DNA from: Raillietiella orientalis
Taxonomy: Eukaryota
Length of the DNA stretch: 64,000 nucleotides
Assembly: GCA_036172245.1 (NCBI GenBank)
Contig: JAYWIR010000002.1
Span: forward strand, 5,642,001 to 5,706,000
Direction of reading: 5' to 3'
The notes under the pieces are model-generated. The model was not told the DNA's origin. It was given only the letters and a program-made list of their open reading frames with translations, and searched no databases. Within the stretch, counting starts at the first letter, position 1; every line of letters begins with the position of its first letter. Made by a program: the position numbers and the translations under genes. Of the stretch, positions 1 through 64,000 are shown one piece after another.

Positions 1-112
1 CACGAATCCGTCAAGGCCCATTCTGACTATGGAATCTCTGTTTCCCCAGAGTGCCATTTGCTTGCAAGGCGTAAATTGATCTCGAGCGATATGCTATCAA
101 AAGAATACTCAC

Positions 113-3100
113 CACATATTCCTTTCGTACGAGTCCTTACACAGGAGTAACCTAGAGGACAAGATCCACCTGACTGAAGACGCTTTCCAGTGCTGCAGTA
201 GTAAACTAGAAAGAACAGCGCGCGGTGTTCAGTTCCCATGAATCTGAGTTCACGAGTGTTTTCAAGTCTCGGATCAAGGAGATGCACTGATATGCTTTCA
301 TTTCTGCGCACAAAAACCGTCGATTCTAACTGACGGCCGTTCCGAAGGGCTTTAGCAAACTCAGCGAAAACGCGGGCAACTTGCGCTATGAATTCGAAAG
401 AGAAAAGCCTGCACTCGACGGAGCCGGTAAACTGGATGACTTTATGAATCACTCAAAGAATCTGCCACTTTCTTTTAGTCGGATTCCAGTCACATATTGG
501 GATCGAGTCCCTCGTGTTTTCTCGGTTGCTTTGGAAATAACAAGTTGCCGAGATTGCAGATTCATCCCCATTCAGCGATCACTTTTCACGAAGGCATTCA
601 TATGAGAAGAAGCAATATTTAAATTCAGTGAAGTAATCATCTTACTGCATGCTGCTGCCACTGAATCACATCTTCCTTCGCAATCATCAGGAACTGCACA
701 GGCACAGTTCATTCCTCCTACTTCTTTGGTGCAGGGAGCTAGCAAAGGAATGCATCGTTGAAAAGACAATTTGCGATACCCTGCACCTTCCAGTCATACT
801 TTGCAAACAGATTTACTTGGTCTTGTGCACTTAAGAGTGACGCCATTCAATGCTTGGCGTCTACCTAAAACCTTCTGGGATAAAGCTGCTTCTTTCTCCA
901 CAGCATCCTATTCGAATGTTTCGAAAACTGATCTTTCCTTTTCTAAGGCAATTCTCAATTTCTATATTTTCGACGGTTACAACACCATTCATTGCCCATC
1001 ACACCAACAGGATCTCACAATGAGAACACTGCGTCGTTTTCCGGGCCTCGATGGAATCTTTTCTAGTGCCCCTTGACTGCAGACCACCAGTTGACAAGTC
1101 GTCACGGAAAGACACAAATGGAATGCGCGAAAAGAAAAAATGAATTATGCTCCAAAGGAGGCAAAAGGTTTCTGGATTCAGCCCTAGTTCTCTTCAGAAA
1201 ATCGTTCATTAGCTGGGCCTGGGAACAAGGATCATACATGGACGACATAGTGAACACGGAAAGTCATCAAGAAACGTCTCCATCTTCCAGAGAGATCACG
1301 CAACGAATACTAATGTGGCGACCGCTTTAAGGGTTTTTTGAGACATGACAGTCCATCTGACGTTCTTGTCATCGACAGGTGCTTCGAGCTTTTTCCGTCT
1401 CCCGACCCCGCAGTCTTGGACCTTGCTCGGACACTCCGCGCTTCGTAGGTTCCAAAAGAACGATTGCTTTATCAAGCGGCGTACAGGAAGGTTCATGAGG
1501 TTTCCGGCCATGTCCCCGGACATGACCGGAAAGTTTGCCCGTCCGAGTGGTGGATGTTCGCCGTTTGTGGACAAAGAGCCGTGAGCCATGCTAGACTCTA
1601 AACACAGTAGTGCTCGATACAGCTGAACGTGCACGATGGATTGAAATCAGCTTGGTATGGTACGGTGTATTAGGATGATATGGTATTCAGCTTGGTATTG
1701 ATGGATGTATTGATGGGAGTATTGGTATGGTGTCTATGACGACCGAGAGCGATGAGAAGGAATCAACGTGATTTGCTTTGAATCCCGAGAGATTCAGCCT
1801 CACCACGAAACGGTTTCAAACCAATTCGTGCAGTCGACGGACCCGTTATTTGATCAAAACCGTGCAGCAATGTCAACTCTTCCAACTCAAGGTGAGTCTG
1901 AGGAGGTAGTTGGCTGTACAGTCTGTTTCAGGCACGCGACCCATTCAGTCTCTTTCAAAAGTTTCGAGGACTTTCAAACACATCGTCGGTTATGCTGAGG
2001 TGTTCGCTTTCGGAATAGGTTTCCTCGCTTGCTTTGGGTCAGTTGTCAGGACAAACACTTTCTTACAGTGAAGAAGCAAGAGATACCACTCACTGCACAA
2101 TCCATCGTGACAGACTCCGCTTGCGCACTCTGCAGGTGATCTGCAACTGCAGAGAGAAAAAAGTGGATGCTTCCGGCAGTCTGGAACTAAGAAACAGCAA
2201 TTCTTGGGATAGATCTCTACCACTTTCGATTTTCGCATCATAGAGCGACTGTAAACATGTTTTACGGGCTTCCATTTGACTGCTTTGAATAGAATGATTA
2301 CTAATAGTGAAGAATCCGTAAAAGCAGCAGTATTGGTAGCAACAAAAGAGCGAAACAGGAATTATCCTCTCGTTAATGCAGTGAGGAAGGCAATCATGAA
2401 AGGCTTACCGCAAACCCCATTTTCGCATAAGAGAGGACGGCTGCATGTGGTGGGCACTTTGCAAGGGCACCCTATGTATCTATTGATTCTGGAGCACCAC
2501 GCTGAAATTCATTTTCCTTAATCAAAAATGCAAAACCATCAGCTTACTACTACCTAACATTATCGAACAGCCTCATTAAGTGATTATCATCCAACTCCTT
2601 CTCATTTCATAAATACATGAGATACGAGTGTCAACTTACCAGCATGCAACAAATTCCATCAGTGATGCGAGAAATGGCATGGAACGATAAGCACATATCC
2701 AGGGACGGTTCATGTCTTCAGAATAAGGTGAGTCGTTTTCATATGTATTTTCTTATTAGCTATTTCTTTGTTTATAATGTATGTAATAACTTGCGGGGAA
2801 AGACAAAGACATGTCTTTGGAGCTTTTTATAAAGCTCACAAATCCATAAACCGCCCAAGATGCTTCGTTCTTGCATGCCAGCAAGTATAGAAACCAATGA
2901 AACGTATGCCATGGAAGAAATTGATGAATCCAAAATCAGCAATGTGCACAAGCAACGAATCGCCATAGAATCGAAAGTTTAAGTGGTTCCTGCCTGTTGG
3001 TAAATGGAAGCTTAACTACACTTTTTTCCTTCGTTCTTCTCGCCGAATGGAAGAGGACGAAAAAAGACGCACAACCCTCCAAGTGAAATGACCGAACGCA

Positions 3101-6100
3101 GAAATTCAAATGCAGCGGTTGAGAATTCTTAATTACTTTTGTACTCAACAAAACAGCCATCGAAACATGGGAAACTTTCCTGAAGCATGGAAAACAGTCC
3201 ATCCGCTAGTGTAGGGATGAAAAAGCTGGAGACTGTGATGAATCACAGCAGCGTACGAATAGATTGGTGCAAGAGCAAACTTTGCGAACAAATTCATACT
3301 CTTTCTTTAGCGCCGATTCGCAAGACAACCCGAACTGTCAAGCAAGCAATTCGGCAACCATCACATGGCAACTTGCTGTGGGTGCCTTTCGAGCTGTAGT
3401 CAAGTTCGCTGTAGAACATGGTGTGTAATAAATAGGGAAAATAGTCCAGCAATCAGTTGGGTTCCCAAAGGTGTCCGGTTACTGTGCTCCAGGTAGTGAT
3501 AGACATTGTAGGCAAACTTGAAAGTGAATCTCGCTGCGCTCTTTCTTCGCAAACCTTCAAAGGACTCTCTAACAAAGATCAGAGATGGAGAAACCAGACT
3601 CGATCACATGAAATGAAGCATTAAGGCATTGAAGTTTGGAATGATTGTAGACGGTGCAATTTAATTAGCAGCTCTCGCTCGCACTTGATGCACCAGAACG
3701 AGACCTAAGTGCCGGAAAGTCGCACTTGAGTCTAGTTCTGGTGCATCAAGTGCGAGCGAGAGCTGCTAATTAAATTTCACTTGTCTACAATCCACAGCAC
3801 CAAAGACAGGAATGCCAGAGATTTGATGGATCTGTGCTTTCCTAAATCAAGCAGTTTCTGTTTAGTTACCTTTGAGAAACAGTGCATACGAAGAAGTTGT
3901 GGCTACACTGAAAAAGGCAAGCTCAGTTGCAACTTGCTTTAATCAGACATGCTCTCAGGCATGATGAATTTAGGGTGACTGTATACGAATACCGCTGTAA
4001 AAGTTTTGATCAAACAGTTCCAGAGAAGAGCAATTTTCTTTCTTCAGAAAAAAAAAATCATTTCGTCGTACATGGAGAAACACTTCGCAACCTCTAACTT
4101 TCCATACTGACCGCACATGCTGTTTTGGCACTCTCCATTTAGGCAATCACTATTCCAGGAACAAGGACATCCCGGGGATTTTAGGACTGAACGACAATCT
4201 GGAACTGTGGACAACATAAATTTAGCAAGGTTGTTGTCGTTATCGGCGAAGCTTATCCAGAAAATAAAATCCAACTTTAAAAGTACAGAAAAGAGAAAAT
4301 GAATTTTGGGAAGATCAAGACAAGACAAGAGATTTTGATTTCTTTTCGATATCCATCCTGGAACTGTGGAATTCGTATCACTATCAGGAATGGATTTATC
4401 GTTATTTTTAGAACGGATACATCCGATCATTATTATCGTGAACGCGGAAGGGGACAGAATGTCCTCCAGAAGAAGGATGAAAGCATACCACAGATATGCG
4501 CATTCTCATCGCAGATGAATGGGTGTCTGCAGTCAGCAGGTAGAAAACAGTCACAGTAGACAGCTCGACCTCTTCCCGCACAAGTGGCTGAAATGCCAAG
4601 AATTCCTTCAGTTTCTTCCAAACTCTGTGAAAACAGCATTCTGGTTCGCGAAATTTCAGCTTATTTGTGGAAAGAGACAGTTTGGGAGGATATTTGGGAT
4701 GACTCATACCTCTTCGGAAGTATGAGGCATTCTCGATCGAGTCAATGGAGTCTCACAGTGAATGCAACAAATGGGAAAACTCTTGTGCTCACCGCATTTT
4801 CCATCCTTACACATGTGAGACGAGCAATCTTTTGGAGACGAGCAGGGACAAGAAGGTGGGCTGTGCCATGGAAGAGAGGGACATTTTCTTCTAATATAAA
4901 CTAAAAATAAACAGAAGCTATCATTGTGAACATGCGAATGGTTCTCCATTCAACTAAGCAACCGAAACCATCTATAGTTGCAGTATCATGATCCGCATGA
5001 TAAAAAATGAAACGGACCTGCAGCCAGGCTCGACACACATGCTAAAAAGATCTGGAGCATAGTTTCTTAGCGCCCGGAGACTTTCATTCCAACTTCTGCA
5101 TTCTTGCGATAAGAGAAAAACTTCGGAAACAAAGTTGCTCAGTTTGGTACCCAAAAGATTATCACTTTCTTAGAATGGACGCCAGAGTTTTCTCCAGAAT
5201 GAGGCGTCCATTGATCGATGCAATGGGCATCTACCATCAATGGCTTGCTTATGCAATCCACATCATTAAATGAACTGTTTGGAACACGGCAAACATGTCT
5301 TTCTCCATGAGATGCAACAAAGATATGGCAGCTAAGAAACGGGGTTGCCACTCTGTACTTTTAAGTTCCTGTGTGCTGACGATTCGTTGTAGCGTTTCTC
5401 TCCCTCGATGTATCAACAGATGCAATAGCCTTACTGGATGTCAAATATGGAAGGATTGTGAAGCAATCAAGAGTATCCCACCAACGAACCCACGAATTTT
5501 GTTTCTGATAATCGCTGCTAGAGACATATGGGAAGATTTCGCAGCCACTGAATTGAAGACAGCAGAATACGGTTCTATCAGAAACAAAATTCGTGGGTTC
5601 GTTGGTGGGATACTCTTGATTGCTTCACAATCCTTCCATATTTGACATCCAGTAAGGCTATTGCATCTGTTGATACATCGAGGGAGAGAAACGCTACAAC
5701 GAATCGTCAGCACACAGGAACTTAAAAGTACAGAGTGGCAACCCCGTTTCTTAGCTGCCATATCTTTGTTGCATCTCATGGAGAAAGACATGTTTGCCGT
5801 GTTCCAAACAGTTCATTTAATGATGTGGATTGCATAAGCAAGCCATTGATGGTAGATGCCCATTGCATCGATCAATGGACGCCTCATTCTGGAGAAAACT
5901 CTGGCGTCCATTCTACGCTTGAGTCTAGTGGTGGTGCATCGAGTGCGAGCCAGAGCTGTTAATTAAATTGCACCTGTCTAGAATCCTTTCAAACTTGTGA
6001 CAACTTTGAGCTGTCACAACTTTGAAATGATTGTAGACAAGTGTAACAGAGAGTGATGCCATGGGCACATCTATCTTTGCTTAATCTCAAATACTTTCCT

Positions 6101-9100
6101 TATTATGCAGTACTTACTGCATAATGCATCCTTGCATTCCAATTCTGAGACACATTTATGTCCATTGCAGGGGCAGTACACAGACACCGACGATTTTTCA
6201 CACTGTGGCCGAGTTTCTAAGATTAAAACATTTTGTTTTTTCTTTTTTCTCATTATTGTTTTTTTTAAAAATGTAAAGAATTAAAAGTTTTGAATTCTCT
6301 ATACTCAGAAATGATTATGAATGGTACATTATGTGCCGCAACCAAAATGCTTTTGATTATTTACTGTCAAATTGCATACACTCTTTAATTGCGCCTCTAA
6401 GAAATCCATATCGAAAAGAAGCACAGTGAACACAATCCTACAGCATGGGTAGCTGTTTTACTAACCGCAAAATCCTGAAGAGCATTTCAGATGTTTTGCA
6501 CAATCCATGTTCGACCGACAAGGACAGTCTTCGACACCTAGAAACTCCCTGCAAGAATCTGCAAAAAACAGTCAGTGCCTTTGTCATTCTTTTCGGAATT
6601 CGATTATTCCAAATGCTTTGGTCTGTGGATATTTTTGAGGAATAAGAAACAGTAAATTGAAGAAAGAAAGCATGAAGATCAGCTTTCCAAACCACGGTCA
6701 CTTGTTTTATGAATACCCCAGCAATTCATAGGAAGCTTCTCTGGCTACGAAAGCAGATGGCACTAAAAGTGGCAGATATACCAAGCTCGACGTTTAAGGA
6801 GCAGATGTTTTTCGGAGATGTTTTGCGATGAAATCATGCAGCATCCCATGTTTATTTTGCAGAGGTTTCTTTAAGCCTGCGAGTGCATCTCTTTCTGTTT
6901 CCTACTGAAATCACTCAAAAGAGCACAAGTGGTTTTCTTTGCATTAAATCAATTTCTTTGCCGTATTGAAGTGTGAAAAATGAAAAGATGTGAAAAATGT
7001 TTTGCTAAAGTGGCGTCAGACTTTGTCTTCTACTTACGGCACGATCCACTTCTGCAGGTTAGACTTGCGCATTCATTACTGTTTTTGCAGCTGCAACCAA
7101 CAGGTTTAATTGCTCCTCTGCAATCAGGAACTGAAACACACAAGTCTCAGATCTGAACACCAAGGGATGTTGATTTCCGCTGCTTTCGTCGCGATATGAA
7201 AAGCGTTTCCCGAAAACATCTGCGAAAAATTGAGAAGAAAAGGAATGCATCAAGGCATACAGAATTCCAACAGCATGTGTCTCTTTAAGCTCCATTTTTT
7301 AACTGTAAGCTCATCGCAGTCTTTAAAAATTTCTTCTTGCGGAAAAAGCACGATTCTCACACTATTGCATTGTCAAGAAGTACCGCCCAAGAGAAGCAAG
7401 CAGATTCCCGTTTTTATTTTGGCTTTCAATAGGGAAGGGCACTTCAAATGGTTTCTCTAATCCCTGCATGAAGAATGGAGAAATGACCTCCTCTTCATTT
7501 GAATCGCTGAGTAATTCTTTTGTTTCTTTCTGATCTACACTGTCCTTAGAACGGTTCGGTAGGAGGACATAGAAGCAGCATCATATCAAGCCCATGCATC
7601 GTTTTCTTTCCAAGATTTCCTTTTTCTGCTGCTTTTGATCAAATTTGAAGAGAGAGAACTACTGCTTCGTGATAGCTGACGATAATTCTCCCTATCTTTC
7701 TGTTACTTGTATTAATTTCTCCTTCAGTTCTGCAGCAAGCGTTAGGTTAGTGTTTCCTGCTTCCTCCCACGAAACGTCTAAATCTTATGCTTTCTCTAAA
7801 GTGGTTTTGTCAGTTGTCAAGGAGTTCGAGATCCTTGTTTCAGAAAAAGCTTTTACTCTATGAAGGTGCTTTTCTTAGCACTACTACTGAGACAGATGTG
7901 GAGACTGGAAGTTGATAGGAGGAAGGAAAATTTTAGAAGCAAATCTAGTAATCCCAGATTTACGAATTTCTTAAACGTCCGAGTTTTCCTTTTGCATGTC
8001 ACTGGATGCCCGCTGGTTGACCTCATTGGCTATCTTTCTCACGTGAAGGATTCGCTTAACGCTTGATGTCATTTAAACTATCGGCTCTCTTTTTCGATTT
8101 AACGAACGATTGTCTTTCGTTTTGATTCTCAAAGGATGACAAACACCTGATGCAACAACTCATAGAGCGAAATCGTGTAGTAAATATCGGAAAATTCGTC
8201 TCGGCACATCATCGGGAAGTTGTGTTTGCTGCGTACGAGAACAGTGAAGCCTGGACGATGAGGTAAGCATTCGCTCTAGGAAAACGTTACTTACAGCACT
8301 TGGAAATGCTCGGAGAAACTTCCGTACATGCATACCGAGGCGCACAGGGACATGGGCAGTTGGCCTTTCCCCAATCAGGAATGCAGACATCTGCAACACA
8401 TGAGAAAGATTCTCACTTCCGCATATACCTTGCCAACCCACTGGCTTTGATCTCCGGATCTTCCAAATTAAAGATAAAATCGTCTCAAAGTAAAAATACA
8501 AAAAGACAAAAAAAAAGAAAGAAAGAGGTACACGATTTGTTCAGTTAAGAAGTCCGCATGCACTGCGACTGAAACGAGGAACAATCAACCCATGCTCGTT
8601 TAGAAAAAGGAAAACAAGCTGTTATAGTATTGTAAAAGACAATCACACATTAGTTCCGAAACAGCTTTGCACTTTTAAGAGTGGAAAATCAGTTTCGAAG
8701 AACACAATGTGCTTCTGATCCCAATGCACATTCGCCAATAATAAGTCCGATAAAGTGCAATAATTATGAAGTATATCATTCTTAAGTCAGGTTTCAGTCC
8801 CAGATTAACGATACAACTTCCACGAAATCGTTTCTTGCAGTCAAACAAGAACGAAAAGAGAGCGTTTTTTCCCTTTGCACAGCAGAACCAAAATAAAGGT
8901 AAAAGAAAACGCACCGCATTTTCTTGCCGAGCACGACTTTATGGAACAGTCATCAGGGGTCCAGCAGGGACAAGATGGCTGCAAGGGTTTTGCAGTACAA
9001 ATGACCTCTGGTAAAAAAAGATGATGTATACGCTTGAAATTTCATGGAAACCAGAGAATACTTTAAAGAATTATACAAAGTGGATATCTCAGATTCTGGT

Positions 9101-12100
9101 AGCGCCACCGATCCAAGATAGCAAGAAAATGGAGTGCAGCCTGCACGTCGAGCAGGTTTCAAAAACTTACCGCAATGTCCCTTGGAGCAGCCATAGTGTG
9201 GCTCGCAGTCCAAATCTGTGGTGCACTTCTGTGGTGCCCCTGGAATTACATACGAGACAAAACGCTGTGGAAATTAGCTTCGCTGCAGATTTCTCTGAGA
9301 TCGTAGATCAGTTTTAAATGGCGCGAACAAGATTATGGTTATTGTACACTGCAGGAGTCGAATTAACTGGTTTGCAGAGGTGGAAAAATGTGTCACGACG
9401 ACAACTAGTGATAGGAAAGCTCTCCAGAAGTATCGACACACCTTAGGATCCCGCACTGAAGACCAATGGGCTTCCTCGTGGATCTCATTTGTCATTCTTT
9501 TGATTTATTTAAGTCTATTCAGCTGCGCTGTGCATTGCTGAGAGGCAGGTCGACTGCCTTTATTGTAGAAACACAGGTTCTAGCCTTTGCTTTGTGTATT
9601 GATTATGAAACCGGAGGAGTTCTAATAGGGAAAGAGATTTTGTGGAACTGGAATTTCCGCTGCCCCCCGGTGTTTCTCCCATAAAGTGGCAAGAACCCAG
9701 CACAACGATTCAACATCTCCGTGGATGTGAAGTTAGAGTGATTTTAGAGCAAGTTTTCAGAAGGCACTTATTGTTGATGATTTTCAACCAGAGCGGCTTC
9801 GAAAGCATTCCTTTGCATTTGTCTGCACGGGTATGCACGTTGGATACCATTGAAATGACAAGCTCGTAAATCTCACTCTATATTACTCTGATTGTGTGGA
9901 TGTGCTCCACATATAGTCATTCTGGAGTGAACTCTTCGGAGTGAGAACGGTCTCAGTGCACAAGTGAGATAGATTTCCGAACCGAAAATTCAGCAAGCTG
10001 CAAATTTTCACCACACATACTGACGAATGTTTGCATGCCTAATCGGAATTATATCTTCACACATGCCGAATGAGTCCAGAACGTTTCACTGCATGTTGTG
10101 ATCAATGGCTGCTGTTTCTGCCTATGCAACCAATAAGATGAAAGACTCCGACCGTTTTTCTCGGCTTATGAGCTCGTATGCAAAAATTACAAGTTGAACA
10201 CCTCATGTTTTGTGAGATGGAAGCCATTTTCGCAGATGTACAGAATTACTTCGGGACACTCTTATCTGGCAAAGTCGGCAGCTAAAACTCAGTTTTTTGC
10301 TTGCGACTTGCCATCAGACGTTCAGCTTTTCAGTGCTCGAATTAGATAAAGCGTTTATGCACTTGGAGCAAAGTGTTTATTAACGTTATTTGTGCCATTC
10401 GCAGAGTCCCTCTTTTTCTTTTTTTTTTTTGGAAGAGAGAAAAGCATTTGATTAATGCGTGTCAAACTTATTTTGAGAGCACTTACCACATAGCAGTTCT
10501 TCGCAATTTTTACTTTCACACCAAACAGAGGTCCTGCATGAACAAGAAGGATATCGGGGAAGTCTTTCGCAGTCGAGTTCTATAATCAAAGAGTAAGAGT
10601 ATTCAAATATTTCTAGAGCATGTCGCTCATTTGTGATTAGGAGAAAACAATCCTGTTTATGAGTGCTTGAAAGATCTTACCACAGGCTTGATCCTTACAC
10701 AATAATCGATGATCACATTCTTCAGGAGAATGGCATGGGCAGCCTGCCGGTTTGGAAGTAGGTGAACAATCCACTAGGACACAGAAAAGAAAAATCAGGA
10801 TCAATCTCTTCTTCAATGTGATTCTTAATCTGATAAGATCGTGTTCCAAAGTTCTAGAACTATATCGAAAACCTTGCAGTCTTCGGGATGAGAAACTTTT
10901 CCCTCAAAAACACTCCACTTGGCACAAATTCCATCTTCCTCGTGACATAATCTATAGATTCCCAGAGTAGAAAATGAAACCTTCATTCAGAATGTGCGAA
11001 AGATTTATTAGAGCCTACAAAACTTGCTGTTAACGAGGAAAACATTCGTTCTACGTGATTAAAATCAGGAGTTGAAATCAGGTTTGCATGAGACCGACTT
11101 GCATTTTCCTTGATGTAAACGTTCCGTCTGGAGAATGCAACACCGGAAGATGAGCTTGTAGCAATGAATGCTTAGCAAATCTGCGTGTTCCCATCTAAAA
11201 ACCCTCCACGAGGCAGGAATCTTAGATGTTAGGCATCTTCTAATCGAAAACCAGGTGGCTCGCAGCTAGGGAATGTGCTGCGGCAACGGAGACGAGGATT
11301 TACAATGCAATTGGCGCGCATCTCAAGTATTCCAGTTCTTTGGAGCCATTTCTTGAATCGAAGAAAGCACTGTTTCCTCACTGATCCAAAGTCTCAACGT
11401 TATCTGCTCACCATCCAGTGGGGCAAACTTTTCTTGTGGAACACTGTGGTTCCTTATGCAGAAGTCTTACTTGGACATTCAGGATTCTGTGAAAATGTTT
11501 CCGAATGAACGTGCTTATTCTCCTGTTGCCTGATTCATTTTATAAGTGGAATAGGAATCACAGTGCTGTTCGTGACAGAAAGAAATACCAGGTGTTCTGG
11601 AGCTCCAGATAATGATCAGTCATGCATGTTGGATGGGAGACAAATTGCAGGTAGTCATTGTCTTTTTATGAAATGACTACTTTTTTATGAAAAATTTCTG
11701 AAGGCATTTGAACCAAACGCAGCATAAAAAAATCATTAAGTGCCATCAGTGATTCCCATTCTCCGAACACGAAGCAGTCAGAGAGTTTTTTTTTTTGTTC
11801 ACCCAGAGAGAAAGGGGAAAAAATACTCAGCATGGTGGTCGCGTTGATCGTGGTACAGGAGCATCAATCTTGACATCGTTTCGACAGAGCAATATAGAAA
11901 GAGTGAAAATTTGGATTTTCCTACAAATTTCGATGGAGGAGCATATCACGAAAGAGGTTTCCGTTGTTCAGAATTGACATGCCAGTTGTAACATGGGAAT
12001 GAACTTACTGCAGTGACTTTCGAAGCAGATTCCACTCATGCACTTGTCGCCAGAAAGACAAGCGCATCCCGCGGGCCGCTTTTCACTCGGACAAATTAAA

Positions 12101-13846
12101 TCTTGGACAAATTTGATGACCTCTTATTAATCAGTGGACTTACTGCACATAAGATCCGTGCATATGTATGGATACGTGCAAGTAGCATTTGGAAAGCAGG
12201 GGCACCTGTATTTTCCTGGGGTTGAATGACAGCGTACTATAATTATAAGAGGAATTAGGAAATATGCCCATCAGTGTGGAGAATGCCTTTACCACACACT
12301 CCTGTGGAGCTACATTCCAAACCATCGATGCACGCGATTTTTGATGAACATGGACACTTATATGCAACCTTCTTAGACGTTGAGCATCCTAGGTTTCATT
12401 CAATGGCATGAGAAGATATGAATTTCTCGGATGTGAATGTGCAAAGTAAGATTCACATTCACATCAGAGATAAAAAAGTGTTAAACAGTAAGAAAGGAAT
12501 AGATAAATGGATTGCCCATTCGTGAGAACAGTTCTTACGAGAACTGAGCTTTTTGTCATTTCGGTCCAGTGTGCAAATTAATCAAGTTAATGATTAAAGG
12601 AAATAGGAAAGCGCGACACTACCATTCATTTTGAGCTGTATAAAACATTAATGTACTATACGCGGGTGCTCGCTTGGAAACAAGTTTCTGCTTCCTTAAT
12701 CAATAGAAGAAACGAAATGCTGAAAATACAGACCTGGTATCTTTGGCTCTGGACCTGAAATGATAAATCCCAGATGGAAAAACTTGAAGCATGCTAAATA
12801 GAATCATGATCTTGAATCATGATGAATAAGGATAGCAGATCAAAAATTGAAAAACATATTGTCTCGATTCCTATCAGCTATTCCGATTTCATAAAACATT
12901 TGGACTGGATCGAGCAAGCTGCGTTCCAGTCCGCCATAAGTGATACACAGGAAGACCCGACTCCGCATTGAAGCACTTTGCAGTAAGAATCGGTGTTTCA
13001 GGAGACCAGTTGTACTGAAGGACGTCCGGACGGCACGGCCGGCCTCATCCCCAAACGTATCATGAAATGGTACTGTATGATCGTCATATGAGTAACGTTT
13101 GATGGCAGAAAGGCAATGCAATCCGCAAGTTCCATATCTCGCTGGCTCTTTGCGATCTACGCTTATAGATTCTCAGACGAGACCGTTAGTCGCAGTACTT
13201 TGATCCCTCCTTTATTCTATTCTCCCTTCGAAATGCTCATTCATGTAACTAATTGACTATTTATTAAATGCAAACAGAGAAAGATCCCATCTCTGTGCCT
13301 GTGCTTGTAACCAAGAAGGGACACAGACAGGATACGAATGAAGGAAAGCAGCTTTCTATTAATCTACAAGGAGGCGTCTCGGGCGCACGCGCGCAAGAAT
13401 AAGGCAGCGCACACGGAAATAGAAAAAGCAATGAAAATGCCGAGACTGCAAATGGGTGGATCTTCATTGCCCGAAAATGAATGTGCGGAAATCACATCAT
13501 CCGCTATATGAAGCGCACGGATGTTATCAACGCTGAAGAACCAGAAATCCTACTGGAAAGTATGCATTCAAATGGGGTACTCAGTTGAAGATCTCAACAG
13601 AAGTTAGTGAGGAGAAATGAGCGCTTCGAAACTGGGTTGTTTTCCCATCCACTTAAAGTTTATATAGCGACATCATGACATTCAAATGCATATCATGAAG
13701 CGGAAGCAGAAGGTAATTACATTTATTTTGGATGCATCTTCCAGTCGGTGCACAGCAACCTTTACATTCGTCTCCTTTAGCTTTTGAACATGTACAGTTT
13801 TCATCCTTAATTAGTTGTTGCTTACAAGGTACATCTTCTTTAGGTT
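113..13846 (-). CDS. Exons 13-32: array of 19 single-exon Cys-rich modules (consensus C-x8-C-x-C-x5-C-x4/5-C-x4-C) plus one 21-bp linker microexon
   Basis: Examples: PDCRKHPLFSLCSCRSPAECASGVCHDGLC (2094-2186), PDCRGAIKPVGCSCKNSNECASLTCRSGSC (7038-7130), DCSPTSKPAGCPCHSPEECDHRLLCKDQAC (10681-10773), WCSRINRYIGCPCKVPTTCSRPLLCENGVC (2409-2501). All are phase 1-1, 12 of 19 are exactly 93 bp, and nearly all end Cys codon + 1 nt + GT. Confidence 0.85.
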
Positions 13847-16800
13847 CTGGAAACCAAGAAGCAGATTTAGAAATCCTGGGTTTTCGGTATGCACTCATAC
13901 ATGCGTATGAGATATTGGCTGCATTCATCCTGACATGCTGTGACCTTTTACTAGAGTTGCGGTTGATAAGTGAGCAACAAAAGCTGCCTGTCAAGAATTT
14001 GTCAGTCGAAATTCTACTTGCCTTACTTACAAATCCATGACAAGCTCTAGACGGAATGAAAAGAGGCATGAAAATACGGTGATTTGAGAGCGACTCGAGC
14101 GATTCGCAGTCACCGAGCAACGGAATCGCACAGGTGAATAAATGGCGCTGAGCACCGGCTCGAAGTACCGATGTGAGGATCGAAAGAAACACTGATGGCA
14201 AGTGGCAAGTGCACAGAACCCAGGAGCAAGATTTATTTGCTTCGGAATGGAAACAGGGAAAGCGAAGATGCTTAGTTCAAGGTGTTTAGCATTTTGCTCT
14301 GCAATGTGATCAGGGAGCTCATCAAATAAGTACAGCATGGTGTGGGTAGCACAAGAACGTCTAGCTGTCTGCAGCTAGGAAGCAGGATTCCAGCGACCGC
14401 CTGACGAGTCTGGGTGACCTTGCTTAAGGAAAGGGAAAAGCACTTTTTTCGAACTTTCGCGTAAAGCAGGCGTTTCGGCTGGAATGGGATGGACGGAAAC
14501 TAAAGCTTGGGCTGACCACAGGTGCAGCTACGAGAACTGAAAGTTTCTAGTAGGAGCTTGAATTTGTCTAACGTGCTTAATTCAGTTGAGGCAAAATAGG
14601 CTCCGTGCTGAGCACTCAAATTTCGCAAGTATGAAGAATGAGAAGTATTCATCTCACCTGTAGGGCATCCACACTTGAAAACATCCAAAGCGATGGAAAA
14701 GCTTTTCAGGTAAGTAGACAAAGAAAGTGTGGCCTTGCCTACCAAACGCACAATCACTAAAACAGAAGAAATGAAATGAAGTCACCAGTAAGCACTGCCA
14801 GGTCTGCTGCGCATTTGCATTGCAATATCAGAGACTCGCGATGTGTTTGAAGATTGTTAAAAGTTTCCATGGTCCAGGATCAGCATTCCTTTAGAGGCTT
14901 ATTTTTTGCTTCGCAGTGCTTCTCGAGGAACATTCACAAATTTGTGTGAATGAAGCAATGAAAACAAAAAAACGATACTAGCACTCTAGAAATCGCCAAC
15001 TCCGACACATCTACAAGTTATGGAATGTACTAAAATTCGTTGTCGTTTGAGTTCGTTGCACTTATGAATCGTAGGCTTAGTGTGGTGTGATTAGAACCCT
15101 ATTTGTAGTGCAACAGAATTTGCATTAAGAGAACGAAGTTTGAGTAGCTAAAGGTTGATGCAGGCACCAGCTGCGATGCTGTGCTTTTGTTTCTCACTCA
15201 CATCAAGCAGGGATGAAACCCTTTGCAATAGTGTCTGTGATAATGACATCATTTCCCCTCCCACTATACATAAGTAGTCTCCAAGAGAAAGCAACGTGGC
15301 TCTTGTTGCTACGAATTATTCACATTGAAGAACTTTGCAGTGCCACGCGTTTTCGTTCCAGGCTTGGGACTGTGTGAAATATCACAATTCCATATAAGAG
15401 AGAAAAACTGCTGCAGAAATCGTTTCAACCCATTAGAAACAACTAAACGGAAATAAGGAAGATTTCATCGAGAGAATCTTCGAACCCTAGGAGCTACTTG
15501 CATTAGTTCCTAGTCCATGTTTGAGATGCATTCAATAACAAGTTTTCCTTTTCACTTGTTCTTGGGTCAAAAAAGAAGCAAAGATTCCTGGAACTAGAAC
15601 TTGCTTTCCAAAATACCTTGGCTCTTTATTTCCTTTTGCTGTTCACTTTCTCACAGGTCATTTTCTCCATGATGTTATCTTTCTGCAAAACTTTCTCTGG
15701 TCATACTAAAATGAAACACAACGTGGGATCCCAGAGCTCGAAAGCTGTCGAAAAAGACAACTTGGACTGCGTCTGTGCTTGTGCGTTCCTCCCCAGTTCT
15801 GGGTGCGAAGGTCAGGCAAGCGTGCTTTTCAAAGAGTACTTTCCAGAAAAATAGGAGCGAGTTGACGAACAGTGCTTCGCTGCCACGTGAAGCACTGTTC
15901 CGGTGCTTGACGTGTTGGCTGCGAATTTTTTGGTAGCCTCCTAGCAAAAGTAGGTCGGAATTTCGTGATAATGACATCATCTCCAACACACAGAGAGAAC
16001 TTCGGTGTTTTGGACCGCCGGGAGCATTTGGCATCGCACTGCTTTTCCGAACACAAGCGGAGATTGTGTCAATGATCCGTACTCACTGCGAATGCGATTG
16101 CCTCCACAGCCGCGTCGAACTCGCCGCGCAGACGACCGCTCCCAATGCAAGAGTACGCACTCGCGTAGGGCGCTTACCTTGTTCCCCACTTTTGTTCCCA
16201 CAGAGTATGTACTGATTGTCTGCTTGTTCATCAAGCTGCTCGAACGCGATTGATTGTGCCGAGAAGCACTGCCTGGTTTCATGGAGTCCTGAAGCCATTT
16301 CTGCTTTTAGGAATTTGATTCTAAAACACAGTAGGAAAGCTCTTTAGGTGCTGCTCAATTCGCCGTGGGGGATTTCCTATGTTGATTGACTTGAAAAACG
16401 AATCTTTCATTCTTTTTGAGCTTCACAGCTCAGAACGAGAAATGAGTATCTCACGAAGGTCGTTCCAGTGGAGTGAGCAATTCAAATGTAACTGCTATGC
16501 ACTTTGCGATTAAGAGTGGCTCTCTGACTTGAAAATGTCAAAAATGTCCAATTTATTGAGCACTGATTTCTTTTCGAGTAGGATTCAATGCTCAATAAAT
16601 GACAGTGGCGACATATTCTATGCTTTGGTTATTCACCATCAAAGCAACGGTTAAAGGGATAAAAAAAGAACGATCCTCTGCCTAGATTACATAATTCCGT
16701 CTCCACAGCAGGAGCATCCGCGTATTTCTCTTTCTCCTTGAAGTTTCATTCCAAAGCTCAAGAAAAGACGACGCGAATAACAAGCCTCAGTTATTCGTGT

Positions 16801-19800
16801 CGGATTTTTTATGTGCAGTCTCCATCTGGATGCAAAACAGTGATTAGTTTCAAATTGAGTTTTTACTGTTTCATTTTGTTGTTTGCCTCGTAGATACCCC
16901 GATGAATCCTCTCTGTTTTGATCGAGTTTTCTCAGTCCATGCATTCAAAAGAATGGAAAAAAGGCGCGCTTTCCATCGATAGGATTAAAAAAAAAAAAAT
17001 TCCTCCTTCCAAAAGGATGTGCACCTCGCCACAGCCTAATGCACCTATCGCACTTGTTCAGGACGTGATTCCCTAACAAGTTCTTAAACAGCCAAGAATA
17101 CAACTTTTCACAATCATGCAATCTGTTTGTGCTTCATACAACGATCGCCAAATTTCATAAGAATTGCAATTCTTTGCAGTTACAATAGGAATGGTTTTGA
17201 TCAAGTTTGTGCTGGTGGCGAGAGCAATAGTGGCAATGTGGCGAGCCAGCTTGGAGCACCGGAGTAATTTAGGAACATCGGGAAAGCAGTTGTAGGTTGC
17301 GAACTGTTTAAAATGTTTTCAGCGTCATTTGCAATCTCTTTTTGTTTTTCTACTTTTCGAGATGGTTGTGAGAGTATTTGGCAACCATAGCGTGTTTGTT
17401 GGTCACGCTCGAATGAATCAGGAAGAAACCTTCAAGAGCTCGAAAAAAGAAACAAGCAAGCAACAAGCTAAGGACAAGCGAAAGCGCAAGATTCGTGAGG
17501 CTTAAGTGACTTTACAGTGAAGGATTCTTGTAAATCCATTGCCAAAATGTCAAATTCTATTTATCTACCTGATACTGCATGTGTCGTTAGGAAGCACCAA
17601 AGAATAGATACAAGGTTGATAGCAATTCTCGGACTCATCGAATTCCGATGACCACTGCACAGATTTCTGGCAGCCAGTGTCATAAGAAACTACATGTTCT
17701 TTGGAGCAGCGCGCATCATCTGCAAATGGACTATTCCTTTTCGCTAAGAACGGGATTCCGCTTACATGTTATCATGAATTTCCTCGACGCTGCCTTGTAT
17801 CCTTGGTCGTTCTCCACCCTACAGTGATATGTTTTTCCAGACAGGTCTGCAAGGCTGCTGCTTATTCTCAAGTAAAGAGGCGACTCTTCGGCCCTGAGAT
17901 ATTTGATGGTGAAGTGAGTAATCAGTTTTCGAACCAGGAGTTTGTTTCTTACGCATGAGGAATCATGTGGGCATCTTTGTCCGGATCAAAACTGGCGCTG
18001 AAAGGTGTATTGGAACTCACAATACAAAATATCGTCGTCGCCCAACTCTTCGTTTGTGGAGGAAATACAATCTTCACTTTGGGTTCAACTGGAGATAAGA
18101 AATAAAGCTGCAGTATTTGTATTTATTCCGGATTTCACGTGTACCCACGGAATGGTTTCTCAAACAAAAAAGAGCTTTGGTATGATTAGACTACTGTTAC
18201 GAATTGCAAAATCTTTCAGCAGGAGCCCATGAGCGACATAAATAAGTGCTTGCTGATCCAAAACCTGAGGCTTCGTAGAGTACTAGAAAAAAGGAAAGTA
18301 GACTAAAATCCCAAGAAAGGCAACAGCTAGAAACAGATTTATTACTGGCTGTGGAGATCACTAGTCACATCTTCAGGTCATAATTTTTGTCAACTGAATA
18401 CACTAAAGGAGGAGAAATATCCACGTTTCGTTGATTCTTCTGAGAATCGGTTCAACAGTAATGTCCGGATTCCTTTGGTAGAGACCAGGACAAAACAGAG
18501 AATTCCTGGAACATCTTTCACTGCCTTGGAAATACCATTTATCCCTTGCCAACGAGTGGGACACAAAGGAAAGAAGCAGAGTAGAGAAACAAAAGACTGA
18601 AAAATGTAACTTAAACATCTCCAGCACAAATTCAATTTCAACTGTGTTCTCGAAAGACAGGAATGATACGGATAGACAAGAATGAGTTCGTCTGTTTATC
18701 AAATTGCATACGTTGGTTGCTTTAAAGCAAACTGAGAAAACACGTATTGGATACATTGACGTCACTCTGTTTCATAAGAATGACTTTCACGCTATCTTTT
18801 CAGGGGCCAGCAATACAGAGGAAGCTCCTGTCAATTTCTAGTACATAGTTTGTATGTGCTCATACGTGCACACTTTCTCCCCTTCACAGTTTCATGCCAG
18901 TTCCATCTGTCCAATAAGAACATCACCTCCAAATACTTTTATCCCTCGCAGGAAAGAATTGTCAAGTCATGCAGATACAGTCTTTTACATCATGCCAGGT
19001 AAGCATAGAACGTGACGGCAATGTATCCGTTGAAGCGGACACTGAATGAGTATGCTCTTGACTATTCCACACCAATCACACGAGATCACTGTCACCTTTC
19101 CTGTTCCTTAAAAAAATCTCTGTGGTTTTTTCTGGATGAACGAGTTCTTGCTGAGTTTAATCTCCAGTGTCTTCAGTAAGACTGACTAAAAGAGCAGGTT
19201 CATGTACGTGCAAGGTAAGAGGATTCCAATATCCTATGCTTTACCGGCTTAACTAGTTCTGAACGCTTCGTAGATGGAAAGCTGACAGTATTTAGCAACC
19301 GAATAATTTTCGATTCATTTCCTACCCATAGGGCACTAGCACGCATCGAGAACCTTTCATTAACAGGAATGAAAGTGATCTGCCTTGCGTGAAATATGTT
19401 TCATGAAAGAGCACTATGAAATTCGGGCCACTGCATTTCAAATTATATGACCTGCGAAATAAAGTACTAAATCACATTGGCCTTTGATACTCTTTAATCA
19501 AGATTCGCAAAGCCGCAGAATCAGCTTTCAGATGATGGAAAAAAACATTCGTAGTTGATGTGATTGCAAGTACTTCCCGATTCCGAAAAGCACAAGATGC
19601 TTCATTCTAACGACGAAGCCTTCTCAAAGACTTAGCTTCTCACAAAGATCTATTTACACAGAGATCCAGTGTACAGAAGGTACGCTCCCTACTCAGCATT
19701 GCTGCGTTAGACCACAATTTTAGGAATAGAGCAGTGAGTCTAACCCTGGTGATGGAATGGATAACGTGAAAACTCCTTCAGATTCTCCCAAATCAAAACG

Positions 19801-22800
19801 CGACCTGATTTCCTCATACTGCCAACAGAACTACAGGAAATGAGCTTCTCAATAGCCTCCAACCATGATGATCTTCAGCAGTAAATAAAACGGTAAGGCC
19901 CACTAACCCTTGTTTGTATGGACGTATGTGGAAAGGTGGGCTCTATGGAAAGAAACTGTACTCATATGGTATTGTAAACAGAACGGAACAACATTGGATA
20001 CGTCCTAATTTCCCAAAGATACTACTCTTCAAGTTTGGAAAACGGGGTATTATTGGTGCGTAGACAAGTGAATGAAAGAAAATGGAACCAGTCACATGAC
20101 TCTCAGGATTTGAAAGTTATCTTATGCATGCCAGGGACAGTGATTTGCTCGCTTGTTGTTACTACACCCCTCGAAAACGAATTGCTAGACGATCTGTTTT
20201 TCCAATGTCACAGAAGCCGACATCTAAGATCACAGATGTTGGTCGAACCAACATGTACTGTTGCAGGCATGTGTTTTATACATTCGAGAGATATGAATGA
20301 TCGTAAAATTGCATAAACAGTGTTTGTTGACTTACGTTTGTGAGGAATAATGCGTATGGCAGTTTCCGCTTGTCGTATAAATGGTATGCCTCCAGAAGTA
20401 ATTCCTTTGACCTAAGGGAATAGAAGTGCTTTGCAAGAAAACAAACTTGTAACATTACTGATAAAAAGAGATGGAATTTGGCAGTGTGGTTTAACTTTGG
20501 AAAAGAGCATGGAGGAAATGCGCTCTAAATCTTTTGGGGTCTGAAGAATTTATGCTGTCACCTACGACAGCGTTCTTTCAGATACCGTAGCCGCCCGCTA
20601 TTGCATGGAAAAGAAAAAACGAAATGTGGATTCAATGCAATGAGACAAACACAAACAGCAACGCAAGTCACGAGTTGCGTGCAGGCATGGAAAAAGTTGT
20701 GCTTCAAAATGCAAAGACTGGGAGCAAGTTTTTCCTAAAAAAAAAAACAATTTAAAGCCAAAGCAAAAACATCGATACAGCTTCCAATCTGTAGGGAAAT
20801 TTCATTTTGTTTCGATTCTGGCTCATGCTTATCGGTAAATTTACAAGCAAATTTTCGCCAGCTCTGGAGAATCAGAACCGAAAGGATACTGTGCAATACC
20901 GTCCTGCCTTTTATTTCACACTGCCAACTATCAACATAAAATTGGAATCGTAAGGATCACATTCTGGAGTGATTCCGAGTTCTTGTGCATGGATACAAGC
21001 CCCTACTCAAGAGAAGTGATTCGTAGGATGCATAGTTAAATGGGATCGACGTCGGTGCTTCATTTTTATTGTGGCTCCTCAAACGCGTCGAAGTCAAAAG
21101 GAAAAAAAAGAAAAAAAAAGAAGTCGGCAAAAATGTCAGACAGCCTTTGTTAGCGATAACAGTTGGTGGACACTGGACCACGCAAGCAATGAGAGCACTT
21201 AATCAAGCAGTACAGTTGAGGAGTTCTTGCTGCGACTGCTGTCTCGTGAACAGTTGCTATTAGAATTTGGGGGTGCTGACTCGCTACCTAAAAGTTTAGT
21301 GCTGATTTCTGTGCTGAATCTTTTATCACTGATGAAGTCTAAGGTTTCGAGTCGCGAATTCGACCACAAACAAGTGGGTGCCGAATTAAATTCGCTAATT
21401 TCTATCAGACTCTCGAGATTTTGTCATGATCTCACTTTATTCGATTTAAATATTTCTTAATAACAGAAGGAATGATCTGTCCATTCCTTTGAGATTTAAT
21501 GCCAGCAAAAAAAGTACCTTTACGTAACCATAATCGATCATGACACCACCAACTATGTAAAGCATATATCCACGGTCTTTTTGAGGCTTCGTCATCTCCA
21601 GCTGTAAAATGCCATCTCGGTCATAGATTTCAACCAAAGAAATCGATCTGATAGAATCAAATGGAGTTGGATAGAGAAAGTAGATCAAGTCGGTAGCCCC
21701 TGAGAGCAAATAAGTTACTCTTTACTCTCAGTTTTCACATGCAAAACATCTTTAACTCATTTGCAATTTTTCTGAAAAATATTTCATTGAAAAAGGATTC
21801 ATTATTATTCACTAAATTAGGTGCCTCAGTCCACATGACGCTTACAAATTTGAGGTGAATGTATATCACAGAAATTTCAAGGTAGTTCTTGAACCAAGAG
21901 ATCGTGTGTTAATACAGTTCATGAACCACTCTGATGCTGTCTCTGATTTTCTGTTTTGTCTTCTGTTTGCGCGCCTTCCTCACATGCTTCCTTCTGTAAG
22001 ACCCAAATTTTCTGTTCAAGTGTTTTTGGTGTGTACATTTGCTCAACTTGGAAATAATACACTCCTCCGTGCAAGAATTCGGACTGATAAACGATTTCCC
22101 ATCAGATGTCTCGAGAGCGGCATTTCCTCGAATTGTCTATATCATGCAAGGACATCAAGAGTTCCTTTATAACAAAGGAATTAGCTTATGGATTGTCATT
22201 TTGTTTCCTTTTGCTTCTTCAGGGAGTCTCTTCCTCTTCGCTCTCTCGTCACGATCGTAATTTCTCCGATTCCTTGTTGATCGTGTGAATCGAGAGCATT
22301 TCATAAGTGCGCTTGTAGACTTCGATTCTAGCTTAAGTCCTGTAGAAACTCCATTACTTGTAAACCCTTCCAACATCCGACCGTGACTTGCCCACTCCTC
22401 ATCCATCGTTTATTTCTATTTCAATCCTTTTCCAGGTATTTTCAGCACCTCCTACAAAAAGACATCCAGAATAATGGAACCTGCAATCTCTTCATTGTAA
22501 GCAAGAACAACTCAGTTGACAAGTCAATGGATTTCCTGGTGTCCTCATCATTCGAGTATCTCACGATGCTCTACACTTTCATGTAACTCATATCCTTATT
22601 CCTTTTCGTTATGGTTCAAAGAGTGGCATTTTCACTTTGAGGATACAGTACTCTCATTATGCACATGTCGAGAGAGGATTCTGCATGTTCTTTACAGTAT
22701 TTAAGACATCCCTTCTTTGCTTCAGTAATTAGAAAATTTATCCAATAGTACAGGTATACTGCAAGGCTAATTGCAACCTACATTCATTTCGCCAAAATTA

Positions 22801-25800
22801 AGCTTTTCGTGGAGACAAGGAACATATATCTAACAAAAATTGTTATCAAAAATGATTATGGTACAGTATTTTCACTTGCATAGTGGCAAATATATCATGA
22901 AAAAAACACGGATAAGGACATTTACCGAAGCTTTGCTTCAAAGGAAGACGCAAAGTACGAAGTAGTATTTAAAAGACTATTCCATTTACCTGTTGGAAGA
23001 AAAGGTAAAGAGTCAAGCAATGGAATCGGCGAGTGCCCAAATCCTCCATCCATCTCCAAGCCTCCATGTCCCCTGACTTGAAGGTAACATATGAGGTCTT
23101 TCTGAATCAGTACTACAACTGTATGTTTTCCAACGATTGGAGCTTGTTCAGTGTATACAAGTTTCCCAAAATCAGTTTCCTTTTCTTCAGTACCAAAATG
23201 TGGCTTTTGAAATGTGATATTCATGGCATGTAGGATTATGTTGGGTTCGTGAGGAACATAAGGAGATGGAACGATTTCCGAACAAGAAATAACAAATGTG
23301 TAATTTTTAATGGTGCTGTCAATATCAAAAGAGAATGTTTTTCGTTTAGTGTTTACTTCGTAATGGAGTAAATCCTCATATAAATGATACTGAACAAGGT
23401 AATCCATGAGAGTCTAAAAACATGGAAAATAAAACATTAAATTAGTCTAAATTTGAATATTTTATTACCATACATGTAAACATCTCAGCATTGAGAAACA
23501 ATGGCACTTGGTGTGTCTGTCTTTCAATGGATATTCATTTCATATAGCACTGTCACTCGTTTCCGCTTTTTGTGCAGCGCAAGCGTGGATTCGGTTGCTT
23601 GATTCAGAGTGCTTCAAGCAAATCACAAAGCAAAAACGATCCGTCAACATCAAGAGCTTAGAGACAAGATAGCTTCTTGAATTTTTCAGTAATTTTACCA
23701 TCAGAAGGAAATAAAATAATTTCGGGTGGCTGAGATTCTAATACACCGTCTTTTCGATTCTCGCTTGCCTGTGTCCACCAAAATTTATGATTCGAATGTC
23801 TCAGATCTCAGGTTGCTGAAAAGACTGTAATGGGTAAAGCTGCAGCACCAGCACATTTGTTTTCAGCTGCTTGGGGTGGGTGGGTGCTAACTCCTTTTTC
23901 ACAGCCTTGAGTCCTTGGCGCGAAATACTATACTTTAACACAGTTGCATATTCTAAAGAAGTTTTTTTCTGACATTTCCAAAACCGAATCCGATCTGTAG
24001 CATACAAAATCTTCCGACTTTTCGTTTGAAACTGGAAAGTCCCATTTTGATTCAACTCCTTGTTAGCGAGTAAATTTAAATTACAACATGAAACTCTTAA
24101 TTTCGAACGCTATCGTTTCACAAAAACAGTGAGTTTATGTTTCCTCCCTGTTATCAAGAAGTTAATCAAAGGAAGTGCATTAAAAGAAAATGAAAGATAA
24201 ATCATTAAGAACGGGCAGACTTTATTAAGCATTCCATTAAGAATTTCAATCTATGAACCTTCAAATCCACATTTTGAAAGCAATTAGAGACCTATTTCAA
24301 CGAAAATTTCATCATAGTTGAAATCTAATGGAATCAGACAGAATATTTTCTACCTCTTCTGAGATGTCTTTTTAGGTTGTCTTCAGTAACATTTACTCAT
24401 TGATACTGTTCCTCCAGATAGCATTGTGTATGTTTCCGTACTGATTCCACTATTCTACTAATCTTTTCACCTTCGAAGCTGTTCTCGTGCAAATTGTTTC
24501 CAACTCGGATCTGTTCAAGCACCGCATTCTCTTCGATGCGCCTTCCATTCCGGATTTAGCGTGGACTGCGTTCAAATGCCACGCAGCTTTCCAAATGAAA
24601 TTTGCATCCAATTCCGCATGTTTTGTTAATTGAAAGCAAACAACGCTCGTAACAGAATTTAAAAACCACTCTTATCCAAATGGCAACACGTTTAGGGTAT
24701 TTCCTGGTTTCCCCTTGATTTTGGAGATTCCTGTCAAATGCCGGATCACACATCAAAAGTGTGCCGCATCTCAAACGCGACTTGGTACTGAATTCAACGG
24801 ATGATTCAGAAATACAGTCGCATTGATCAACGTCCTCATGCAATGCCTTTCATCTGAGATGTACATTATACCTGCAGGAGATACCTTTTGCTTCGACTGA
24901 ACGCTTCAGTAATTGCAAATGAAAACTCTCTCTTCCACACAATTCTTCATCTCTTGGTTGCTGCTGTAAATTTGGTTCTATATGTAAATGGATGCGCAAT
25001 GTGTTTTTTGCTGGTTTCGATGTAGTGAAAATCAGTCTAAAATATGAGGTTCAACTTATTGCTCTTCTTGTCAGAAAGCTCGTCTATTTTTCTATTTCTA
25101 TCTGTGCTGCATTCTGTCCTCGAGAGCTGAAAGTTTCTCTTGCAACTCTTGTCTGCTTGAGGAGTGGTACGCTTTCGGCCATCGCTATCATTCTCCATGA
25201 ATTGGTTTGTCTACTTTACATCCGTTCGGTATTCGCTTTAGGCACAATCCCGCACTACTCTATGAGCTACTCTACTCTACGTCAAAGTGAAGATTTCTAA
25301 ATCCTCACTTTGACGCTGAGTCTTGGTTCAGAATGAGCTGTCCTGTATTTCCGGACATGCTTAGACCAGCTGCCGTATTCCAATTTTATCACTGAACTGA
25401 ATTCAACTGTCAGTTTTCTGTTGAATTTACATACAAACTGTTGGACCGCATTCAAGCCACGAATCTCCCTCAAAAGTAAAGGAAGAAAGAACAAACACCT
25501 CTTCGGATGTGTTAGACTTGGTCTTCGTTTCTCTTCGCTTGCAAGTGTAAGTTTAGTGGAAACTCTCTGGATTACACATAGAGAGCTCCCTCCAAAAGGT
25601 GCTTTCAATGGAAAACTTGTCAAGGCAGCATGTAAGAGTCTGATTCACATATGACATTTGGAATGCTATCGAATTAACGAATGATTAATTTTATTTTGAG
25701 CATCACATCACTCTCGACCAAGGGGAAACGAGCACTGAGGAGCGAAATGAATTTGAATGGAAACGAAAACATGGAAAAAGGAAAAGGAAACTTAGGAACG

Positions 25801-28800
25801 CCATCGTGCGCAGGCGCCAATCTGTCCTGTTCAAAGGCAAAATAATTTTGTCTACTAAACATGGACACATGAAAGTTCATATTGGAATCCCAGCACCCGT
25901 TCCAGACAGCACATTTGCACTCGAGCTCGAATGAGTCCTCCTTGTTTGGAGCAGCGTGAATCGCGGACGTGACTGCTTGCAAACCAGCTGCAAGAAAAGT
26001 TTCCTCACAATAGTTCGCTGCTGTTTGCCATTCGCAACTCTTTGAAGCCCGTGACTTGCAATGCTCAGCTTTCCGATGTCAGAAAATGTACCCAGAAATT
26101 TTCCTTATGAACAAATTGGGAAGTGCTTGGAACTACGGTATAACAAAGACTTTTTGCTTTCATTTCTCCGATTATCGACTCTGTTTACAGCCATCCGCTC
26201 GAAATGCTGCCTTTCAAAAGAACACTCAAAATTCAGTGTGAAAGGAAACTGAAATCACAAGCAAATATTGCCCTTTCTCTGTCAACTCGCAAAAAGTGTG
26301 TAGTAGTCCTGTTCTCCAAAGTACAAGCAGCTCGTAGAAGCAAAGGCTCACGCCCAAGCTGATTTATCCTCATTTATTCAAACAGGGTCTAGGAGGGTGA
26401 TCCTGAGTTCCTTCTGAAGTCAAGTGCTTCCTTGACTCTTCTGCAGGATGAGTCCTCATCGAAAAAAAGTAATGAGAGTGATATCAAAATAATATTTGAT
26501 ACTATTAAAAATAATTTTCCGCAACCCATTCAACAAATTCCTGTTCCACCATGCATTTTCTGCACATGCAGTTTTAAATTTCCATCTTTGGGGCTTCGTT
26601 GTGAGTAATCCTTCTATCTCCATTACATTCCCTGTGAAATTTCCTTATAACATCAAGAGTGAGAGGAACCACTCATCTCTCAACCCATGCGCCCTTCTAG
26701 CCTTCTTTTAGTCAAATCGTGTACTCTGCGCAATGCTCTGAAGAATAAAGATATTCCTCCTTAATAAGCTTCCGTTAAGATGTCCATTTGACACGCGGTT
26801 ACTCCACTATGAGCGATCCATCCTTTCCAGAAGGACAAGTTTGACAGCTCACAGGTGTCTTCCGTCACTTGAATCAAAGTACCATTCTTAAGACTTCAGT
26901 TTGAAAAATAACTTTACAGACAAATCAACTACGCTCATATGATTTTCACAATTGCAACAGAACCGACCATGGCTCACAATTTCTACTTGCTACATTGGTT
27001 GCTGACTGATTTGCATTGCTGCACATCCCTCATCGGAGGAGCCTACACAGAACACGTTACAACACGCTAATCCAAGGCTGAGTTTTGAAATTTCACAACC
27101 GCAGTCCTACATTTTTTCCCCATGTTCGGCGTCTGCTCTCAAGAGTGAAATGGGAATCTTACTTATGCACTAAGTTTCATCACAAGCTCAGAAGAAGTGA
27201 TAAATATGGTTTTGTTTCCGTGCAATGTACTCAACTCGCATTCTTGTTTGAAAGTTGCTTCTATCATAGATTTATATTTCTTATCTTGACATTCATGGGA
27301 ATTCATTGGGAATCCCTCCTTCTTGCTAAGCTTTCCTTGATGGATGTCTGCAAAAAAAAGTGACCCCAAAATGACGAAAGACATCAACCCTTACTTAAGA
27401 CACCATTAAGTCCAAAAGCGACAAAAGAATGGTGCTCAAGTTGGAGTAGTAGTTTCCATTCTTTGAATTTTCCAGTAATAAGTACAGGAATAAAGTATTG
27501 CAGCCAAGTATAAACATAAAAACATGACTCATGCGTATTCACTAAAAAAAGCGGTTTTTGTTTTTCACAATTCATCATGAAAATGGGTGGAAATTTTTCC
27601 ATGAATATTGTTAAGAAAGCTCTCACTTACTTTGAGACTCTTATCTTCTCCGGTAGGATCAAAGGTGAACATCAGGGATGTTGTGGAACGCAAAATGTCA
27701 TGTGTCAAATCACTACAGCTTGAGCTCCCAACAGTCATATGCAGATACAGAAACTGTAGTCCAAGAAATATCAGCAGTGAATAGCAATAATACATTGAGT
27801 GATTCATTTTTATAGATACCGTGGAATAAATTGCACTCAACATTCATTGTTAGAATCATTAACATGTAACTGTAATATCTATAAGAACATTTTGAAGAAG
27901 AAGATCATTTGCTCCATAGCTTATGCGAACATTAACATAGTCAAGCTTGTAAGAGGGATGGATCCCTGCGATATTAGTGGTTCACGTAAAATGATAAAGA
28001 ATTCCAAAAGATTGTCTGCCTCTTCAATTCGTCAGTTATCGCCAAGGTCACCGAACTTGAAAACATCGGAAAGATCACCGTCTGCATCAATGAGGAAGGA
28101 AGTGAGCGATGGGAAAATGAGCAAGCGCTGAATGGTTGACAAGTCGCTCACAGGAATCAGAATGAAATCCGCACAAATTGGTTGGCTGCATCGGTCTGGT
28201 CCAATGGTGCTATTCTATGTAGGATGCCTAGCTCCACGTGAAGATGACAGAAACATGAAAAATCAAGCCTCAAATTTCAGAGCAAATGGAAAATATTCTG
28301 GATGAAACAGGTAGTGTCCGGGGATAACTGGAATTAGTTATACGATCAGAGCTGTCTTAAAATAAGTGAACGCAGTCGGAGTTGCCATGTCAGTGGCGTA
28401 ATAAGAGGAGAGGGATCAACCCAAGGTATTCATAGGCAAGGCACAACCTTGCAACCAAGCATTTCGTGCACCCACACCGGATCAAAGAAAGCACGTATGC
28501 AAGTCCAATAATTCTTGGGTTATTCAGTTAAACGGAGAAATCTGTCTGCACAGTAATGCAATATGCGTGCGACGATGTGCTATTTGATAAAAAAAACAGT
28601 CTTATTCGCTGAGTGACTCACATAAGCTGTACGCGTTACTGTTTTATGTATAAAGTAGAGTATGATCTCTTAACATAAAAACTCCTTACGAAAAGGCTAA
28701 CTTTCCACCCAAACGAGAAAATTAGAAGCTTTTTCTTTTCTCTGAAAAAACAAAATAAGTGTTTTAAATAGGAAAGAGACTGTCCATAGCGCAATGCTAA

Positions 28801-31800
28801 TGCACGACAGTTTGCAAAAAGGAAAATGCATGTAAAACTGACTCTAAATAGAGATGAATGTATGACTGAAATATGGAACTGTTCATAGAATTCACTCGTA
28901 TTGGCGTGGAGAGTGGGCAGGCGTGGAAATTTGGATTATTTTGAGCGTCGTTTTGTTCATCCTCATCTGATTTACAAGTGCACACTATGGAACAAAAGGT
29001 CATTAATATCTCCGTTACTTCGTCTTCGCTGTTTACCTCAAGAGCCGTCGCGTGCCTGGCGGCGCACGTGGCTCTTTAACACTGTTCCACGCCACCCGCG
29101 GAGGGTGCTTGTTATTCTTCAAGATAGGGGGCACCCTGGAAGGGACTCCGCCCTATGAATCCAGGAAGGCTCGGAGTCCGTTCCTCTCACGCTTGGGGAC
29201 GGGGGGGGACCGCACCTCCCACCCTGGTTGTCTCCGAGGGGGAACCCAGAAGGGAATCTCCTTCCTCATTCTCTCCAGAGGGACATCCCCCTAATGGGAA
29301 GGGTGGTCCTCTCCATTTCATCTTCTCCGAAGGGAACTCGGAAAGGATCCGCTAGTAGTGATTTCTTCTCCGGAGGGAACCCGCAAGGGAACCGCTCCTG
29401 TTCATTCCTCTGAAGAGAACCCCGAAGGGACGCTTCCGAAATTCAGAAGGGGCGCTGCAGCTTTCCGCGGGAGGATCGCTCTCGTTTGCTTCCTTGCACT
29501 CACTAGAGAGGCGGCGACTCGGAGGATTCTCTCCTCAACAGGGGGGATCCGCTCCTTTTAACAACTGGAGAGGTGCCTGTGAAGGTTCCTGCTCCATTTT
29601 GAAACCGGAGGGGTCCCCCCGGTATGGGGGTCCGCTCTCCGTTGCACGACAGGAGGGGGGAACTCCCCACTCCTTGATCCTGGGCCTCCGGCTTAAACGA
29701 CCACCGGTGCCACGCCCGAATGTCTCAGCCAACCAGCGCCATTGCAGGAGAAACTCGAAACCCAACGGCGCAATGGCATCAGTTTCTGTCGGAGTATTCG
29801 ATCCCGCGACGCATGGTGCCACACGCGGAAGCCTTAACCACAAAGTCTCCGACGCGGGCGGTACATCTCCAATCTCAGCTCAAGCAATGCACATTACTTG
29901 AGCCGTCACAGTAGCTCCAGGAAAACCGTGTTCAACACATACCAGGAAACAAGAGAGCTTGTTTCCTAGCTATTCTGATCAAGTATCGAGTATATCATTA
30001 TTTCTATTATCTTGGAGCGATGCAATATTTGAATTCAGATTTCACCTTGGTGTGCTTAGCAAATGTGCTATAAAGTCAAATAAAGTTTCCGTGATAACAC
30101 ACTTGCTCACACTGAATTGCATTGAATTCCTTCTACCTTTATTTTCCATTCCAATGATTCTTTTATGATTTTGGTTACAACTTCCTTGTACTTGCTAGCG
30201 GCATCAGAGAAAATTAAGACAAGAGACCTAAAAACCCACATGATTAGCAATCATTGTCAAATATGGTAAAAGATTCAATTTCATGCATTGTACATGTGAC
30301 AATCACGAGAAAAATACTTGTGAATGGGAGATGGAAGGATGCGTATCACGACTGAGCGAATGGTGTTAGCTCAAAAACGTGCTCTTATTTTCCATTGAAA
30401 TTCCTCCCCGGCCTGCGCTTGTATATCAGAGCATTGCACCCGGACCGATAGCAACACTTTACTATGTGGCAAACAGTGTCGCTACCAGTCCGGGTGTAAT
30501 ACTCAGAATAAGCACATCCATTTCGAATCACAAAAATCACAGAAAAAAACAGGCAGAAAAAAGATTCAAAAGGATCTGAAACTCTATCAGCATAAAATCA
30601 AGAGAAAAAGTTCCTCCTTTTCATCAACTTTCCACTGATAGAAAAATCTCAAACGATATCACGTTGTTTGCGTAGTGTTTGGGTATCGCGCATTTACTGA
30701 GTTGAAACTAATCAAAGAGGTCGTCGCTTGACTCAAATACCAAACCTGATTCACTGAACGAACGCGACTCCTCGTTTTTATACTTTCATCTCGAGTGACG
30801 ATCAACCCTTCTTCTTATCCAGCTGTTCAAATTCAGTGCTTGCCGTTGGGAAGCTGGAATGCTTCATGCGACTGCATGCTCAACGTCAAAACGCCAGAAG
30901 AGAGAGCAGCATCGATGCTTGCTTAGCTTAAAGTTTGTTTCTCAACTTCTAGACATACGGGAAAACTCTAGTGAGATCGCTCCCTTTTCTATTCTTACTC
31001 GCGCACCCATTTTGTCCTTTGGGTTAGGACAAACAGCATCCTTGATCAAACATCACACTTCGTCTGGTTTTTCATAGTTCTTCTATGTATTTTTCCGAAA
31101 ATCAGGGTTACCTGCAAGAGGTTGCATCATACAGAAGCAGCCTTACGCTGCGGCAAGCATCTGAATGTGACCGTGATTTCCGTTTTTTCATTTCCTACAA
31201 AGGGGGAGCTCCGATGCTCAGATTTGAGTGCTACTAGCTTTTTCCTAAATCCTTAAACTCGGAACATTTCCAAACAAACTTTTGTCTTATACTGCTCCAA
31301 GCACTTCGTCCAAATTCGGGCTCTTCACTAATAGTTGGCAACATGATCTTCTGGAAGTACACCTACACCTGCTTTCCTACACGCATACACGTACTTCAGA
31401 GTATTTCTGCTGATCGATTCGTTTCTTTTTATTCCGATCTCGAATCATCTTCACAGTGAAGGGCCATCAATACAGCTCCAATATGACAGAAAATCCGCGC
31501 ACTACATATTCGTTTTAATTAATGATATCTCAGTGTAAGATTATTTTGCAACTTTGAAATTTTGCAACTGTATGTCACTGAAGTACTGAATTCCGAAAAG
31601 GAAAAAGGTGAAAAACCTTTTTTTGTTCAATTCTGGTGCCAATGTTCATAAAGAAGTTCTTCCTGATACTTCTCCAGAAAACTGTTCAAAGACATCATTC
31701 TTCAGTGGCGGTTTCTAGTTTTTTTCGAAAGAATCATACTGGTTTTATGTTACCAAGTCCAGCCTTGGCTAGAGCCACAGATTTACACCTACGTGTGTTT

Positions 31801-34800
31801 AATATAGGTTTCAAATTTGAATTGAATGCTTCTGCGGCATGGCACCTTTCTCAATTTGCAATATGCGGCCTTTTGAAGAAAAACTGCGGCGTTGCAAAAA
31901 AGTCCTCTTCTTAATGAAAACCTATCATCTTCGTATTCTCCTCATTTGTCATTGGACCATTCTACATTCCTGTCATTTTAACCTTGGTGCATGGAGGTCA
32001 TCTATGACATAACTAGAAAGACTTCATACTTCTGCTGACTCTGATAAGTAAATTGCACTTTATAAAAGCTCAGCCAGTTTCTTTTGTAACTTCTTAACAC
32101 TTGAATACCCATCATGCCTTCACAATTCTGTGAATTATGGAAGGGTACACCAGCCAAACCAAGACCTCTCATCCCCTGCCATTTGTTAGGTTACATTTCA
32201 CATGAGCATGTGAAAAGAAAGCACCCTGACAAGATGATTTGACCTGAGTATCTTCGGTTTTCCTCTAATCCTCAAAGTCCAGTTACTATCGGGTGCATGT
32301 GCGATGAATGTCGAGTGCATATCCATCGCATACGCATAAGTTTCGATATAAATGCAATGCCCTCATTAAAACTATAATCTTGTTTTAAACCAAGTTTTAA
32401 AACAGGTTTTTCACATTCCTGTGTCAGAAAATCCATGATTTCCGGAAGTTCCCTGCATCAAAAATCCCATTCCGTCGAATTTCGCGTTTTGGTGATCGCG
32501 AGTTTAAAAGCTAGAAGGAAATAAAACAGAACAATAGAAGCTGATACAGACCGTCGTTGTACCATAGCAAGAGCAACTACATCCATAGTGTGGTACAGTG
32601 TTTCTGGATAGTCCGGTCCTCCATGTGTTTCTTCCAATATGACCGGCAGTATTTTCCTCAAATCCTCGCTTCTGTCGGCTATTCCAACTAAACACAAAAT
32701 ATAAGGAAAGTCACCCGTTTTCAACGTACACTGGAACGGTTATCGATGAAAGCCGAACCCTCTCTTTTCGTCAACTGCCACGCAGTTGTTTGGTAAAGCT
32801 TTCACAAATTGAAACCTCGTGAAAATGGAAGAGCTTCTCTAGAAAAAGGGGATTTCCGAACCTCTCATTCTGAAGCGATGAACATTGATAGCGGATGGAA
32901 ACTGCTTTCAAGTTCCCACATCATGCAACACTTCTATCTACCCACAATGCTTTATCATTCTAAAGTCTATTCCAAGTCATATTCTAAAGTCCGATTTTGC
33001 CAAGCAACCCTGTTTTTTTTTGCATTCCGGATGCTTTTCCCCGCTTTCATTTTCCCGCAAAGGTGGAATCCTGATCATTCTCTTGCTTGAGTCAGAAGAG
33101 CCAGTTGGTACCTTTTTACCTGAAGCCTCAGAACATTTCCAAACAAACTTCTGTTTTATACCGTTCCAAGCGCTTCATCCAAATCCCTGATTCTTCACCA
33201 ACGGTTACCAGCATGATCTTCTGGAAGCCCAACCTCATAAAAACATGCATACAAGCGAACTGCTGAGTGTTTTTGCTGTGATGCTGCTCTCGCACGTTTC
33301 ATGCTCGTGAATTTGCAGCAGAGAAAGCAGAGGAAACATCATTTGCTGAGGGAGAGTCTCAGCAACCTGAGGACTCTGCACACAAAACTTGAGGAGGAAT
33401 TTGAGGACTTCAGATGCAATTTCCTTCCGAGGACTGTGTTGAGGACTGAGCTAGTGGCATGTGGCTCTGCTAACCTTCGGTCGGATGCTCAAGTCTGAGT
33501 TGACGTATGAAGGAAACTCCATCACCCTAAGTCTTGAAGCTGTGAGCGTTGATGAGCGTTGCTGCCACGCAACGCTCACGTAGGAGCATCGGAATTCGCA
33601 AGTCTTCCGGAGGAAGAGGGGGAGAACCCTTTGTTTGCATCTTGTCTGCTAGTTGCAAATTCCCTCAAAATACTCAGATATTTGCCACGGGAGCCATCAG
33701 CAGTACATGGATCCCGAATATTCTTACGGATTCAGCTGAGAAAGGAATCCAGGATTCGCTGTGGCAGCAGATCTTTTGTGTCATGTACGTGATCTTTCGT
33801 TGGACCAGCATTTGACATCCCTGATAAATTTTTCTTGTTGCCGCCGAACGTTTGTAGTTTCCTAGCCTTTAGTGGTATCTCAGAGGAGTAGTATTCCTTC
33901 CTTTGATTCTTCTGCCCGATTCCTTGTTCCCAGATTAGTTTGAGTAGTCATTGGGTTCTCAGGAAATGATAAGAACTAGAAAACCGAGCGAGACATTCGG
34001 CATTCTCAAACTGAAGGTACAAATTCTCGAAGCCATGGTATTCAAGCTGACTTTAGATTTCGAGTTGGCTCGAGTGTGTCCATAAATTCTCAACTACTCG
34101 TCGGAATGTATCCAGAAAATGGGCCTGCAAACGCGCTTTTGGGCATCGCGGTTTCCAATCGTGTTTGTCTGCTACAACATTCGTGTTGATTCGAAGGGGA
34201 ACAAAAGAGGGAAGCGGGCAGCAGCAGCAGCTGTTTCTTGGAAGACCATTTGATATTTCAACCATTCATCCCTACGTGCACTGGCGGTCATCTGTACAAC
34301 TTCCAGTGCGTATAAAGCCAAAGAAGGCTCACCACAAATGCTGCTGTCGAAGGATTGAGCTTTCCATACTCCAGATGTTGTTCTCGGGACTATTTTCGAG
34401 AGCAGGAGTACGTGTTCAGCTCGTATAAAATCTCCAAAAACGGATTTGCTTGTTGACACTTCTTGCGATTTTCTGGTTTTCCACCTGAAGTTCGAAGCCC
34501 AGGCAGCATCCAATTCATATCGATGGCTCATATTTTCAAGACACTACACGGGAAAGCAACCTGTGCGACCTTGCAAGCGTACCGGCTATGAAAGCGTTGG
34601 TACATGGTACATGCACTCGATGGTACATGTACTAAATGTTGAAACCTTTGCTAATGCACGCAATCGGGACGGAAAGATCTGCGCGAAAGACAGATAGGTG
34701 GTGTACCCTCCCTGCAATCCCGAAAATCTTCCTACGTTGTCTTCGGCGTTTCGACACCACATAATGCGTAATGTTTCAACTGATTGACTGAACCAGGGAC

Positions 34801-35405
34801 ACAGAGGGAAGACGCATTTCGAGCTTTTCCCTTTAGGAAACCGGAAGGAGTCAGGCTGCGCATCGTGGGAGATGATGCTGGAGTTCCTGGAACGGTTATG
34901 GACATTGTGGAATACATATCACATTACGCAGCCGGTGAACCACAGGATGTGGATGCTCCTGCGTTATGCCACCATATGCTCACTTTTTAGAGTTTCGATA
35001 TCACGAATTGCAATGGACTCTCGCGGAAACGCGTGCGATCTTCCAGAACGGCGTTCTGGATGAAGTGAAATTTGCGATGCAAATTGCAACATACTCACTT
35101 CTAGGCTGCACGCCGTACTCAATATCAGAATATCCAATCAGAAAGAAAGGATAGAACTTCCCTTCGTGCACAGTATTGACGGATGTGAAAATGTGATCTG
35201 ATGTGTTAATGGCAAACTCCATGCTGAACACCATCGAATTCGATATATCTACCATCATGCCAAATGTTTTGTAACCCCTTCTTTCGTTGGCAAATGTTCT
35301 GTCATATTCCAAATCAAAGTAGCTCGCGTCAAATGGCAGAATGCACCATGTCGATGATGCAACTTTCACTGACGACAGCACCAGCGTCAGAAGCACAGCG
35401 TACTC
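113..35405 (-). CDS. Large multi-exon gene for a predicted secreted protein: VWA (hemicentin/VWA7-type) + 2 beta-sandwich + Ig + CUB-like + >=19 Cys-rich mini-modules; 3' end runs off the window
   Basis: Hand-built exons in transcript order: 35099-35405, 32552-32687, 30137-30227, 27631-27753, 22990-23413, 21518-21699, 20336-20411, 17953-18088, 17766-17893, 17569-17719, 16178-16320, 14658-14756, 13721-13846, 12734-12754, 12293-12388, 12144-12236, 12009-12101, 10681-10773, 10487-10579, 9171-9239, 8915-9007, 8295-8390, 7038-7130, 6466-6558, 6118-6216, 4793-4900, 4489-4587, 4112-4204, 2409-2501, 2094-2186, 646-738, 113-205. All have AG/GT ends, phases match and no junction codon is a stop (3826 nt). 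N-terminus EYAVLLTLVLSSVKVASS is hydrophobic. The ATG exon is uncertain (candidate ATG AGC at 35454-35449 with a 43-bp intron). Confidence 0.8.
3643..3792. mobile_element. ~150-bp foldback/MITE-like hairpin element
   Basis: Arm gattgtagac..ttaattagcagctctcgctcgcacttgatgcaccagaac pairs with gttctggtgcatcaagtgcgagcgagagctgctaattaa..gtctacaatc. A diverged half copy lies at about 5917-5995. Confidence 0.6.
5171..5915. repeat. Long inverted repeat: 340-bp arms (5171-5510, 5576-5915) with a 65-bp spacer
   Basis: Arm ends are exact reverse complements (tagaatggacgccag / ctggcgtccattcta; gtttctgata / tatcagaaac). The ORF track gives identical mirror translations on both strands. Confidence 0.95.
14658..17719 (-). 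CDS. Exons 10-12: divergent CUB-like domain
   Basis: RCSKEHVVSYDTGCQKSVQWSSEF..NCYQPCIYSLVLP..CSIRIKFLKAEM..QCFSAQSIAF..YILCGNKSG..VIVRLVGKATLSL..FSIAL follows the CUB pattern (C, C-x-Y-x-I-x-x-P, IxLxF, C, LCG). The exons are well supported by splice sites and phases; the domain name is an inference. Confidence 0.5.
17766..18088 (-). CDS. Exons 8-9: single immunoglobulin-like domain
   Basis: PKVKIVFPP...TIFCIVSSNTPFSASF ... LYLRI...DLSGKTYHCRVENDQG carries the B-strand Cys and the D-x-(S)G-x-Y-x-C-x-V-x-N-x-x-G F-strand motif. Intron 17894-17952 is 59 bp. Confidence 0.75.
20336..23413 (-). CDS. Exons 5-7: two beta-sandwich domains of the type that follows VWA in hemicentin/VWA7-like proteins
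   Basis: TFSFDIDSTIKNYTFVIS, CYLQVRGHGGLEMDGGF, LVEIYDRDG and YVK|VKGITSGGIPFIRQ parallel the hemicentin post-VWA motifs (IPFDPSLKEVTVSLS, SVRITGLSTIDFRAGF, LELLSISG, FLKVTGYDKDDYLFQR). Phases 0-1, 1-0 and 0-1 join cleanly. Confidence 0.75.
27631..35405 (-). CDS. Exons 1-4: hemicentin/VWA7-type von Willebrand A domain
   Basis: Spliced translation TFGMMVDISNSM...FFLIGYSDIEYG / GGPDYPETLYHTM / SLVLIFSDAASK / FLYLHMTVGSSSC...SLMFTFD. It lines up in order with the remembered hemicentin VWA motifs (LAFVFDVTGSM, FALVPFHDP, GGGDCPE, FIYVFTDARSK, VVFVLTGDC). The MIDAS DxSxS and the downstream Asp are present. Confidence 0.8.
29042..29910. mobile_element. GC-rich repeat-family insertion in an intron (LTR-retroelement-like remnant)
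   Basis: Sharp GC rise within an AT-rich intron. Internal subrepeats TCC(G/A)GAGGGAACCCG-AAGGGA resemble 55770-56070. Direct repeat gagccgtc at 29042-29049 and 29900-29907. Confidence 0.5.
34130..34530 (-). mobile_element. Possible decayed Penelope-like GIY-YIG endonuclease remnant
   Basis: TSGVWKAQSFDSSICGEPSLAL...EWLKYQMVFQE...GNRD loosely matches the Penelope SGVY..C..YIGET...DW...E...NRD pattern. Heavily decayed. Confidence 0.3.
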
Positions 35406-36863
35406 CTGAAATTAACAGACTTTTCAAAACTTCGTCACAGGTCAGCACGCTCATGTACACTAATCTGTACGCACATCGGTACTCAAAAACGCATTCTGAC
35501 GTTCTAACGGAAACGATACGAAAGCATTTGAGGAACGGACTGCCAGCCCGGAGACAGAAACAACACGCAGGCCGAAGTGGGCGGAGCAACAATGGAAGCG
35601 CCCAACAATGGAAGGAAAATCAGCAGCGCGAAGGGACGGGCTGTCGCTCGGGGAACGCACGGGATGCCCGCGCCCTCCGACGTCACGGAACGTTCCGGAA
35701 AGTTCGAGATTCGCATCCCTTCGGAAATCTCACCCGCGAAAACTCGCGGCCGGCATCATCCCCGCAGAATCTGCCGCCGTTTTCCTGCTGCGGTGACCGC
35801 AAGCAAGGCTTCCTGCATCGAAAAGAATGGGGCTCCATGAAGGTCGCCTATTTGCTCCTCCAAGTAGAGTTTCCCATGGCATTTAAACGATTCCGTGTTG
35901 CTCCGAAAACGCGTGCTTGGAGTTCCCGTATTTGAGCTGCACGAATGCCAACGAGCTGACTGTGCCGCTATTCCACAAGAACACGGTTTCGGAGCTCTTC
36001 TACGAGGGACACCTCTGCACGCGTCTGTGTCCTATGCTGTGTTCCATTGCGCCCAAGCTGCAATGCAAATTTTTTCCGCGTTCAAGTGGAAATCCGCAGA
36101 CGCAAGAGCTCTTGCCACAAAACGTACTCTCCAAGATTCCTACCAGAACCTTGGAGAGAGTTTTCTCCGGTGGAAGGACCAGTTTGATGGCCACCGCCTG
36201 ATTTCAGAAGACGAACGGATTAGAATTCCTGCATTTAGCTTTAGGGTAAAAAAAAAAAAAATTCCTGATCAATCTTCGATTCCTTCCTTTTGCCTGGATC
36301 CAATAATGGATCACAAAGAATAAAGTAATCCGGATCAGTGATGGGCGTAACCTGTCACAACAGACATGACCTGCAGACCTTTCCTGAGCGGCCCTCATGA
36401 GCTGTTTGGAGCTTGAATTGAGCTTCTCGTAGCGAGATTCGCTGGTCTGCATGCGCCTACCTAACTCATACGAAAGAGAAAATTCATCCGCAGTGTTCCT
36501 CCGTTCCTCACGCAGTTCGTTTTTTGGTGGACCATGGATTTGGAGTGATGACCTGCAGCAATGCAGCCACTTACATTCCACCACAGCATCTGGTGAACTT
36601 TTTCTACTTGGCGATCGCCATCCGATCTCTGCCACTTTCCGGAATGGTGTGCTTAAAGACCGGTGAGCTCAACGCGACATCCGTGACGAGAACATCGGTA
36701 CCTTAATTCAGCAGTCTCCTGAGAATCTTTCTCTTGTAAAGTATGTGGGAAAGATAGGTGCCCGCCGCAGGAGCGCTGAGCCACCAAGAAACGCAACTTG
36801 GAGAGTATGAAAAGAAGCTGAAGACGAGGTATGAAAGGCTGCAATAGCAGTCAATGACACCAC

Positions 36864-37800
36864 TTGGAGTTTCACGTCGCATCATCGCCTATGAAGGCCA
36901 CTTATCCAGCTGCCCCAGTTCTGCCCTCCCTAAGGGGAGCAATGGACAGCCAACTGCCAGCAAGGTGGGAAGCGACCTGTGGGATAGGGAGCAGGAAAAA
37001 ACATCTGGATTCATGGACAACTAGAGAGCTGGCGGACGCCGCGACCACGAGTGTCCCACCAAAAGGACTCTTATTCTGTAGAGAGCTACTACAAATTCCT
37101 CCGGAGGAGGAACAGTGGCTCCTAGCGTGTTGGAACAGTGCTACTTTCCCCCTCAAGTGGCAGGAGACGGCGACCCTGCTGTTGCACTGGGACTTCCCGT
37201 GCAACGCCCACCGACATTACTGGACCCGGAGGAGTGTAAGCCCGAACTGCGCCTGGTGCGGCAAAAGAGAGTGTCTCCCGCAGCTGCTCGTGGATTATGT
37301 TGCCCTCCACCTCCTGTGGGAACGCTTTGCAGCGTTCCTGGGGATCCCCAAGGTCAATACCAGAGACATTTTGAAGCACTCTACTCTCGCACGACGCCCT
37401 CTCGCCAGCCGCATCCCTAGCAGCACTTTGCTGCCTACGCGGGATAGTGGCTGTATGGAGCTACGCCAGAGGAGGCCAGAACGACAGTGGTGCCATCTAT
37501 TTTGCGGTCCTCTTCTTGAGGATAGCGTCAGGATGGCCCCATCTTGGAATCCTGAAACAGGAACTTGCTGGCATCCTCGAAAGGATGCGGATGACGCCCT
37601 CCAGCACCCGGTGATCCCTCCCAGATTCCTCACTCCTTCCCCAATTTTTTGTATTTTTTTTGTTTTATTTTTTTCTTTTTGTTTCTCTTCCCTTCCTTTT
37701 CCGTGTCGAACCTCGCCAGCCTGAGCGCCGGTTCTCGGCAGATCCTTTCTGTACATTCTGTAACATCTTGCCACTGACGTCTAAGTTTTATTTTTAATGA
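36864..37800 (+). mobile_element. 3' end of an L1/Tx1-like LINE (zf-RVT region plus T-rich 3' UTR)
   Basis: KWQETATLLLHWDFPCN...PNCAWCGKRECLPQLLVDY is a CxxC..E..HLL..C-type zinc motif, followed by a T-rich tract at 37644-37700 and AATAAA near 37800. Confidence 0.65.
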
Positions 37801-37809
37801 ATAAACGCC

Positions 37810-39830
37810 CTGCCGTGACCGGTTGTCAATGCATCATCAGCTGCGTAAGCTATCGAAAGTGACTCGAAAGAGGAGCGCGATGAAGGAATGCCCTGCGGCA
37901 ACGGTTGGGAAGTTGACAAGGACAGGGTTTTGCTCGGAAAAGGGCAGTTGGTCCTACATCGGGTTGAACTCACGAGATGGAGAACAGCTCGATGAACGGA
38001 CCATGTGGTGAGTTGACAATTCCTCTTCTGTTTGGAACCTGACCAGACCGCTGTTGGTGCCGCCACTACGGTTCGGCTGTCCACATTCTTTGGGAGAACC
38101 AACAAACAAATGAGCATCTTCGAGGATCCGATCCTGTCGATCCAGGTCCAAGGCGCTTCAGCAAGAAGGTCGAAGTGGCAAGAATGAAACTCATTAAGGG
38201 TTGGCACCTCGGATGGTGCGTAGAGCGGTTGCAGCGACAGAGATGATGAAAAAGGAGCAAAAAAATGCAAACCTTCCGGAAGATGGCGCCACTACTGCTA
38301 AAAACCCGTGAGAACGTGGGAACAGGCCAGCAAAGCCTCACTCTTCGGGAGGGTTGGTTGCGCAGACAAAAAGGGTCAGAAAATTCAAGAAATGAATTTG
38401 ACCGTCGGAGGAATGCGTTCACTGCAGTCCTCCGACGTTGAGATGTTGAGCTCTTCGGGCAGTGTCTACCCTGAGGTTTGCTGTCAGTCCCCCTCTTCGC
38501 AGCCACTTACGGACTGCGCTTGCACGGCAGCTGCTAGAAGTTTGACCTCCCGGCCTGGATGGAGGACTTCTCGGTTCAGGAGTGCCACGCCGTGGATGCA
38601 GCGCAGCATCGCCTCTACCGAAGAAAGAAGCCTTTGCATAAGAAACGAACTAATTATCAGGACCAAAGGGTTGCCGGTTGAGCACAAGGGTGGCTGAGCT
38701 CGCTTGCCCTCCCTCACCTCGCCAGAAGAGCGCCACTTCGCCAGGAGGGCGGAACTGGCTTGATTCCTCTGTCCCTACACCGTCAACGGAAGCACTCTCT
38801 TTGGCAGCCCCGCTGCGAGGCCTCCTCCGAGGAATTCCCCAATGTGAAAGCAGCATCGTCATGTGGCGGTGTGGAGAGGAATGCCATGGAGGTGTCCCGA
38901 CAGACTTAACCCGGTTCTCCGGGCCGCTTATTTTCATAAAGAACAAAGCTACAAAAAGTGGCCCCCTGTGAATCAAAAAAAAAAGAAGCAAAAAGAAGTT
39001 CATCTGGAAGGGTGGGAGGAGGACCCTCCGACTCGCAAGGCAAAGAAGAAATTTCCTTGCAGCATTGAGGTTGTAGGGGGATGAACAAATGAATAACGGG
39101 AGAGTCGGGATTGCTGCCTCTCTTCTACATGTCCCTCACGACGCTGCTGATTTCCCTGCTGACTTCCGGTTTAATACGAGGCCACCTACATGCTTTCTTC
39201 AGGTAGGCCATCAGGCGATGCAGGCAGCCTCTCGCTGCCGCTCCAGTGAACAGCGAGCCGCGAGGACGCTGCGCACGAGGCACGACATCGCGATCACGGC
39301 GGAGCCCGCGAGAGCATCTCATGAAGAAGCGGGCACAGCAGTTCAGTCGGCGCATCTTCAGGGTGGAGCATCAGCCTAGGAGATTTTCCACTCCCGCAAT
39401 GGTGCAGGGGAACTCCCGCCTCGGCGGTGGGCAGGCAGCTGCCACTGCTGTCCATTGGAGAAAGCAGCACTGAGGCCTAAGGTGTGGCGGATATGCGAAC
39501 CCATCTGGTCGGTTCCTCGACGATTCCTTCAAGGGGCATCTTGCTGAACCGCTGGACCGGTGAGAGAACTCCAGGACAGGTGCTGGTCAACCGAGCTCAC
39601 GTGTCCACAGATTTCCCACGCCAGGCATGAAGGTTCACAGGGCGGCAGGAAATTAACTCGTTGGATTCCAGCAGGAGGCGAACTGCTTCAGCTGCCTATA
39701 AGTCACGCCGGGACATTTGTTCACGAAAACAATAAACAAACAACTGTCGTGATAGGGCATGGAGTCCCATCTCGGCCAATCTCACAACAGATCTGCCGGG
39801 TCGCCGGTGCGCAGACCTGCTGGTCTCACC
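37810..39830 (-). mobile_element. Degenerate LINE reverse transcriptase and 3' fragments
   Basis: SIAYAADDALT (YADD-like) near 37830-37860 in a frameshifted context. A GAAKESA zf-RVT-like segment at about 38790-38830 matches the 37250 and 40240 copies. Confidence 0.45.
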
Positions 39831-39849
39831 TCGGCAGCGGAAGGGGATG

Positions 39850-41790
39850 GGGAAAAAAAAAACAAAAAGAAAAAAAGAAATAAAAGCACTTTGGAAAGCC
39901 GGGAAGGGATCACAGTCCGCTGGAGAGAACCTGTATCCTTTCCAGGATGCAGGCGAGATCGGTCCAGACACATCCAACGTGGAGCTATCTGACCGCTGTT
40001 CGCAGAAAGCAAAGAGCGAAGTGGATGGCGTACCTATCGTTCCTCCCTCCGTTGGCGTCGCTCCACGATCCCGTGGAGGCAGCAAAGTGCAGCAAGGGCT
40101 ACGGCTGGCTGCAAGGCGTCCCGCACAAGAAGGAGTCTCACAATGCCCCTGGGGTTGCCGCCAGGGTTTCAGGAGTCGCGTGGAAGCATTTTCAGAGGGG
40201 CCGGAGAGCAACACAACCCACGAGCAGGTGCAAGAGGCACTCTCTTTAGCCGCACCTGCCGCAGTTCGGGTTCATCCCCCCTGCCCTTCGTATTCAATGA
40301 TGCCGGCGTGCGCATCACGGGAGGCCCCGGTGCAGCAGCATCAACGCCGACTCTTATCACTTCAAGAGGAGGGTGCAGGTATCCATCATTATGGGAGGTC
40401 ACTGCAGATCTTCCACCGGAAGTCCCAGTAGCTCGTGCCAGCTCAAGAATCCTCAAAGGGGGAACACTCGGGGTCACAGAGTCTGTTAGCTGTGGCCTCG
40501 ATAGCTGTAGCTATCCCTACCTAGAGGTAGGGATAGGAACCTTGTGGTAGCTCACGAAGGATCTTCCAGTTCCCTATTGAAATGCTTGATGATGACGATT
40601 AAGCCGCGAATTCATGTTAGGAGGCAGCCGATCTGAGCTGCTGACACTCGTGCAGCGTCGAAGGAACCAAACCTCCGAAGATTTCCTACGATTTCAAAGC
40701 TGCTGCGGATATGACTTGGGGAAAGGGGGGGGGTAAGAAGGGGGGACTTTCCAGCTATTACTGGAAGCGGGAAGACCCCTCGCCAAGTCCATCGAGCGTT
40801 CATCAAGGGTGTGTAGAATCTTGGTGGCATCAGCAGAAGCCATAGAACGAGCAGCTGGGTCGTTTGCATTCCGGGCCAAAACAACCTATCCGGAAAGCTT
40901 TCTGGATGAGCGCCTAGCCCCAGACAGCAGATCTCGGTCCAGCTGTGAGATTCACACAACCAGTCCGAGAGAAACTTTCCAAGGATGAGAATTCTGCTGG
41001 GGAGAGGCATATTCTGCGAACGCATGCAACGCCACCTCAGGAGGAAGCAGTGCTATGCACCAAGTCGAGAACAAGCAGATCCGCTGCGTAAGGACACGAT
41101 GTTTTTCGATACGCGCAGCAGCTCCAGGCGCACTGCGTGTTCGACAAACAAACATGCGACTGTGCGTGTGGACAAAGCTCAAAAGGAAACTGAAAGCAGC
41201 AACGGTGCAACTTGTTGACTGACGTCTGCATCAGACAGAGAGCGAGCTGAGTGCTGCCGAGTGGCAGAAGCGCCTCTCCTTAATGCCATTGTCCTCCTAT
41301 GATGGAATATTTCCGGTGACATGGACTCACAATTCCCTTCTTGAAGACAGTTTGTCTTCTTCATCTGCTTCGTTAATTCTCCCATCACCATCCGCCCCCT
41401 TCGTCAATTGATTTATTGAATGCCTCCTACCACTCGAGAGGTCTTCAAATTCGTAGCTAGCTTTTTCACGGCTTGAGCGCCGTCGCCAGCGTGCTGACAA
41501 CACGCCTCTGTCACGCTGCAATGCCTCTCTCGAGGACTGAAAAAAAAGATGATCACCACTGTCAGTACTTCCTTCATAATGTCCTTTCTGGGCCACCAGG
41601 ACACCTGATGAGCGCTTCACACGCTCCGTTCACTTCCTGGACCCAGCTGCCCAGGTTGGCATTGCTTGCAATTGGTAGGTTTAGGGGTATGAAGAGATAT
41701 ATCGCGTGAACCCACGGGAGTGTGAAACCCGATGTAGTTACTTTCTGCTTAGACTGTTGACTTCCGGACGACCTGCCCCGTGCTGCCGTG
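39850..41790 (-). mobile_element. Degenerate L1/Tx1-like LINE C-terminal part, same family as 36864-37800 but in opposite orientation
   Basis: The minus strand reads PNCGRCG*RECLLHLLVGCVAL at about 40200-40270, homologous to the plus-strand copy. It has stops and frameshifts, and the T-rich tail appears as an A-rich tract at 39853-39885. Confidence 0.6.
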
Positions 41791-42419
41791 CACATCTGTT
41801 CTGTCTAGTTCTCAGTTCAGTAATCTGGTGGATTTAGACGGGATCGTTTCCCCTGCAGACATCTACACGTGCAAAAGATACGTGCAAATTATCCGCGGAG
41901 ACGGAAAACGCTCCTCCTACTGAGCGCTCCTGCGTAAACACCGTGGACGTCCGTGATTCAAAGTTCGTGGACGGAACTTGGAAGAAAGCGGCTGCAGTGA
42001 ACGTGGGAAAGATCTCGACAGATGGAATGGATTTTCCTTTATCTGAATAGAAATCGAAGAAGTTTCGTGGGAAAAAGGGGAGTTGGCTCAAGCTTTGGCC
42101 AACTCTCCTTTTAAGGCATAGGCACGGGGCGGGTTGTTGGAATCAATAAGCCCTATTTTCGATTACAGCTTCTTTTTATTCAGTGCTGCATTCTTATGGT
42201 TCAGGGGTTCCAAAAGGGGGATTTGTCTGGGTCTTTGTTCCATCTTCATTCTTAAGATTTGTTGGTGGCTAGTTAATTGCTATTGAGTGTTATGCATAAG
42301 ATGCTCCTAACTGCCACCAGAAAGCAAAATCTAATGGACAAAATTAGAGTGGAATTTTTCATTGAATTTCGTTTTCACCCTTTTCCCAGTTCGGCTCATG
42401 GTGAGGTGGATTTATTCAA

Positions 42420-45380
42420 TAATCATGCACCCTACAGGCAGAACACACAGTCATTATTGTGACCGCTGGGTCACTTTCAGGACACTGTGGGCCGAGCGGT
42501 TAGGTCACTGCACCGTCCTGGCCGCGCCCTTGAGTATTCTCAGGCAGTGCAGGAGAGTCCAAGATGGCACTCTTTCGCACGCCCGGATGTTTGTCTCCCT
42601 TTTCAGGAGCCCTCGTAGAATGTCCCGGGCATTGCACATGTCTCCAAGCGTCAGTTTCGTTCTTCTGATGGGGATGCTCCTCAGGAAGAAGGCGACCATC
42701 ACCCGTACGGTGGGGTCGTAGCGGAGCACGCCGTCTTCTCCTTCGAACGGTCCACCTTTGGCGTGTCTTCCATTTCGATTGCCCGCCTCACCACTCTCCA
42801 GTCCTACACGAGGGTTCGGCAGGTGTAGATGTGCACGTCATCCTCCGTCGACCCGCACGCGGGACGCTGGTCGCCACCGGAGTTCTCGGTTCGGTGCTGA
42901 AGCCTCGTGCTGCCCAGAATGCCTCCGTGGTAGAATGTCCTGAATGTCCGGCAGCAAGGAGGATCTCCACAGGACCATCCCGATCGCCTGTGGATCGAGG
43001 GCGGCATTGTCTAGCCTGCACCTCATCCTTCGCATCACTTCTGTTGGTCTGGCCTCTTCCGAGATATTGATGTTACTCATCAGAGGATTTACCCTAGACC
43101 ACTGTGTACCTTGGTGTTGCCAAAGCTCGCGCGACCTGTGGGCTATCCTTCCATCCTTCCCTCCAATGCATTCTTGTACCGAAGATTAGGTATGCGTGGA
43201 TGACCACGCTTCTCGACAGTCGCTCGCATTCCTCCAACGTCGTTTTTCTGGTCTTCTGGATCCGAGTCCTCGTTTCCCAAAGGACGTTGATGAACAGCAG
43301 GATCACCTTGGAGAATTCCTTTCCCCAGAGCACCTTGCTCCTTGACACAATGTTCAGTTTTCAATTTCACAGTAGACGCTCGATTAGTGGCCGCGTCGGG
43401 TCCACTTGCCTCCAGTCGTCCGCAGTGAGCTCCATGGCAGACATGAGGCCGTCGGTTCCAGACCTGCGAAGGTGCGATGGAGCATGAACGGCCAATGGTC
43501 CCACGCATCCTGACGATGCGGACAGGATGTTCAAGGTCTTGCTGTACGTGGCACTCCTCCATAAGGAGTGCCACGTACAGCATGAATCTCCCCTGGAAGA
43601 CCCGCTTTCCCAGGATCTTCAGCAGCATGGCATGATCCAGAGAATTGAAGCCCTTCTCGATGTCGGTGAAGTCCAGCACTAGGTCGTTCCCTAGAATACG
43701 ATTGTATCTCAGGAGGGCTTGATGGCACACTTGACGTTATCCCACATGCGCCTGCCTGGGACGGAACATGTCCGACTTCAGCATCTTCCTCAGCCGGTTA
43801 GCCCAGATCTCCACCATTTATTTCACAACCGAATTTAGGACGGATATGGGCCTCCATTGGGTGACGTTGCAGAGATCCTCACCGCTCATGGGGAGCAGAC
43901 TCATCCAGCTACGGTGGAAAGAGGCGGCAGTCGTCCTTCTCGGCAGGTGCAGTCCAGCAGTTGACGGAACAGGTAGGCGGGCAGTGCCTCTGGTAGTGCG
44001 TGACTGACACGCTGTCGCCCGCTGCCACTCTTTGCGCAGTCTGTCCAAAGCCATCTTGATCTCTTCTGCGGTAAAGTCTTCGTCCACTTCATGTTGTTCA
44101 TGGGAGGTCAGGCATTTCTTCACGTTGCGAAGAATCCGTTCCTGCATTCAGGATCCAAAGTTGTTTTCTTTGAACAGTTAGCAGCAGTGTTGCCAGAAGG
44201 CATCCAGTGCTTACTCCGAGGTTCCGCAGCCCTTGTCCTGGTAACGGACGTGTAAGATGTCCGTCTTTAGGTTATTCTTTTTCTGCCGTCTACTGTCCTT
44301 CTTGACGCTCCTGTCGAAGAAGCACCTCTGGTATTCTTCCCAGTGCTCAGAATGGGTCATCGGGGTCCGCGATCCCGATGTCTAGTTCCCAGATCCCCTG
44401 GATTCTATTGCCGGGAGCTTCGGAATATATCACGTGGTCGATACGCGTCATGTTCTCCCCCGTGAACATGAAGGCGAGTTCATTCACCATGTGCCGGTAG
44501 GCGCTGTGCGCGCCCGTTTCGTCATGACGACTACCGTCCAGGCGGACGTTAAAGTCGCTCGTGATCACAGTGACGCCCTTCAGGATGACCTTGCTCTTGA
44601 CTAAATCCACGAGGGCATTCGCAAAGGCTTTCTTCTTAAGTAGTGGTCCGTACATGTTCTCCACAAACACATTGACGCTTCCAAACCACACCATCCTCTG
44701 GCCCAAAACGCGGTCTGTTCATCCGTGAAATACTTCCAGGATGATTGATGCGATAGTCTTCTTTACCAGGATGCCGATGCCCTTGCAGTTTCTCGTACCT
44801 GGTTGACTTGGCATTCACTTGCAGGTCGCGTTCGAGCTCTTCTCACAATTCGGGAGTCAGGAAGTAAGTTTCTTGTAGTCAAGAGACTGTTTCCTGCGGC
44901 AAGAGCCACTTCTTGTACCTTTTTTGGTCGCGTTCGTGCATCCGTTGATGTTCCAGGATGCGAACTTAATCTTGTGTAGCGACGTCATGTTTGGACGGTT
45001 GGTTCCTTCAATTGATCTTAATTTTCTTTTTCGGCAGTTGGGCCCTGATTTTCTAGAGACTCCCGTTCCTCCTTCTTTGGCCTTGAGATTTCTGGAATGC
45101 TGTTACTTCCTCTCCAGGAATGTCCTCTTCGGACGCGTAGCAGCGCGCCGCGCTCTATTCCTTTTCCGGAGTTGCGGAGGCTTAGGCTCTGTTCGGCGTT
45201 GTTTCCTTTTCTCTCCTTTCAAAGGCGCATAGCGACACAAACTTACAGGGGACGATCGTCATCTAAATAACCCTGAAAATTACCTCGGTCTCGAGAAAAG
45301 CAGTTTTCCTCACAAGGCTGCAGCAAAACCGACACCGACGGCGAAAGGAGCATATGCACGGACTTCGCTCGAGACAACTA
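42420..45380 (-). mobile_element. Degenerate L1/Tx1-clade LINE: APE endonuclease + RT + zinc finger
   Basis: Motifs in order on the minus strand: KFASWNING, LQET, ENMYGP, TSDFNV, TRIDHVIYS (endonuclease); WRPISVLNSVVK, DIEKGFNSLDH, GILQGDP (RT); PACGSTEDDVHIYTC (zf-RVT). Multiple frameshifts. Confidence 0.85.
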
Positions 45381-45609
45381 AGAAATAGTGCAACCTAGCT
45401 TCAGAGAGGCAGTGAAAAATGAAATATTCTTCAGACTAAAGAATAACGAGTCTATCAGATTCTCTGGCATTCCTCACGACGTATACCTAGCTAAATGGCC
45501 ACCACTCGAAAGCAAGCATAGGTAGATAGCAAATAATACACCTCGACAGCCACAGCAGAAGAGGATCAACACTCACAGTGGAACACGATGGACAACTTGC
45601 CCTTAGGCG

Positions 45610-46560
45610 CATTTAAAGAGTAAAACCTCTACCGCAACCAGCCTTAATAAACAAAATCGAGAAATACGAGAAAACAAAATCTAAATTCATCACCGAATCA
45701 ATATCATCGTACTTAAGAGTCGAGTACGGTGGCACCCGAACACTGTACGAAGATCCAGACTTCGCCAACACGTCCTTATCCCACGCTGTAGTGTTGATGT
45801 CATCAAGAAACCAGCCAAACAGTGACAAAGAATCCATCTTCAAGTTCCTGGTTGCGCGGACAAGGAGACGTTTCCAACGACCGACAACCAGCCAAAGACT
45901 GCTTACATCCACCACGCATTTTAGCAGTCTAACACCACGAAACCTAACACTCCGGATCTTCAAGTATTCATGAACTGCCAATCTTCCACAAACTGTAACA
46001 CACCGTCATGGACCATAGTGTGACCAGGAAGATCCTCATTCACAACATACTAAGCATCACAATTAGGGCATTTTTATTCAAAGAACCCAGTATCCAGAGA
46101 TCTCTTCGGATCTACCTTCAGAGCCGACTGACAACACCAGCCGAGTACAGTCGCAGAATGTAACTTTAATTCATTACTCATCACGAAGTGCCCAACCTAC
46201 GGATCCCCTCCTCACAGCAACCTCGCCTTGAAACTCCTCTCGTGCTCCGGGAAAGGGTCCAAAGCAATTGGCACATCACTCCCTCTCCAAAACATCATCC
46301 CCAAATGCTTTCGCACGCTCGCTTAAATACAGAAAAGCATGCAATTTCTCGGGTCTCCACCATCATTACTTGCTCATCGCAACAGTAACGGTTTAGCGTC
46401 ACCAAAGACACACCCATCTCAGAGAGGGCAAGCCTCACTTTTGGAAAACCAATCCGCTTCACATGGGCACATTTGCAGAACTCTCAGCCATGAGTCACAC
46501 GACAACATTCCCGAGTCTCCTCCGATGTCTCCCACAACATTCCATTCGCACAAGGTTTCA
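45610..46560 (-). mobile_element. Fragment of another decayed retroelement (LINE C-terminus-like)
   Basis: KCPNCDA..NEDLPGHTMVH zinc-motif remnant, strong strand compositional skew, and in-frame stops. Confidence 0.35.
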
Positions 46561-46699
46561 ATAAAAATGTTTCACCAGGTTCGGATGAACCGCAGAATTT
46601 TGAATTATAGGATTTTGAATTATTATTATTTTGAATTTTGAATTATAGCTAGCCACGTTGTCATATTGGAAGTCTGATGTCTCTCTCCTATGAGGTATC

Positions 46700-47650
46700 A
46701 CAGGTGGTGGTGATACCCCTTCATCATTATGCAACATCAAAGAAGAATGAAATGATCATGACTGCAGTTTAACGGATGAAATCCTGAATCATCCACCGTG
46801 GTCAACTCTCCAGTAGAGTTATAGACATGTTCGATTCCAGTCACATGTATCTCCAATAGAGGTCCACGGGACTACAACCGAAGATTAAACGTGACTGGTA
46901 ACTTCCACAGACACATTTAAATTGCTGCCATACCAAACACTACCTATGAGAGAAGGAGCAACTTTCCACTCATGGGAAGCTACTTCTGCACAGCAACTGC
47001 AAGTTTCCATCTCTGACAATCTTGAGAGAAGACGCTAGAATTTCTTTGCAGTAGGGCAGGAATTCCTAGAATGTATGTGGTGCTGCATCATTTTCACTAC
47101 AGAGGGTAACAGAACACCTGCACCAACGACCACTATGATGCTCTCGGATTATGCGACCAGGGAAACATTGCGCCATCACCTCAAAACTGCCAACGATCCA
47201 ATGAGATGACCATTTCCTTAATCGTCGTTGCTTACAAAAAATGGATTCATAAACGAATCATCATGAACTTTGCTCCAGCCTCTACATTCAACACGTCCGG
47301 TCTACAACTGGAGATCCGCATTCGATACAACCACGTCAGAATGCTCTCCGGAACTACTTCTCATGGCACACACTACTGCAAGGCCATCCCGTTCACGCTG
47401 AAGCCACGAGCTGAGTTGCAGCCCATAGATGCCCAGACACTTCTTCACTGCGGAGGAATGTCTTCAGCTCGCGGACGACCGTTTCCTACACGCAGCCGTA
47501 TTGAATACGGAGCTGCAGCAACTGCAAACGTGGCCCTTGCAAGAGAGAGGCAGGGTAAGGGACGAGACTTGGAATCATTGCATGGGGCGTTCTCGCTCCC
47601 TTGCCATGATGCACTCTTCCAAGAGAGTGGAAACGCATTTCAAAGTAGTT
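46700..47650 (+). mobile_element. Possible decayed Gypsy-type integrase remnant
   Basis: LCDQGNIAPSPQNCQRSNEMT and TTSECSPELLLMAH resemble the integrase core motifs (GI...PYHPQSNG, TTGxSPAELLxG). Frameshifted. Confidence 0.3.
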
Positions 47651-50268
47651 GGAGCGGCGTCCAGGAACCAGCCGATACTTGGACTGAATTATCCCTCAAG
47701 ATCACATTTATCGTTTTGTATGAAAACCATTAGGGTCGCGCATCATCTTCGAGGTCAGAATAAGGCACCTAAGCTTTCACAACACTCAAAGTGGTTAAGA
47801 AAATCTTGGAATTTCGCAGTTGCCCCTACTTTTGCGATCCTTTTAAAGTGGTCTTTGTTCTTTCGAAGGAATTCCCTGAGTGTTGCTTGTGCAGAATCAC
47901 AATTGATCATATGGCACGCTGTTATCGGTTGACTCCTGCTGATGTACCCTAATGTGTTGAGACTCAAGTACCAAGAGAGAGCTTACAAAATTCAGTATGA
48001 AGGGGACATGCAGTAACGACGCTCATCATGGTGAAAGACTTCTTTGGTTATTTTTACTAAGATTCACCGTTAAATCAGAAAAAAAAATGAGCTCTGGAAA
48101 AGTTCAATATTATTTAATAAGAGCTTGAGTGCTCTGCGAAAAGCATTTGAAAGTCACTCTGTAACAAAAGCTGCACGTAATTTGTATTGCATATAAGGTA
48201 GATTTTATTTGGGCTCACGTTGTTACTTTTAAGAATATGAACTTCTGAATTAGCATTTTCAAAAGCATGAATTTCGATGCCTCATTGGTCAGGTGCCTTG
48301 AAATCAGGTCCGTTTTCCTGTGAGCACGAAGCAGTTGTCACAGTACGAATTCCTTTGTGACAGCTTACAATGATTTCCCTCTACTTGATGAACATGCAGC
48401 CTGAAGCAGCTAATTTCGAAAAGTTGACACGACTCTCAAGTCTCACACCAATATGGAATTTGTTTTCCCCATCTGGATTTGTAAATTATTGGATTCAACG
48501 TGAAATTCGTTCATCTACTCCCTGGACCATAGTTCACCACTTCACCGGGGAACTTTACAAGATCGGTGCTTGCAACATCCGAATCGCGATAGTTTCATTT
48601 CATTGCTGTGCTGAGAAACAGAGCTTTAAAGAAATACTTGTCAATTAGTCTGATATCTCAATTATATATTGTGTGTTCCAGAAGTTTCGCTGGATTTAAG
48701 CCCCTTTTGCTCCGCAACGCAGCTGAAGAGAGTTCACAGAGAAATAACGAAAAGGAAAACTATAATCCGTGGTTCGGTGGATGGATTTTTTCTTATTCAC
48801 ATGAGTTTTAAAGTATTTTCCAAATGCTTGAAAACAGTTCCGTGAGGATGTCATTGCATGGGGTATTAAGTTCTGCAAAAGAAAAACCAACAGAATCGCA
48901 ACTGCTGCTTCCATGTGGACCTTAAGAAGGAACAGAAAATTCGTGCAGGCTTGCAGAAGCCAAAGTCCCTCAATGTATTCACTTTCATCCTCCTTCGGCC
49001 ATTTAGGCGTATCAGTAAAAAGAAAAATCTTAGAAACAAGTTAAAATGGAAATAATCATAAAGTGGATAGAATGGCTATCATGATTTTCGAGAACATGCC
49101 ATTTTTTTTTTGCTTCGTATGAAAACGTAAATAGTTATTAATACTATGTACATGAACTTAATGTTTATGATTGTTCGTGACAGAAAATACAGTTTGAGCA
49201 GCAAAAATTCCAAGGATTGAATTAATTGGATACTTGGATCATAAAGGAGTTGAAAAGAGAACACTGCAATTGGATCATTGAAAAGTTATTTCCATTTACA
49301 AAGATTTTTTCAAATTAAAAAGTCGCGTTGTAAATCTATAGTGTGCATTTTACCGAGAAGCAAGATATTTGCGTAATTTACAGAACACTGTTGGTACAGA
49401 GATTAATGTAGCTTGAATTCAACCGAATTGGACGGGCAGTGAAGCTGGATGTCCTTGATGCTACACATTACGCATGAGGCTTTTCATGCTAGAAACCGCC
49501 AAAATTCAAATCTAGCTAACCTAAGGAGGAACTCTCATAGCGATTCCTTTGTGAGTACTTGTATGGTTTTGTGTGTTGATTTGTTTCTGTAATGCAGCAA
49601 GCTGTGATTAAATTGTAATTTCAACCAGAATACTTTCTAAATGCTAGGTATTATTTGTAAATGTTGTAGACTTCCGGAATAAGTCGGGATAATGCTAGTG
49701 TCCGTTTGTAGATGGTAAATTGAGTTGTCCGTGTTTTCGATTTCTAGTTGTATTCTCGATATCTTAATGAAGTTGTAGATTATTTTCTAGTGAATTACAA
49801 TGATCAGTCGAAATATGAAACCCAGTTGTTCAATGTTTACATTCAGTTTTCTAAATAAAACGCATCTAGAATGAGAAGTGGGTGTTTTCTACATATCCAA
49901 ATGTATTCCTGAACTTACAGTACATTGCAGTTTTCATTTTTTGATAACTTTTGTGTGTTCCGTTACTGGCTCTTTATGAGGATGTTTTTGTTTATATAGG
50001 CCATTTCAGTTGAGCGTTCATCATTGTGGTTGTCATATTCATACGAACAAATATTTACTTGAGTGTAGCCTATACATTTAATAATGCTTAAACTTCATAA
50101 TCGAATTGAACATATGTCATAAAAACCATTAGCTGTTTAATTTATATTATCTATTTTTCCAAGTGAAGAATTATTTTGAAATTCAGGTTTTGGGAAGCAG
50201 AGTCATAAACCTGTATATGATTACAGTGACAAGCTAATGTGAAGTTTTATACCAAGTGATGTGAGACA

Positions 50269-53200
50269 ATGAATAATTCCAAGCAAAAGGAAAATCAACA
50301 TATACAGGTTTTTGTCCGTAACAGGTAAAAGCATGACATTTTCCACAAGCTTTACATTTTTAATTAAGGCCATTAAATAATATTGAGAAACAGCAAAGAG
50401 CTTGGAATGTTATTGAAATTCCTAGTAATAAGGAAGTGGTTGTCCGAGAAAGACCAGGTGATAAATTGTCAAAGACATTTACCTTTGATCGGGTATTTGA
50501 TAGTAATTCAAAACAGGTACGGCTTAATTTGTTTGACAACAGTTTTTGGTTTCCAGTTAGATGTGTATAGGTACGTTGTGAAACCTCTGTTGGAAGAAGT
50601 TTTATTGGGATATAACTGTACGGTTTTTGCATATGGACAAACTGGCACTGGAAAAACATTTACAATGGAAGGTGAACGTGGGCCTGACTGCAGCCTTCCT
50701 TGGGAGGAAGACCCTTTGTGTGGAATTATTCCCAGAGCCTTGAGTCACTTATTTGATGAGCTTCGAATGCAAGGGATAGAATTCACAGTTCGAGTCTCTT
50801 TTGTTGAACTTTATAATGAAGAACTCTTTGATTTGTTGGGAACCATTGATGATACAACCAGACTACGCCTCTTTGAAGATGTCACTCGTCGTGGCTCAGT
50901 CATTATTCAAGGCATGGAAGAAGTTACTGTGCACAACAAAAATGAAGTTTACCGTATTTTGGAAAAAGGATCTGAGAGAAGACGTACAGCATGTACCTTG
51001 CTCAATGCTCACTCCAGTAGATCACATACAGTGTTTGGAGTAACAGTGCACATGAAAGAATGCTCCATGGAAGGAGAAGAGCTTCTCAAAATTGGCAAAC
51101 TTAATTTAGTGGATTTGGCAGGCAGTGAAAATATTGGTCGATCAGGAGCTGTAGACCGCCGTGCTAGGGAAGCTGGCAGTATCAATCAGAGTTTACTCAC
51201 TCTGGGTAGAGTTATCACATCTTTGGTTGAGCGTGCCCCTCACGTACCTTATCGTGAATCTAAACTCACAAGGCTACTTCAGGATTCTTTGGGTGGAAAA
51301 ACCAAAACATCGATTATTGCAACCATTTCCCCTGCTTCTGTTAATTTGGAGGAAACGATGTCCACCTTGGAGTATGCACATAGGGCAAGGAACATTACCA
51401 ATAAGCCAGAAATAAATCAGAAACTCACCAAAATGGCTTTCATAAAGGAATATTCAGAAGAAATAGCCCGTTTGCAGAGAGATTTAGCAGCAGCACGTGA
51501 AAGAAATGGAATTATATTAGATAAAGACAATTATGCAGAAATGTGTTTGAAACTGGAGCTTCAAGAGCAAGAGATAACTGATAAACTAGCCAATATGAAG
51601 GCTCTGAGAGAAGAGATGGAGAAAAAAGAGGTGAGTTGCGTAATGACTTTAAGATTGTACACTGATTGCTTCAGGCCATATTTTCTGAGTTCTGCAGTAT
51701 CCATGAAGAGACGAAGCATCAGTTACAAGATGCTGAAAAAAGACTAGAGGATGTGCAGCAAACCTTAGAATCGAAAAATGAGGAGCTTAAATTAATAGAA
51801 CAGCAGCGAGATGAGCAAGAATGCTTAGTTGTTCATCATATGCAGACTGAGCAGCTTTTAGGAAAGCAAGCCAGAGAACTGCTGGATGTAGCTAAGCTCA
51901 GTGTTACAGATTTATCTCGCCTACATAACAAGCTAGATCAAAAAACATTTCTAGAGACTACTAATGCTCAGCATCACGAATGCTTTCGTACCAACATTTC
52001 TTGCTTTTGTGATAATGTGCGCGATGAAGTACAAGCATTTATTACTTCCAAGGAAGCATGGTATTCTTCACAGGAGAATGTGTATAGTAAGTACAGTGTG
52101 TTTAGATTTATATTATGTGTGATTTAAGATGAGTTGAAAATATTACAGAAACAACGTGCGGACCTACTGAAAGAGTTTGCAGAATCTGATTTGGTGACTG
52201 TGGGAGAAGTTACAGAAACTGCACAGCTTGCATTGCAAAATTGCATGAATACTGGAATGCAAGCATTCCAGCATATAGTTGACAGTGTGCATGAGTATAA
52301 CCAGGAAGGACACAAGACATTGCTGGGTCTACAGAAAGATGCCCAGTCATATCAGACAAAGTGTATTAGTCAGCTCTCTTCTGTAATTGAAAAAATTAAC
52401 GACTTGTCCACAAAAATGAATCTGCAAGTGCTTGAACGGCAGCAGCAAGTGCAGCTGTGGTTTCAGCAGTGTTTGAATCATTCTGAGACCATGAAAAGCA
52501 ACTTCAATCTGCAATACACAGCTATCACGCAGCAGATTAAACAGATATCTGACCAGTTAGAAAACGATATTGCTACAGTAGAGCAGGAACATGAGGTATG
52601 AAGTATTGAATTGTTTCAGGGCATTAAGGAGGACTTTCTAGGCACAAAACAAAACTTTCCAAACGTTACTAGAAAAACTGATGGAAGTTATACAGAGGAT
52701 GAGCATGCAGCAACAGCAAAGCAGTGCATGGAAGCAAGAAGTTGGTGCACATCTACGTTCTTTACATGGAGAAATTCAAGGAATCACAGGACACCTTCAG
52801 AAACTTCAAGAAGAAATGGAAGTTAGCTGTGTTCAATGTGTGCAGCAGTGCCAGCACTGTGAAATTCAGGACAGGAAATTTTCTGCATCCATCCAGGACA
52901 CTTTAAAAGAAGGAACAAACTACATTGTGAACACTCTTTCCTTGGCTGTTGATGAAGTAGAATGTTCTCAAAAAGAATTGTGTTCGCATCTCTCTGACCA
53001 AGAACAGCTTCAGCGTAAATTAATTGTTGGCAGTGAACAGTTATTGCAGATGACAGAAAAGAAACAGACAAGCTTGAGAGATGAATGCGCTCAGAAATTG
53101 CAGAATTGGCATGCCATGATACAAGCAAGGTCTCAGGACACAAAGCAGAAGGATGATAACATTCAGACCATGCTGATGGAAAAGTGGAATTATGTGAACG

Positions 53201-53676
53201 AGATACTCGAGGTTGAGCAAGGCAAAACAGACGAATGGAAAGAGGCGATGCTGAACAACGTTCAACATCTAGAGGAGGAAGTGAAGTTCCATCTTGAACA
53301 GCGCCTGCAAACTTATCAGACCACTGGTTTCACACCGCAAAAACGAGAATGGACCTATCCTGAACACTTAGCAGCCACCTCCCCTCATGAACGCATCGTG
53401 GAACGGTTCCGCCTCCAAAAAATTGCGGAGAGCACTGTCGCTGATTTCTCCTCTTCAATTAAGGAAGAACTTCTCAATACTCCGGAACCTTCACTTCCAG
53501 TGGTCGATGCGGCAACCCCCAATGACGATGATGATAAGGAAAATGCCTCCTCTTGCAAACTACCCTTCAGTCGCACGCAAGCGCGGTCGTTACGTAAACA
53601 ATACCCTTTATCTAAAGAGATAAAGGAAGCTGCGCAGGTGAACAACGTGCCTAACACGTTGCGACCCGCGAACTGA
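50269..53676 (+). CDS. KIF11: Kinesin-5 (Eg5/BimC/Klp61F), ~1063 aa, 6 exons
   Basis: Exons 50269-50324, 50369-50516, 50557-51630, 51675-52086, 52129-52595 and 52642-53676 total 3192 nt. Motor motifs [21 protein letters not shown] and [10 protein letters not shown]; kinesin-5 neck NITNKPEIN; coiled-coil stalk; BimC box TGFTPQKR. Confidence 0.97.
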
Positions 53677-54249
53677 GAAGAGCTTTTCTTGTGTAAAAAG
53701 GTATGCTGTTCTACAGGAATTTTTCTAAATTTTGTTTAATGGCTCCATTAGAAAATCAGATATGGTACTTGAAGGACTTGTAATCGTGACGAAGCAATGT
53801 TTCCTTTTGTACAAGACACGATATTAATAAAGATAAATGGCCGACTTTTATCCGCAAATCTTGCTCGTGCACTTTTGCGAAGCAAACTCAGAAAAACAGT
53901 CCTAAACACTTTTACGATGTACAAACTGCGCATGGATCGTGTGTGAAATCGGTTTCCCTGGAATGTGTGATAAGTCAATAATACTGGCAATGGTCCCCTA
54001 CTGCCTGTTGGCTATGAATTGGTTGTCCACACTTCGAGTAATTTATTTCCAAGAGGGATTTCGCGATTGCTAGTTCTCTACCCAAAAACAAAATTTTCGT
54101 TCTCATCGAAGGGAGGCGCGCATGCGTATCCTCATATGGGAAGGACGGGAGCGTTCATGAAAGCTGGTAGGTGGTCATTGGCAGATACATTTGCATGCGT
54201 CGAGGAGGTGTGAACGGGTTCCTACCTCTATTGAAACGGAACCAGAGAG

Positions 54250-55070
54250 TCAATGAGACAAACGGGAGCAGCAGTAGCCTTGCCGAGCAGCGCGGGGGTT
54301 TTTCGAATCGGCCTCTCCCCACTCTTCTCTTGGCCACCTTTGCTCTCCGCTTTGATCTTGCGCGCGTGGAGCATAGAAAGGCATGGCAGTCGGAAGCATT
54401 TTCAGAGGCGCTTCCCTGTCCTTGGAGTCTATCTTGAGTTTCTCCTGCCATCTGCAGGCCGGTCGAGAAAGAGAACGGGGCCTCCCCCACAGGAGAGTCC
54501 AGCGGACGCTCTGGCACCTACCTTCAAGGCTATTCGTTGGCTCCACAGTCCTCACTCGCTCCTCTCCTGCGAGATCGGGTTCGCTGTCCTGCTTGGCAGC
54601 GGAGAAAGGTCTGGAGCCAATGCGCCAAGCGAGTTCGGATGGGAAGAGAACGGAATCAAATTAGGTCACGAGTGGGAAGGAAAGGGGTGAGGCGCGAAGC
54701 ATGGTGTGGAGTACTTCGGGAGAGGAAGTACTCCACATCCTGGGTGATTGCAGCCACCGGAACGTGGGAACATGGATGCCTTAGAGTCAAATTGCGGGAG
54801 CAGAAATGTCTCCGAGGGCTGCCGCTTCACTTTGTAGAAGCATCAGCCACACGCCGAGGGTCAACCTCCCTTCCAAAAGTCACTCGTCATCTCGGGGGTC
54901 TTCTCTTCTCTCCCCGCAGTCCACACAGCATGCATGATCTCACCATCCGTGCCCTCTTGAACCTCGCGATAACCATGACCCCGCTGTCCCTCGAACATGA
55001 GGACGTTCGAAAGTTCGCCGTGGTCAGCCACCTCCCTCGCCTACGTTCGCTCCGACATCTCGAAGAGGCC
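54250..55070 (-). mobile_element. Decayed LINE-like remnant
   Basis: Shares cctctgaaaatgcttcc with the LINE copy at about 40185. A CMLCGLRG knuckle-like segment suggests a Tx1 ORF1. Confidence 0.3.
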
Positions 55071-55289
55071 CGCTGGCGGATTCCCGCGGCGTGGACAGAG
55101 GGGTACACGGGTCGCGGGCACACCTTCGCGCCTTCAGGATCTCTTGGGAAGCTGTGGGCAGTTTCGGGCGACGGGATCCCTGGGATGTTCCCCTCCTCCT
55201 TTGTCCCCACTCCGCGCGTGCCTCTTCCCTCACGATCTCTTCCCAGTGCACCGCTTCCGCTGCTTCTCTTCCCCGCTCTTGCGCCCGCG

Positions 55290-55720
55290 CATCCCAGGCA
55301 CACGTGTCCGACTGGCGGAGCGAGACGCACTCGAGGCGGAGATGTCGGGACTGGCCCCAAGTAGCTGCGCGATGTGGCGTCCCGGATCGAAGGACGCCCG
55401 CGGGCTCGGGCCCGTCCCCCCTTCCGCGCACGCGTTGGCAGCATTCGACCGCGGGAGCGGCGCCCTCGAGTGCGCTCATCGACGGACGCCGTTTTTCGAG
55501 CCCGCCTCTTCCGGGCGCGGCGTCTTCGTCTTTCCTCCCTTCTGGTTTTCCCTCCAGGGGTCAGGTTACACCCTTCCATGGGAAGCGTGACACCGCACGA
55601 TGGCGGAGAAGCACGCCGGGAAGGAGGGTTCTCAAGGTCATGGGAGAAACCTCCCGCCTCCCCAGGGGCGCATCGGGGAGGTCCGATGGTGTCGCCGCCA
55701 CGTGGAGGGCTCACGAAGCT
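55290..55720 (+). repeat. Dispersed GC-rich repeat, copy 1 (LTR-like)
   Basis: Aligns with 60260-60670 (cccggatcgaagga-gcccgcgggctcgg; ttttccctccaggggtcagg-tacacccttccatgg). Confidence 0.8.
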
Positions 55721-55749
55721 CCTTCAGTCCTTGCCACCCGAGAGCGCGT

Positions 55750-57600
55750 GCTAATCCCTCGGGGCGATCCTGTAGGGACCACCCTCATCGATCCAGGGAG
55801 ACTCCAAAGGAAAGGGATCTGTTCCTACAGGATCCCAGGAAGAGAGCCCCTCTCCCCTTGGTTGTCCCCGAAGGACAATCCGAAGAGAACCCCGGAAGGA
55901 GCATCGCCCTCCCAGCACTCTGGAGAGGCGACCCCCTGAGGGAGTGCCGACCAGTCCATGAAACGCGACAGAGGGTGCTCTCCCAGGAGGGATCGGGTCG
56001 ACCTGGAGGGGAACCTCGAAGCTCCATGGTTCCTGGAGGCAACCCAGGAGGGTCGATCTCGAATCCCGGTCGGTGAGCGAGGAAGTAGCCGATCTCCTAC
56101 GCCAAAGCAATGGTCTCCTACTCCTACCCGAGCCCTGATGACCAGCCAGCGCCGCCTGCGGGGGTGAAGGGACTCAACCCCCCATCTTCCCAACGCGCCC
56201 GCCACTCTCAGCGTTGACCCTTCGCAGCGGGGGCCCGAACCCGCGACGCCGGGTGCCGCGTGCGGCAGAAGCGGTATGAGGCGATAAGCGCCGTTGGCGT
56301 GAAATGACCGGGAAGGTGCCGGCTCGCAGCTCCAGGGAATTCGGCAGGGCGCAGAAGGGAACGAGAAGGGCTCGGAGTCCGACCTCGACCCGTTGCCTCC
56401 CGCACCGGGCAGATCCTTTCCGGACTCATTCGGACGGCAGGAACGACCGGGAGGATGCCGTCTCCGCGGTCCTCCACGCGGGGCGGCTGCCTCGAGTCGA
56501 ATTCTGCTCCCACCCCGAGCGAAGGGTAACGTGACCCGGGGTCAGATACGAGGTTGTCCCGACCACCTCTTGTTGCCCAGCGTAGCCTCGTAGGAGCACC
56601 CCCTGCTGGGTTGTCCCCTCGCACCCGGGGGGTTACTCGCCGTCCCCGGAATGGCGACCTGCACAGAGCCGGTCCTGGAGGTGCAGAGGGCGCGTCGACT
56701 CCGTCGCGCCCCTCCAGGAGTGACCGACCCTCCGGCCTGCTAGGTGGATTCCAGGAGACACGCGCACCCCCTGCTTACAATAAGATGCCCCACTCCGTTC
56801 CGTGAGGACTTCGCCGGGGCGCCGGTATTTCGCGTTCAAGCGCATGCCCTGAAGGCGTGGCGAGCAGAGGGAGACCATGGCCGGCTGAGCCTCCAGGAAT
56901 GTAGATGTCAGCGCTCCCGGGCCCCGGAGTCCCTATACGGGACTTCGCCACCCTTCCTCCGGAGGCTTCCCTCGAGAGGTCATCCAGGGTTTGTGGAAGC
57001 TCCCACGGGTTGCTTCGGAGCGTGGGCGTGAGGGAGGGACGTGTGGGCGTCCCTCCCTCCTCTTTTAGAAGGGGAAGAAGGGAAGCATCCCCATCATCGG
57101 AAGGAGGACCCCGTCCCGAGGGGCCTGCGCGCATTTCTGGAACCTTCCCGAGCCCACCGTCCCTTCGTTTCAAGGTCATCTCTCCCCCTTCTTATCCTCA
57201 GGTACTGCGCTCTCATCTTAGAGGTGGGAGACAGATCAGGGAATAGGTGGAGCCTGGTCCTCAGGTCATGGATGGCTGCCTCAGGAAGCCCCCTCTCCGC
57301 CAGTGGGGATAAGACGCGGGACCCTCGTGGGTCGCTTTTCCCTCCCGGGCTTCTTCCTCCACTTCCACTTCCTGTTGGAGAGCTTCCCAGGAAGTGAGTC
57401 CATTCGAGGGAGGAGTACCACCCTAGGGGTGGGCACGAGTATCCCTCCTGTGCCCTGGGGGTCGAACCAACCCTCCGTCCTTCCTCTGCGCCCACTCCGG
57501 GATCCTCCCATGGGAGTCCAGCCGAAGGTTGCAGGGTGGTCAGGGGTCCACCCTGCAACCTCCGGTTCCGACAGGGAGGAAAGGGAGAGACACCCCGCGG
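55750..57600 (-). mobile_element. Decayed LTR-retrotransposon-like internal sequence
   Basis: RLNAKYRRPGEVLTERSGASY resembles the GPY/F module at the C-terminus of Gypsy integrases. The GGGAACCC-GAAGG subrepeats are shared with the 29-kb insertion. Confidence 0.3.
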
Positions 57601-57777
57601 AAGAGCGGCAGCGTGAGGCCGCACGTCGCCGCTTCCTGCTATGGTGGGGTCACGCGCGCGCAGGCGCGCGTCCTCGTTGCTCCCGCGGCGGCGGCGTCAG
57701 CGACGCGCGGATTCCCCGCTCGCGGGCACGTCGGTCGCGGCCGTCTCGAGCGCTCCGGCAGTCCTGCTGGTCGCGCT

Positions 57778-60700
57778 ATGGCGAGCGAGAAGGCCGCGAT
57801 GGCTGCTGCTGCTGCCGCTGCCGAAAGCGGTGGCGGTGCGGTCGGTGCCGGCGGCGGCCCCGTGCCTGCGGGGGATGCCACCGTGGGGCTGAAGCCCAAA
57901 CTAGGACTGCTGAACGGCGTGTCGGTGATTGTGGGCTGCATCATCGGCAGCGGCATCTTTGTGACCCCCACGGGAGTGCTACGACTCGTCGGCTCCGCCA
58001 ATGTGTCGCTGGTCGTGTGGGCGCTCTGCGGCCTCTTCTCCATGGCCGGAGCCTACTGCTATGCCGAGCTGGGCTGCATGATGGCGCGCACCGGCGCTGA
58101 CTACGTCTACATCATGACGACTTTCGGGCGCTTCCCGGCCTTCATGAGACTCTGGGTCGAGTGCATGGTCGTGCGACCCTGCACCCAGGCGGTGGTCAGC
58201 CTCACCTTCGGCATTTACGCCCTGCGCCCCTTCTTCCAGGACTGCGAGCTCCCCGCCCATCTCGTCGTCCTGATGGCCCTTCTTGCACAGGGTAAGTGAG
58301 CGCGCTCCGGAATGGGCTCCACGAGGAGGCAAGGGAAGGGCCTAGTTTTCCCGTGGGGCGCCACGAAGGGAATGGAGAGGCGAACGCCTTTGCGGGACGT
58401 GTGGAAGGCGGCATCGCCTTGTTCCCCCCTCCTTTTCCTCCTCTCCACGGAGAGGGTCCACTCAGCGACTGCTTGACGGACCCTCATCTTGCTCTTCCGC
58501 CCCCCTTTCCGCCTCTTTAAACGGAGAGTCGGTCCATCTGGTCCCCCTTCAGACGGGAACAGGTGTGAGAAGTGAGGCTCGAAGGAACTTCCGGTTTCTC
58601 AGCGAGCTCGGCGCCTCCCCGGCACGGCCTGCCCTCTCCTTGAGAACCCTTTCCTACCTTCCGCCTCTTGCGGGGGAGGAGTCGCTCAGGCGAAGACATC
58701 TCGGATGGCGCTCTCGGGCTCGTCGGGCTGCGGTCTAGTCGCCTGAGGAGGGAGGAAAGATCGCCGCTTCCTCTTCCGCACGGCCCCTCGCCCCCATGCC
58801 CTCCCGGTGCAGTCACCCTGTATCCGGCTTCGAGGTAGGTTTGCGGAGTCTGGAGCGAAGGGCAGCTGAGGAAATGCCTCCCGCGCCCTTCCTGGATGGT
58901 CTCCACAAGCGGCAGGATCCTCGCGGCATTGGGGACTAGCCGGAAGACAAGTCGCTGGGCGACGGGCGGGCCGAAGACATGCTCAGGTTGCGTACGGAAG
59001 GCGTGCGACCGCCGAAGGAGACTGTAGGGGCGGGGAGGGAGCCGATTTCGTGCCTCCTCTCCTCCCTCCGAGCGGGTTGGAGGGAGGGGAAGGGGAAAGA
59101 AAGAAACTGGACTCTCGGTATCGGACGCACGTAGGCGGCCCTCAGTATCAGAAGAGATAGTCATCTTCCTCTCGACTAGCGTGCTGACCTTCCAAGGAGC
59201 CAAGATGAGCCCGGCGGTCGCCGCGCGACCACCACATTAGCGCGCGCGCTCCTTCGCTTACGCCTTCTTTTTTCCTTACCTTTTCTTCTCCCATCCTCCT
59301 CCCTGCCTCCTCCTCCATCTTTCTTTTCCTCTTCCTGCTTCGATCCTCTCTTCCTCCTCTTTCTTCTCCTCCTCCTCCTCCGTCTCTTCTTCTCTCCCTC
59401 TTTCATTCCTCCCTTTCTTTTCTCATCTCCCCTCTTTCTTTTCTTCCTCCCTTCCTCTTCCACCTCCACTTTCTCTTCCTTCTCCTCTTCTCATCCTCCC
59501 TTCCTCTTCCTCCTTCCTTCCTGTTCCAGATACTGTCGAAAACGGTCCAAGCACAGCCCTTTCTGCGCTGCCCTGCCGGGGACAACAACTTGCTGTCCTG
59601 GGAGTCAAGGGAACGAGAAGGAAGTCAAGACTACCTTCTCGTCTCAGAGATGATTTCTCGCGTGCAAGACAGCTCCTTGAGTCGCTGTGCGGAACGGGAG
59701 CTCACCTGGAGGGGAACACAGACTTCCTTCCCAGGGTTTCCGCTGCCGATCATTTTTGGGGATGACCTGCCTTGGGACCCGCGCTGGGACGCACCCGAAG
59801 GCCCTTCTTCGTTGGCGTCCATCCTCGCGCACTACCGATGCAGAGCCTGAGGCTTCTCGCGTTCCACTTTCGTCCGTGGTGCGCAGCTTGCCGCCATGGC
59901 CGGGCCTCTCCGGTCACAAAATGGCTCCCTCCCGGCTTGTTTAAGGCTTTGCTTTGTTGTTTTCCGTGGCCCGCCGCGCTCCAGGATAAAAAGCGGCGGA
60001 TTTGACGCAGCTTTCCCGCCATCGGTACACTGCGTGCGCGCACCGAGCGCTGACTGCGGATGCCGGACGCCTCCTCTGCAGGACGGATCTGGGGAACACC
60101 CTAGCAACAAATGCACCATCGGTGCCCGGGAAATACCAAGATGATCTGATTGACGACGTCCGTTCGCCCGACACCGAACGCGGGCCGTGTGATTATGCTG
60201 ATTTGATTTTTGCCTGACTGCCAGCTCTGTCCTTCCCCCTGACCACCTCAGACTGAAGACGCGCGTGCTCGGGGCGGCGAGGTCGGAACTGCCCGCGAGT
60301 AGCTGCTCGCCGTGTGACGGCCCGGATCGAAGGATGCCCGCGGGCTCGGACCTGTCCCCTCTTCCGAAGCACGCGTCGGCGGCATCCGACCGCGTTAGCG
60401 GCGCCCTCGAGCAGTTCCGGACGCGGCGGCTTCGTCTTTCCTTCTTCCTTCTCTTGATTTTCCCTCCAGGGGTCAGGTCACACCCTTCCATGGAAAGCTT
60501 GACGCCGCACGATGGAGGAGTACGCCGGGAAGAGGCGGTGCCATGACGACCTATCGGGAAAGCCCTCCCTTGCTTCCGTCCCATCCCTTCATGGGACGTG
60601 GTTTTCTTTCTCCTGATGAACTGTCTGTCTCCCCGGGGAGCATCGGTGAGGCTCTCAATGCCACGTGGTAACTCGCAAGGCAATCATCACGCCTCCCGAA

Positions 60701-63052
60701 AGCGCATCCGAGGACGCAGGAGAACGCCGCCATGTGCCTCCGCACTCTCAGCTGCCCTCCGGGGAAGCGTAAGGCGGCGCGTCTGTGCGGCTCGTTTTTC
60801 ACGGGCTGCTGTCTCGTGATCTCGGGCAGCCGTTCGAGCAGCGGCCGCGGCACGAATCAGGCGCGAAAGACTCGCTGTACTTTTCGCCCGTAGGTGAAAC
60901 GTAAGCAAAGGACCACTATCGATGGTTCTCTTGATTCTTCGGGATCCTCCGCGCGTGCGTCGTTCGACGCTTCCAAGGCCCCACCTCGTCCTCGGAGAGA
61001 GACTGCTTTTCCACAGCACTTCCTCTTCCTCCCTTCCTCCTCTTCTCTTCCTCCCTCTTCCTCCTTCTCCCCTTCCTTTCCTTCTCCCTTCCTTCCTTCT
61101 TCGTTTTTCTCCCCCCCTTTCCCCACATCCCTTCACCCGAACCTGAAACGTAAGCAATGGACCATCACCGACGGTCCGTCCGACTCTTCGGGAACCTCGT
61201 CGCGCTCCCCGTCCGAGGTCGTGGATTCTTTCCGCCCTCAAAAAGACTCCCCCATCGGTTGGTTCCCCAGTGGATCCGCCCCATTCTCAGAGCTCCCGAG
61301 TAGTCGGGCTGCAGCCATCATCTTGAGGTGGCAATCAGGAGCTTCCTCTGGGGGTCTCAGTTGCTCGAATGGATTCAGGACTCGTGAGATCACCCGGGGC
61401 AGGTCACCACGCTGCACCGGCAGGAATTTTTCATCCCACCCTGCGTGCCAGGAGGGTGCACCGTTCGGGTGTGCGCGGGACTCGTTTCGATGCGGGAGGA
61501 GGAGGCGCTCTCGGAGTCGACTGCCATCTCGCGAGCACCCTGCTGCAGGGGGCCGCAGCATCCGGGAGGGAAGTTCCCGCGCTTCCTCCGAAGGAATCTG
61601 GATCGCCCCTCCTTCTCTCGTGGGTCGTGTCGGGGTTTTTTGACTCCGCGGGTCTTCCGCGCGACCAAAAGGCTCTCCCGGCAGCGCTGCTCGCTGTAAC
61701 TTCCGGGCCGGGCGGATTCGCCCCCGGGGGCTGTCACGTGGTCTCATTTCGACTCGGGCAGCTTCATGCCCCGGACACGCAGCACCTCACCGCGCCTTCC
61801 CGGCGAGAGCTCTTTGTCCTTCGGCACCAATGCCGGGAGTCGACCTTTCTCCGTGGCGCTCGGTCCGAGGCGGCGCCCAGGGTTTCTCTCCGGGACGGTT
61901 GCAACACGTGCGGCTGCTTTCACGTTGAAGCCCCACAGGCACGTCCCGAAAGCTGCAAACGGAGGACGGGGAACTAGGGCCGCCGTGGGGGCGCGCACGG
62001 GTTGGCACTTTCGCATTCGAGGGGGTTCGCGAAGAGGTTGCTCGCGGTCCTACTGTGAAGAGGCGCGAGGGAGCTCTCCAGGAAGAACAGCGTGGGAGCG
62101 GAGCATCCGGATGCCGACTGGATCGGAAGGGGGCAGAAGGAGTTCTCGGCCCGAACTCTGGTAGCCCGGAAATGCCACTCGAGTGCAGGGTCGCACAGGG
62201 GCGGAAAAGGGTGCTGCAGGGTGCAACTGCTCGGGAGAGATCTAACCAACGGACCAAACAAAGTCGTCCGGAAAGCTCGGAGCGACCCGATGCGTCCTTT
62301 CGCATCGAGAAGAGCGCTGGTGATCACCCCGGAATTGAGCCTGAGGCGGAGATCGCGGCGCGCGCACGTCTCAGGACCAACAGTCCGTCTCGTCGGTCCA
62401 GCCTCCTCCCGTTCTTGGACTTGGCACGTCGGTTGGCGGCAGCAATCGATGATTCCGCCAGGACCAGGCAGTTTGCTGATTCCAGCGACGGTCCTGACGG
62501 TGGTGGCAGCACGAATGCAGTGCGAAGGAGGCGTTTCGAGGACTCACGTCGATCTGAAGTGGTAAGGACCAGGCAGTAGCGGGATGAAGAGAGTTGGTGC
62601 GACGGGGCGTTCCTTGAAGAGCACTACCCTCAAGAAGAGGAGGAGAGAGAGGGGGACGACTCTCTGATAGCGGAAAGGCGCCTGGGGCTGCAAAAGGGAC
62701 AGTGGACTCTGGTGCCAGTTAAGAAGATGCGGGTGTTTCGCACTCATCGCGTGTGTGCGCGCCTTCGGGGGTCATCATAGTCAGAAACAGACGCTTGCCC
62801 CATCCCCTTCCTCTGCGCCCCAGGGGAACCTCGGCAGACAGTCGAGTCTACTGCTCGGCAGTGCACCGGAAGGGAGGATAGCCCTGGGCGGTGCGACTCG
62901 TGCTGACGAGGTCTCTTGTTTTCCAGGCATCCTGACGTTCATAAACTGCTGGAGCACTCGGTGGGCGACCAGGATACAGGACTTCTTCCTGTGGGCAAAG
63001 CTGCTGGCTGTTTCCATCATTATCGTCACCGGGATCGTGCAGCTGTCGAAAG
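57778..63052 (+). CDS. SLC7-family L-type amino acid transporter light chain (LAT1/y+LAT-like), exons 1-2; gene continues past the window
   Basis: Exon 1 57778-58291 (GLLNGVSVIVGCIIGSGIFVTPTGVL, YCYAELG, PAFMRLW, YALRPFFQDC; donor gtaagt). Exon 2 62927-63052 (ILTFINCWSTRWATRIQDFFLWAKLLA). Phase-1 junction. Confidence 0.93.
59263..59521. repeat. Polypyrimidine (CCT/CTT-rich) low-complexity tract
   Basis: About 260 bp that are almost entirely C/T on the plus strand. Confidence 0.9.
60260..60670 (+). repeat. Dispersed GC-rich repeat, copy 2
   Basis: Direct-orientation homolog of 55290-55720. Confidence 0.8.
60895..61215. repeat. ~70-bp diverged direct repeats (tgaaacgtaagcaa-ggacca...) flanking a C/T tract at 61018-61125
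   Basis: Copies start near 60895 and 61143. Confidence 0.7.
61290..62100. mobile_element. Possible decayed pogo/Tigger-type DDE transposase remnants
   Basis: Plus strand PRVSLR / TRAAAF and minus strand SEEARG / NGAPPGT / RPPEEAP resemble pogo-like motifs. Heavily frameshifted. Confidence 0.3.
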
Positions 63053-64000
63053 GTGGTATCCTTGATGACGACCCGCGGAGGGCGCCTGACCCCGGGAGAC
63101 CTTCCCACTCGTAGAACAGTTCCCTCGCGATTGCCGGACGTCTCGAAGGCGCCCTACATACGTGACCCTTCGGCCCGTTTCACCTCCGGGACTGGTCCTC
63201 CGGACCTTTGTTCCTCCTCCTCCCCTTTAGCAAGTTGTCAGGAGCTGCACTGCAGCGCGCCCCTTGTCAGGAGCGTTTGAGGGAGGAATCTAACCGTCTG
63301 AAGAGCTGGGACACGCGGGTGACCTCTTGCCGATGCTTCTCCGCACCTGAGGCCATTCCCAAGAGTTCCTCAAATTCTCGTGTTCGCATCTTCCCACATG
63401 GCCCTTCCATAGTTTTCCTCTTCTACCATGTTTGGTCCCCCAAATCCCACGCGGACCAAGTGCAGCATCCTTTTGCTGTGCCCGCCCTGCGCGAAGAGCA
63501 TGCATCCCCGGAGGCGACACTACCGCTTGTCAGACCTAAAGAAAATTACAGGTGCGTGTGTGTGTGGGTCTCTGAGGGATCACAGGGTCGCTTCTGACGG
63601 ACACCCGCTTGTCGCGACCGAGTGACCGCGCCTCCGTGGCCGGTTCGGCGACGACCCCGCGTTCGCAGTGCACCACGTGGCCGCTCCAGCATGACTTCAT
63701 CCGCACCCGACTCCTCTGCGATGTTCCTCCCCTCTCCCCCTTCCTCCTCCCTCATGGAGCCATCCCCACGGAACGCTCGCGTCCGCGTGCTGAGCGCACA
63801 CCGAGGGGAAAGGTCCGCCGGAGAACCGCCGCAGCGGAATCCCTCCGGTGGAACCCCCCACTGCCCGGATTTCCGCGGCGCTGCTTCTGCTGCTGCGCGG
63901 TCCTGCAAGTTTAATTTCTTTCGCAGTTGACGAACGCTGCCCTCCGTTTTGATATTTCGCAGTCGACGAACTCCGCATTCCTATCGGATTTCTTTCGCAG

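Follow-up and report, generated by a model that had tools for sequence, protein, structure and literature searches.

A gene of more than 35 kb in Raillietiella orientalis with a hemicentin-type VWA domain and, probably on the same transcript, an array of small cysteine modules

The window, a stretch of 64,000 nucleotides from Raillietiella orientalis (contig JAYWIR010000002.1, positions 5,642,001 to 5,706,000), contains most of a real, intron-rich protein-coding gene which lies on the minus strand and spans more than 35 kb. With a probability of about 0.6 the locus is one gene, the product of which is probably a secreted multidomain extracellular protein that combines a hemicentin-type VWA domain with a string of knottin-like beads.

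Gene model

The gene was assembled as 31 minus-strand exons running from 35405 to 113 with compatible phases (3,805 nt, 1,268 codons, 126 Cys), and the reading frame is open in each of them. An earlier note on this DNA had described a spliced chain of 32 exons and about 1275 aa; the minus-strand chain was confirmed, together with Cys-module exons bounded by GT/AG sites, while the counts had to be corrected. Both limits given there proved to be splice sites, 35405 being the first base 3' of an acceptor (...aatttcag) and 113 the final base 5' of a donor (gtgagt), and the proposed order of VWA, beta-sandwich, one Ig-like and CUB-like domain and then Cys modules holds along the exon chain.

No ATG is present in the exon starting at 35405, so a 5' exon is missing from the chain. 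Between 35450 and 40000 there are 11 ATG-started phase-0 candidates, among which the following has the tied highest donor score (9.4):

36575..36589, minus strand: candidate 5' coding exon (speculative), ATG plus 4 codons, donor gtaagtg, phase 0

It would put M-L-W-W-N ahead of the hydrophobic stretch of exon 1, but its use as the first coding exon is speculative, with the donor score as sole support. At the opposite end the Cys array continues past the window edge at 113 and the stop codon is not in the window; the donor at 113 indicates that the gene extends beyond it.

VWA domain

35099..35405, minus strand: exon 1, 307 nt, phase 0 to 1; acceptor aatttcag, donor gtgagt
32552..32687, minus strand: exon 2, 136 nt, phase 1 to 2; VWA part with G-G-P-D-Y-P-E; weak donor gtctgt
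30137..30227, minus strand: exon 3, 91 nt, phase 2 to 0; VWA strand beta-4 with S-D-A, then helix
27631..27753, minus strand: exon 4, 123 nt, phase 0 to 0; VWA end; acceptor ggactacag, donor gtaagt

Judged by profile comparison, exons 1–4 are a hemicentin-type (PF25106-like) VWA domain split over four exons. Exon 1 encodes a signal-peptide-like hydrophobic stretch followed by VWA strand beta-1 with the MIDAS motif D-I-S-N-S, and aligns to positions 15–57 of a VWA_4 profile which was built by us from 28 of 30 ORFs that had been retrieved by their match to PF25106 (leaving out L023 and L027). The spliced exons 1–4 scored 21.4 bits over positions 15–157 of this profile, which consists of bacterial sequences and is not Pfam's model; the value would fall below the Pfam cut-off of 27 bits. 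In the controls the best of 3,000 shuffles reached 6.9 bits and the reversed sequence scored lower. The score rose from -0.2 to 10.7, 18.4 and 21.0 bits as exons 1, 1–2, 1–3 and 1–4 were cumulatively included, and it collapsed when exon 2 or exon 3 was omitted (10.0 bits without exon 3). When exons were searched singly against Pfam, none reached significance.

A generic VWA identity was not supported: on a profile built from 29 of 30 PF00092 ORFs exons 1–4 scored -2.0 bits, below the best shuffle of 7.3 bits. This difference upholds the hemicentin-type assignment that had been made from the sequence alone. The metal-site motifs D-x-S-x-S and S-D-A are intact.

Beta-sandwich, Ig-like and CUB-like parts

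22990..23413, minus strand: exon 5, 424 nt, phase 0 to 1; first beta-sandwich, GBD_Hemicentin-like
21518..21699, minus strand: exon 6, 182 nt, phase 1 to 0; second beta-sandwich region, domain by eye
20336..20411, minus strand: exon 7, 76 nt, phase 0 to 1; end of second beta-sandwich region; donor gtaagt
17953..18088, minus strand: exon 8, 136 nt, phase 1 to 2; Ig-like first half, with first Cys
17766..17893, minus strand: exon 9, 128 nt, phase 2 to 1; Ig-like second half, Y-H-C motif
17569..17719, minus strand: exon 10, 151 nt, phase 1 to 2; CUB-like part a
16178..16320, minus strand: exon 11, 143 nt, phase 2 to 1; CUB-like part b
14658..14756, minus strand: exon 12, 99 nt, phase 1 to 1; CUB-like part c, link to the array

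These domains are putative, the assignments coming from weak matches or from reading by eye. Residues 16–44 of exon 5 matched profile positions 7–35 of Pfam PF23560 weakly (E 0.15), its Atlas neighbours at ranks 2, 3, 15 and 16 carry PF23560 (scores 0.76–0.86; one also has PF25106), and AlphaFold from the single sequence gave an all-beta model with pLDDT 44.5. Exon 6, for which an alternative donor at 21524 lies 6 nt upstream and leaves the phase unchanged, and exon 7 had no match in the Pfam search. For exon 9 the top PDB sequence match, which falls where the strand would be expected, was a titin Ig domain (2bk8) with a weak E of 0.47. Exon 8 is flanked by acceptor tatctccag and donor gtaaga and followed by a 59-nt intron, and a 46-nt intron lies directly 3' of exon 9; the neighbouring KIF11-like gene is likewise readable only with tiny introns (42–59 nt).

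The pattern of Cys and hydrophobic residues in exon 10 appears CUB-like by eye, exons 10 and 11 had no Pfam or PDB sequence match, and exon 12 ends in K-C-G-C-P-T between acceptor ctgttttag and donor gtgaga. The order of beta-sandwich, one Ig-like and CUB-like parts stands as proposed, while the CUB identity does not go beyond a reading by eye without a profile or PDB match.

Cys-module exons

A strict Cys pattern, C-x5-14-C-x-C-x4-8-C-x3-8-C-x3-8-C, had 15 matches in the minus-strand frames, all of them within 647 to 12386, and none in the plus-strand frames of the whole 64 kb. Every strict match is exon-bound, with AG just 5' and GT one base past the final Cys codon. With four degenerate copies the array comprises 19 exons, each encoding one module of about 31 aa and all in phase 1-1:

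13721..13846, minus strand: atypical Cys exon with 8 Cys, 126 nt; TGA at the junction with the next exon
12293..12388, minus strand: Cys module exon, 96 nt, phase 1-1
12144..12236, minus strand: Cys module exon, 93 nt; 56-nt intron before
12009..12101, minus strand: Cys module exon, 93 nt; 42-nt intron before
10681..10773, minus strand: Cys module exon, 93 nt
10487..10579, minus strand: Cys module exon, 93 nt
9171..9239, minus strand: short Cys module exon with 4 Cys, 69 nt
8915..9007, minus strand: Cys module exon, 93 nt
8295..8390, minus strand: Cys module exon with variant spacing, 96 nt
7038..7130, minus strand: Cys module exon, 93 nt
6466..6558, minus strand: Cys module exon, 93 nt
6118..6216, minus strand: Cys module exon, 99 nt
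4793..4900, minus strand: Cys module exon, 108 nt
4489..4587, minus strand: Cys module exon, 99 nt
4112..4204, minus strand: Cys module exon, 93 nt
2409..2501, minus strand: Cys module exon, 93 nt
2094..2186, minus strand: Cys module exon, 93 nt
646..738, minus strand: Cys module exon, 93 nt
113..205, minus strand: last Cys module exon in the window, 93 nt, first half degenerate; donor gtgagt

The earlier note had counted at least 19 small modules; here there are at least 18, the remaining one of the 19 exons being atypical and incompatible with its successor by the TGA. Exactly 93 nt is the length of 12 of the 19, the donor is GT[AG]AG in 13, and two have weak acceptors. Three Cys positions are invariant and two nearly invariant across all modules, while the mean non-Cys identity between modules is 10–13%. 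The linkers from the last Cys of one module to the first of the next measure 2–6 residues.

One gene or two

The junction 13721|12388 reads T+GA, which is TGA and the single junction stop of the 31-exon chain, so the exons 13846-13721 and 12388-12293 cannot adjoin. Skipping either one keeps the frame (G+GA without 13846-13721, T+TA without 12388-12293), and the interval from 13720 to 12389 yielded no exon that could bridge the two. Exon 13721..13846 is an alternative, skipped or decayed exon; the chain counts 30 or 31 exons and the array 18–19 modules.

This stop bears on a rather unlikely alternative in which a hemicentin/VWA7-like gene ends past the CUB-like exons at about 14.6 kb and a gene made of Cys modules only follows on the same strand. 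In favour of this, the first array exon is atypical and barred from joining its successor, AATAAA hexamers are present on the gene strand at 14237, 13727, 13265 and 13216, and exon 14756-14658, if left unspliced, continues in frame to a stop near 14503. However, this exon ends in phase 1 with the donor gtgaga, the array exons are all phase 1-1, and its final G with the GA of exon 12388 gives GGA. Furthermore, the search from 17560 to 12389 for a first exon that would begin with ATG, encode a hydrophobic stretch and end at a phase-1 donor returned 0 candidates, and the phase 1-1 exons of the array show no start within the window. According to these data the head and the Cys array would share one transcript, the join from 14658 to the array having only strand, phase and proximity behind it.

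The junction stop could also mark a decaying or unexpressed relic, in which exons are recognisable and the full protein is no longer made. The weak donor gtctgt at exon 2, the weak acceptors of the two array exons, the lack of a confident candidate for the start codon and the word-index protein searches, which gave no close relative, would agree with decay. Nevertheless, we regard it as improbable: all 31 exons are open, skipping of one symmetric exon removes the stop, the VWA metal-site motifs are intact, and the five Cys positions are kept despite the low identity of the remaining residues, which fits long selection on the scaffold.

Families and fold of the Cys module

No described Pfam family fits the module and only weak matches were obtained. 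Toxin_12 is the only family matching more than one module (2 of 19, weakly), LEAP-2 is also among the weak matches, and DUF7107 was matched by one of the 19 modules (E 0.0086) and weakly by the stop-to-stop frame 8956-9273 which holds exon 9171..9239 (E 0.021). Searching 1.84 billion representatives with a module profile gave just 16 matches, all weak (DUF7107 in 10, EB in 10, Dickkopf_N in 5), and no protein with a comparable Cys array, in agreement with the earlier view of the domain combination as unfamiliar. The best outside match scored 53 bits; the 19 copies of the window, which necessarily fit the profile, together reach 473 bits.

The AlphaFold and Foldseek check suggested beforehand was run on the Cys module; the model from the 19-row alignment was confident (pLDDT 85.5), while the resemblance to knottins that came out of it was weak. 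Foldseek returned spider knottin toxins in 5 of 5 rows with E of at least 2, and VIA-align placed venom peptides in 7 of 9 rows at Z >= 2, the best being 5fzv (Z 3.2, rmsd 1.7 over 27 residues). Small disulfide peptides readily match one another, and the predicted fold is only weakly placed nearest to venom knottins.

Such a fold, the Toxin_12 and LEAP-2 matches and the highly variable loops would suit a polyprotein precursor, with the head as carrier and the array cut into many separate knottin-like peptides that would serve as toxins, antimicrobials or channel blockers. This reading has a very small chance of being correct, because the short linkers contain a dibasic site in just 1 of 18, the fold matches are weak, and a large VWA/Ig/CUB-like head is not known from knottin precursors.

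Comparison with known proteins

A close known counterpart of the head is hemicentin (HMCN1, C. elegans him-4; PF25106 VWA_4 plus PF23560 GBD_Hemicentin), with which the window protein shares the N-terminal VWA subtype, the motifs D-x-S-x-S, G-G-x-D-x-P-E and x-D-A, and weak GBD_Hemicentin signals past the VWA that precede an Ig-like segment. The motif order through the VWA and both beta-sandwiches is presumably colinear with human hemicentin-1. The hemicentin tail consists of dozens of Ig modules and an EGF/fibulin end, whereas here one Ig-like and one CUB-like segment precede 18–19 six-Cys modules, and Pfam's own models are unmatched by any single exon. VWA7 and VWA7-like proteins have a hemicentin-type VWA followed by beta-sandwich and Ig-like parts, as does the window protein; VWA7 is not known to have the Cys-module array or a CUB. 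In the portion of the hemicentin and VWA7 literature available to our search no paper on domain architecture was found.

For the module, the sole database neighbours of its profile are small disulfide modules of the DUF7107 (PF23416), EB (PF01683) and Dickkopf_N (PF04706) type, which have the second half C-x5-C-x4-5-C-x4-5-C in common with it, while the window modules add an N-terminal C-x8-9-C-x-C; the Dickkopf-like domain of draxin (5z5k_B) is also among the fold matches (Z 2.0). Knottin venom peptides similarly hold six Cys per about 30 residues, and U3-scytotoxin-Sth1a (5fzv) and hanatoxin 1 (1d1h; query-normalised TM-score 0.71) are the solved folds nearest to the AlphaFold model. This likeness of the predicted fold is not significant. 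Spider knottins typically carry an adjacent CC pair, in contrast to the C...CxC...C...C...C of the window modules, and they are free peptides rather than a covalent string in a large protein.

Another long repeat array is present in XP_043214807.1 of Amphibalanus amphitrite ("neurogenic locus notch homolog protein 1-like", P0002; 1,846 aa), the repeats of which hold C-x9-C-G-C-x5-C-x4-C-x4-C-C, a spacing near that of the window modules. In this protein 47 stretches match the module profile, each at 11.3 bits or less, and no Pfam family is matched; it differs by a double unit of about 76 aa, by highly uniform copies and by having no VWA head in the sequence shown.

Proposed product and function

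The product is probably secreted; of its putative signal peptide the hydrophobic core is seen, and the exon chain shows no membrane anchor. Its head would continue in hemicentin/VWA7 style with two beta-sandwiches and one Ig-like domain, then a CUB-like domain, and the VWA may bind a partner or self-associate via its metal site. The modules would fold as small knottin-like beads, each presenting its own loops on a fixed disulfide scaffold, and together they may form a stiff, protease-resistant rod that either spaces the head from its attachment or presents many different small binding surfaces. It is plausible that the protein is lineage-specific, and by analogy with hemicentin its most likely role would be in matrix assembly or adhesion.

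Exon chain of the gene

The gene is read from the minus strand, and its exon chain was curated manually and checked against our own profile of the VWA_4 family (PF25106). Twelve hand-chained exons make up the head of the predicted protein and precede the array of cysteine modules.

Hand-chained exons of the head
35405-35099, minus strand, exon 1 of the head
32687-32552, minus strand, exon 2 of the head
30227-30137, minus strand, exon 3 of the head
27753-27631, minus strand, exon 4 of the head
23413-22990, minus strand, exon 5 of the head
21699-21518, minus strand, exon 6 of the head
20411-20336, minus strand, exon 7 of the head
18088-17953, minus strand, exon 8 of the head
17893-17766, minus strand, exon 9 of the head
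17719-17569, minus strand, exon 10 of the head
16320-16178, minus strand, exon 11 of the head
14756-14658, minus strand, exon 12 of the head

Every phase in this hand-built head chain is compatible and every intron is of the GT...AG type. With the array included the chain consists of 31 exons that add up to 3,805 nt and comprise 1,268 codons, 126 of them for Cys, which comes close to the 32 exons and about 1,275 amino acids proposed in the earlier note without reproducing these counts exactly. The limits of that proposal are both splice sites, since 35405 is the first base past the acceptor aatttcag and 113, where the final array exon in the window stops, is followed by the donor gtgagt; therefore the gene extends past the window and its C-terminus is located outside it. 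Four introns of the chain are tiny (59, 46, 56, and 42 nt), and because a KIF11-like gene of the same window can likewise be read only with introns this short (42 and 46 nt), tiny introns are considered to be normal in this genome.

Exon 1 has no ATG; it starts with a hydrophobic, signal-peptide-like stretch which is followed by D-I-S-N-S. The ATG at 35454 was rejected as an upstream start, being in a different frame from exon 1, and 36589-36575 is only a guess for a start exon. An alternative exon at 32452-32276 gave no gain on the VWA_4 profile (9.8 versus 10.7 bits), and the S-V-S-A-S-I-V-L stretch past exon 2 was set aside as coding sequence, an intron being the better reading. No paralogues of exons 1, 2, 5, and 9 were found elsewhere in the window, and the Rfam search of the whole window gave no matches.

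The chain has one flaw, which is located at the beginning of the array. The junction 13721|12388 reads TGA, no bridging exon was found between 13720 and 12389, and an alternative acceptor for exon 12388 is impossible due to a stop codon just upstream. Exon 13846-13721 is itself atypical, since it encodes 8 Cys and its donor falls within a Cys codon. Exon 14658 can join 12388 directly as GGA. Taken together, these facts indicate that exon 13846-13721 is skipped, alternative, or decayed, and since the exons are symmetric, the frame is preserved with or without it.

Von Willebrand factor A domain of the head

The seeds for the VWA_4 comparison were obtained by a PF25106 profile search of 401 Spirochaetota genomes, and our own profile of the VWA core was built from 28 of the 30 PF25106 ORFs fetched, two loci being dropped due to a wrong ORF (L023) and a masked stretch (L027). 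Spliced exons 1-4 scored 21.4 bits on this profile over positions 15-157, while the best of 3,000 shuffles reached 6.9 bits; the seeds are bacterial, and the score would fall short of the 27-bit cut-off curated by Pfam. The reversed sequence of exons 1-4 scored lower. In contrast, a generic VWA profile made by the same procedure from 29 of 30 PF00092 ORFs gave -2.0 bits on the head, under its best shuffle of 7.3 bits. The positive PF25106 result together with a PF00092 result below the shuffles specifically indicates a VWA_4-like head; thus the earlier claim of a hemicentin-type VWA head was borne out, and the domain is, as judged by these profiles, VWA_4-like (PF25106, hemicentin-type) rather than a generic VWA.

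The motifs that mark the metal site and the family (D-x-[ST]-x-S, G-G-G-D-x-P-E, and T/S-D-A) are present in the spliced head, where D-I-S-N-S, G-G-P-D-Y-P-E, and S-D-A are aligned to D-t-T-g-S, G-G-g-D-k-p-E, and t-D-A of the profile, respectively. The cumulative score on our profile rises through exons 1, 2, 3, and 4 from -0.2 to 10.7, 18.4, and 21.0 bits, and it drops when either exon 2 or exon 3 is omitted. This exon-by-exon rise speaks for the exon chain as well as for the assignment to the PF25106 family.

Searches with unspliced sequence were far less informative. Pfam found nothing relevant in 175 raw minus-strand frames at E <= 0.05, and among 17 exact exon pieces at E <= 10 the sole match was PF23560 (GBD_Hemicentin) on exon 5 (E 0.15), with none to PF25106. 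The word-index protein search with the frame 35004-35411, which contains exon 1, scored nothing, and with exon 1 itself no usable match was obtained in the Atlas search and no match among PDB sequences. The single exons were missed by Pfam because the domain is split, as can be seen from exon 1 with its -0.2 bits. For genome annotation the lesson is that a domain distributed over four short exons escapes exon-by-exon profile searches and becomes clear once spliced.

In the sample of 401 Spirochaetota genomes PF25106 was observed above the curated cut-off in 179, mostly in ORFs of 500-650 aa (loci L004-L033 are examples), and therefore this "hemicentin-type" VWA family is common in bacteria. 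In the same genomes PF23560 is nearly absent, with 2 weak matches and none above the cut-off, a number insufficient for building a profile of this family.

Remaining parts of the head

Exon 5 (141 aa) matched GBD_Hemicentin at the start of the profile with 12.4 bits, the cut-off being 27. The language-model Atlas search with this exon placed PF23560 clusters at ranks 2, 3, 15, and 16 with scores of 0.76-0.86, all under the 0.9 mark, and one of these clusters, from molluscs, also bears PF25106. Neither match is significant alone, yet two methods converge on one family among 24,736, and exon 5 is a candidate GBD_Hemicentin-type domain. AlphaFold predicted exon 5 alone as all-beta with pLDDT of 44.5, too poor for a structure search, and neither the word-index protein search nor the PDB sequence search with this exon gave any match.

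Ig-like domains of the I-set/C2 type are recognized by two Cys about 45-60 residues apart and a Y-x-C motif. The Ig-like segment of the head contains a Y-H-C motif and a pair of Cys at a distance of 47 residues; its top PDB sequence match is a weak one to a titin Ig domain (E 0.47), and Pfam found no match on either half of the segment. The CUB domain (PF00431) is a beta-sandwich of about 110 aa with four conserved Cys. Over about 130 aa the Cys and hydrophobic pattern of the next three exons fits the CUB consensus by eye, and these exons are tentatively designated as a CUB-like segment. Pfam gave no match on the three exons, PDB sequences gave unrelated matches to the first and second of them (E 0.24 and 1.8), and the joint structure prediction of the three exon products scored 0.02 against a mark of 0.34.

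The order of motifs from the VWA domain through both beta-sandwiches presumably follows that of human hemicentin-1, which we take as a lead. Hemicentins proper (HMCN1, HMCN2, him-4) carry a long Ig array after the head and an EGF/fibulin-type C-terminal end, whereas here one Ig-like segment, CUB-like exons, and 18-19 Cys modules are found, so that the protein, in the part covered by the window, falls outside the definition of a hemicentin proper. The array in the proposed succession of Ig, CUB-like domain, and at least 19 modules stood with its 19 exons, one of which is perhaps skipped, while its Ig and CUB-like parts correspond to weak or by-eye matches.

Array of cysteine modules

The strict pattern C-x5-14-C-x-C-x4-8-C-x3-8-C-x3-8-C was searched on both strands of the whole 64 kb and gave 15 matches on the minus strand, all within 647-12386, and none on the plus strand. 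In each strict match an AG is located 2-8 bases 5' of the first Cys codon, and exactly one base separates the last Cys codon from a GT; therefore each Cys module corresponds to one symmetric phase 1-1 exon. A relaxed pattern added 4 degenerate copies, resulting in an array of 19 exons, of which 12 are exactly 93 nt long and 13 have a GT[AG]AG donor. The consensus of the 19-copy alignment is C-x8-9-C-P-C-x5-C-x4-5-C-x4-5-C, with three Cys positions invariant and two nearly invariant.

Mean identity among the modules outside the Cys is 10-13%, higher-order period is absent, and comparison of repeats within the window found no repeated DNA linking the array units. The low identity together with the absence of a DNA repeat suggests that the array is old and that the conserved disulfide scaffold alone has been retained, the loops being variable across the modules. 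The linkers between the last Cys of one module and the first Cys of the next comprise 2-6 residues, with a dibasic site in one of 18, which argues for a stiff string over a precursor cut into peptides.

Identity and predicted fold of the module

None of the 19 modules reached a Pfam family. The weak matches were to Toxin_12 (PF07740) in two modules (best E 0.054) and to DUF7107, LEAP-2, hEGF, Lustrin_cystein, Adt-1, and EGF_Tenascin in one module each; the DUF7107 match (E 0.0086) is below the curated cut-off, and EB and Dickkopf_N matched none. When the 19-copy profile was searched against 1.84 billion representative proteins, 16 were found at E <= 0.001 and none at 1e-10, the best scoring 53 bits. 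DUF7107 is present on 10 of these 16 proteins, EB on 10, and Dickkopf_N on 5, while 3 bear no family; what these matches share with the window is confined to the module's second half. The likeness to DUF7107, EB, and Dickkopf_N is thus a resemblance which appears solely via shared database neighbours. Annotated animal proteins do occur among the 16 matches, yet the search of the 1.84 billion representatives turned up no close relative of the array. The word-index protein search with the module alignment (A2) scored nothing, and the PDB sequence search with the module profile gave no matches.

The closest protein in Cys spacing is XP_043214807.1 of the barnacle Amphibalanus amphitrite, in which 47 stretches match weakly and which bears no Pfam family. 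It was observed that this protein of 1,846 aa, named notch-like, consists of about 24 near-identical Cys-rich double units of ~76 aa, and the notch-like annotation looks wrong.

AlphaFold with the 19-row module alignment gave a confident model (mean pLDDT 85.5). Foldseek with this model returned 5 rows, all of them spider knottin toxins, at E 2.1-9.5 and query-normalised TM-score of 0.53-0.71, none being significant. An independent structure search of 48,161 chains found 9 with Z >= 2, the best having Z 3.2 and rmsd of 1.7 over 27 residues; seven of the nine are spider, sea-anemone, or cone-snail venom peptides, and the others are LEAP-2 and a Dickkopf-like domain of draxin. The inhibitor cystine knot is formed by three disulfides (I-IV, II-V, and III-VI) in a knotted topology. 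As judged by its predicted fold, the Cys module with its six Cys probably forms a knottin-like bead with three disulfides, in the sense of resemblance and not of membership. Among the titles covered by the literature search no paper was found on a protein with tandem knottins and a von Willebrand factor domain.

One gene or two

The head and the array are predicted to belong to one gene, for which we estimate a probability of about 0.75-0.8 from splice phases and the arrangement of exons. The two parts are on one strand, and exon 14658 ends with a donor in phase 1, as is required for joining the phase 1-1 exons of the array. The alternative, that the head and the array are two separate genes, could account for the odd first array exon (13846-13721) and is compatible with the AATAAA hexamers, which are regarded as chance occurrences; it is less probable, since a search between 17560 and 12389 found no hydrophobic first exon that starts with an ATG and ends in a phase-1 donor.

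Surroundings in the window

The window is eukaryotic, with many short open frames and GC content of 38-49% across the first 36 kb. Other elements observed in it are as follows.

Other features of the window
50377-53676, plus strand, kinesin-5 (KIF11/Eg5-like) gene, four long open frames
57427-58299, plus strand, long open frame within the GC-rich region, by eye a candidate first exon for an amino-acid transporter of the SLC7 type
43143-43736, minus strand, candidate by eye for a non-LTR retrotransposon reverse transcriptase fragment, open frame
5171-5510 and 5576-5915, perfect (100%) inverted repeat of 340 nt with a 65-nt spacer, in an intron of the gene
3653-3793, short palindrome with 59-nt arms that are 93% complementary
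5918-5986, second copy of the palindrome, 2.2 kb off, 86-88% identity

Human KIF11 and Drosophila Klp61F matched the kinesin motor with 481 and 451 bits, respectively, about three quarters of the aligned residues being identical to the human protein by eye. This similarity indicates that the DNA belongs to an animal, which is probably not a vertebrate. The kinesin frames can be joined via tiny introns such as 52087-52128 (42 nt) and 52596-52641 (46 nt). The 340-nt inverted repeat represents either a foldback element of very recent origin or an artefact of the assembly. The palindromic intron element looks like a miniature transposon. Near 54 kb GC content rises from about 0.42 to 0.60-0.66, and 54001-64000 contains long overlapping frames on both strands; a peptide stretch common to 55365-55754 and 60202-60546, seen by eye, suggests a repeated element.

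Proposed function and significance

The function of the protein can be proposed by analogy alone. The partial signal peptide suggests that the product would be secreted. Partner binding or self-association in matrix assembly is attributed to the hemicentin head, and the VWA_4 head, in which the metal-site motifs are intact, would probably serve one of these purposes as well, with the beta-sandwich, Ig-like, and CUB-like parts enlarging the surface available for binding. The disulfide-bead string would act either as a long, rigid, protease-resistant stalk or as many different small binding faces.

A more far-reaching reading, which we regard as unlikely, is that the Cys module represents a new exon-sized knottin-like family and the protein a "poly-knottin", in which about twenty beads with one scaffold and individual loops follow a hemicentin-type metal-binding head, and the string would serve in multivalent recognition (of microbes, gametes, or several matrix partners, for instance) rather than as a mere spacer. 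If so, the knottin scaffold would occur inside a large modular extracellular protein and not as free peptides.

Animal extracellular proteins arise by shuffling of phase 1-1 exon modules, and new combinations of such modules are common in animals, including lineage-specific matrix proteins. The head is of a known kind, and the tail module is absent from Pfam; their combination was not found in searches with single exons and module profiles, and no paper on the domain architecture of hemicentin and VWA7 was found in the part of the literature covered. The gene bears on no long-standing open question. It is a clean example of phase 1-1 shuffling, in which a hemicentin-type head appears to be followed by many successive copies of a small disulfide module, and, if expressed, it would provide a new tail for the hemicentin/VWA7 group together with a putative new mini-domain whose fold is predicted with confidence.

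Follow-up and report, generated by a model that had tools for sequence, protein, structure and literature searches.

We found that the minus strand of the analyzed window (the whole stretch of 64,000 nucleotides from Raillietiella orientalis) appears to carry a gene that would encode a tandem array of 18 or more modules, each about 30 residues long, with six cysteines, and located on a single phase 1-1 exon. Our preferred reading, which we consider probable, is that this animal repeat gene encodes a constitutively spliced, stiff, disulfide-stabilized extracellular rod or stalk. The product would be a secreted or membrane-anchored protein, with secretion suggested by a signal-peptide-like exon at 13389-13467 and the rod or stalk role suggested by the architecture; all the exons would normally be included in the transcript.

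The array spans positions 113-13846 of the minus strand and consists of 19 exons, all of phase 1-1, with AG acceptors and GT donors. The initial annotation had described 19 one-module exons, all of phase 1-1 and 12 of them of exactly 93 bp, and reading of the exon borders confirmed this description. The exons, together with two candidate exons discussed below, are as follows.

13721..13846, minus strand: atypical Cys-rich exon 1 ("module 1"), phase-1 acceptor, 7 Cys, C-x9-C-x-C-x7-C-x2-CC-x5-C, donor after 13754 or 13721
13389..13467, minus strand: putative first coding exon, ATG at 13467, 26 residues, signal-peptide-like hydrophobic core, donor gtgcgc after C
12293..12388, minus strand: module exon 2, 96 nt, register B, 6 Cys
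12144..12236, minus strand: module exon 3, 93 nt, register B
12009..12101, minus strand: module exon 4, 93 nt, register A, intron to exon 3 just 42 nt
10681..10773, minus strand: module exon 5, 93 nt, register B
10487..10579, minus strand: module exon 6, 93 nt, register A
9171..9239, minus strand: half-module exon 7, 69 nt, 4 Cys, C-x5-C-x5-C-x4-C, phase 1-1 kept
8915..9007, minus strand: module exon 8, 93 nt, register A
8295..8390, minus strand: module exon 9, 96 nt, 6 Cys, altered spacing 8,1,1,5,9
7038..7130, minus strand: module exon 10, 93 nt, register A
6466..6558, minus strand: module exon 11, 93 nt, register B
6118..6216, minus strand: module exon 12, 99 nt, register B variant
4793..4900, minus strand: module exon 13, 108 nt, register A variant, leader IYIRRK, the sole dibasic linker
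4489..4587, minus strand: module exon 14, 99 nt, register B variant
4112..4204, minus strand: module exon 15, 93 nt, register A
2409..2501, minus strand: module exon 16, 93 nt, register B
2094..2186, minus strand: module exon 17, 93 nt, register A
646..738, minus strand: module exon 18, 93 nt, 6 Cys, spacing 8,1,5,3,6
113..205, minus strand: module exon 19, 93 nt, 4 Cys (Cys 2 and Cys 5 absent), donor at 112
22990..23413, minus strand: candidate upstream coding exon, 424 nt, strong acceptor tttttag, phase-1 donor gtaaat after CAG

The lengths of exons 1 to 19 were 126 (or 93 with the inner donor), 96, 93, 93, 93, 93, 69, 93, 96, 93, 93, 99, 108, 99, 93, 93, 93, 93, and 93 nt; the number of exons of exactly 93 nt is therefore 12 out of 19, or 13 if exon 1 uses the inner donor. 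Every length is a multiple of three, and every exon is read as two nucleotides, whole codons, and one nucleotide. Because exon 19 has a donor at 112, the gene extends past the left end of the window, which makes 19 modules a lower bound.

When the six frames of the 64 kb were scanned with a strict Cys pattern, 13 matches appeared, every one of them on the minus strand and within 2095-12386. A profile built from the modules and run over the whole window recovered its 18 source modules on the minus strand (30-12395); the runner-up was a 12-residue fragment with E 0.006, and nothing comparable to the modules was found elsewhere in the 64 kb. The same profile detected no decayed extra modules within the long introns. 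The animal origin is based on another gene of the window, KIF11/Klp61F (50.4-53.7 kb), for which the best matches come from arthropods with identity of at most 75%.

When exons 2-19 (113-12388) were joined, they gave 560 codons with no stops and with 104 cysteines (18.6%); no 19-residue window of this product had more than seven hydrophobic residues. One could still argue that the array is a decaying, unexpressed remnant, as degenerate modules occur (a half module in exon 7, four cysteines in exon 19) and no similar predicted protein was found in two large protein collections. On the other hand, the frame is open across all 18 exons, the AG and GT borders and the phase are kept in all of them, and the Cys count is even in every module despite a non-Cys identity of about 15%. 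Such a combination would need long-term purifying selection, and we regard a pseudogene as very improbable.

The scaffold C-x8-C-x-C-x5-C-x4/5-C-x4-C, proposed initially as common to the modules, corresponds to the Cys spacing of a typical module (8,1,5,4/5,4); it holds exactly in 10 of 19 modules, while the remainder vary. The number of cysteines is even (six or four) in all 18 modules of exons 2-19, as expected for disulfide pairing within modules. In exon 19 both Cys 2 and Cys 5 are lost, which, as a single case, would fit a 2-5 disulfide pair; the knot fold of inhibitor-cystine-knot toxins has the pairs 1-4, 2-5, and 3-6. Near-complete divergence of the loops, which had been noted as well, was borne out by the low identity outside of the cysteines, by the exon DNA identity of about 40-43%, and by the mean column identity of 32% in the module alignment. 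Besides the cysteines, conservation is limited to the length of the module and to Pro, Asp/Glu, and Gly at a few positions; these are what later divergence would have left.

The linkers between modules are short: all 17 have a length of 2-6 residues (2-3 residues in 13 of them), with no spacer, and a dibasic site occurs in a single one. They bear directly on the explanation that the array encodes a polyprotein precursor that is cut into knottin-like peptides of about 3.5 kDa, serving as defense peptides or toxins. There are some leads in this direction. By language-model features (Atlas), the nearest proteins were spider knottin toxins, Toxin_12, with the score of 0.83 (lead only); Toxin_12 was also listed by Pfam for 2 of 19 modules with 14.6 and 13.7 bits at the cut-off of 21, and the search of PDB by sequence with the module profile produced one match, a toxin, at E 1.7. 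Toxin_12-type knottins, though, have an adjacent Cys pair that is absent from the module spacing, and all the family scores stay under the cut-offs. The toxin-like look of the modules, pointed out in the initial annotation, persists as a weak lead, while the release of 3.5-kDa peptides that it had suggested is unlikely given the linkers; we give the polyprotein explanation hardly any weight.

With respect to known families, no module reached any Pfam cut-off when each of the 19 was scanned singly. Listings of the EGF type appeared for 2 of 19 modules, hEGF with 16.2 bits (cut-off 29.3) and EGF_Tenascin with 13.6 bits (cut-off 25), and were absent for the other 17 at E up to 10. The EGF consensus is C-x(4-7)-C-x(4-5)-C-x(5-10)-C-x-C-x(8-14)-C. 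We rejected the EGF-like identity: the scores are below cut-off, and the C-x-C pair comes second in the module rather than being formed by the fourth and fifth cysteines, the order of the spacings being reversed relative to this consensus. Pacifastin was rejected too: none of the modules lists Pacifastin_I at E up to 10, nor does their spacing agree with the pacifastin pattern. An AlphaFold model of a single module (30 residues) had moderate confidence (pLDDT 69.9). For this model, which is probably too small for fold comparison, Foldseek gave no match at E up to 10 and VIA-align gave nothing at Z ≥2 among 48,161 chains.

The search of 1.8 billion representative proteins with the module profile gave 48 matches at E ≤1e-3, with the best E of 1.4e-12. 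Among the 18 of these matches that were scanned, 16 list DUF7107 (PF23416), EB (PF01683), or Dickkopf_N (PF04706) at E ≤0.01, and 11 pass the DUF7107 cut-off; these retrievals should be read with the understanding that Cys-rich profiles can match by convergence. The three families have in common with the C-terminal half of the module the four-Cys pattern C-x5-C-x4/5-C-x4-C, which stands alone in exon 7. Exon 7 is also the only one of 19 modules with a DUF7107 listing, its best in Pfam (16.8 bits, cut-off 24.6); EB and Dickkopf_N were listed for none of the 19. Unlike the module, the matched proteins do not have the N-terminal C-x8-C-x-C part. Most of the matches span only positions 7-30 of the profile, and 3 of 48 extend from position 2 or 3 to 30. 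The matched proteins also differ in having repeats of 24-48 residues and other partner domains (FG-GAP, TIG, But2). A word-based protein search with the module alignment (41-residue first row) left 0 of 972 scored candidates at E 0.01, and a word-based look-up with one module turned up no similar stretch. No match in the 1.8 billion representatives reached E 1e-30, the level for a true array relative. In these searches, neither a curated family nor a solved or array-like relative emerged for the 30-residue six-Cys module. A literature search showed no mention of "DUF7107" and brought up nothing relevant on one-exon cysteine-rich repeats or on the EB module in arthropods.

Besides the common scaffold, the modules follow a regular order of two registers. 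For modules 2-19 the registers are BBABABABABBABABABA, where the labels of modules 9, 18, and 19 (3 of 18) are based on leader length alone; neighbors differ in 15 of 17 cases (permutation p 0.002). The length of introns follows the same order, with introns shorter than 300 nt in five of eight cases inside B-to-A pairs vs one of seven cases in the A-to-B direction, where the introns are mostly long. We considered the registers as sequence subfamilies and rejected this idea: the identity within registers equals the identity between them, and only the spacing differs. The alternation of A and B points to the duplication of a two-exon cassette as the way the array was enlarged, judging from the genomic sequence. 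The array would have grown long ago by repeated duplication of a cassette made of register B followed by register A. Since the introns have no similarity to each other (a repeat search found no conserved intron blocks) and the non-Cys identity is so low, the duplications should be old.

The overall architecture resembles that of extracellular mosaic proteins such as the EGF-like and LDL-receptor class A arrays. They likewise have a small disulfide-rich module per 1-1 exon, long tandem arrays, and a signal peptide (probable here) followed by a phase-1 intron; the module here differs in being neither EGF nor LDLa. According to PMC7259759, modules of animal membrane and secreted proteins are located mainly on 1-1 exons. 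Therefore, exon symmetry, the usual state of extracellular modules in animals, does not by itself speak for combinatorial use.

This point is important for the explanation that the array is a device for splicing diversity, in which different transcripts carry different subsets of exons, in a Dscam-like manner or for titin-like tuning of length. Any subset of exons would indeed stay in frame, and the loops are almost wholly different between modules. Mutually exclusive clusters of Dscam likewise have many neighboring exons of similar size that encode variable versions of one scaffold. Similarly, genes of titin, nebulin, and obscurin have a very high share of symmetric exons, one exon per repeat domain, and the possibility of in-frame dropping. 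Titin, a giant repeat protein with mostly symmetric exons, is extensively alternatively spliced, and its symmetric repeat exons are used for isoforms (PMC9222585). Splice signals of the array could be read either way: GTAAG is the donor in 10 of 19 exons and most donors are near consensus, while the pyrimidine tract is poor at some acceptors, e.g., those of exons 2, 4, and 16, as might suit optional exons.

The differences from these systems are substantial. In the 18 introns we found no docking or selector elements of the Dscam type: the most shared intron 8-mer occurred in 6 of 18 introns compared to the maximum of 5 in shuffled controls, with 4 vs 4 for 9-mers and 3 vs 3 for 10-mers, and the missing conserved blocks argue against a docking/selector system. 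Here an exon makes up a whole module and not one of several versions of a domain part, and the exons join into a coherent repeat protein. Moreover, skipping of a single exon would break the A/B alternation. In titin, nebulin, and obscurin the repeats are intracellular (Ig, FN3, or nebulin) as opposed to 30-residue disulfide modules, and differential exon use is documented there. A dedicated Dscam-like device, as initially imagined, finds no counterpart in the introns, and we consider a splicing diversity device unlikely. Such a device, if it existed, would generate diversity in a new way; nothing observed favors it.

The initial annotation had also offered the array as a binding library, either all included or combinatorially spliced. 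The symmetric one-module exons, the fixed Cys scaffold, and the near-free loops stood, and inclusion of all exons is preferred; for the combinatorial part no sign was seen. The rod or stalk reading leaves room for a binding role of the variable loops. A further-reaching version, in which a secreted or membrane-anchored family of hyper-diverged knottin-like six-Cys chains works as a recognition repertoire, with diversity coming from non-identical modules, paralogous loci, and possibly in-frame skipping, seems to us improbable. If true, it would give an invertebrate a counterpart, made of disulfide modules, to Dscam or to the variable lymphocyte receptors.

At the 5' end there are two competing models, an own signal-peptide exon and upstream exons. 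A direct join of exon 1 to exon 2 creates an in-frame TGA, since both donors of exon 1 leave T and exon 2 opens with GA. Therefore, exon 1 is either joined via another exon or is part of an upstream gene. The candidate first exon at 13389-13467 sits between exons 1 and 2, and its terminal C together with GA of exon 2 gives Arg. Its signal-peptide likeness was assessed by visual inspection and with crude criteria; over the whole window these criteria selected four distinct places on the minus strand and one on the plus strand, with about 0.05 expected by chance in the 1.3-kb gap. The array may therefore be a gene of its own that starts with this signal-peptide-like exon, so far as the sequence can tell.

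The other model makes the array the stalk of a far larger gene, with an upstream head (22990-23413 and beyond) followed by exon 1, and with no signal peptide of the array's own. The upstream exon, which may be part of the head domain of the array gene or of a neighboring gene, has strong splice sites, and its phase-1 end matches the phase-1 acceptor of exon 1; exon 1 in turn has the C-x9-C-x-C start in common with module 2. Language-model features (Atlas) relate the upstream exon to the hemicentin galactose-binding-like domain with the score of 0.86-0.87, a weak lead, and the match to GBD_Hemicentin (PF23560) has E 0.17 and 12.2 bits, far under the cut-off of 27. AlphaFold, used without an alignment, gave an all-beta model of the upstream frame with pLDDT 43. 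For the 163-residue upstream reading frame, a word-based protein search left 0 of 328 candidates at E 0.001, and a search of PDB by sequence gave no match. A head of the hemicentin/VWA7 type would be expected to show VWA_4 or GBD_Hemicentin above the Pfam cut-off; neither VWA nor any other Pfam domain was found in 311 minus-strand reading-frame segments of at least 28 residues between 13.8 and 36.5 kb.

The TGA at the direct join also stands against this model, unless a connector is spliced in. A 57-nt exon at 13389-13445 could serve as an in-frame connector, but it would put the hydrophobic signal-peptide-like stretch inside the protein. An alternative connector of 21 nt (12734-12754) was read by eye and is not in the output of the candidate-exon scan. 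Taken with these points, the larger gene is a plausible though tentative explanation. The in-frame TGA and the signal-peptide-like exon are the features that bear on whether "head" and "stalk" are one gene.

For the preferred reading of an extracellular rod or stalk, the architecture itself is ordinary, since a 1-1 exon for every module of an array is textbook knowledge. The clean two-register A/B super-repeat is a record of how the array grew, and the locus could serve to show whether the splicing of long symmetric-exon arrays of tiny modules is constitutive.

A strict six-frame search of the 64 kb for the pattern C-x6-10-C-x-C-x4-6-C-x3-6-C-x3-5-C gave 13 matches, all on the minus strand within 2095-12386, and zero matches outside that interval. 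Reading the borders from the minus-strand sequence, we delimited 19 predicted exons with AG acceptors and GT donors (GTAAG in 10 of the 19).

Predicted exons of the array of six-Cys modules, in gene order.
Exon 1: 13721 or 13754 to 13846, minus strand, 126 or 93 nt
Exon 2: 12293-12388, minus strand, 96 nt
Exon 3: 12144-12236, minus strand, 93 nt
Exon 4: 12009-12101, minus strand, 93 nt
Exon 5: 10681-10773, minus strand, 93 nt
Exon 6: 10487-10579, minus strand, 93 nt
Exon 7: 9171-9239, minus strand, 69 nt
Exon 8: 8915-9007, minus strand, 93 nt
Exon 9: 8295-8390, minus strand, 96 nt
Exon 10: 7038-7130, minus strand, 93 nt
Exon 11: 6466-6558, minus strand, 93 nt
Exon 12: 6118-6216, minus strand, 99 nt
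Exon 13: 4793-4900, minus strand, 108 nt
Exon 14: 4489-4587, minus strand, 99 nt
Exon 15: 4112-4204, minus strand, 93 nt
Exon 16: 2409-2501, minus strand, 93 nt
Exon 17: 2094-2186, minus strand, 93 nt
Exon 18: 646-738, minus strand, 93 nt
Exon 19: 113-205, minus strand, 93 nt

All 19 lengths are divisible by three, and each exon begins with the last two bases of a codon and ends with the first base of another (phase 1-1). Twelve exons are exactly 93 nt long, or 13 when exon 1 ends at its inner donor. The introns vary from 42 to 1610 nt. Since exon 19 has a donor at position 112, the gene extends past the left edge of the window. Exons 2-19, when joined, form a frame of 560 codons that is uninterrupted by stops and encodes 104 cysteines. 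A module profile recovered the 18 modules used to build it and nothing comparable elsewhere in the window. The Cys search, the reading of borders and the profile search thus confirm the array of one-module, phase 1-1 exons described in the initial annotation.

The idea of 19 like modules on a shared Cys scaffold held overall, with deviations in exons 1, 7, 9, 18 and 19. Exon 1 is atypical (seven Cys with spacing 9,1,7,2,0,5), exon 7, at 69 nt, encodes only half a module, with four Cys (C-x5-C-x5-C-x4-C), four Cys are also present in exon 19, where both Cys 2 and Cys 5 are absent, and the spacing is altered in exons 9 and 18. The Cys count is even in all 18 modules of exons 2-19. In the module alignment the mean column identity was 32%, with three Cys columns invariant and two more nearly so. 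Among the ten modules whose spacing is exact, the identity outside Cys was about 15% and that of exon DNA 40-43%; the loops do differ as strongly as had been claimed. Apart from one small palindromic element present twice, no stretch of similarity as long as 40 nt was found among the introns. Given the low module identity and the dissimilar introns, the module copies are old, and the term 'hypervariable' here means anciently diverged, irrespective of any selective drive. The one-module-per-exon array is genuine and intact, and its diversification is ancient.

We also observed a higher-order pattern that is absent from the initial annotation. The modules fall into two registers that do not differ in length. 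In register B, Cys 1 is preceded by one residue and the loop between Cys 4 and Cys 5 has five; in register A the corresponding numbers are two and four. They follow one another along the gene as BBABABABABBABABABA (modules 9, 18 and 19 labeled from leader length alone), with neighbors differing in 15 of 17 cases (permutation p 0.002). The registers were rejected as sequence subfamilies, as identity within them equals identity between them. B-to-A introns are short in five of eight cases (42, 101, 163, 284 and 222 nt), and just one of seven A-to-B introns is below 300 nt. The simplest reading is that a B-A cassette of two exons was duplicated as the array grew.

With respect to known families, no module of the 19 passed a Pfam cut-off. 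At E up to 10, Pfam listed sub-cut-off entries for seven modules (hEGF, EGF_Tenascin, DUF7107, Toxin_12 twice, LEAP-2, Adt-1 and Lustrin_cystein) and none for the other 12. A PDB sequence search with the profile gave a single match at E 1.7. The AlphaFold model of a single module, with 18 paralogues as the alignment, had a pLDDT of 69.9; it had no match in Foldseek or, among 48,161 chains, in VIA-align. A profile search of 1.84 billion representative proteins returned 48 matches at E <=1e-3, four at <=1e-10 and none at <=1e-30. The top match has 2255 residues and tandem Cys-rich repeats and, judged from its sequence, resembles an adhesion-type receptor; its aligned part is confined to profile positions 1-16, which hold C-x8-C-x-C. 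Nearly all of the other matches cover positions 7-30. Among 18 of the 48 matches scanned with Pfam, 16 list at least one of DUF7107, EB and Dickkopf_N (E <=0.01), and 11 passed the DUF7107 cut-off. Atlas features of one module, which serve as leads only, gave Toxin_12 (0.83) and Dickkopf_N, DUF7107 and EB (0.77). The profile matches, their Pfam scans and the Atlas leads together liken the C-terminal four-Cys unit of the module, which stands alone in exon 7, to a widespread mini-repeat. The full six-Cys module lies outside every curated family. No array of six-Cys modules was found in other organisms among the 1.84 billion representatives, and a word-based protein search with the module found nothing. 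Because the searches found no array, the window's own gene is absent from that predicted-protein collection. Read backwards, the Cys spacing (4, 4-5, 5, 1, 8) matches the EGF/NIM-type consensus, probably a coincidence of small disulfide scaffolds.

The initial annotation also raised combinatorial splicing as a possibility, with subsets of symmetric exons drawn into different transcripts. Exon symmetry would indeed keep any subset in frame; however, symmetric exons are described as the rule for animal extracellular modules in PMC7259759 and for giant repeat genes in PMC9222585, and the A/B alternation is a mild argument against single exons being skipped freely. In the 18 introns we found neither shared words nor conserved blocks that would mark a dedicated splicing device; the commonest 8-, 9- and 10-mers occurred in 6, 4 and 3 of 18 introns, compared to shuffle maxima of 5, 4 and 3. 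Nothing seen favors combinatorial splicing. Some of the exons may nevertheless be skipped in particular tissues in the ordinary way known from titin. The suggested release of modules by proteolysis fits poorly, with no spacers and a dibasic site in one of 17 linkers.

Two repeat features were seen in the introns. Between exons 12 and 13 lies a 340-nt inverted repeat (5171-5510 and 5576-5915) with arms 100% complementary and 65 nt apart; unless it is an artefact of the assembly, it is a foldback insertion of very recent origin. The small palindromic MITE-like element (3654-3780) and its second partial copy (5918-5986), 86-88% identical, sit in introns bracketing module exons 13-15 (300 nt in total). 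Pairing between the two copies might, in principle, loop out these exons, but each copy can also fold on itself.

At the upstream end, exon 1 cannot join exon 2 directly because both exon 1 donors leave T and exon 2 opens with GA, so that TGA would form. Within the 1.3 kb separating the two exons, an ATG at 13467 is followed by a frame of 26 residues that starts with basic residues, has a core of 13 hydrophobic ones and carries small residues at -3 and -1. A GT donor follows 13389, and the last base, C, with GA of exon 2 gives CGA (Arg). PMC7259759 describes a phase-1 intron after the signal-peptide exon as a classical layout, the one seen in this candidate (13389-13467, minus strand). Crude criteria for such exons picked four distinct minus-strand places and one plus-strand place in the whole window, with about 0.05 chance matches expected in the 1.3-kb gap. 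That the array is a separate gene with a putative signal peptide of its own has, in our estimate, about an even chance.

Alternatively, the array could be part of one larger gene with upstream exons including exon 1 and 22990-23413 (minus strand), a tentative reading that we rate slightly less likely than the separate gene. The latter exon combines a strong acceptor with a phase-1 donor, and weak leads to a hemicentin galactose-binding-like domain come from Atlas (0.86-0.87) and from Pfam (E 0.17 and 12.2 bits, below the cut-off of 27). Its AlphaFold model was all-beta at low confidence (pLDDT 43). Exons 1 and 2 could be bridged by a 57-nt exon (13389-13445) or by a 21-nt exon (12734-12754) read by eye and unlisted by the exon scan. 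On the other hand, a Pfam scan of 311 open segments on the minus strand between 13.8 and 36.5 kb (120 + 135 + 56, each at least 28 residues long) revealed no domain, VWA included. Two more signal-peptide-like ATG exons with phase-1 donors were seen on the minus strand (27714-27807 and 17569-17638); the former, upstream of 22990-23413, could start a separate 'head' gene.

The window is eukaryotic DNA with a G+C content of 39-66%. A kinesin-5 gene (KIF11/Klp61F) with very long exons occupies 50377-53676 on the plus strand (Pfam Kinesin E 8.5e-100, and Microtub_bind). Its closest matches are arthropod KIF11/Klp61F proteins at up to 75% identity (termite, ant and barnacle at 75%); the top rows are mostly arthropods, followed by echinoderms, molluscs and a sponge at 70-73%. 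These matches place the window in an animal, perhaps an arthropod, that has no close annotated relative. The 54-64 kb block, with 60-66% G+C compared to about 40% in the left half of the window, holds the first exon, likewise rich in G+C, of an amino-acid permease gene (57427-58299, plus strand; AA_permease_2 E 2e-14). Many long open frames overlap on both strands of the 49-55% G+C block at 36000-47000; one frame (43143-43736, minus strand) that by eye resembled reverse transcriptase had no Pfam match at E 0.001.

As for the array product, exons 2-19 encode 18.6% Cys and no hydrophobic segment, and the linkers between modules are 2-6 residues long (2-3 residues in 13 of 17). From these three properties a rigid rod of disulfide-locked beads would be expected outside the cell. 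The exon structure, open frame, Cys scaffold and A/B alternation are read directly from the DNA; secretion, a role as rod or stalk and inclusion of all exons are inferred from them, and a constitutive extracellular rod is most likely. Such an architecture is ordinary for animals; only the type of module, the super-repeat of two registers and the evidence on the gene boundary are new.
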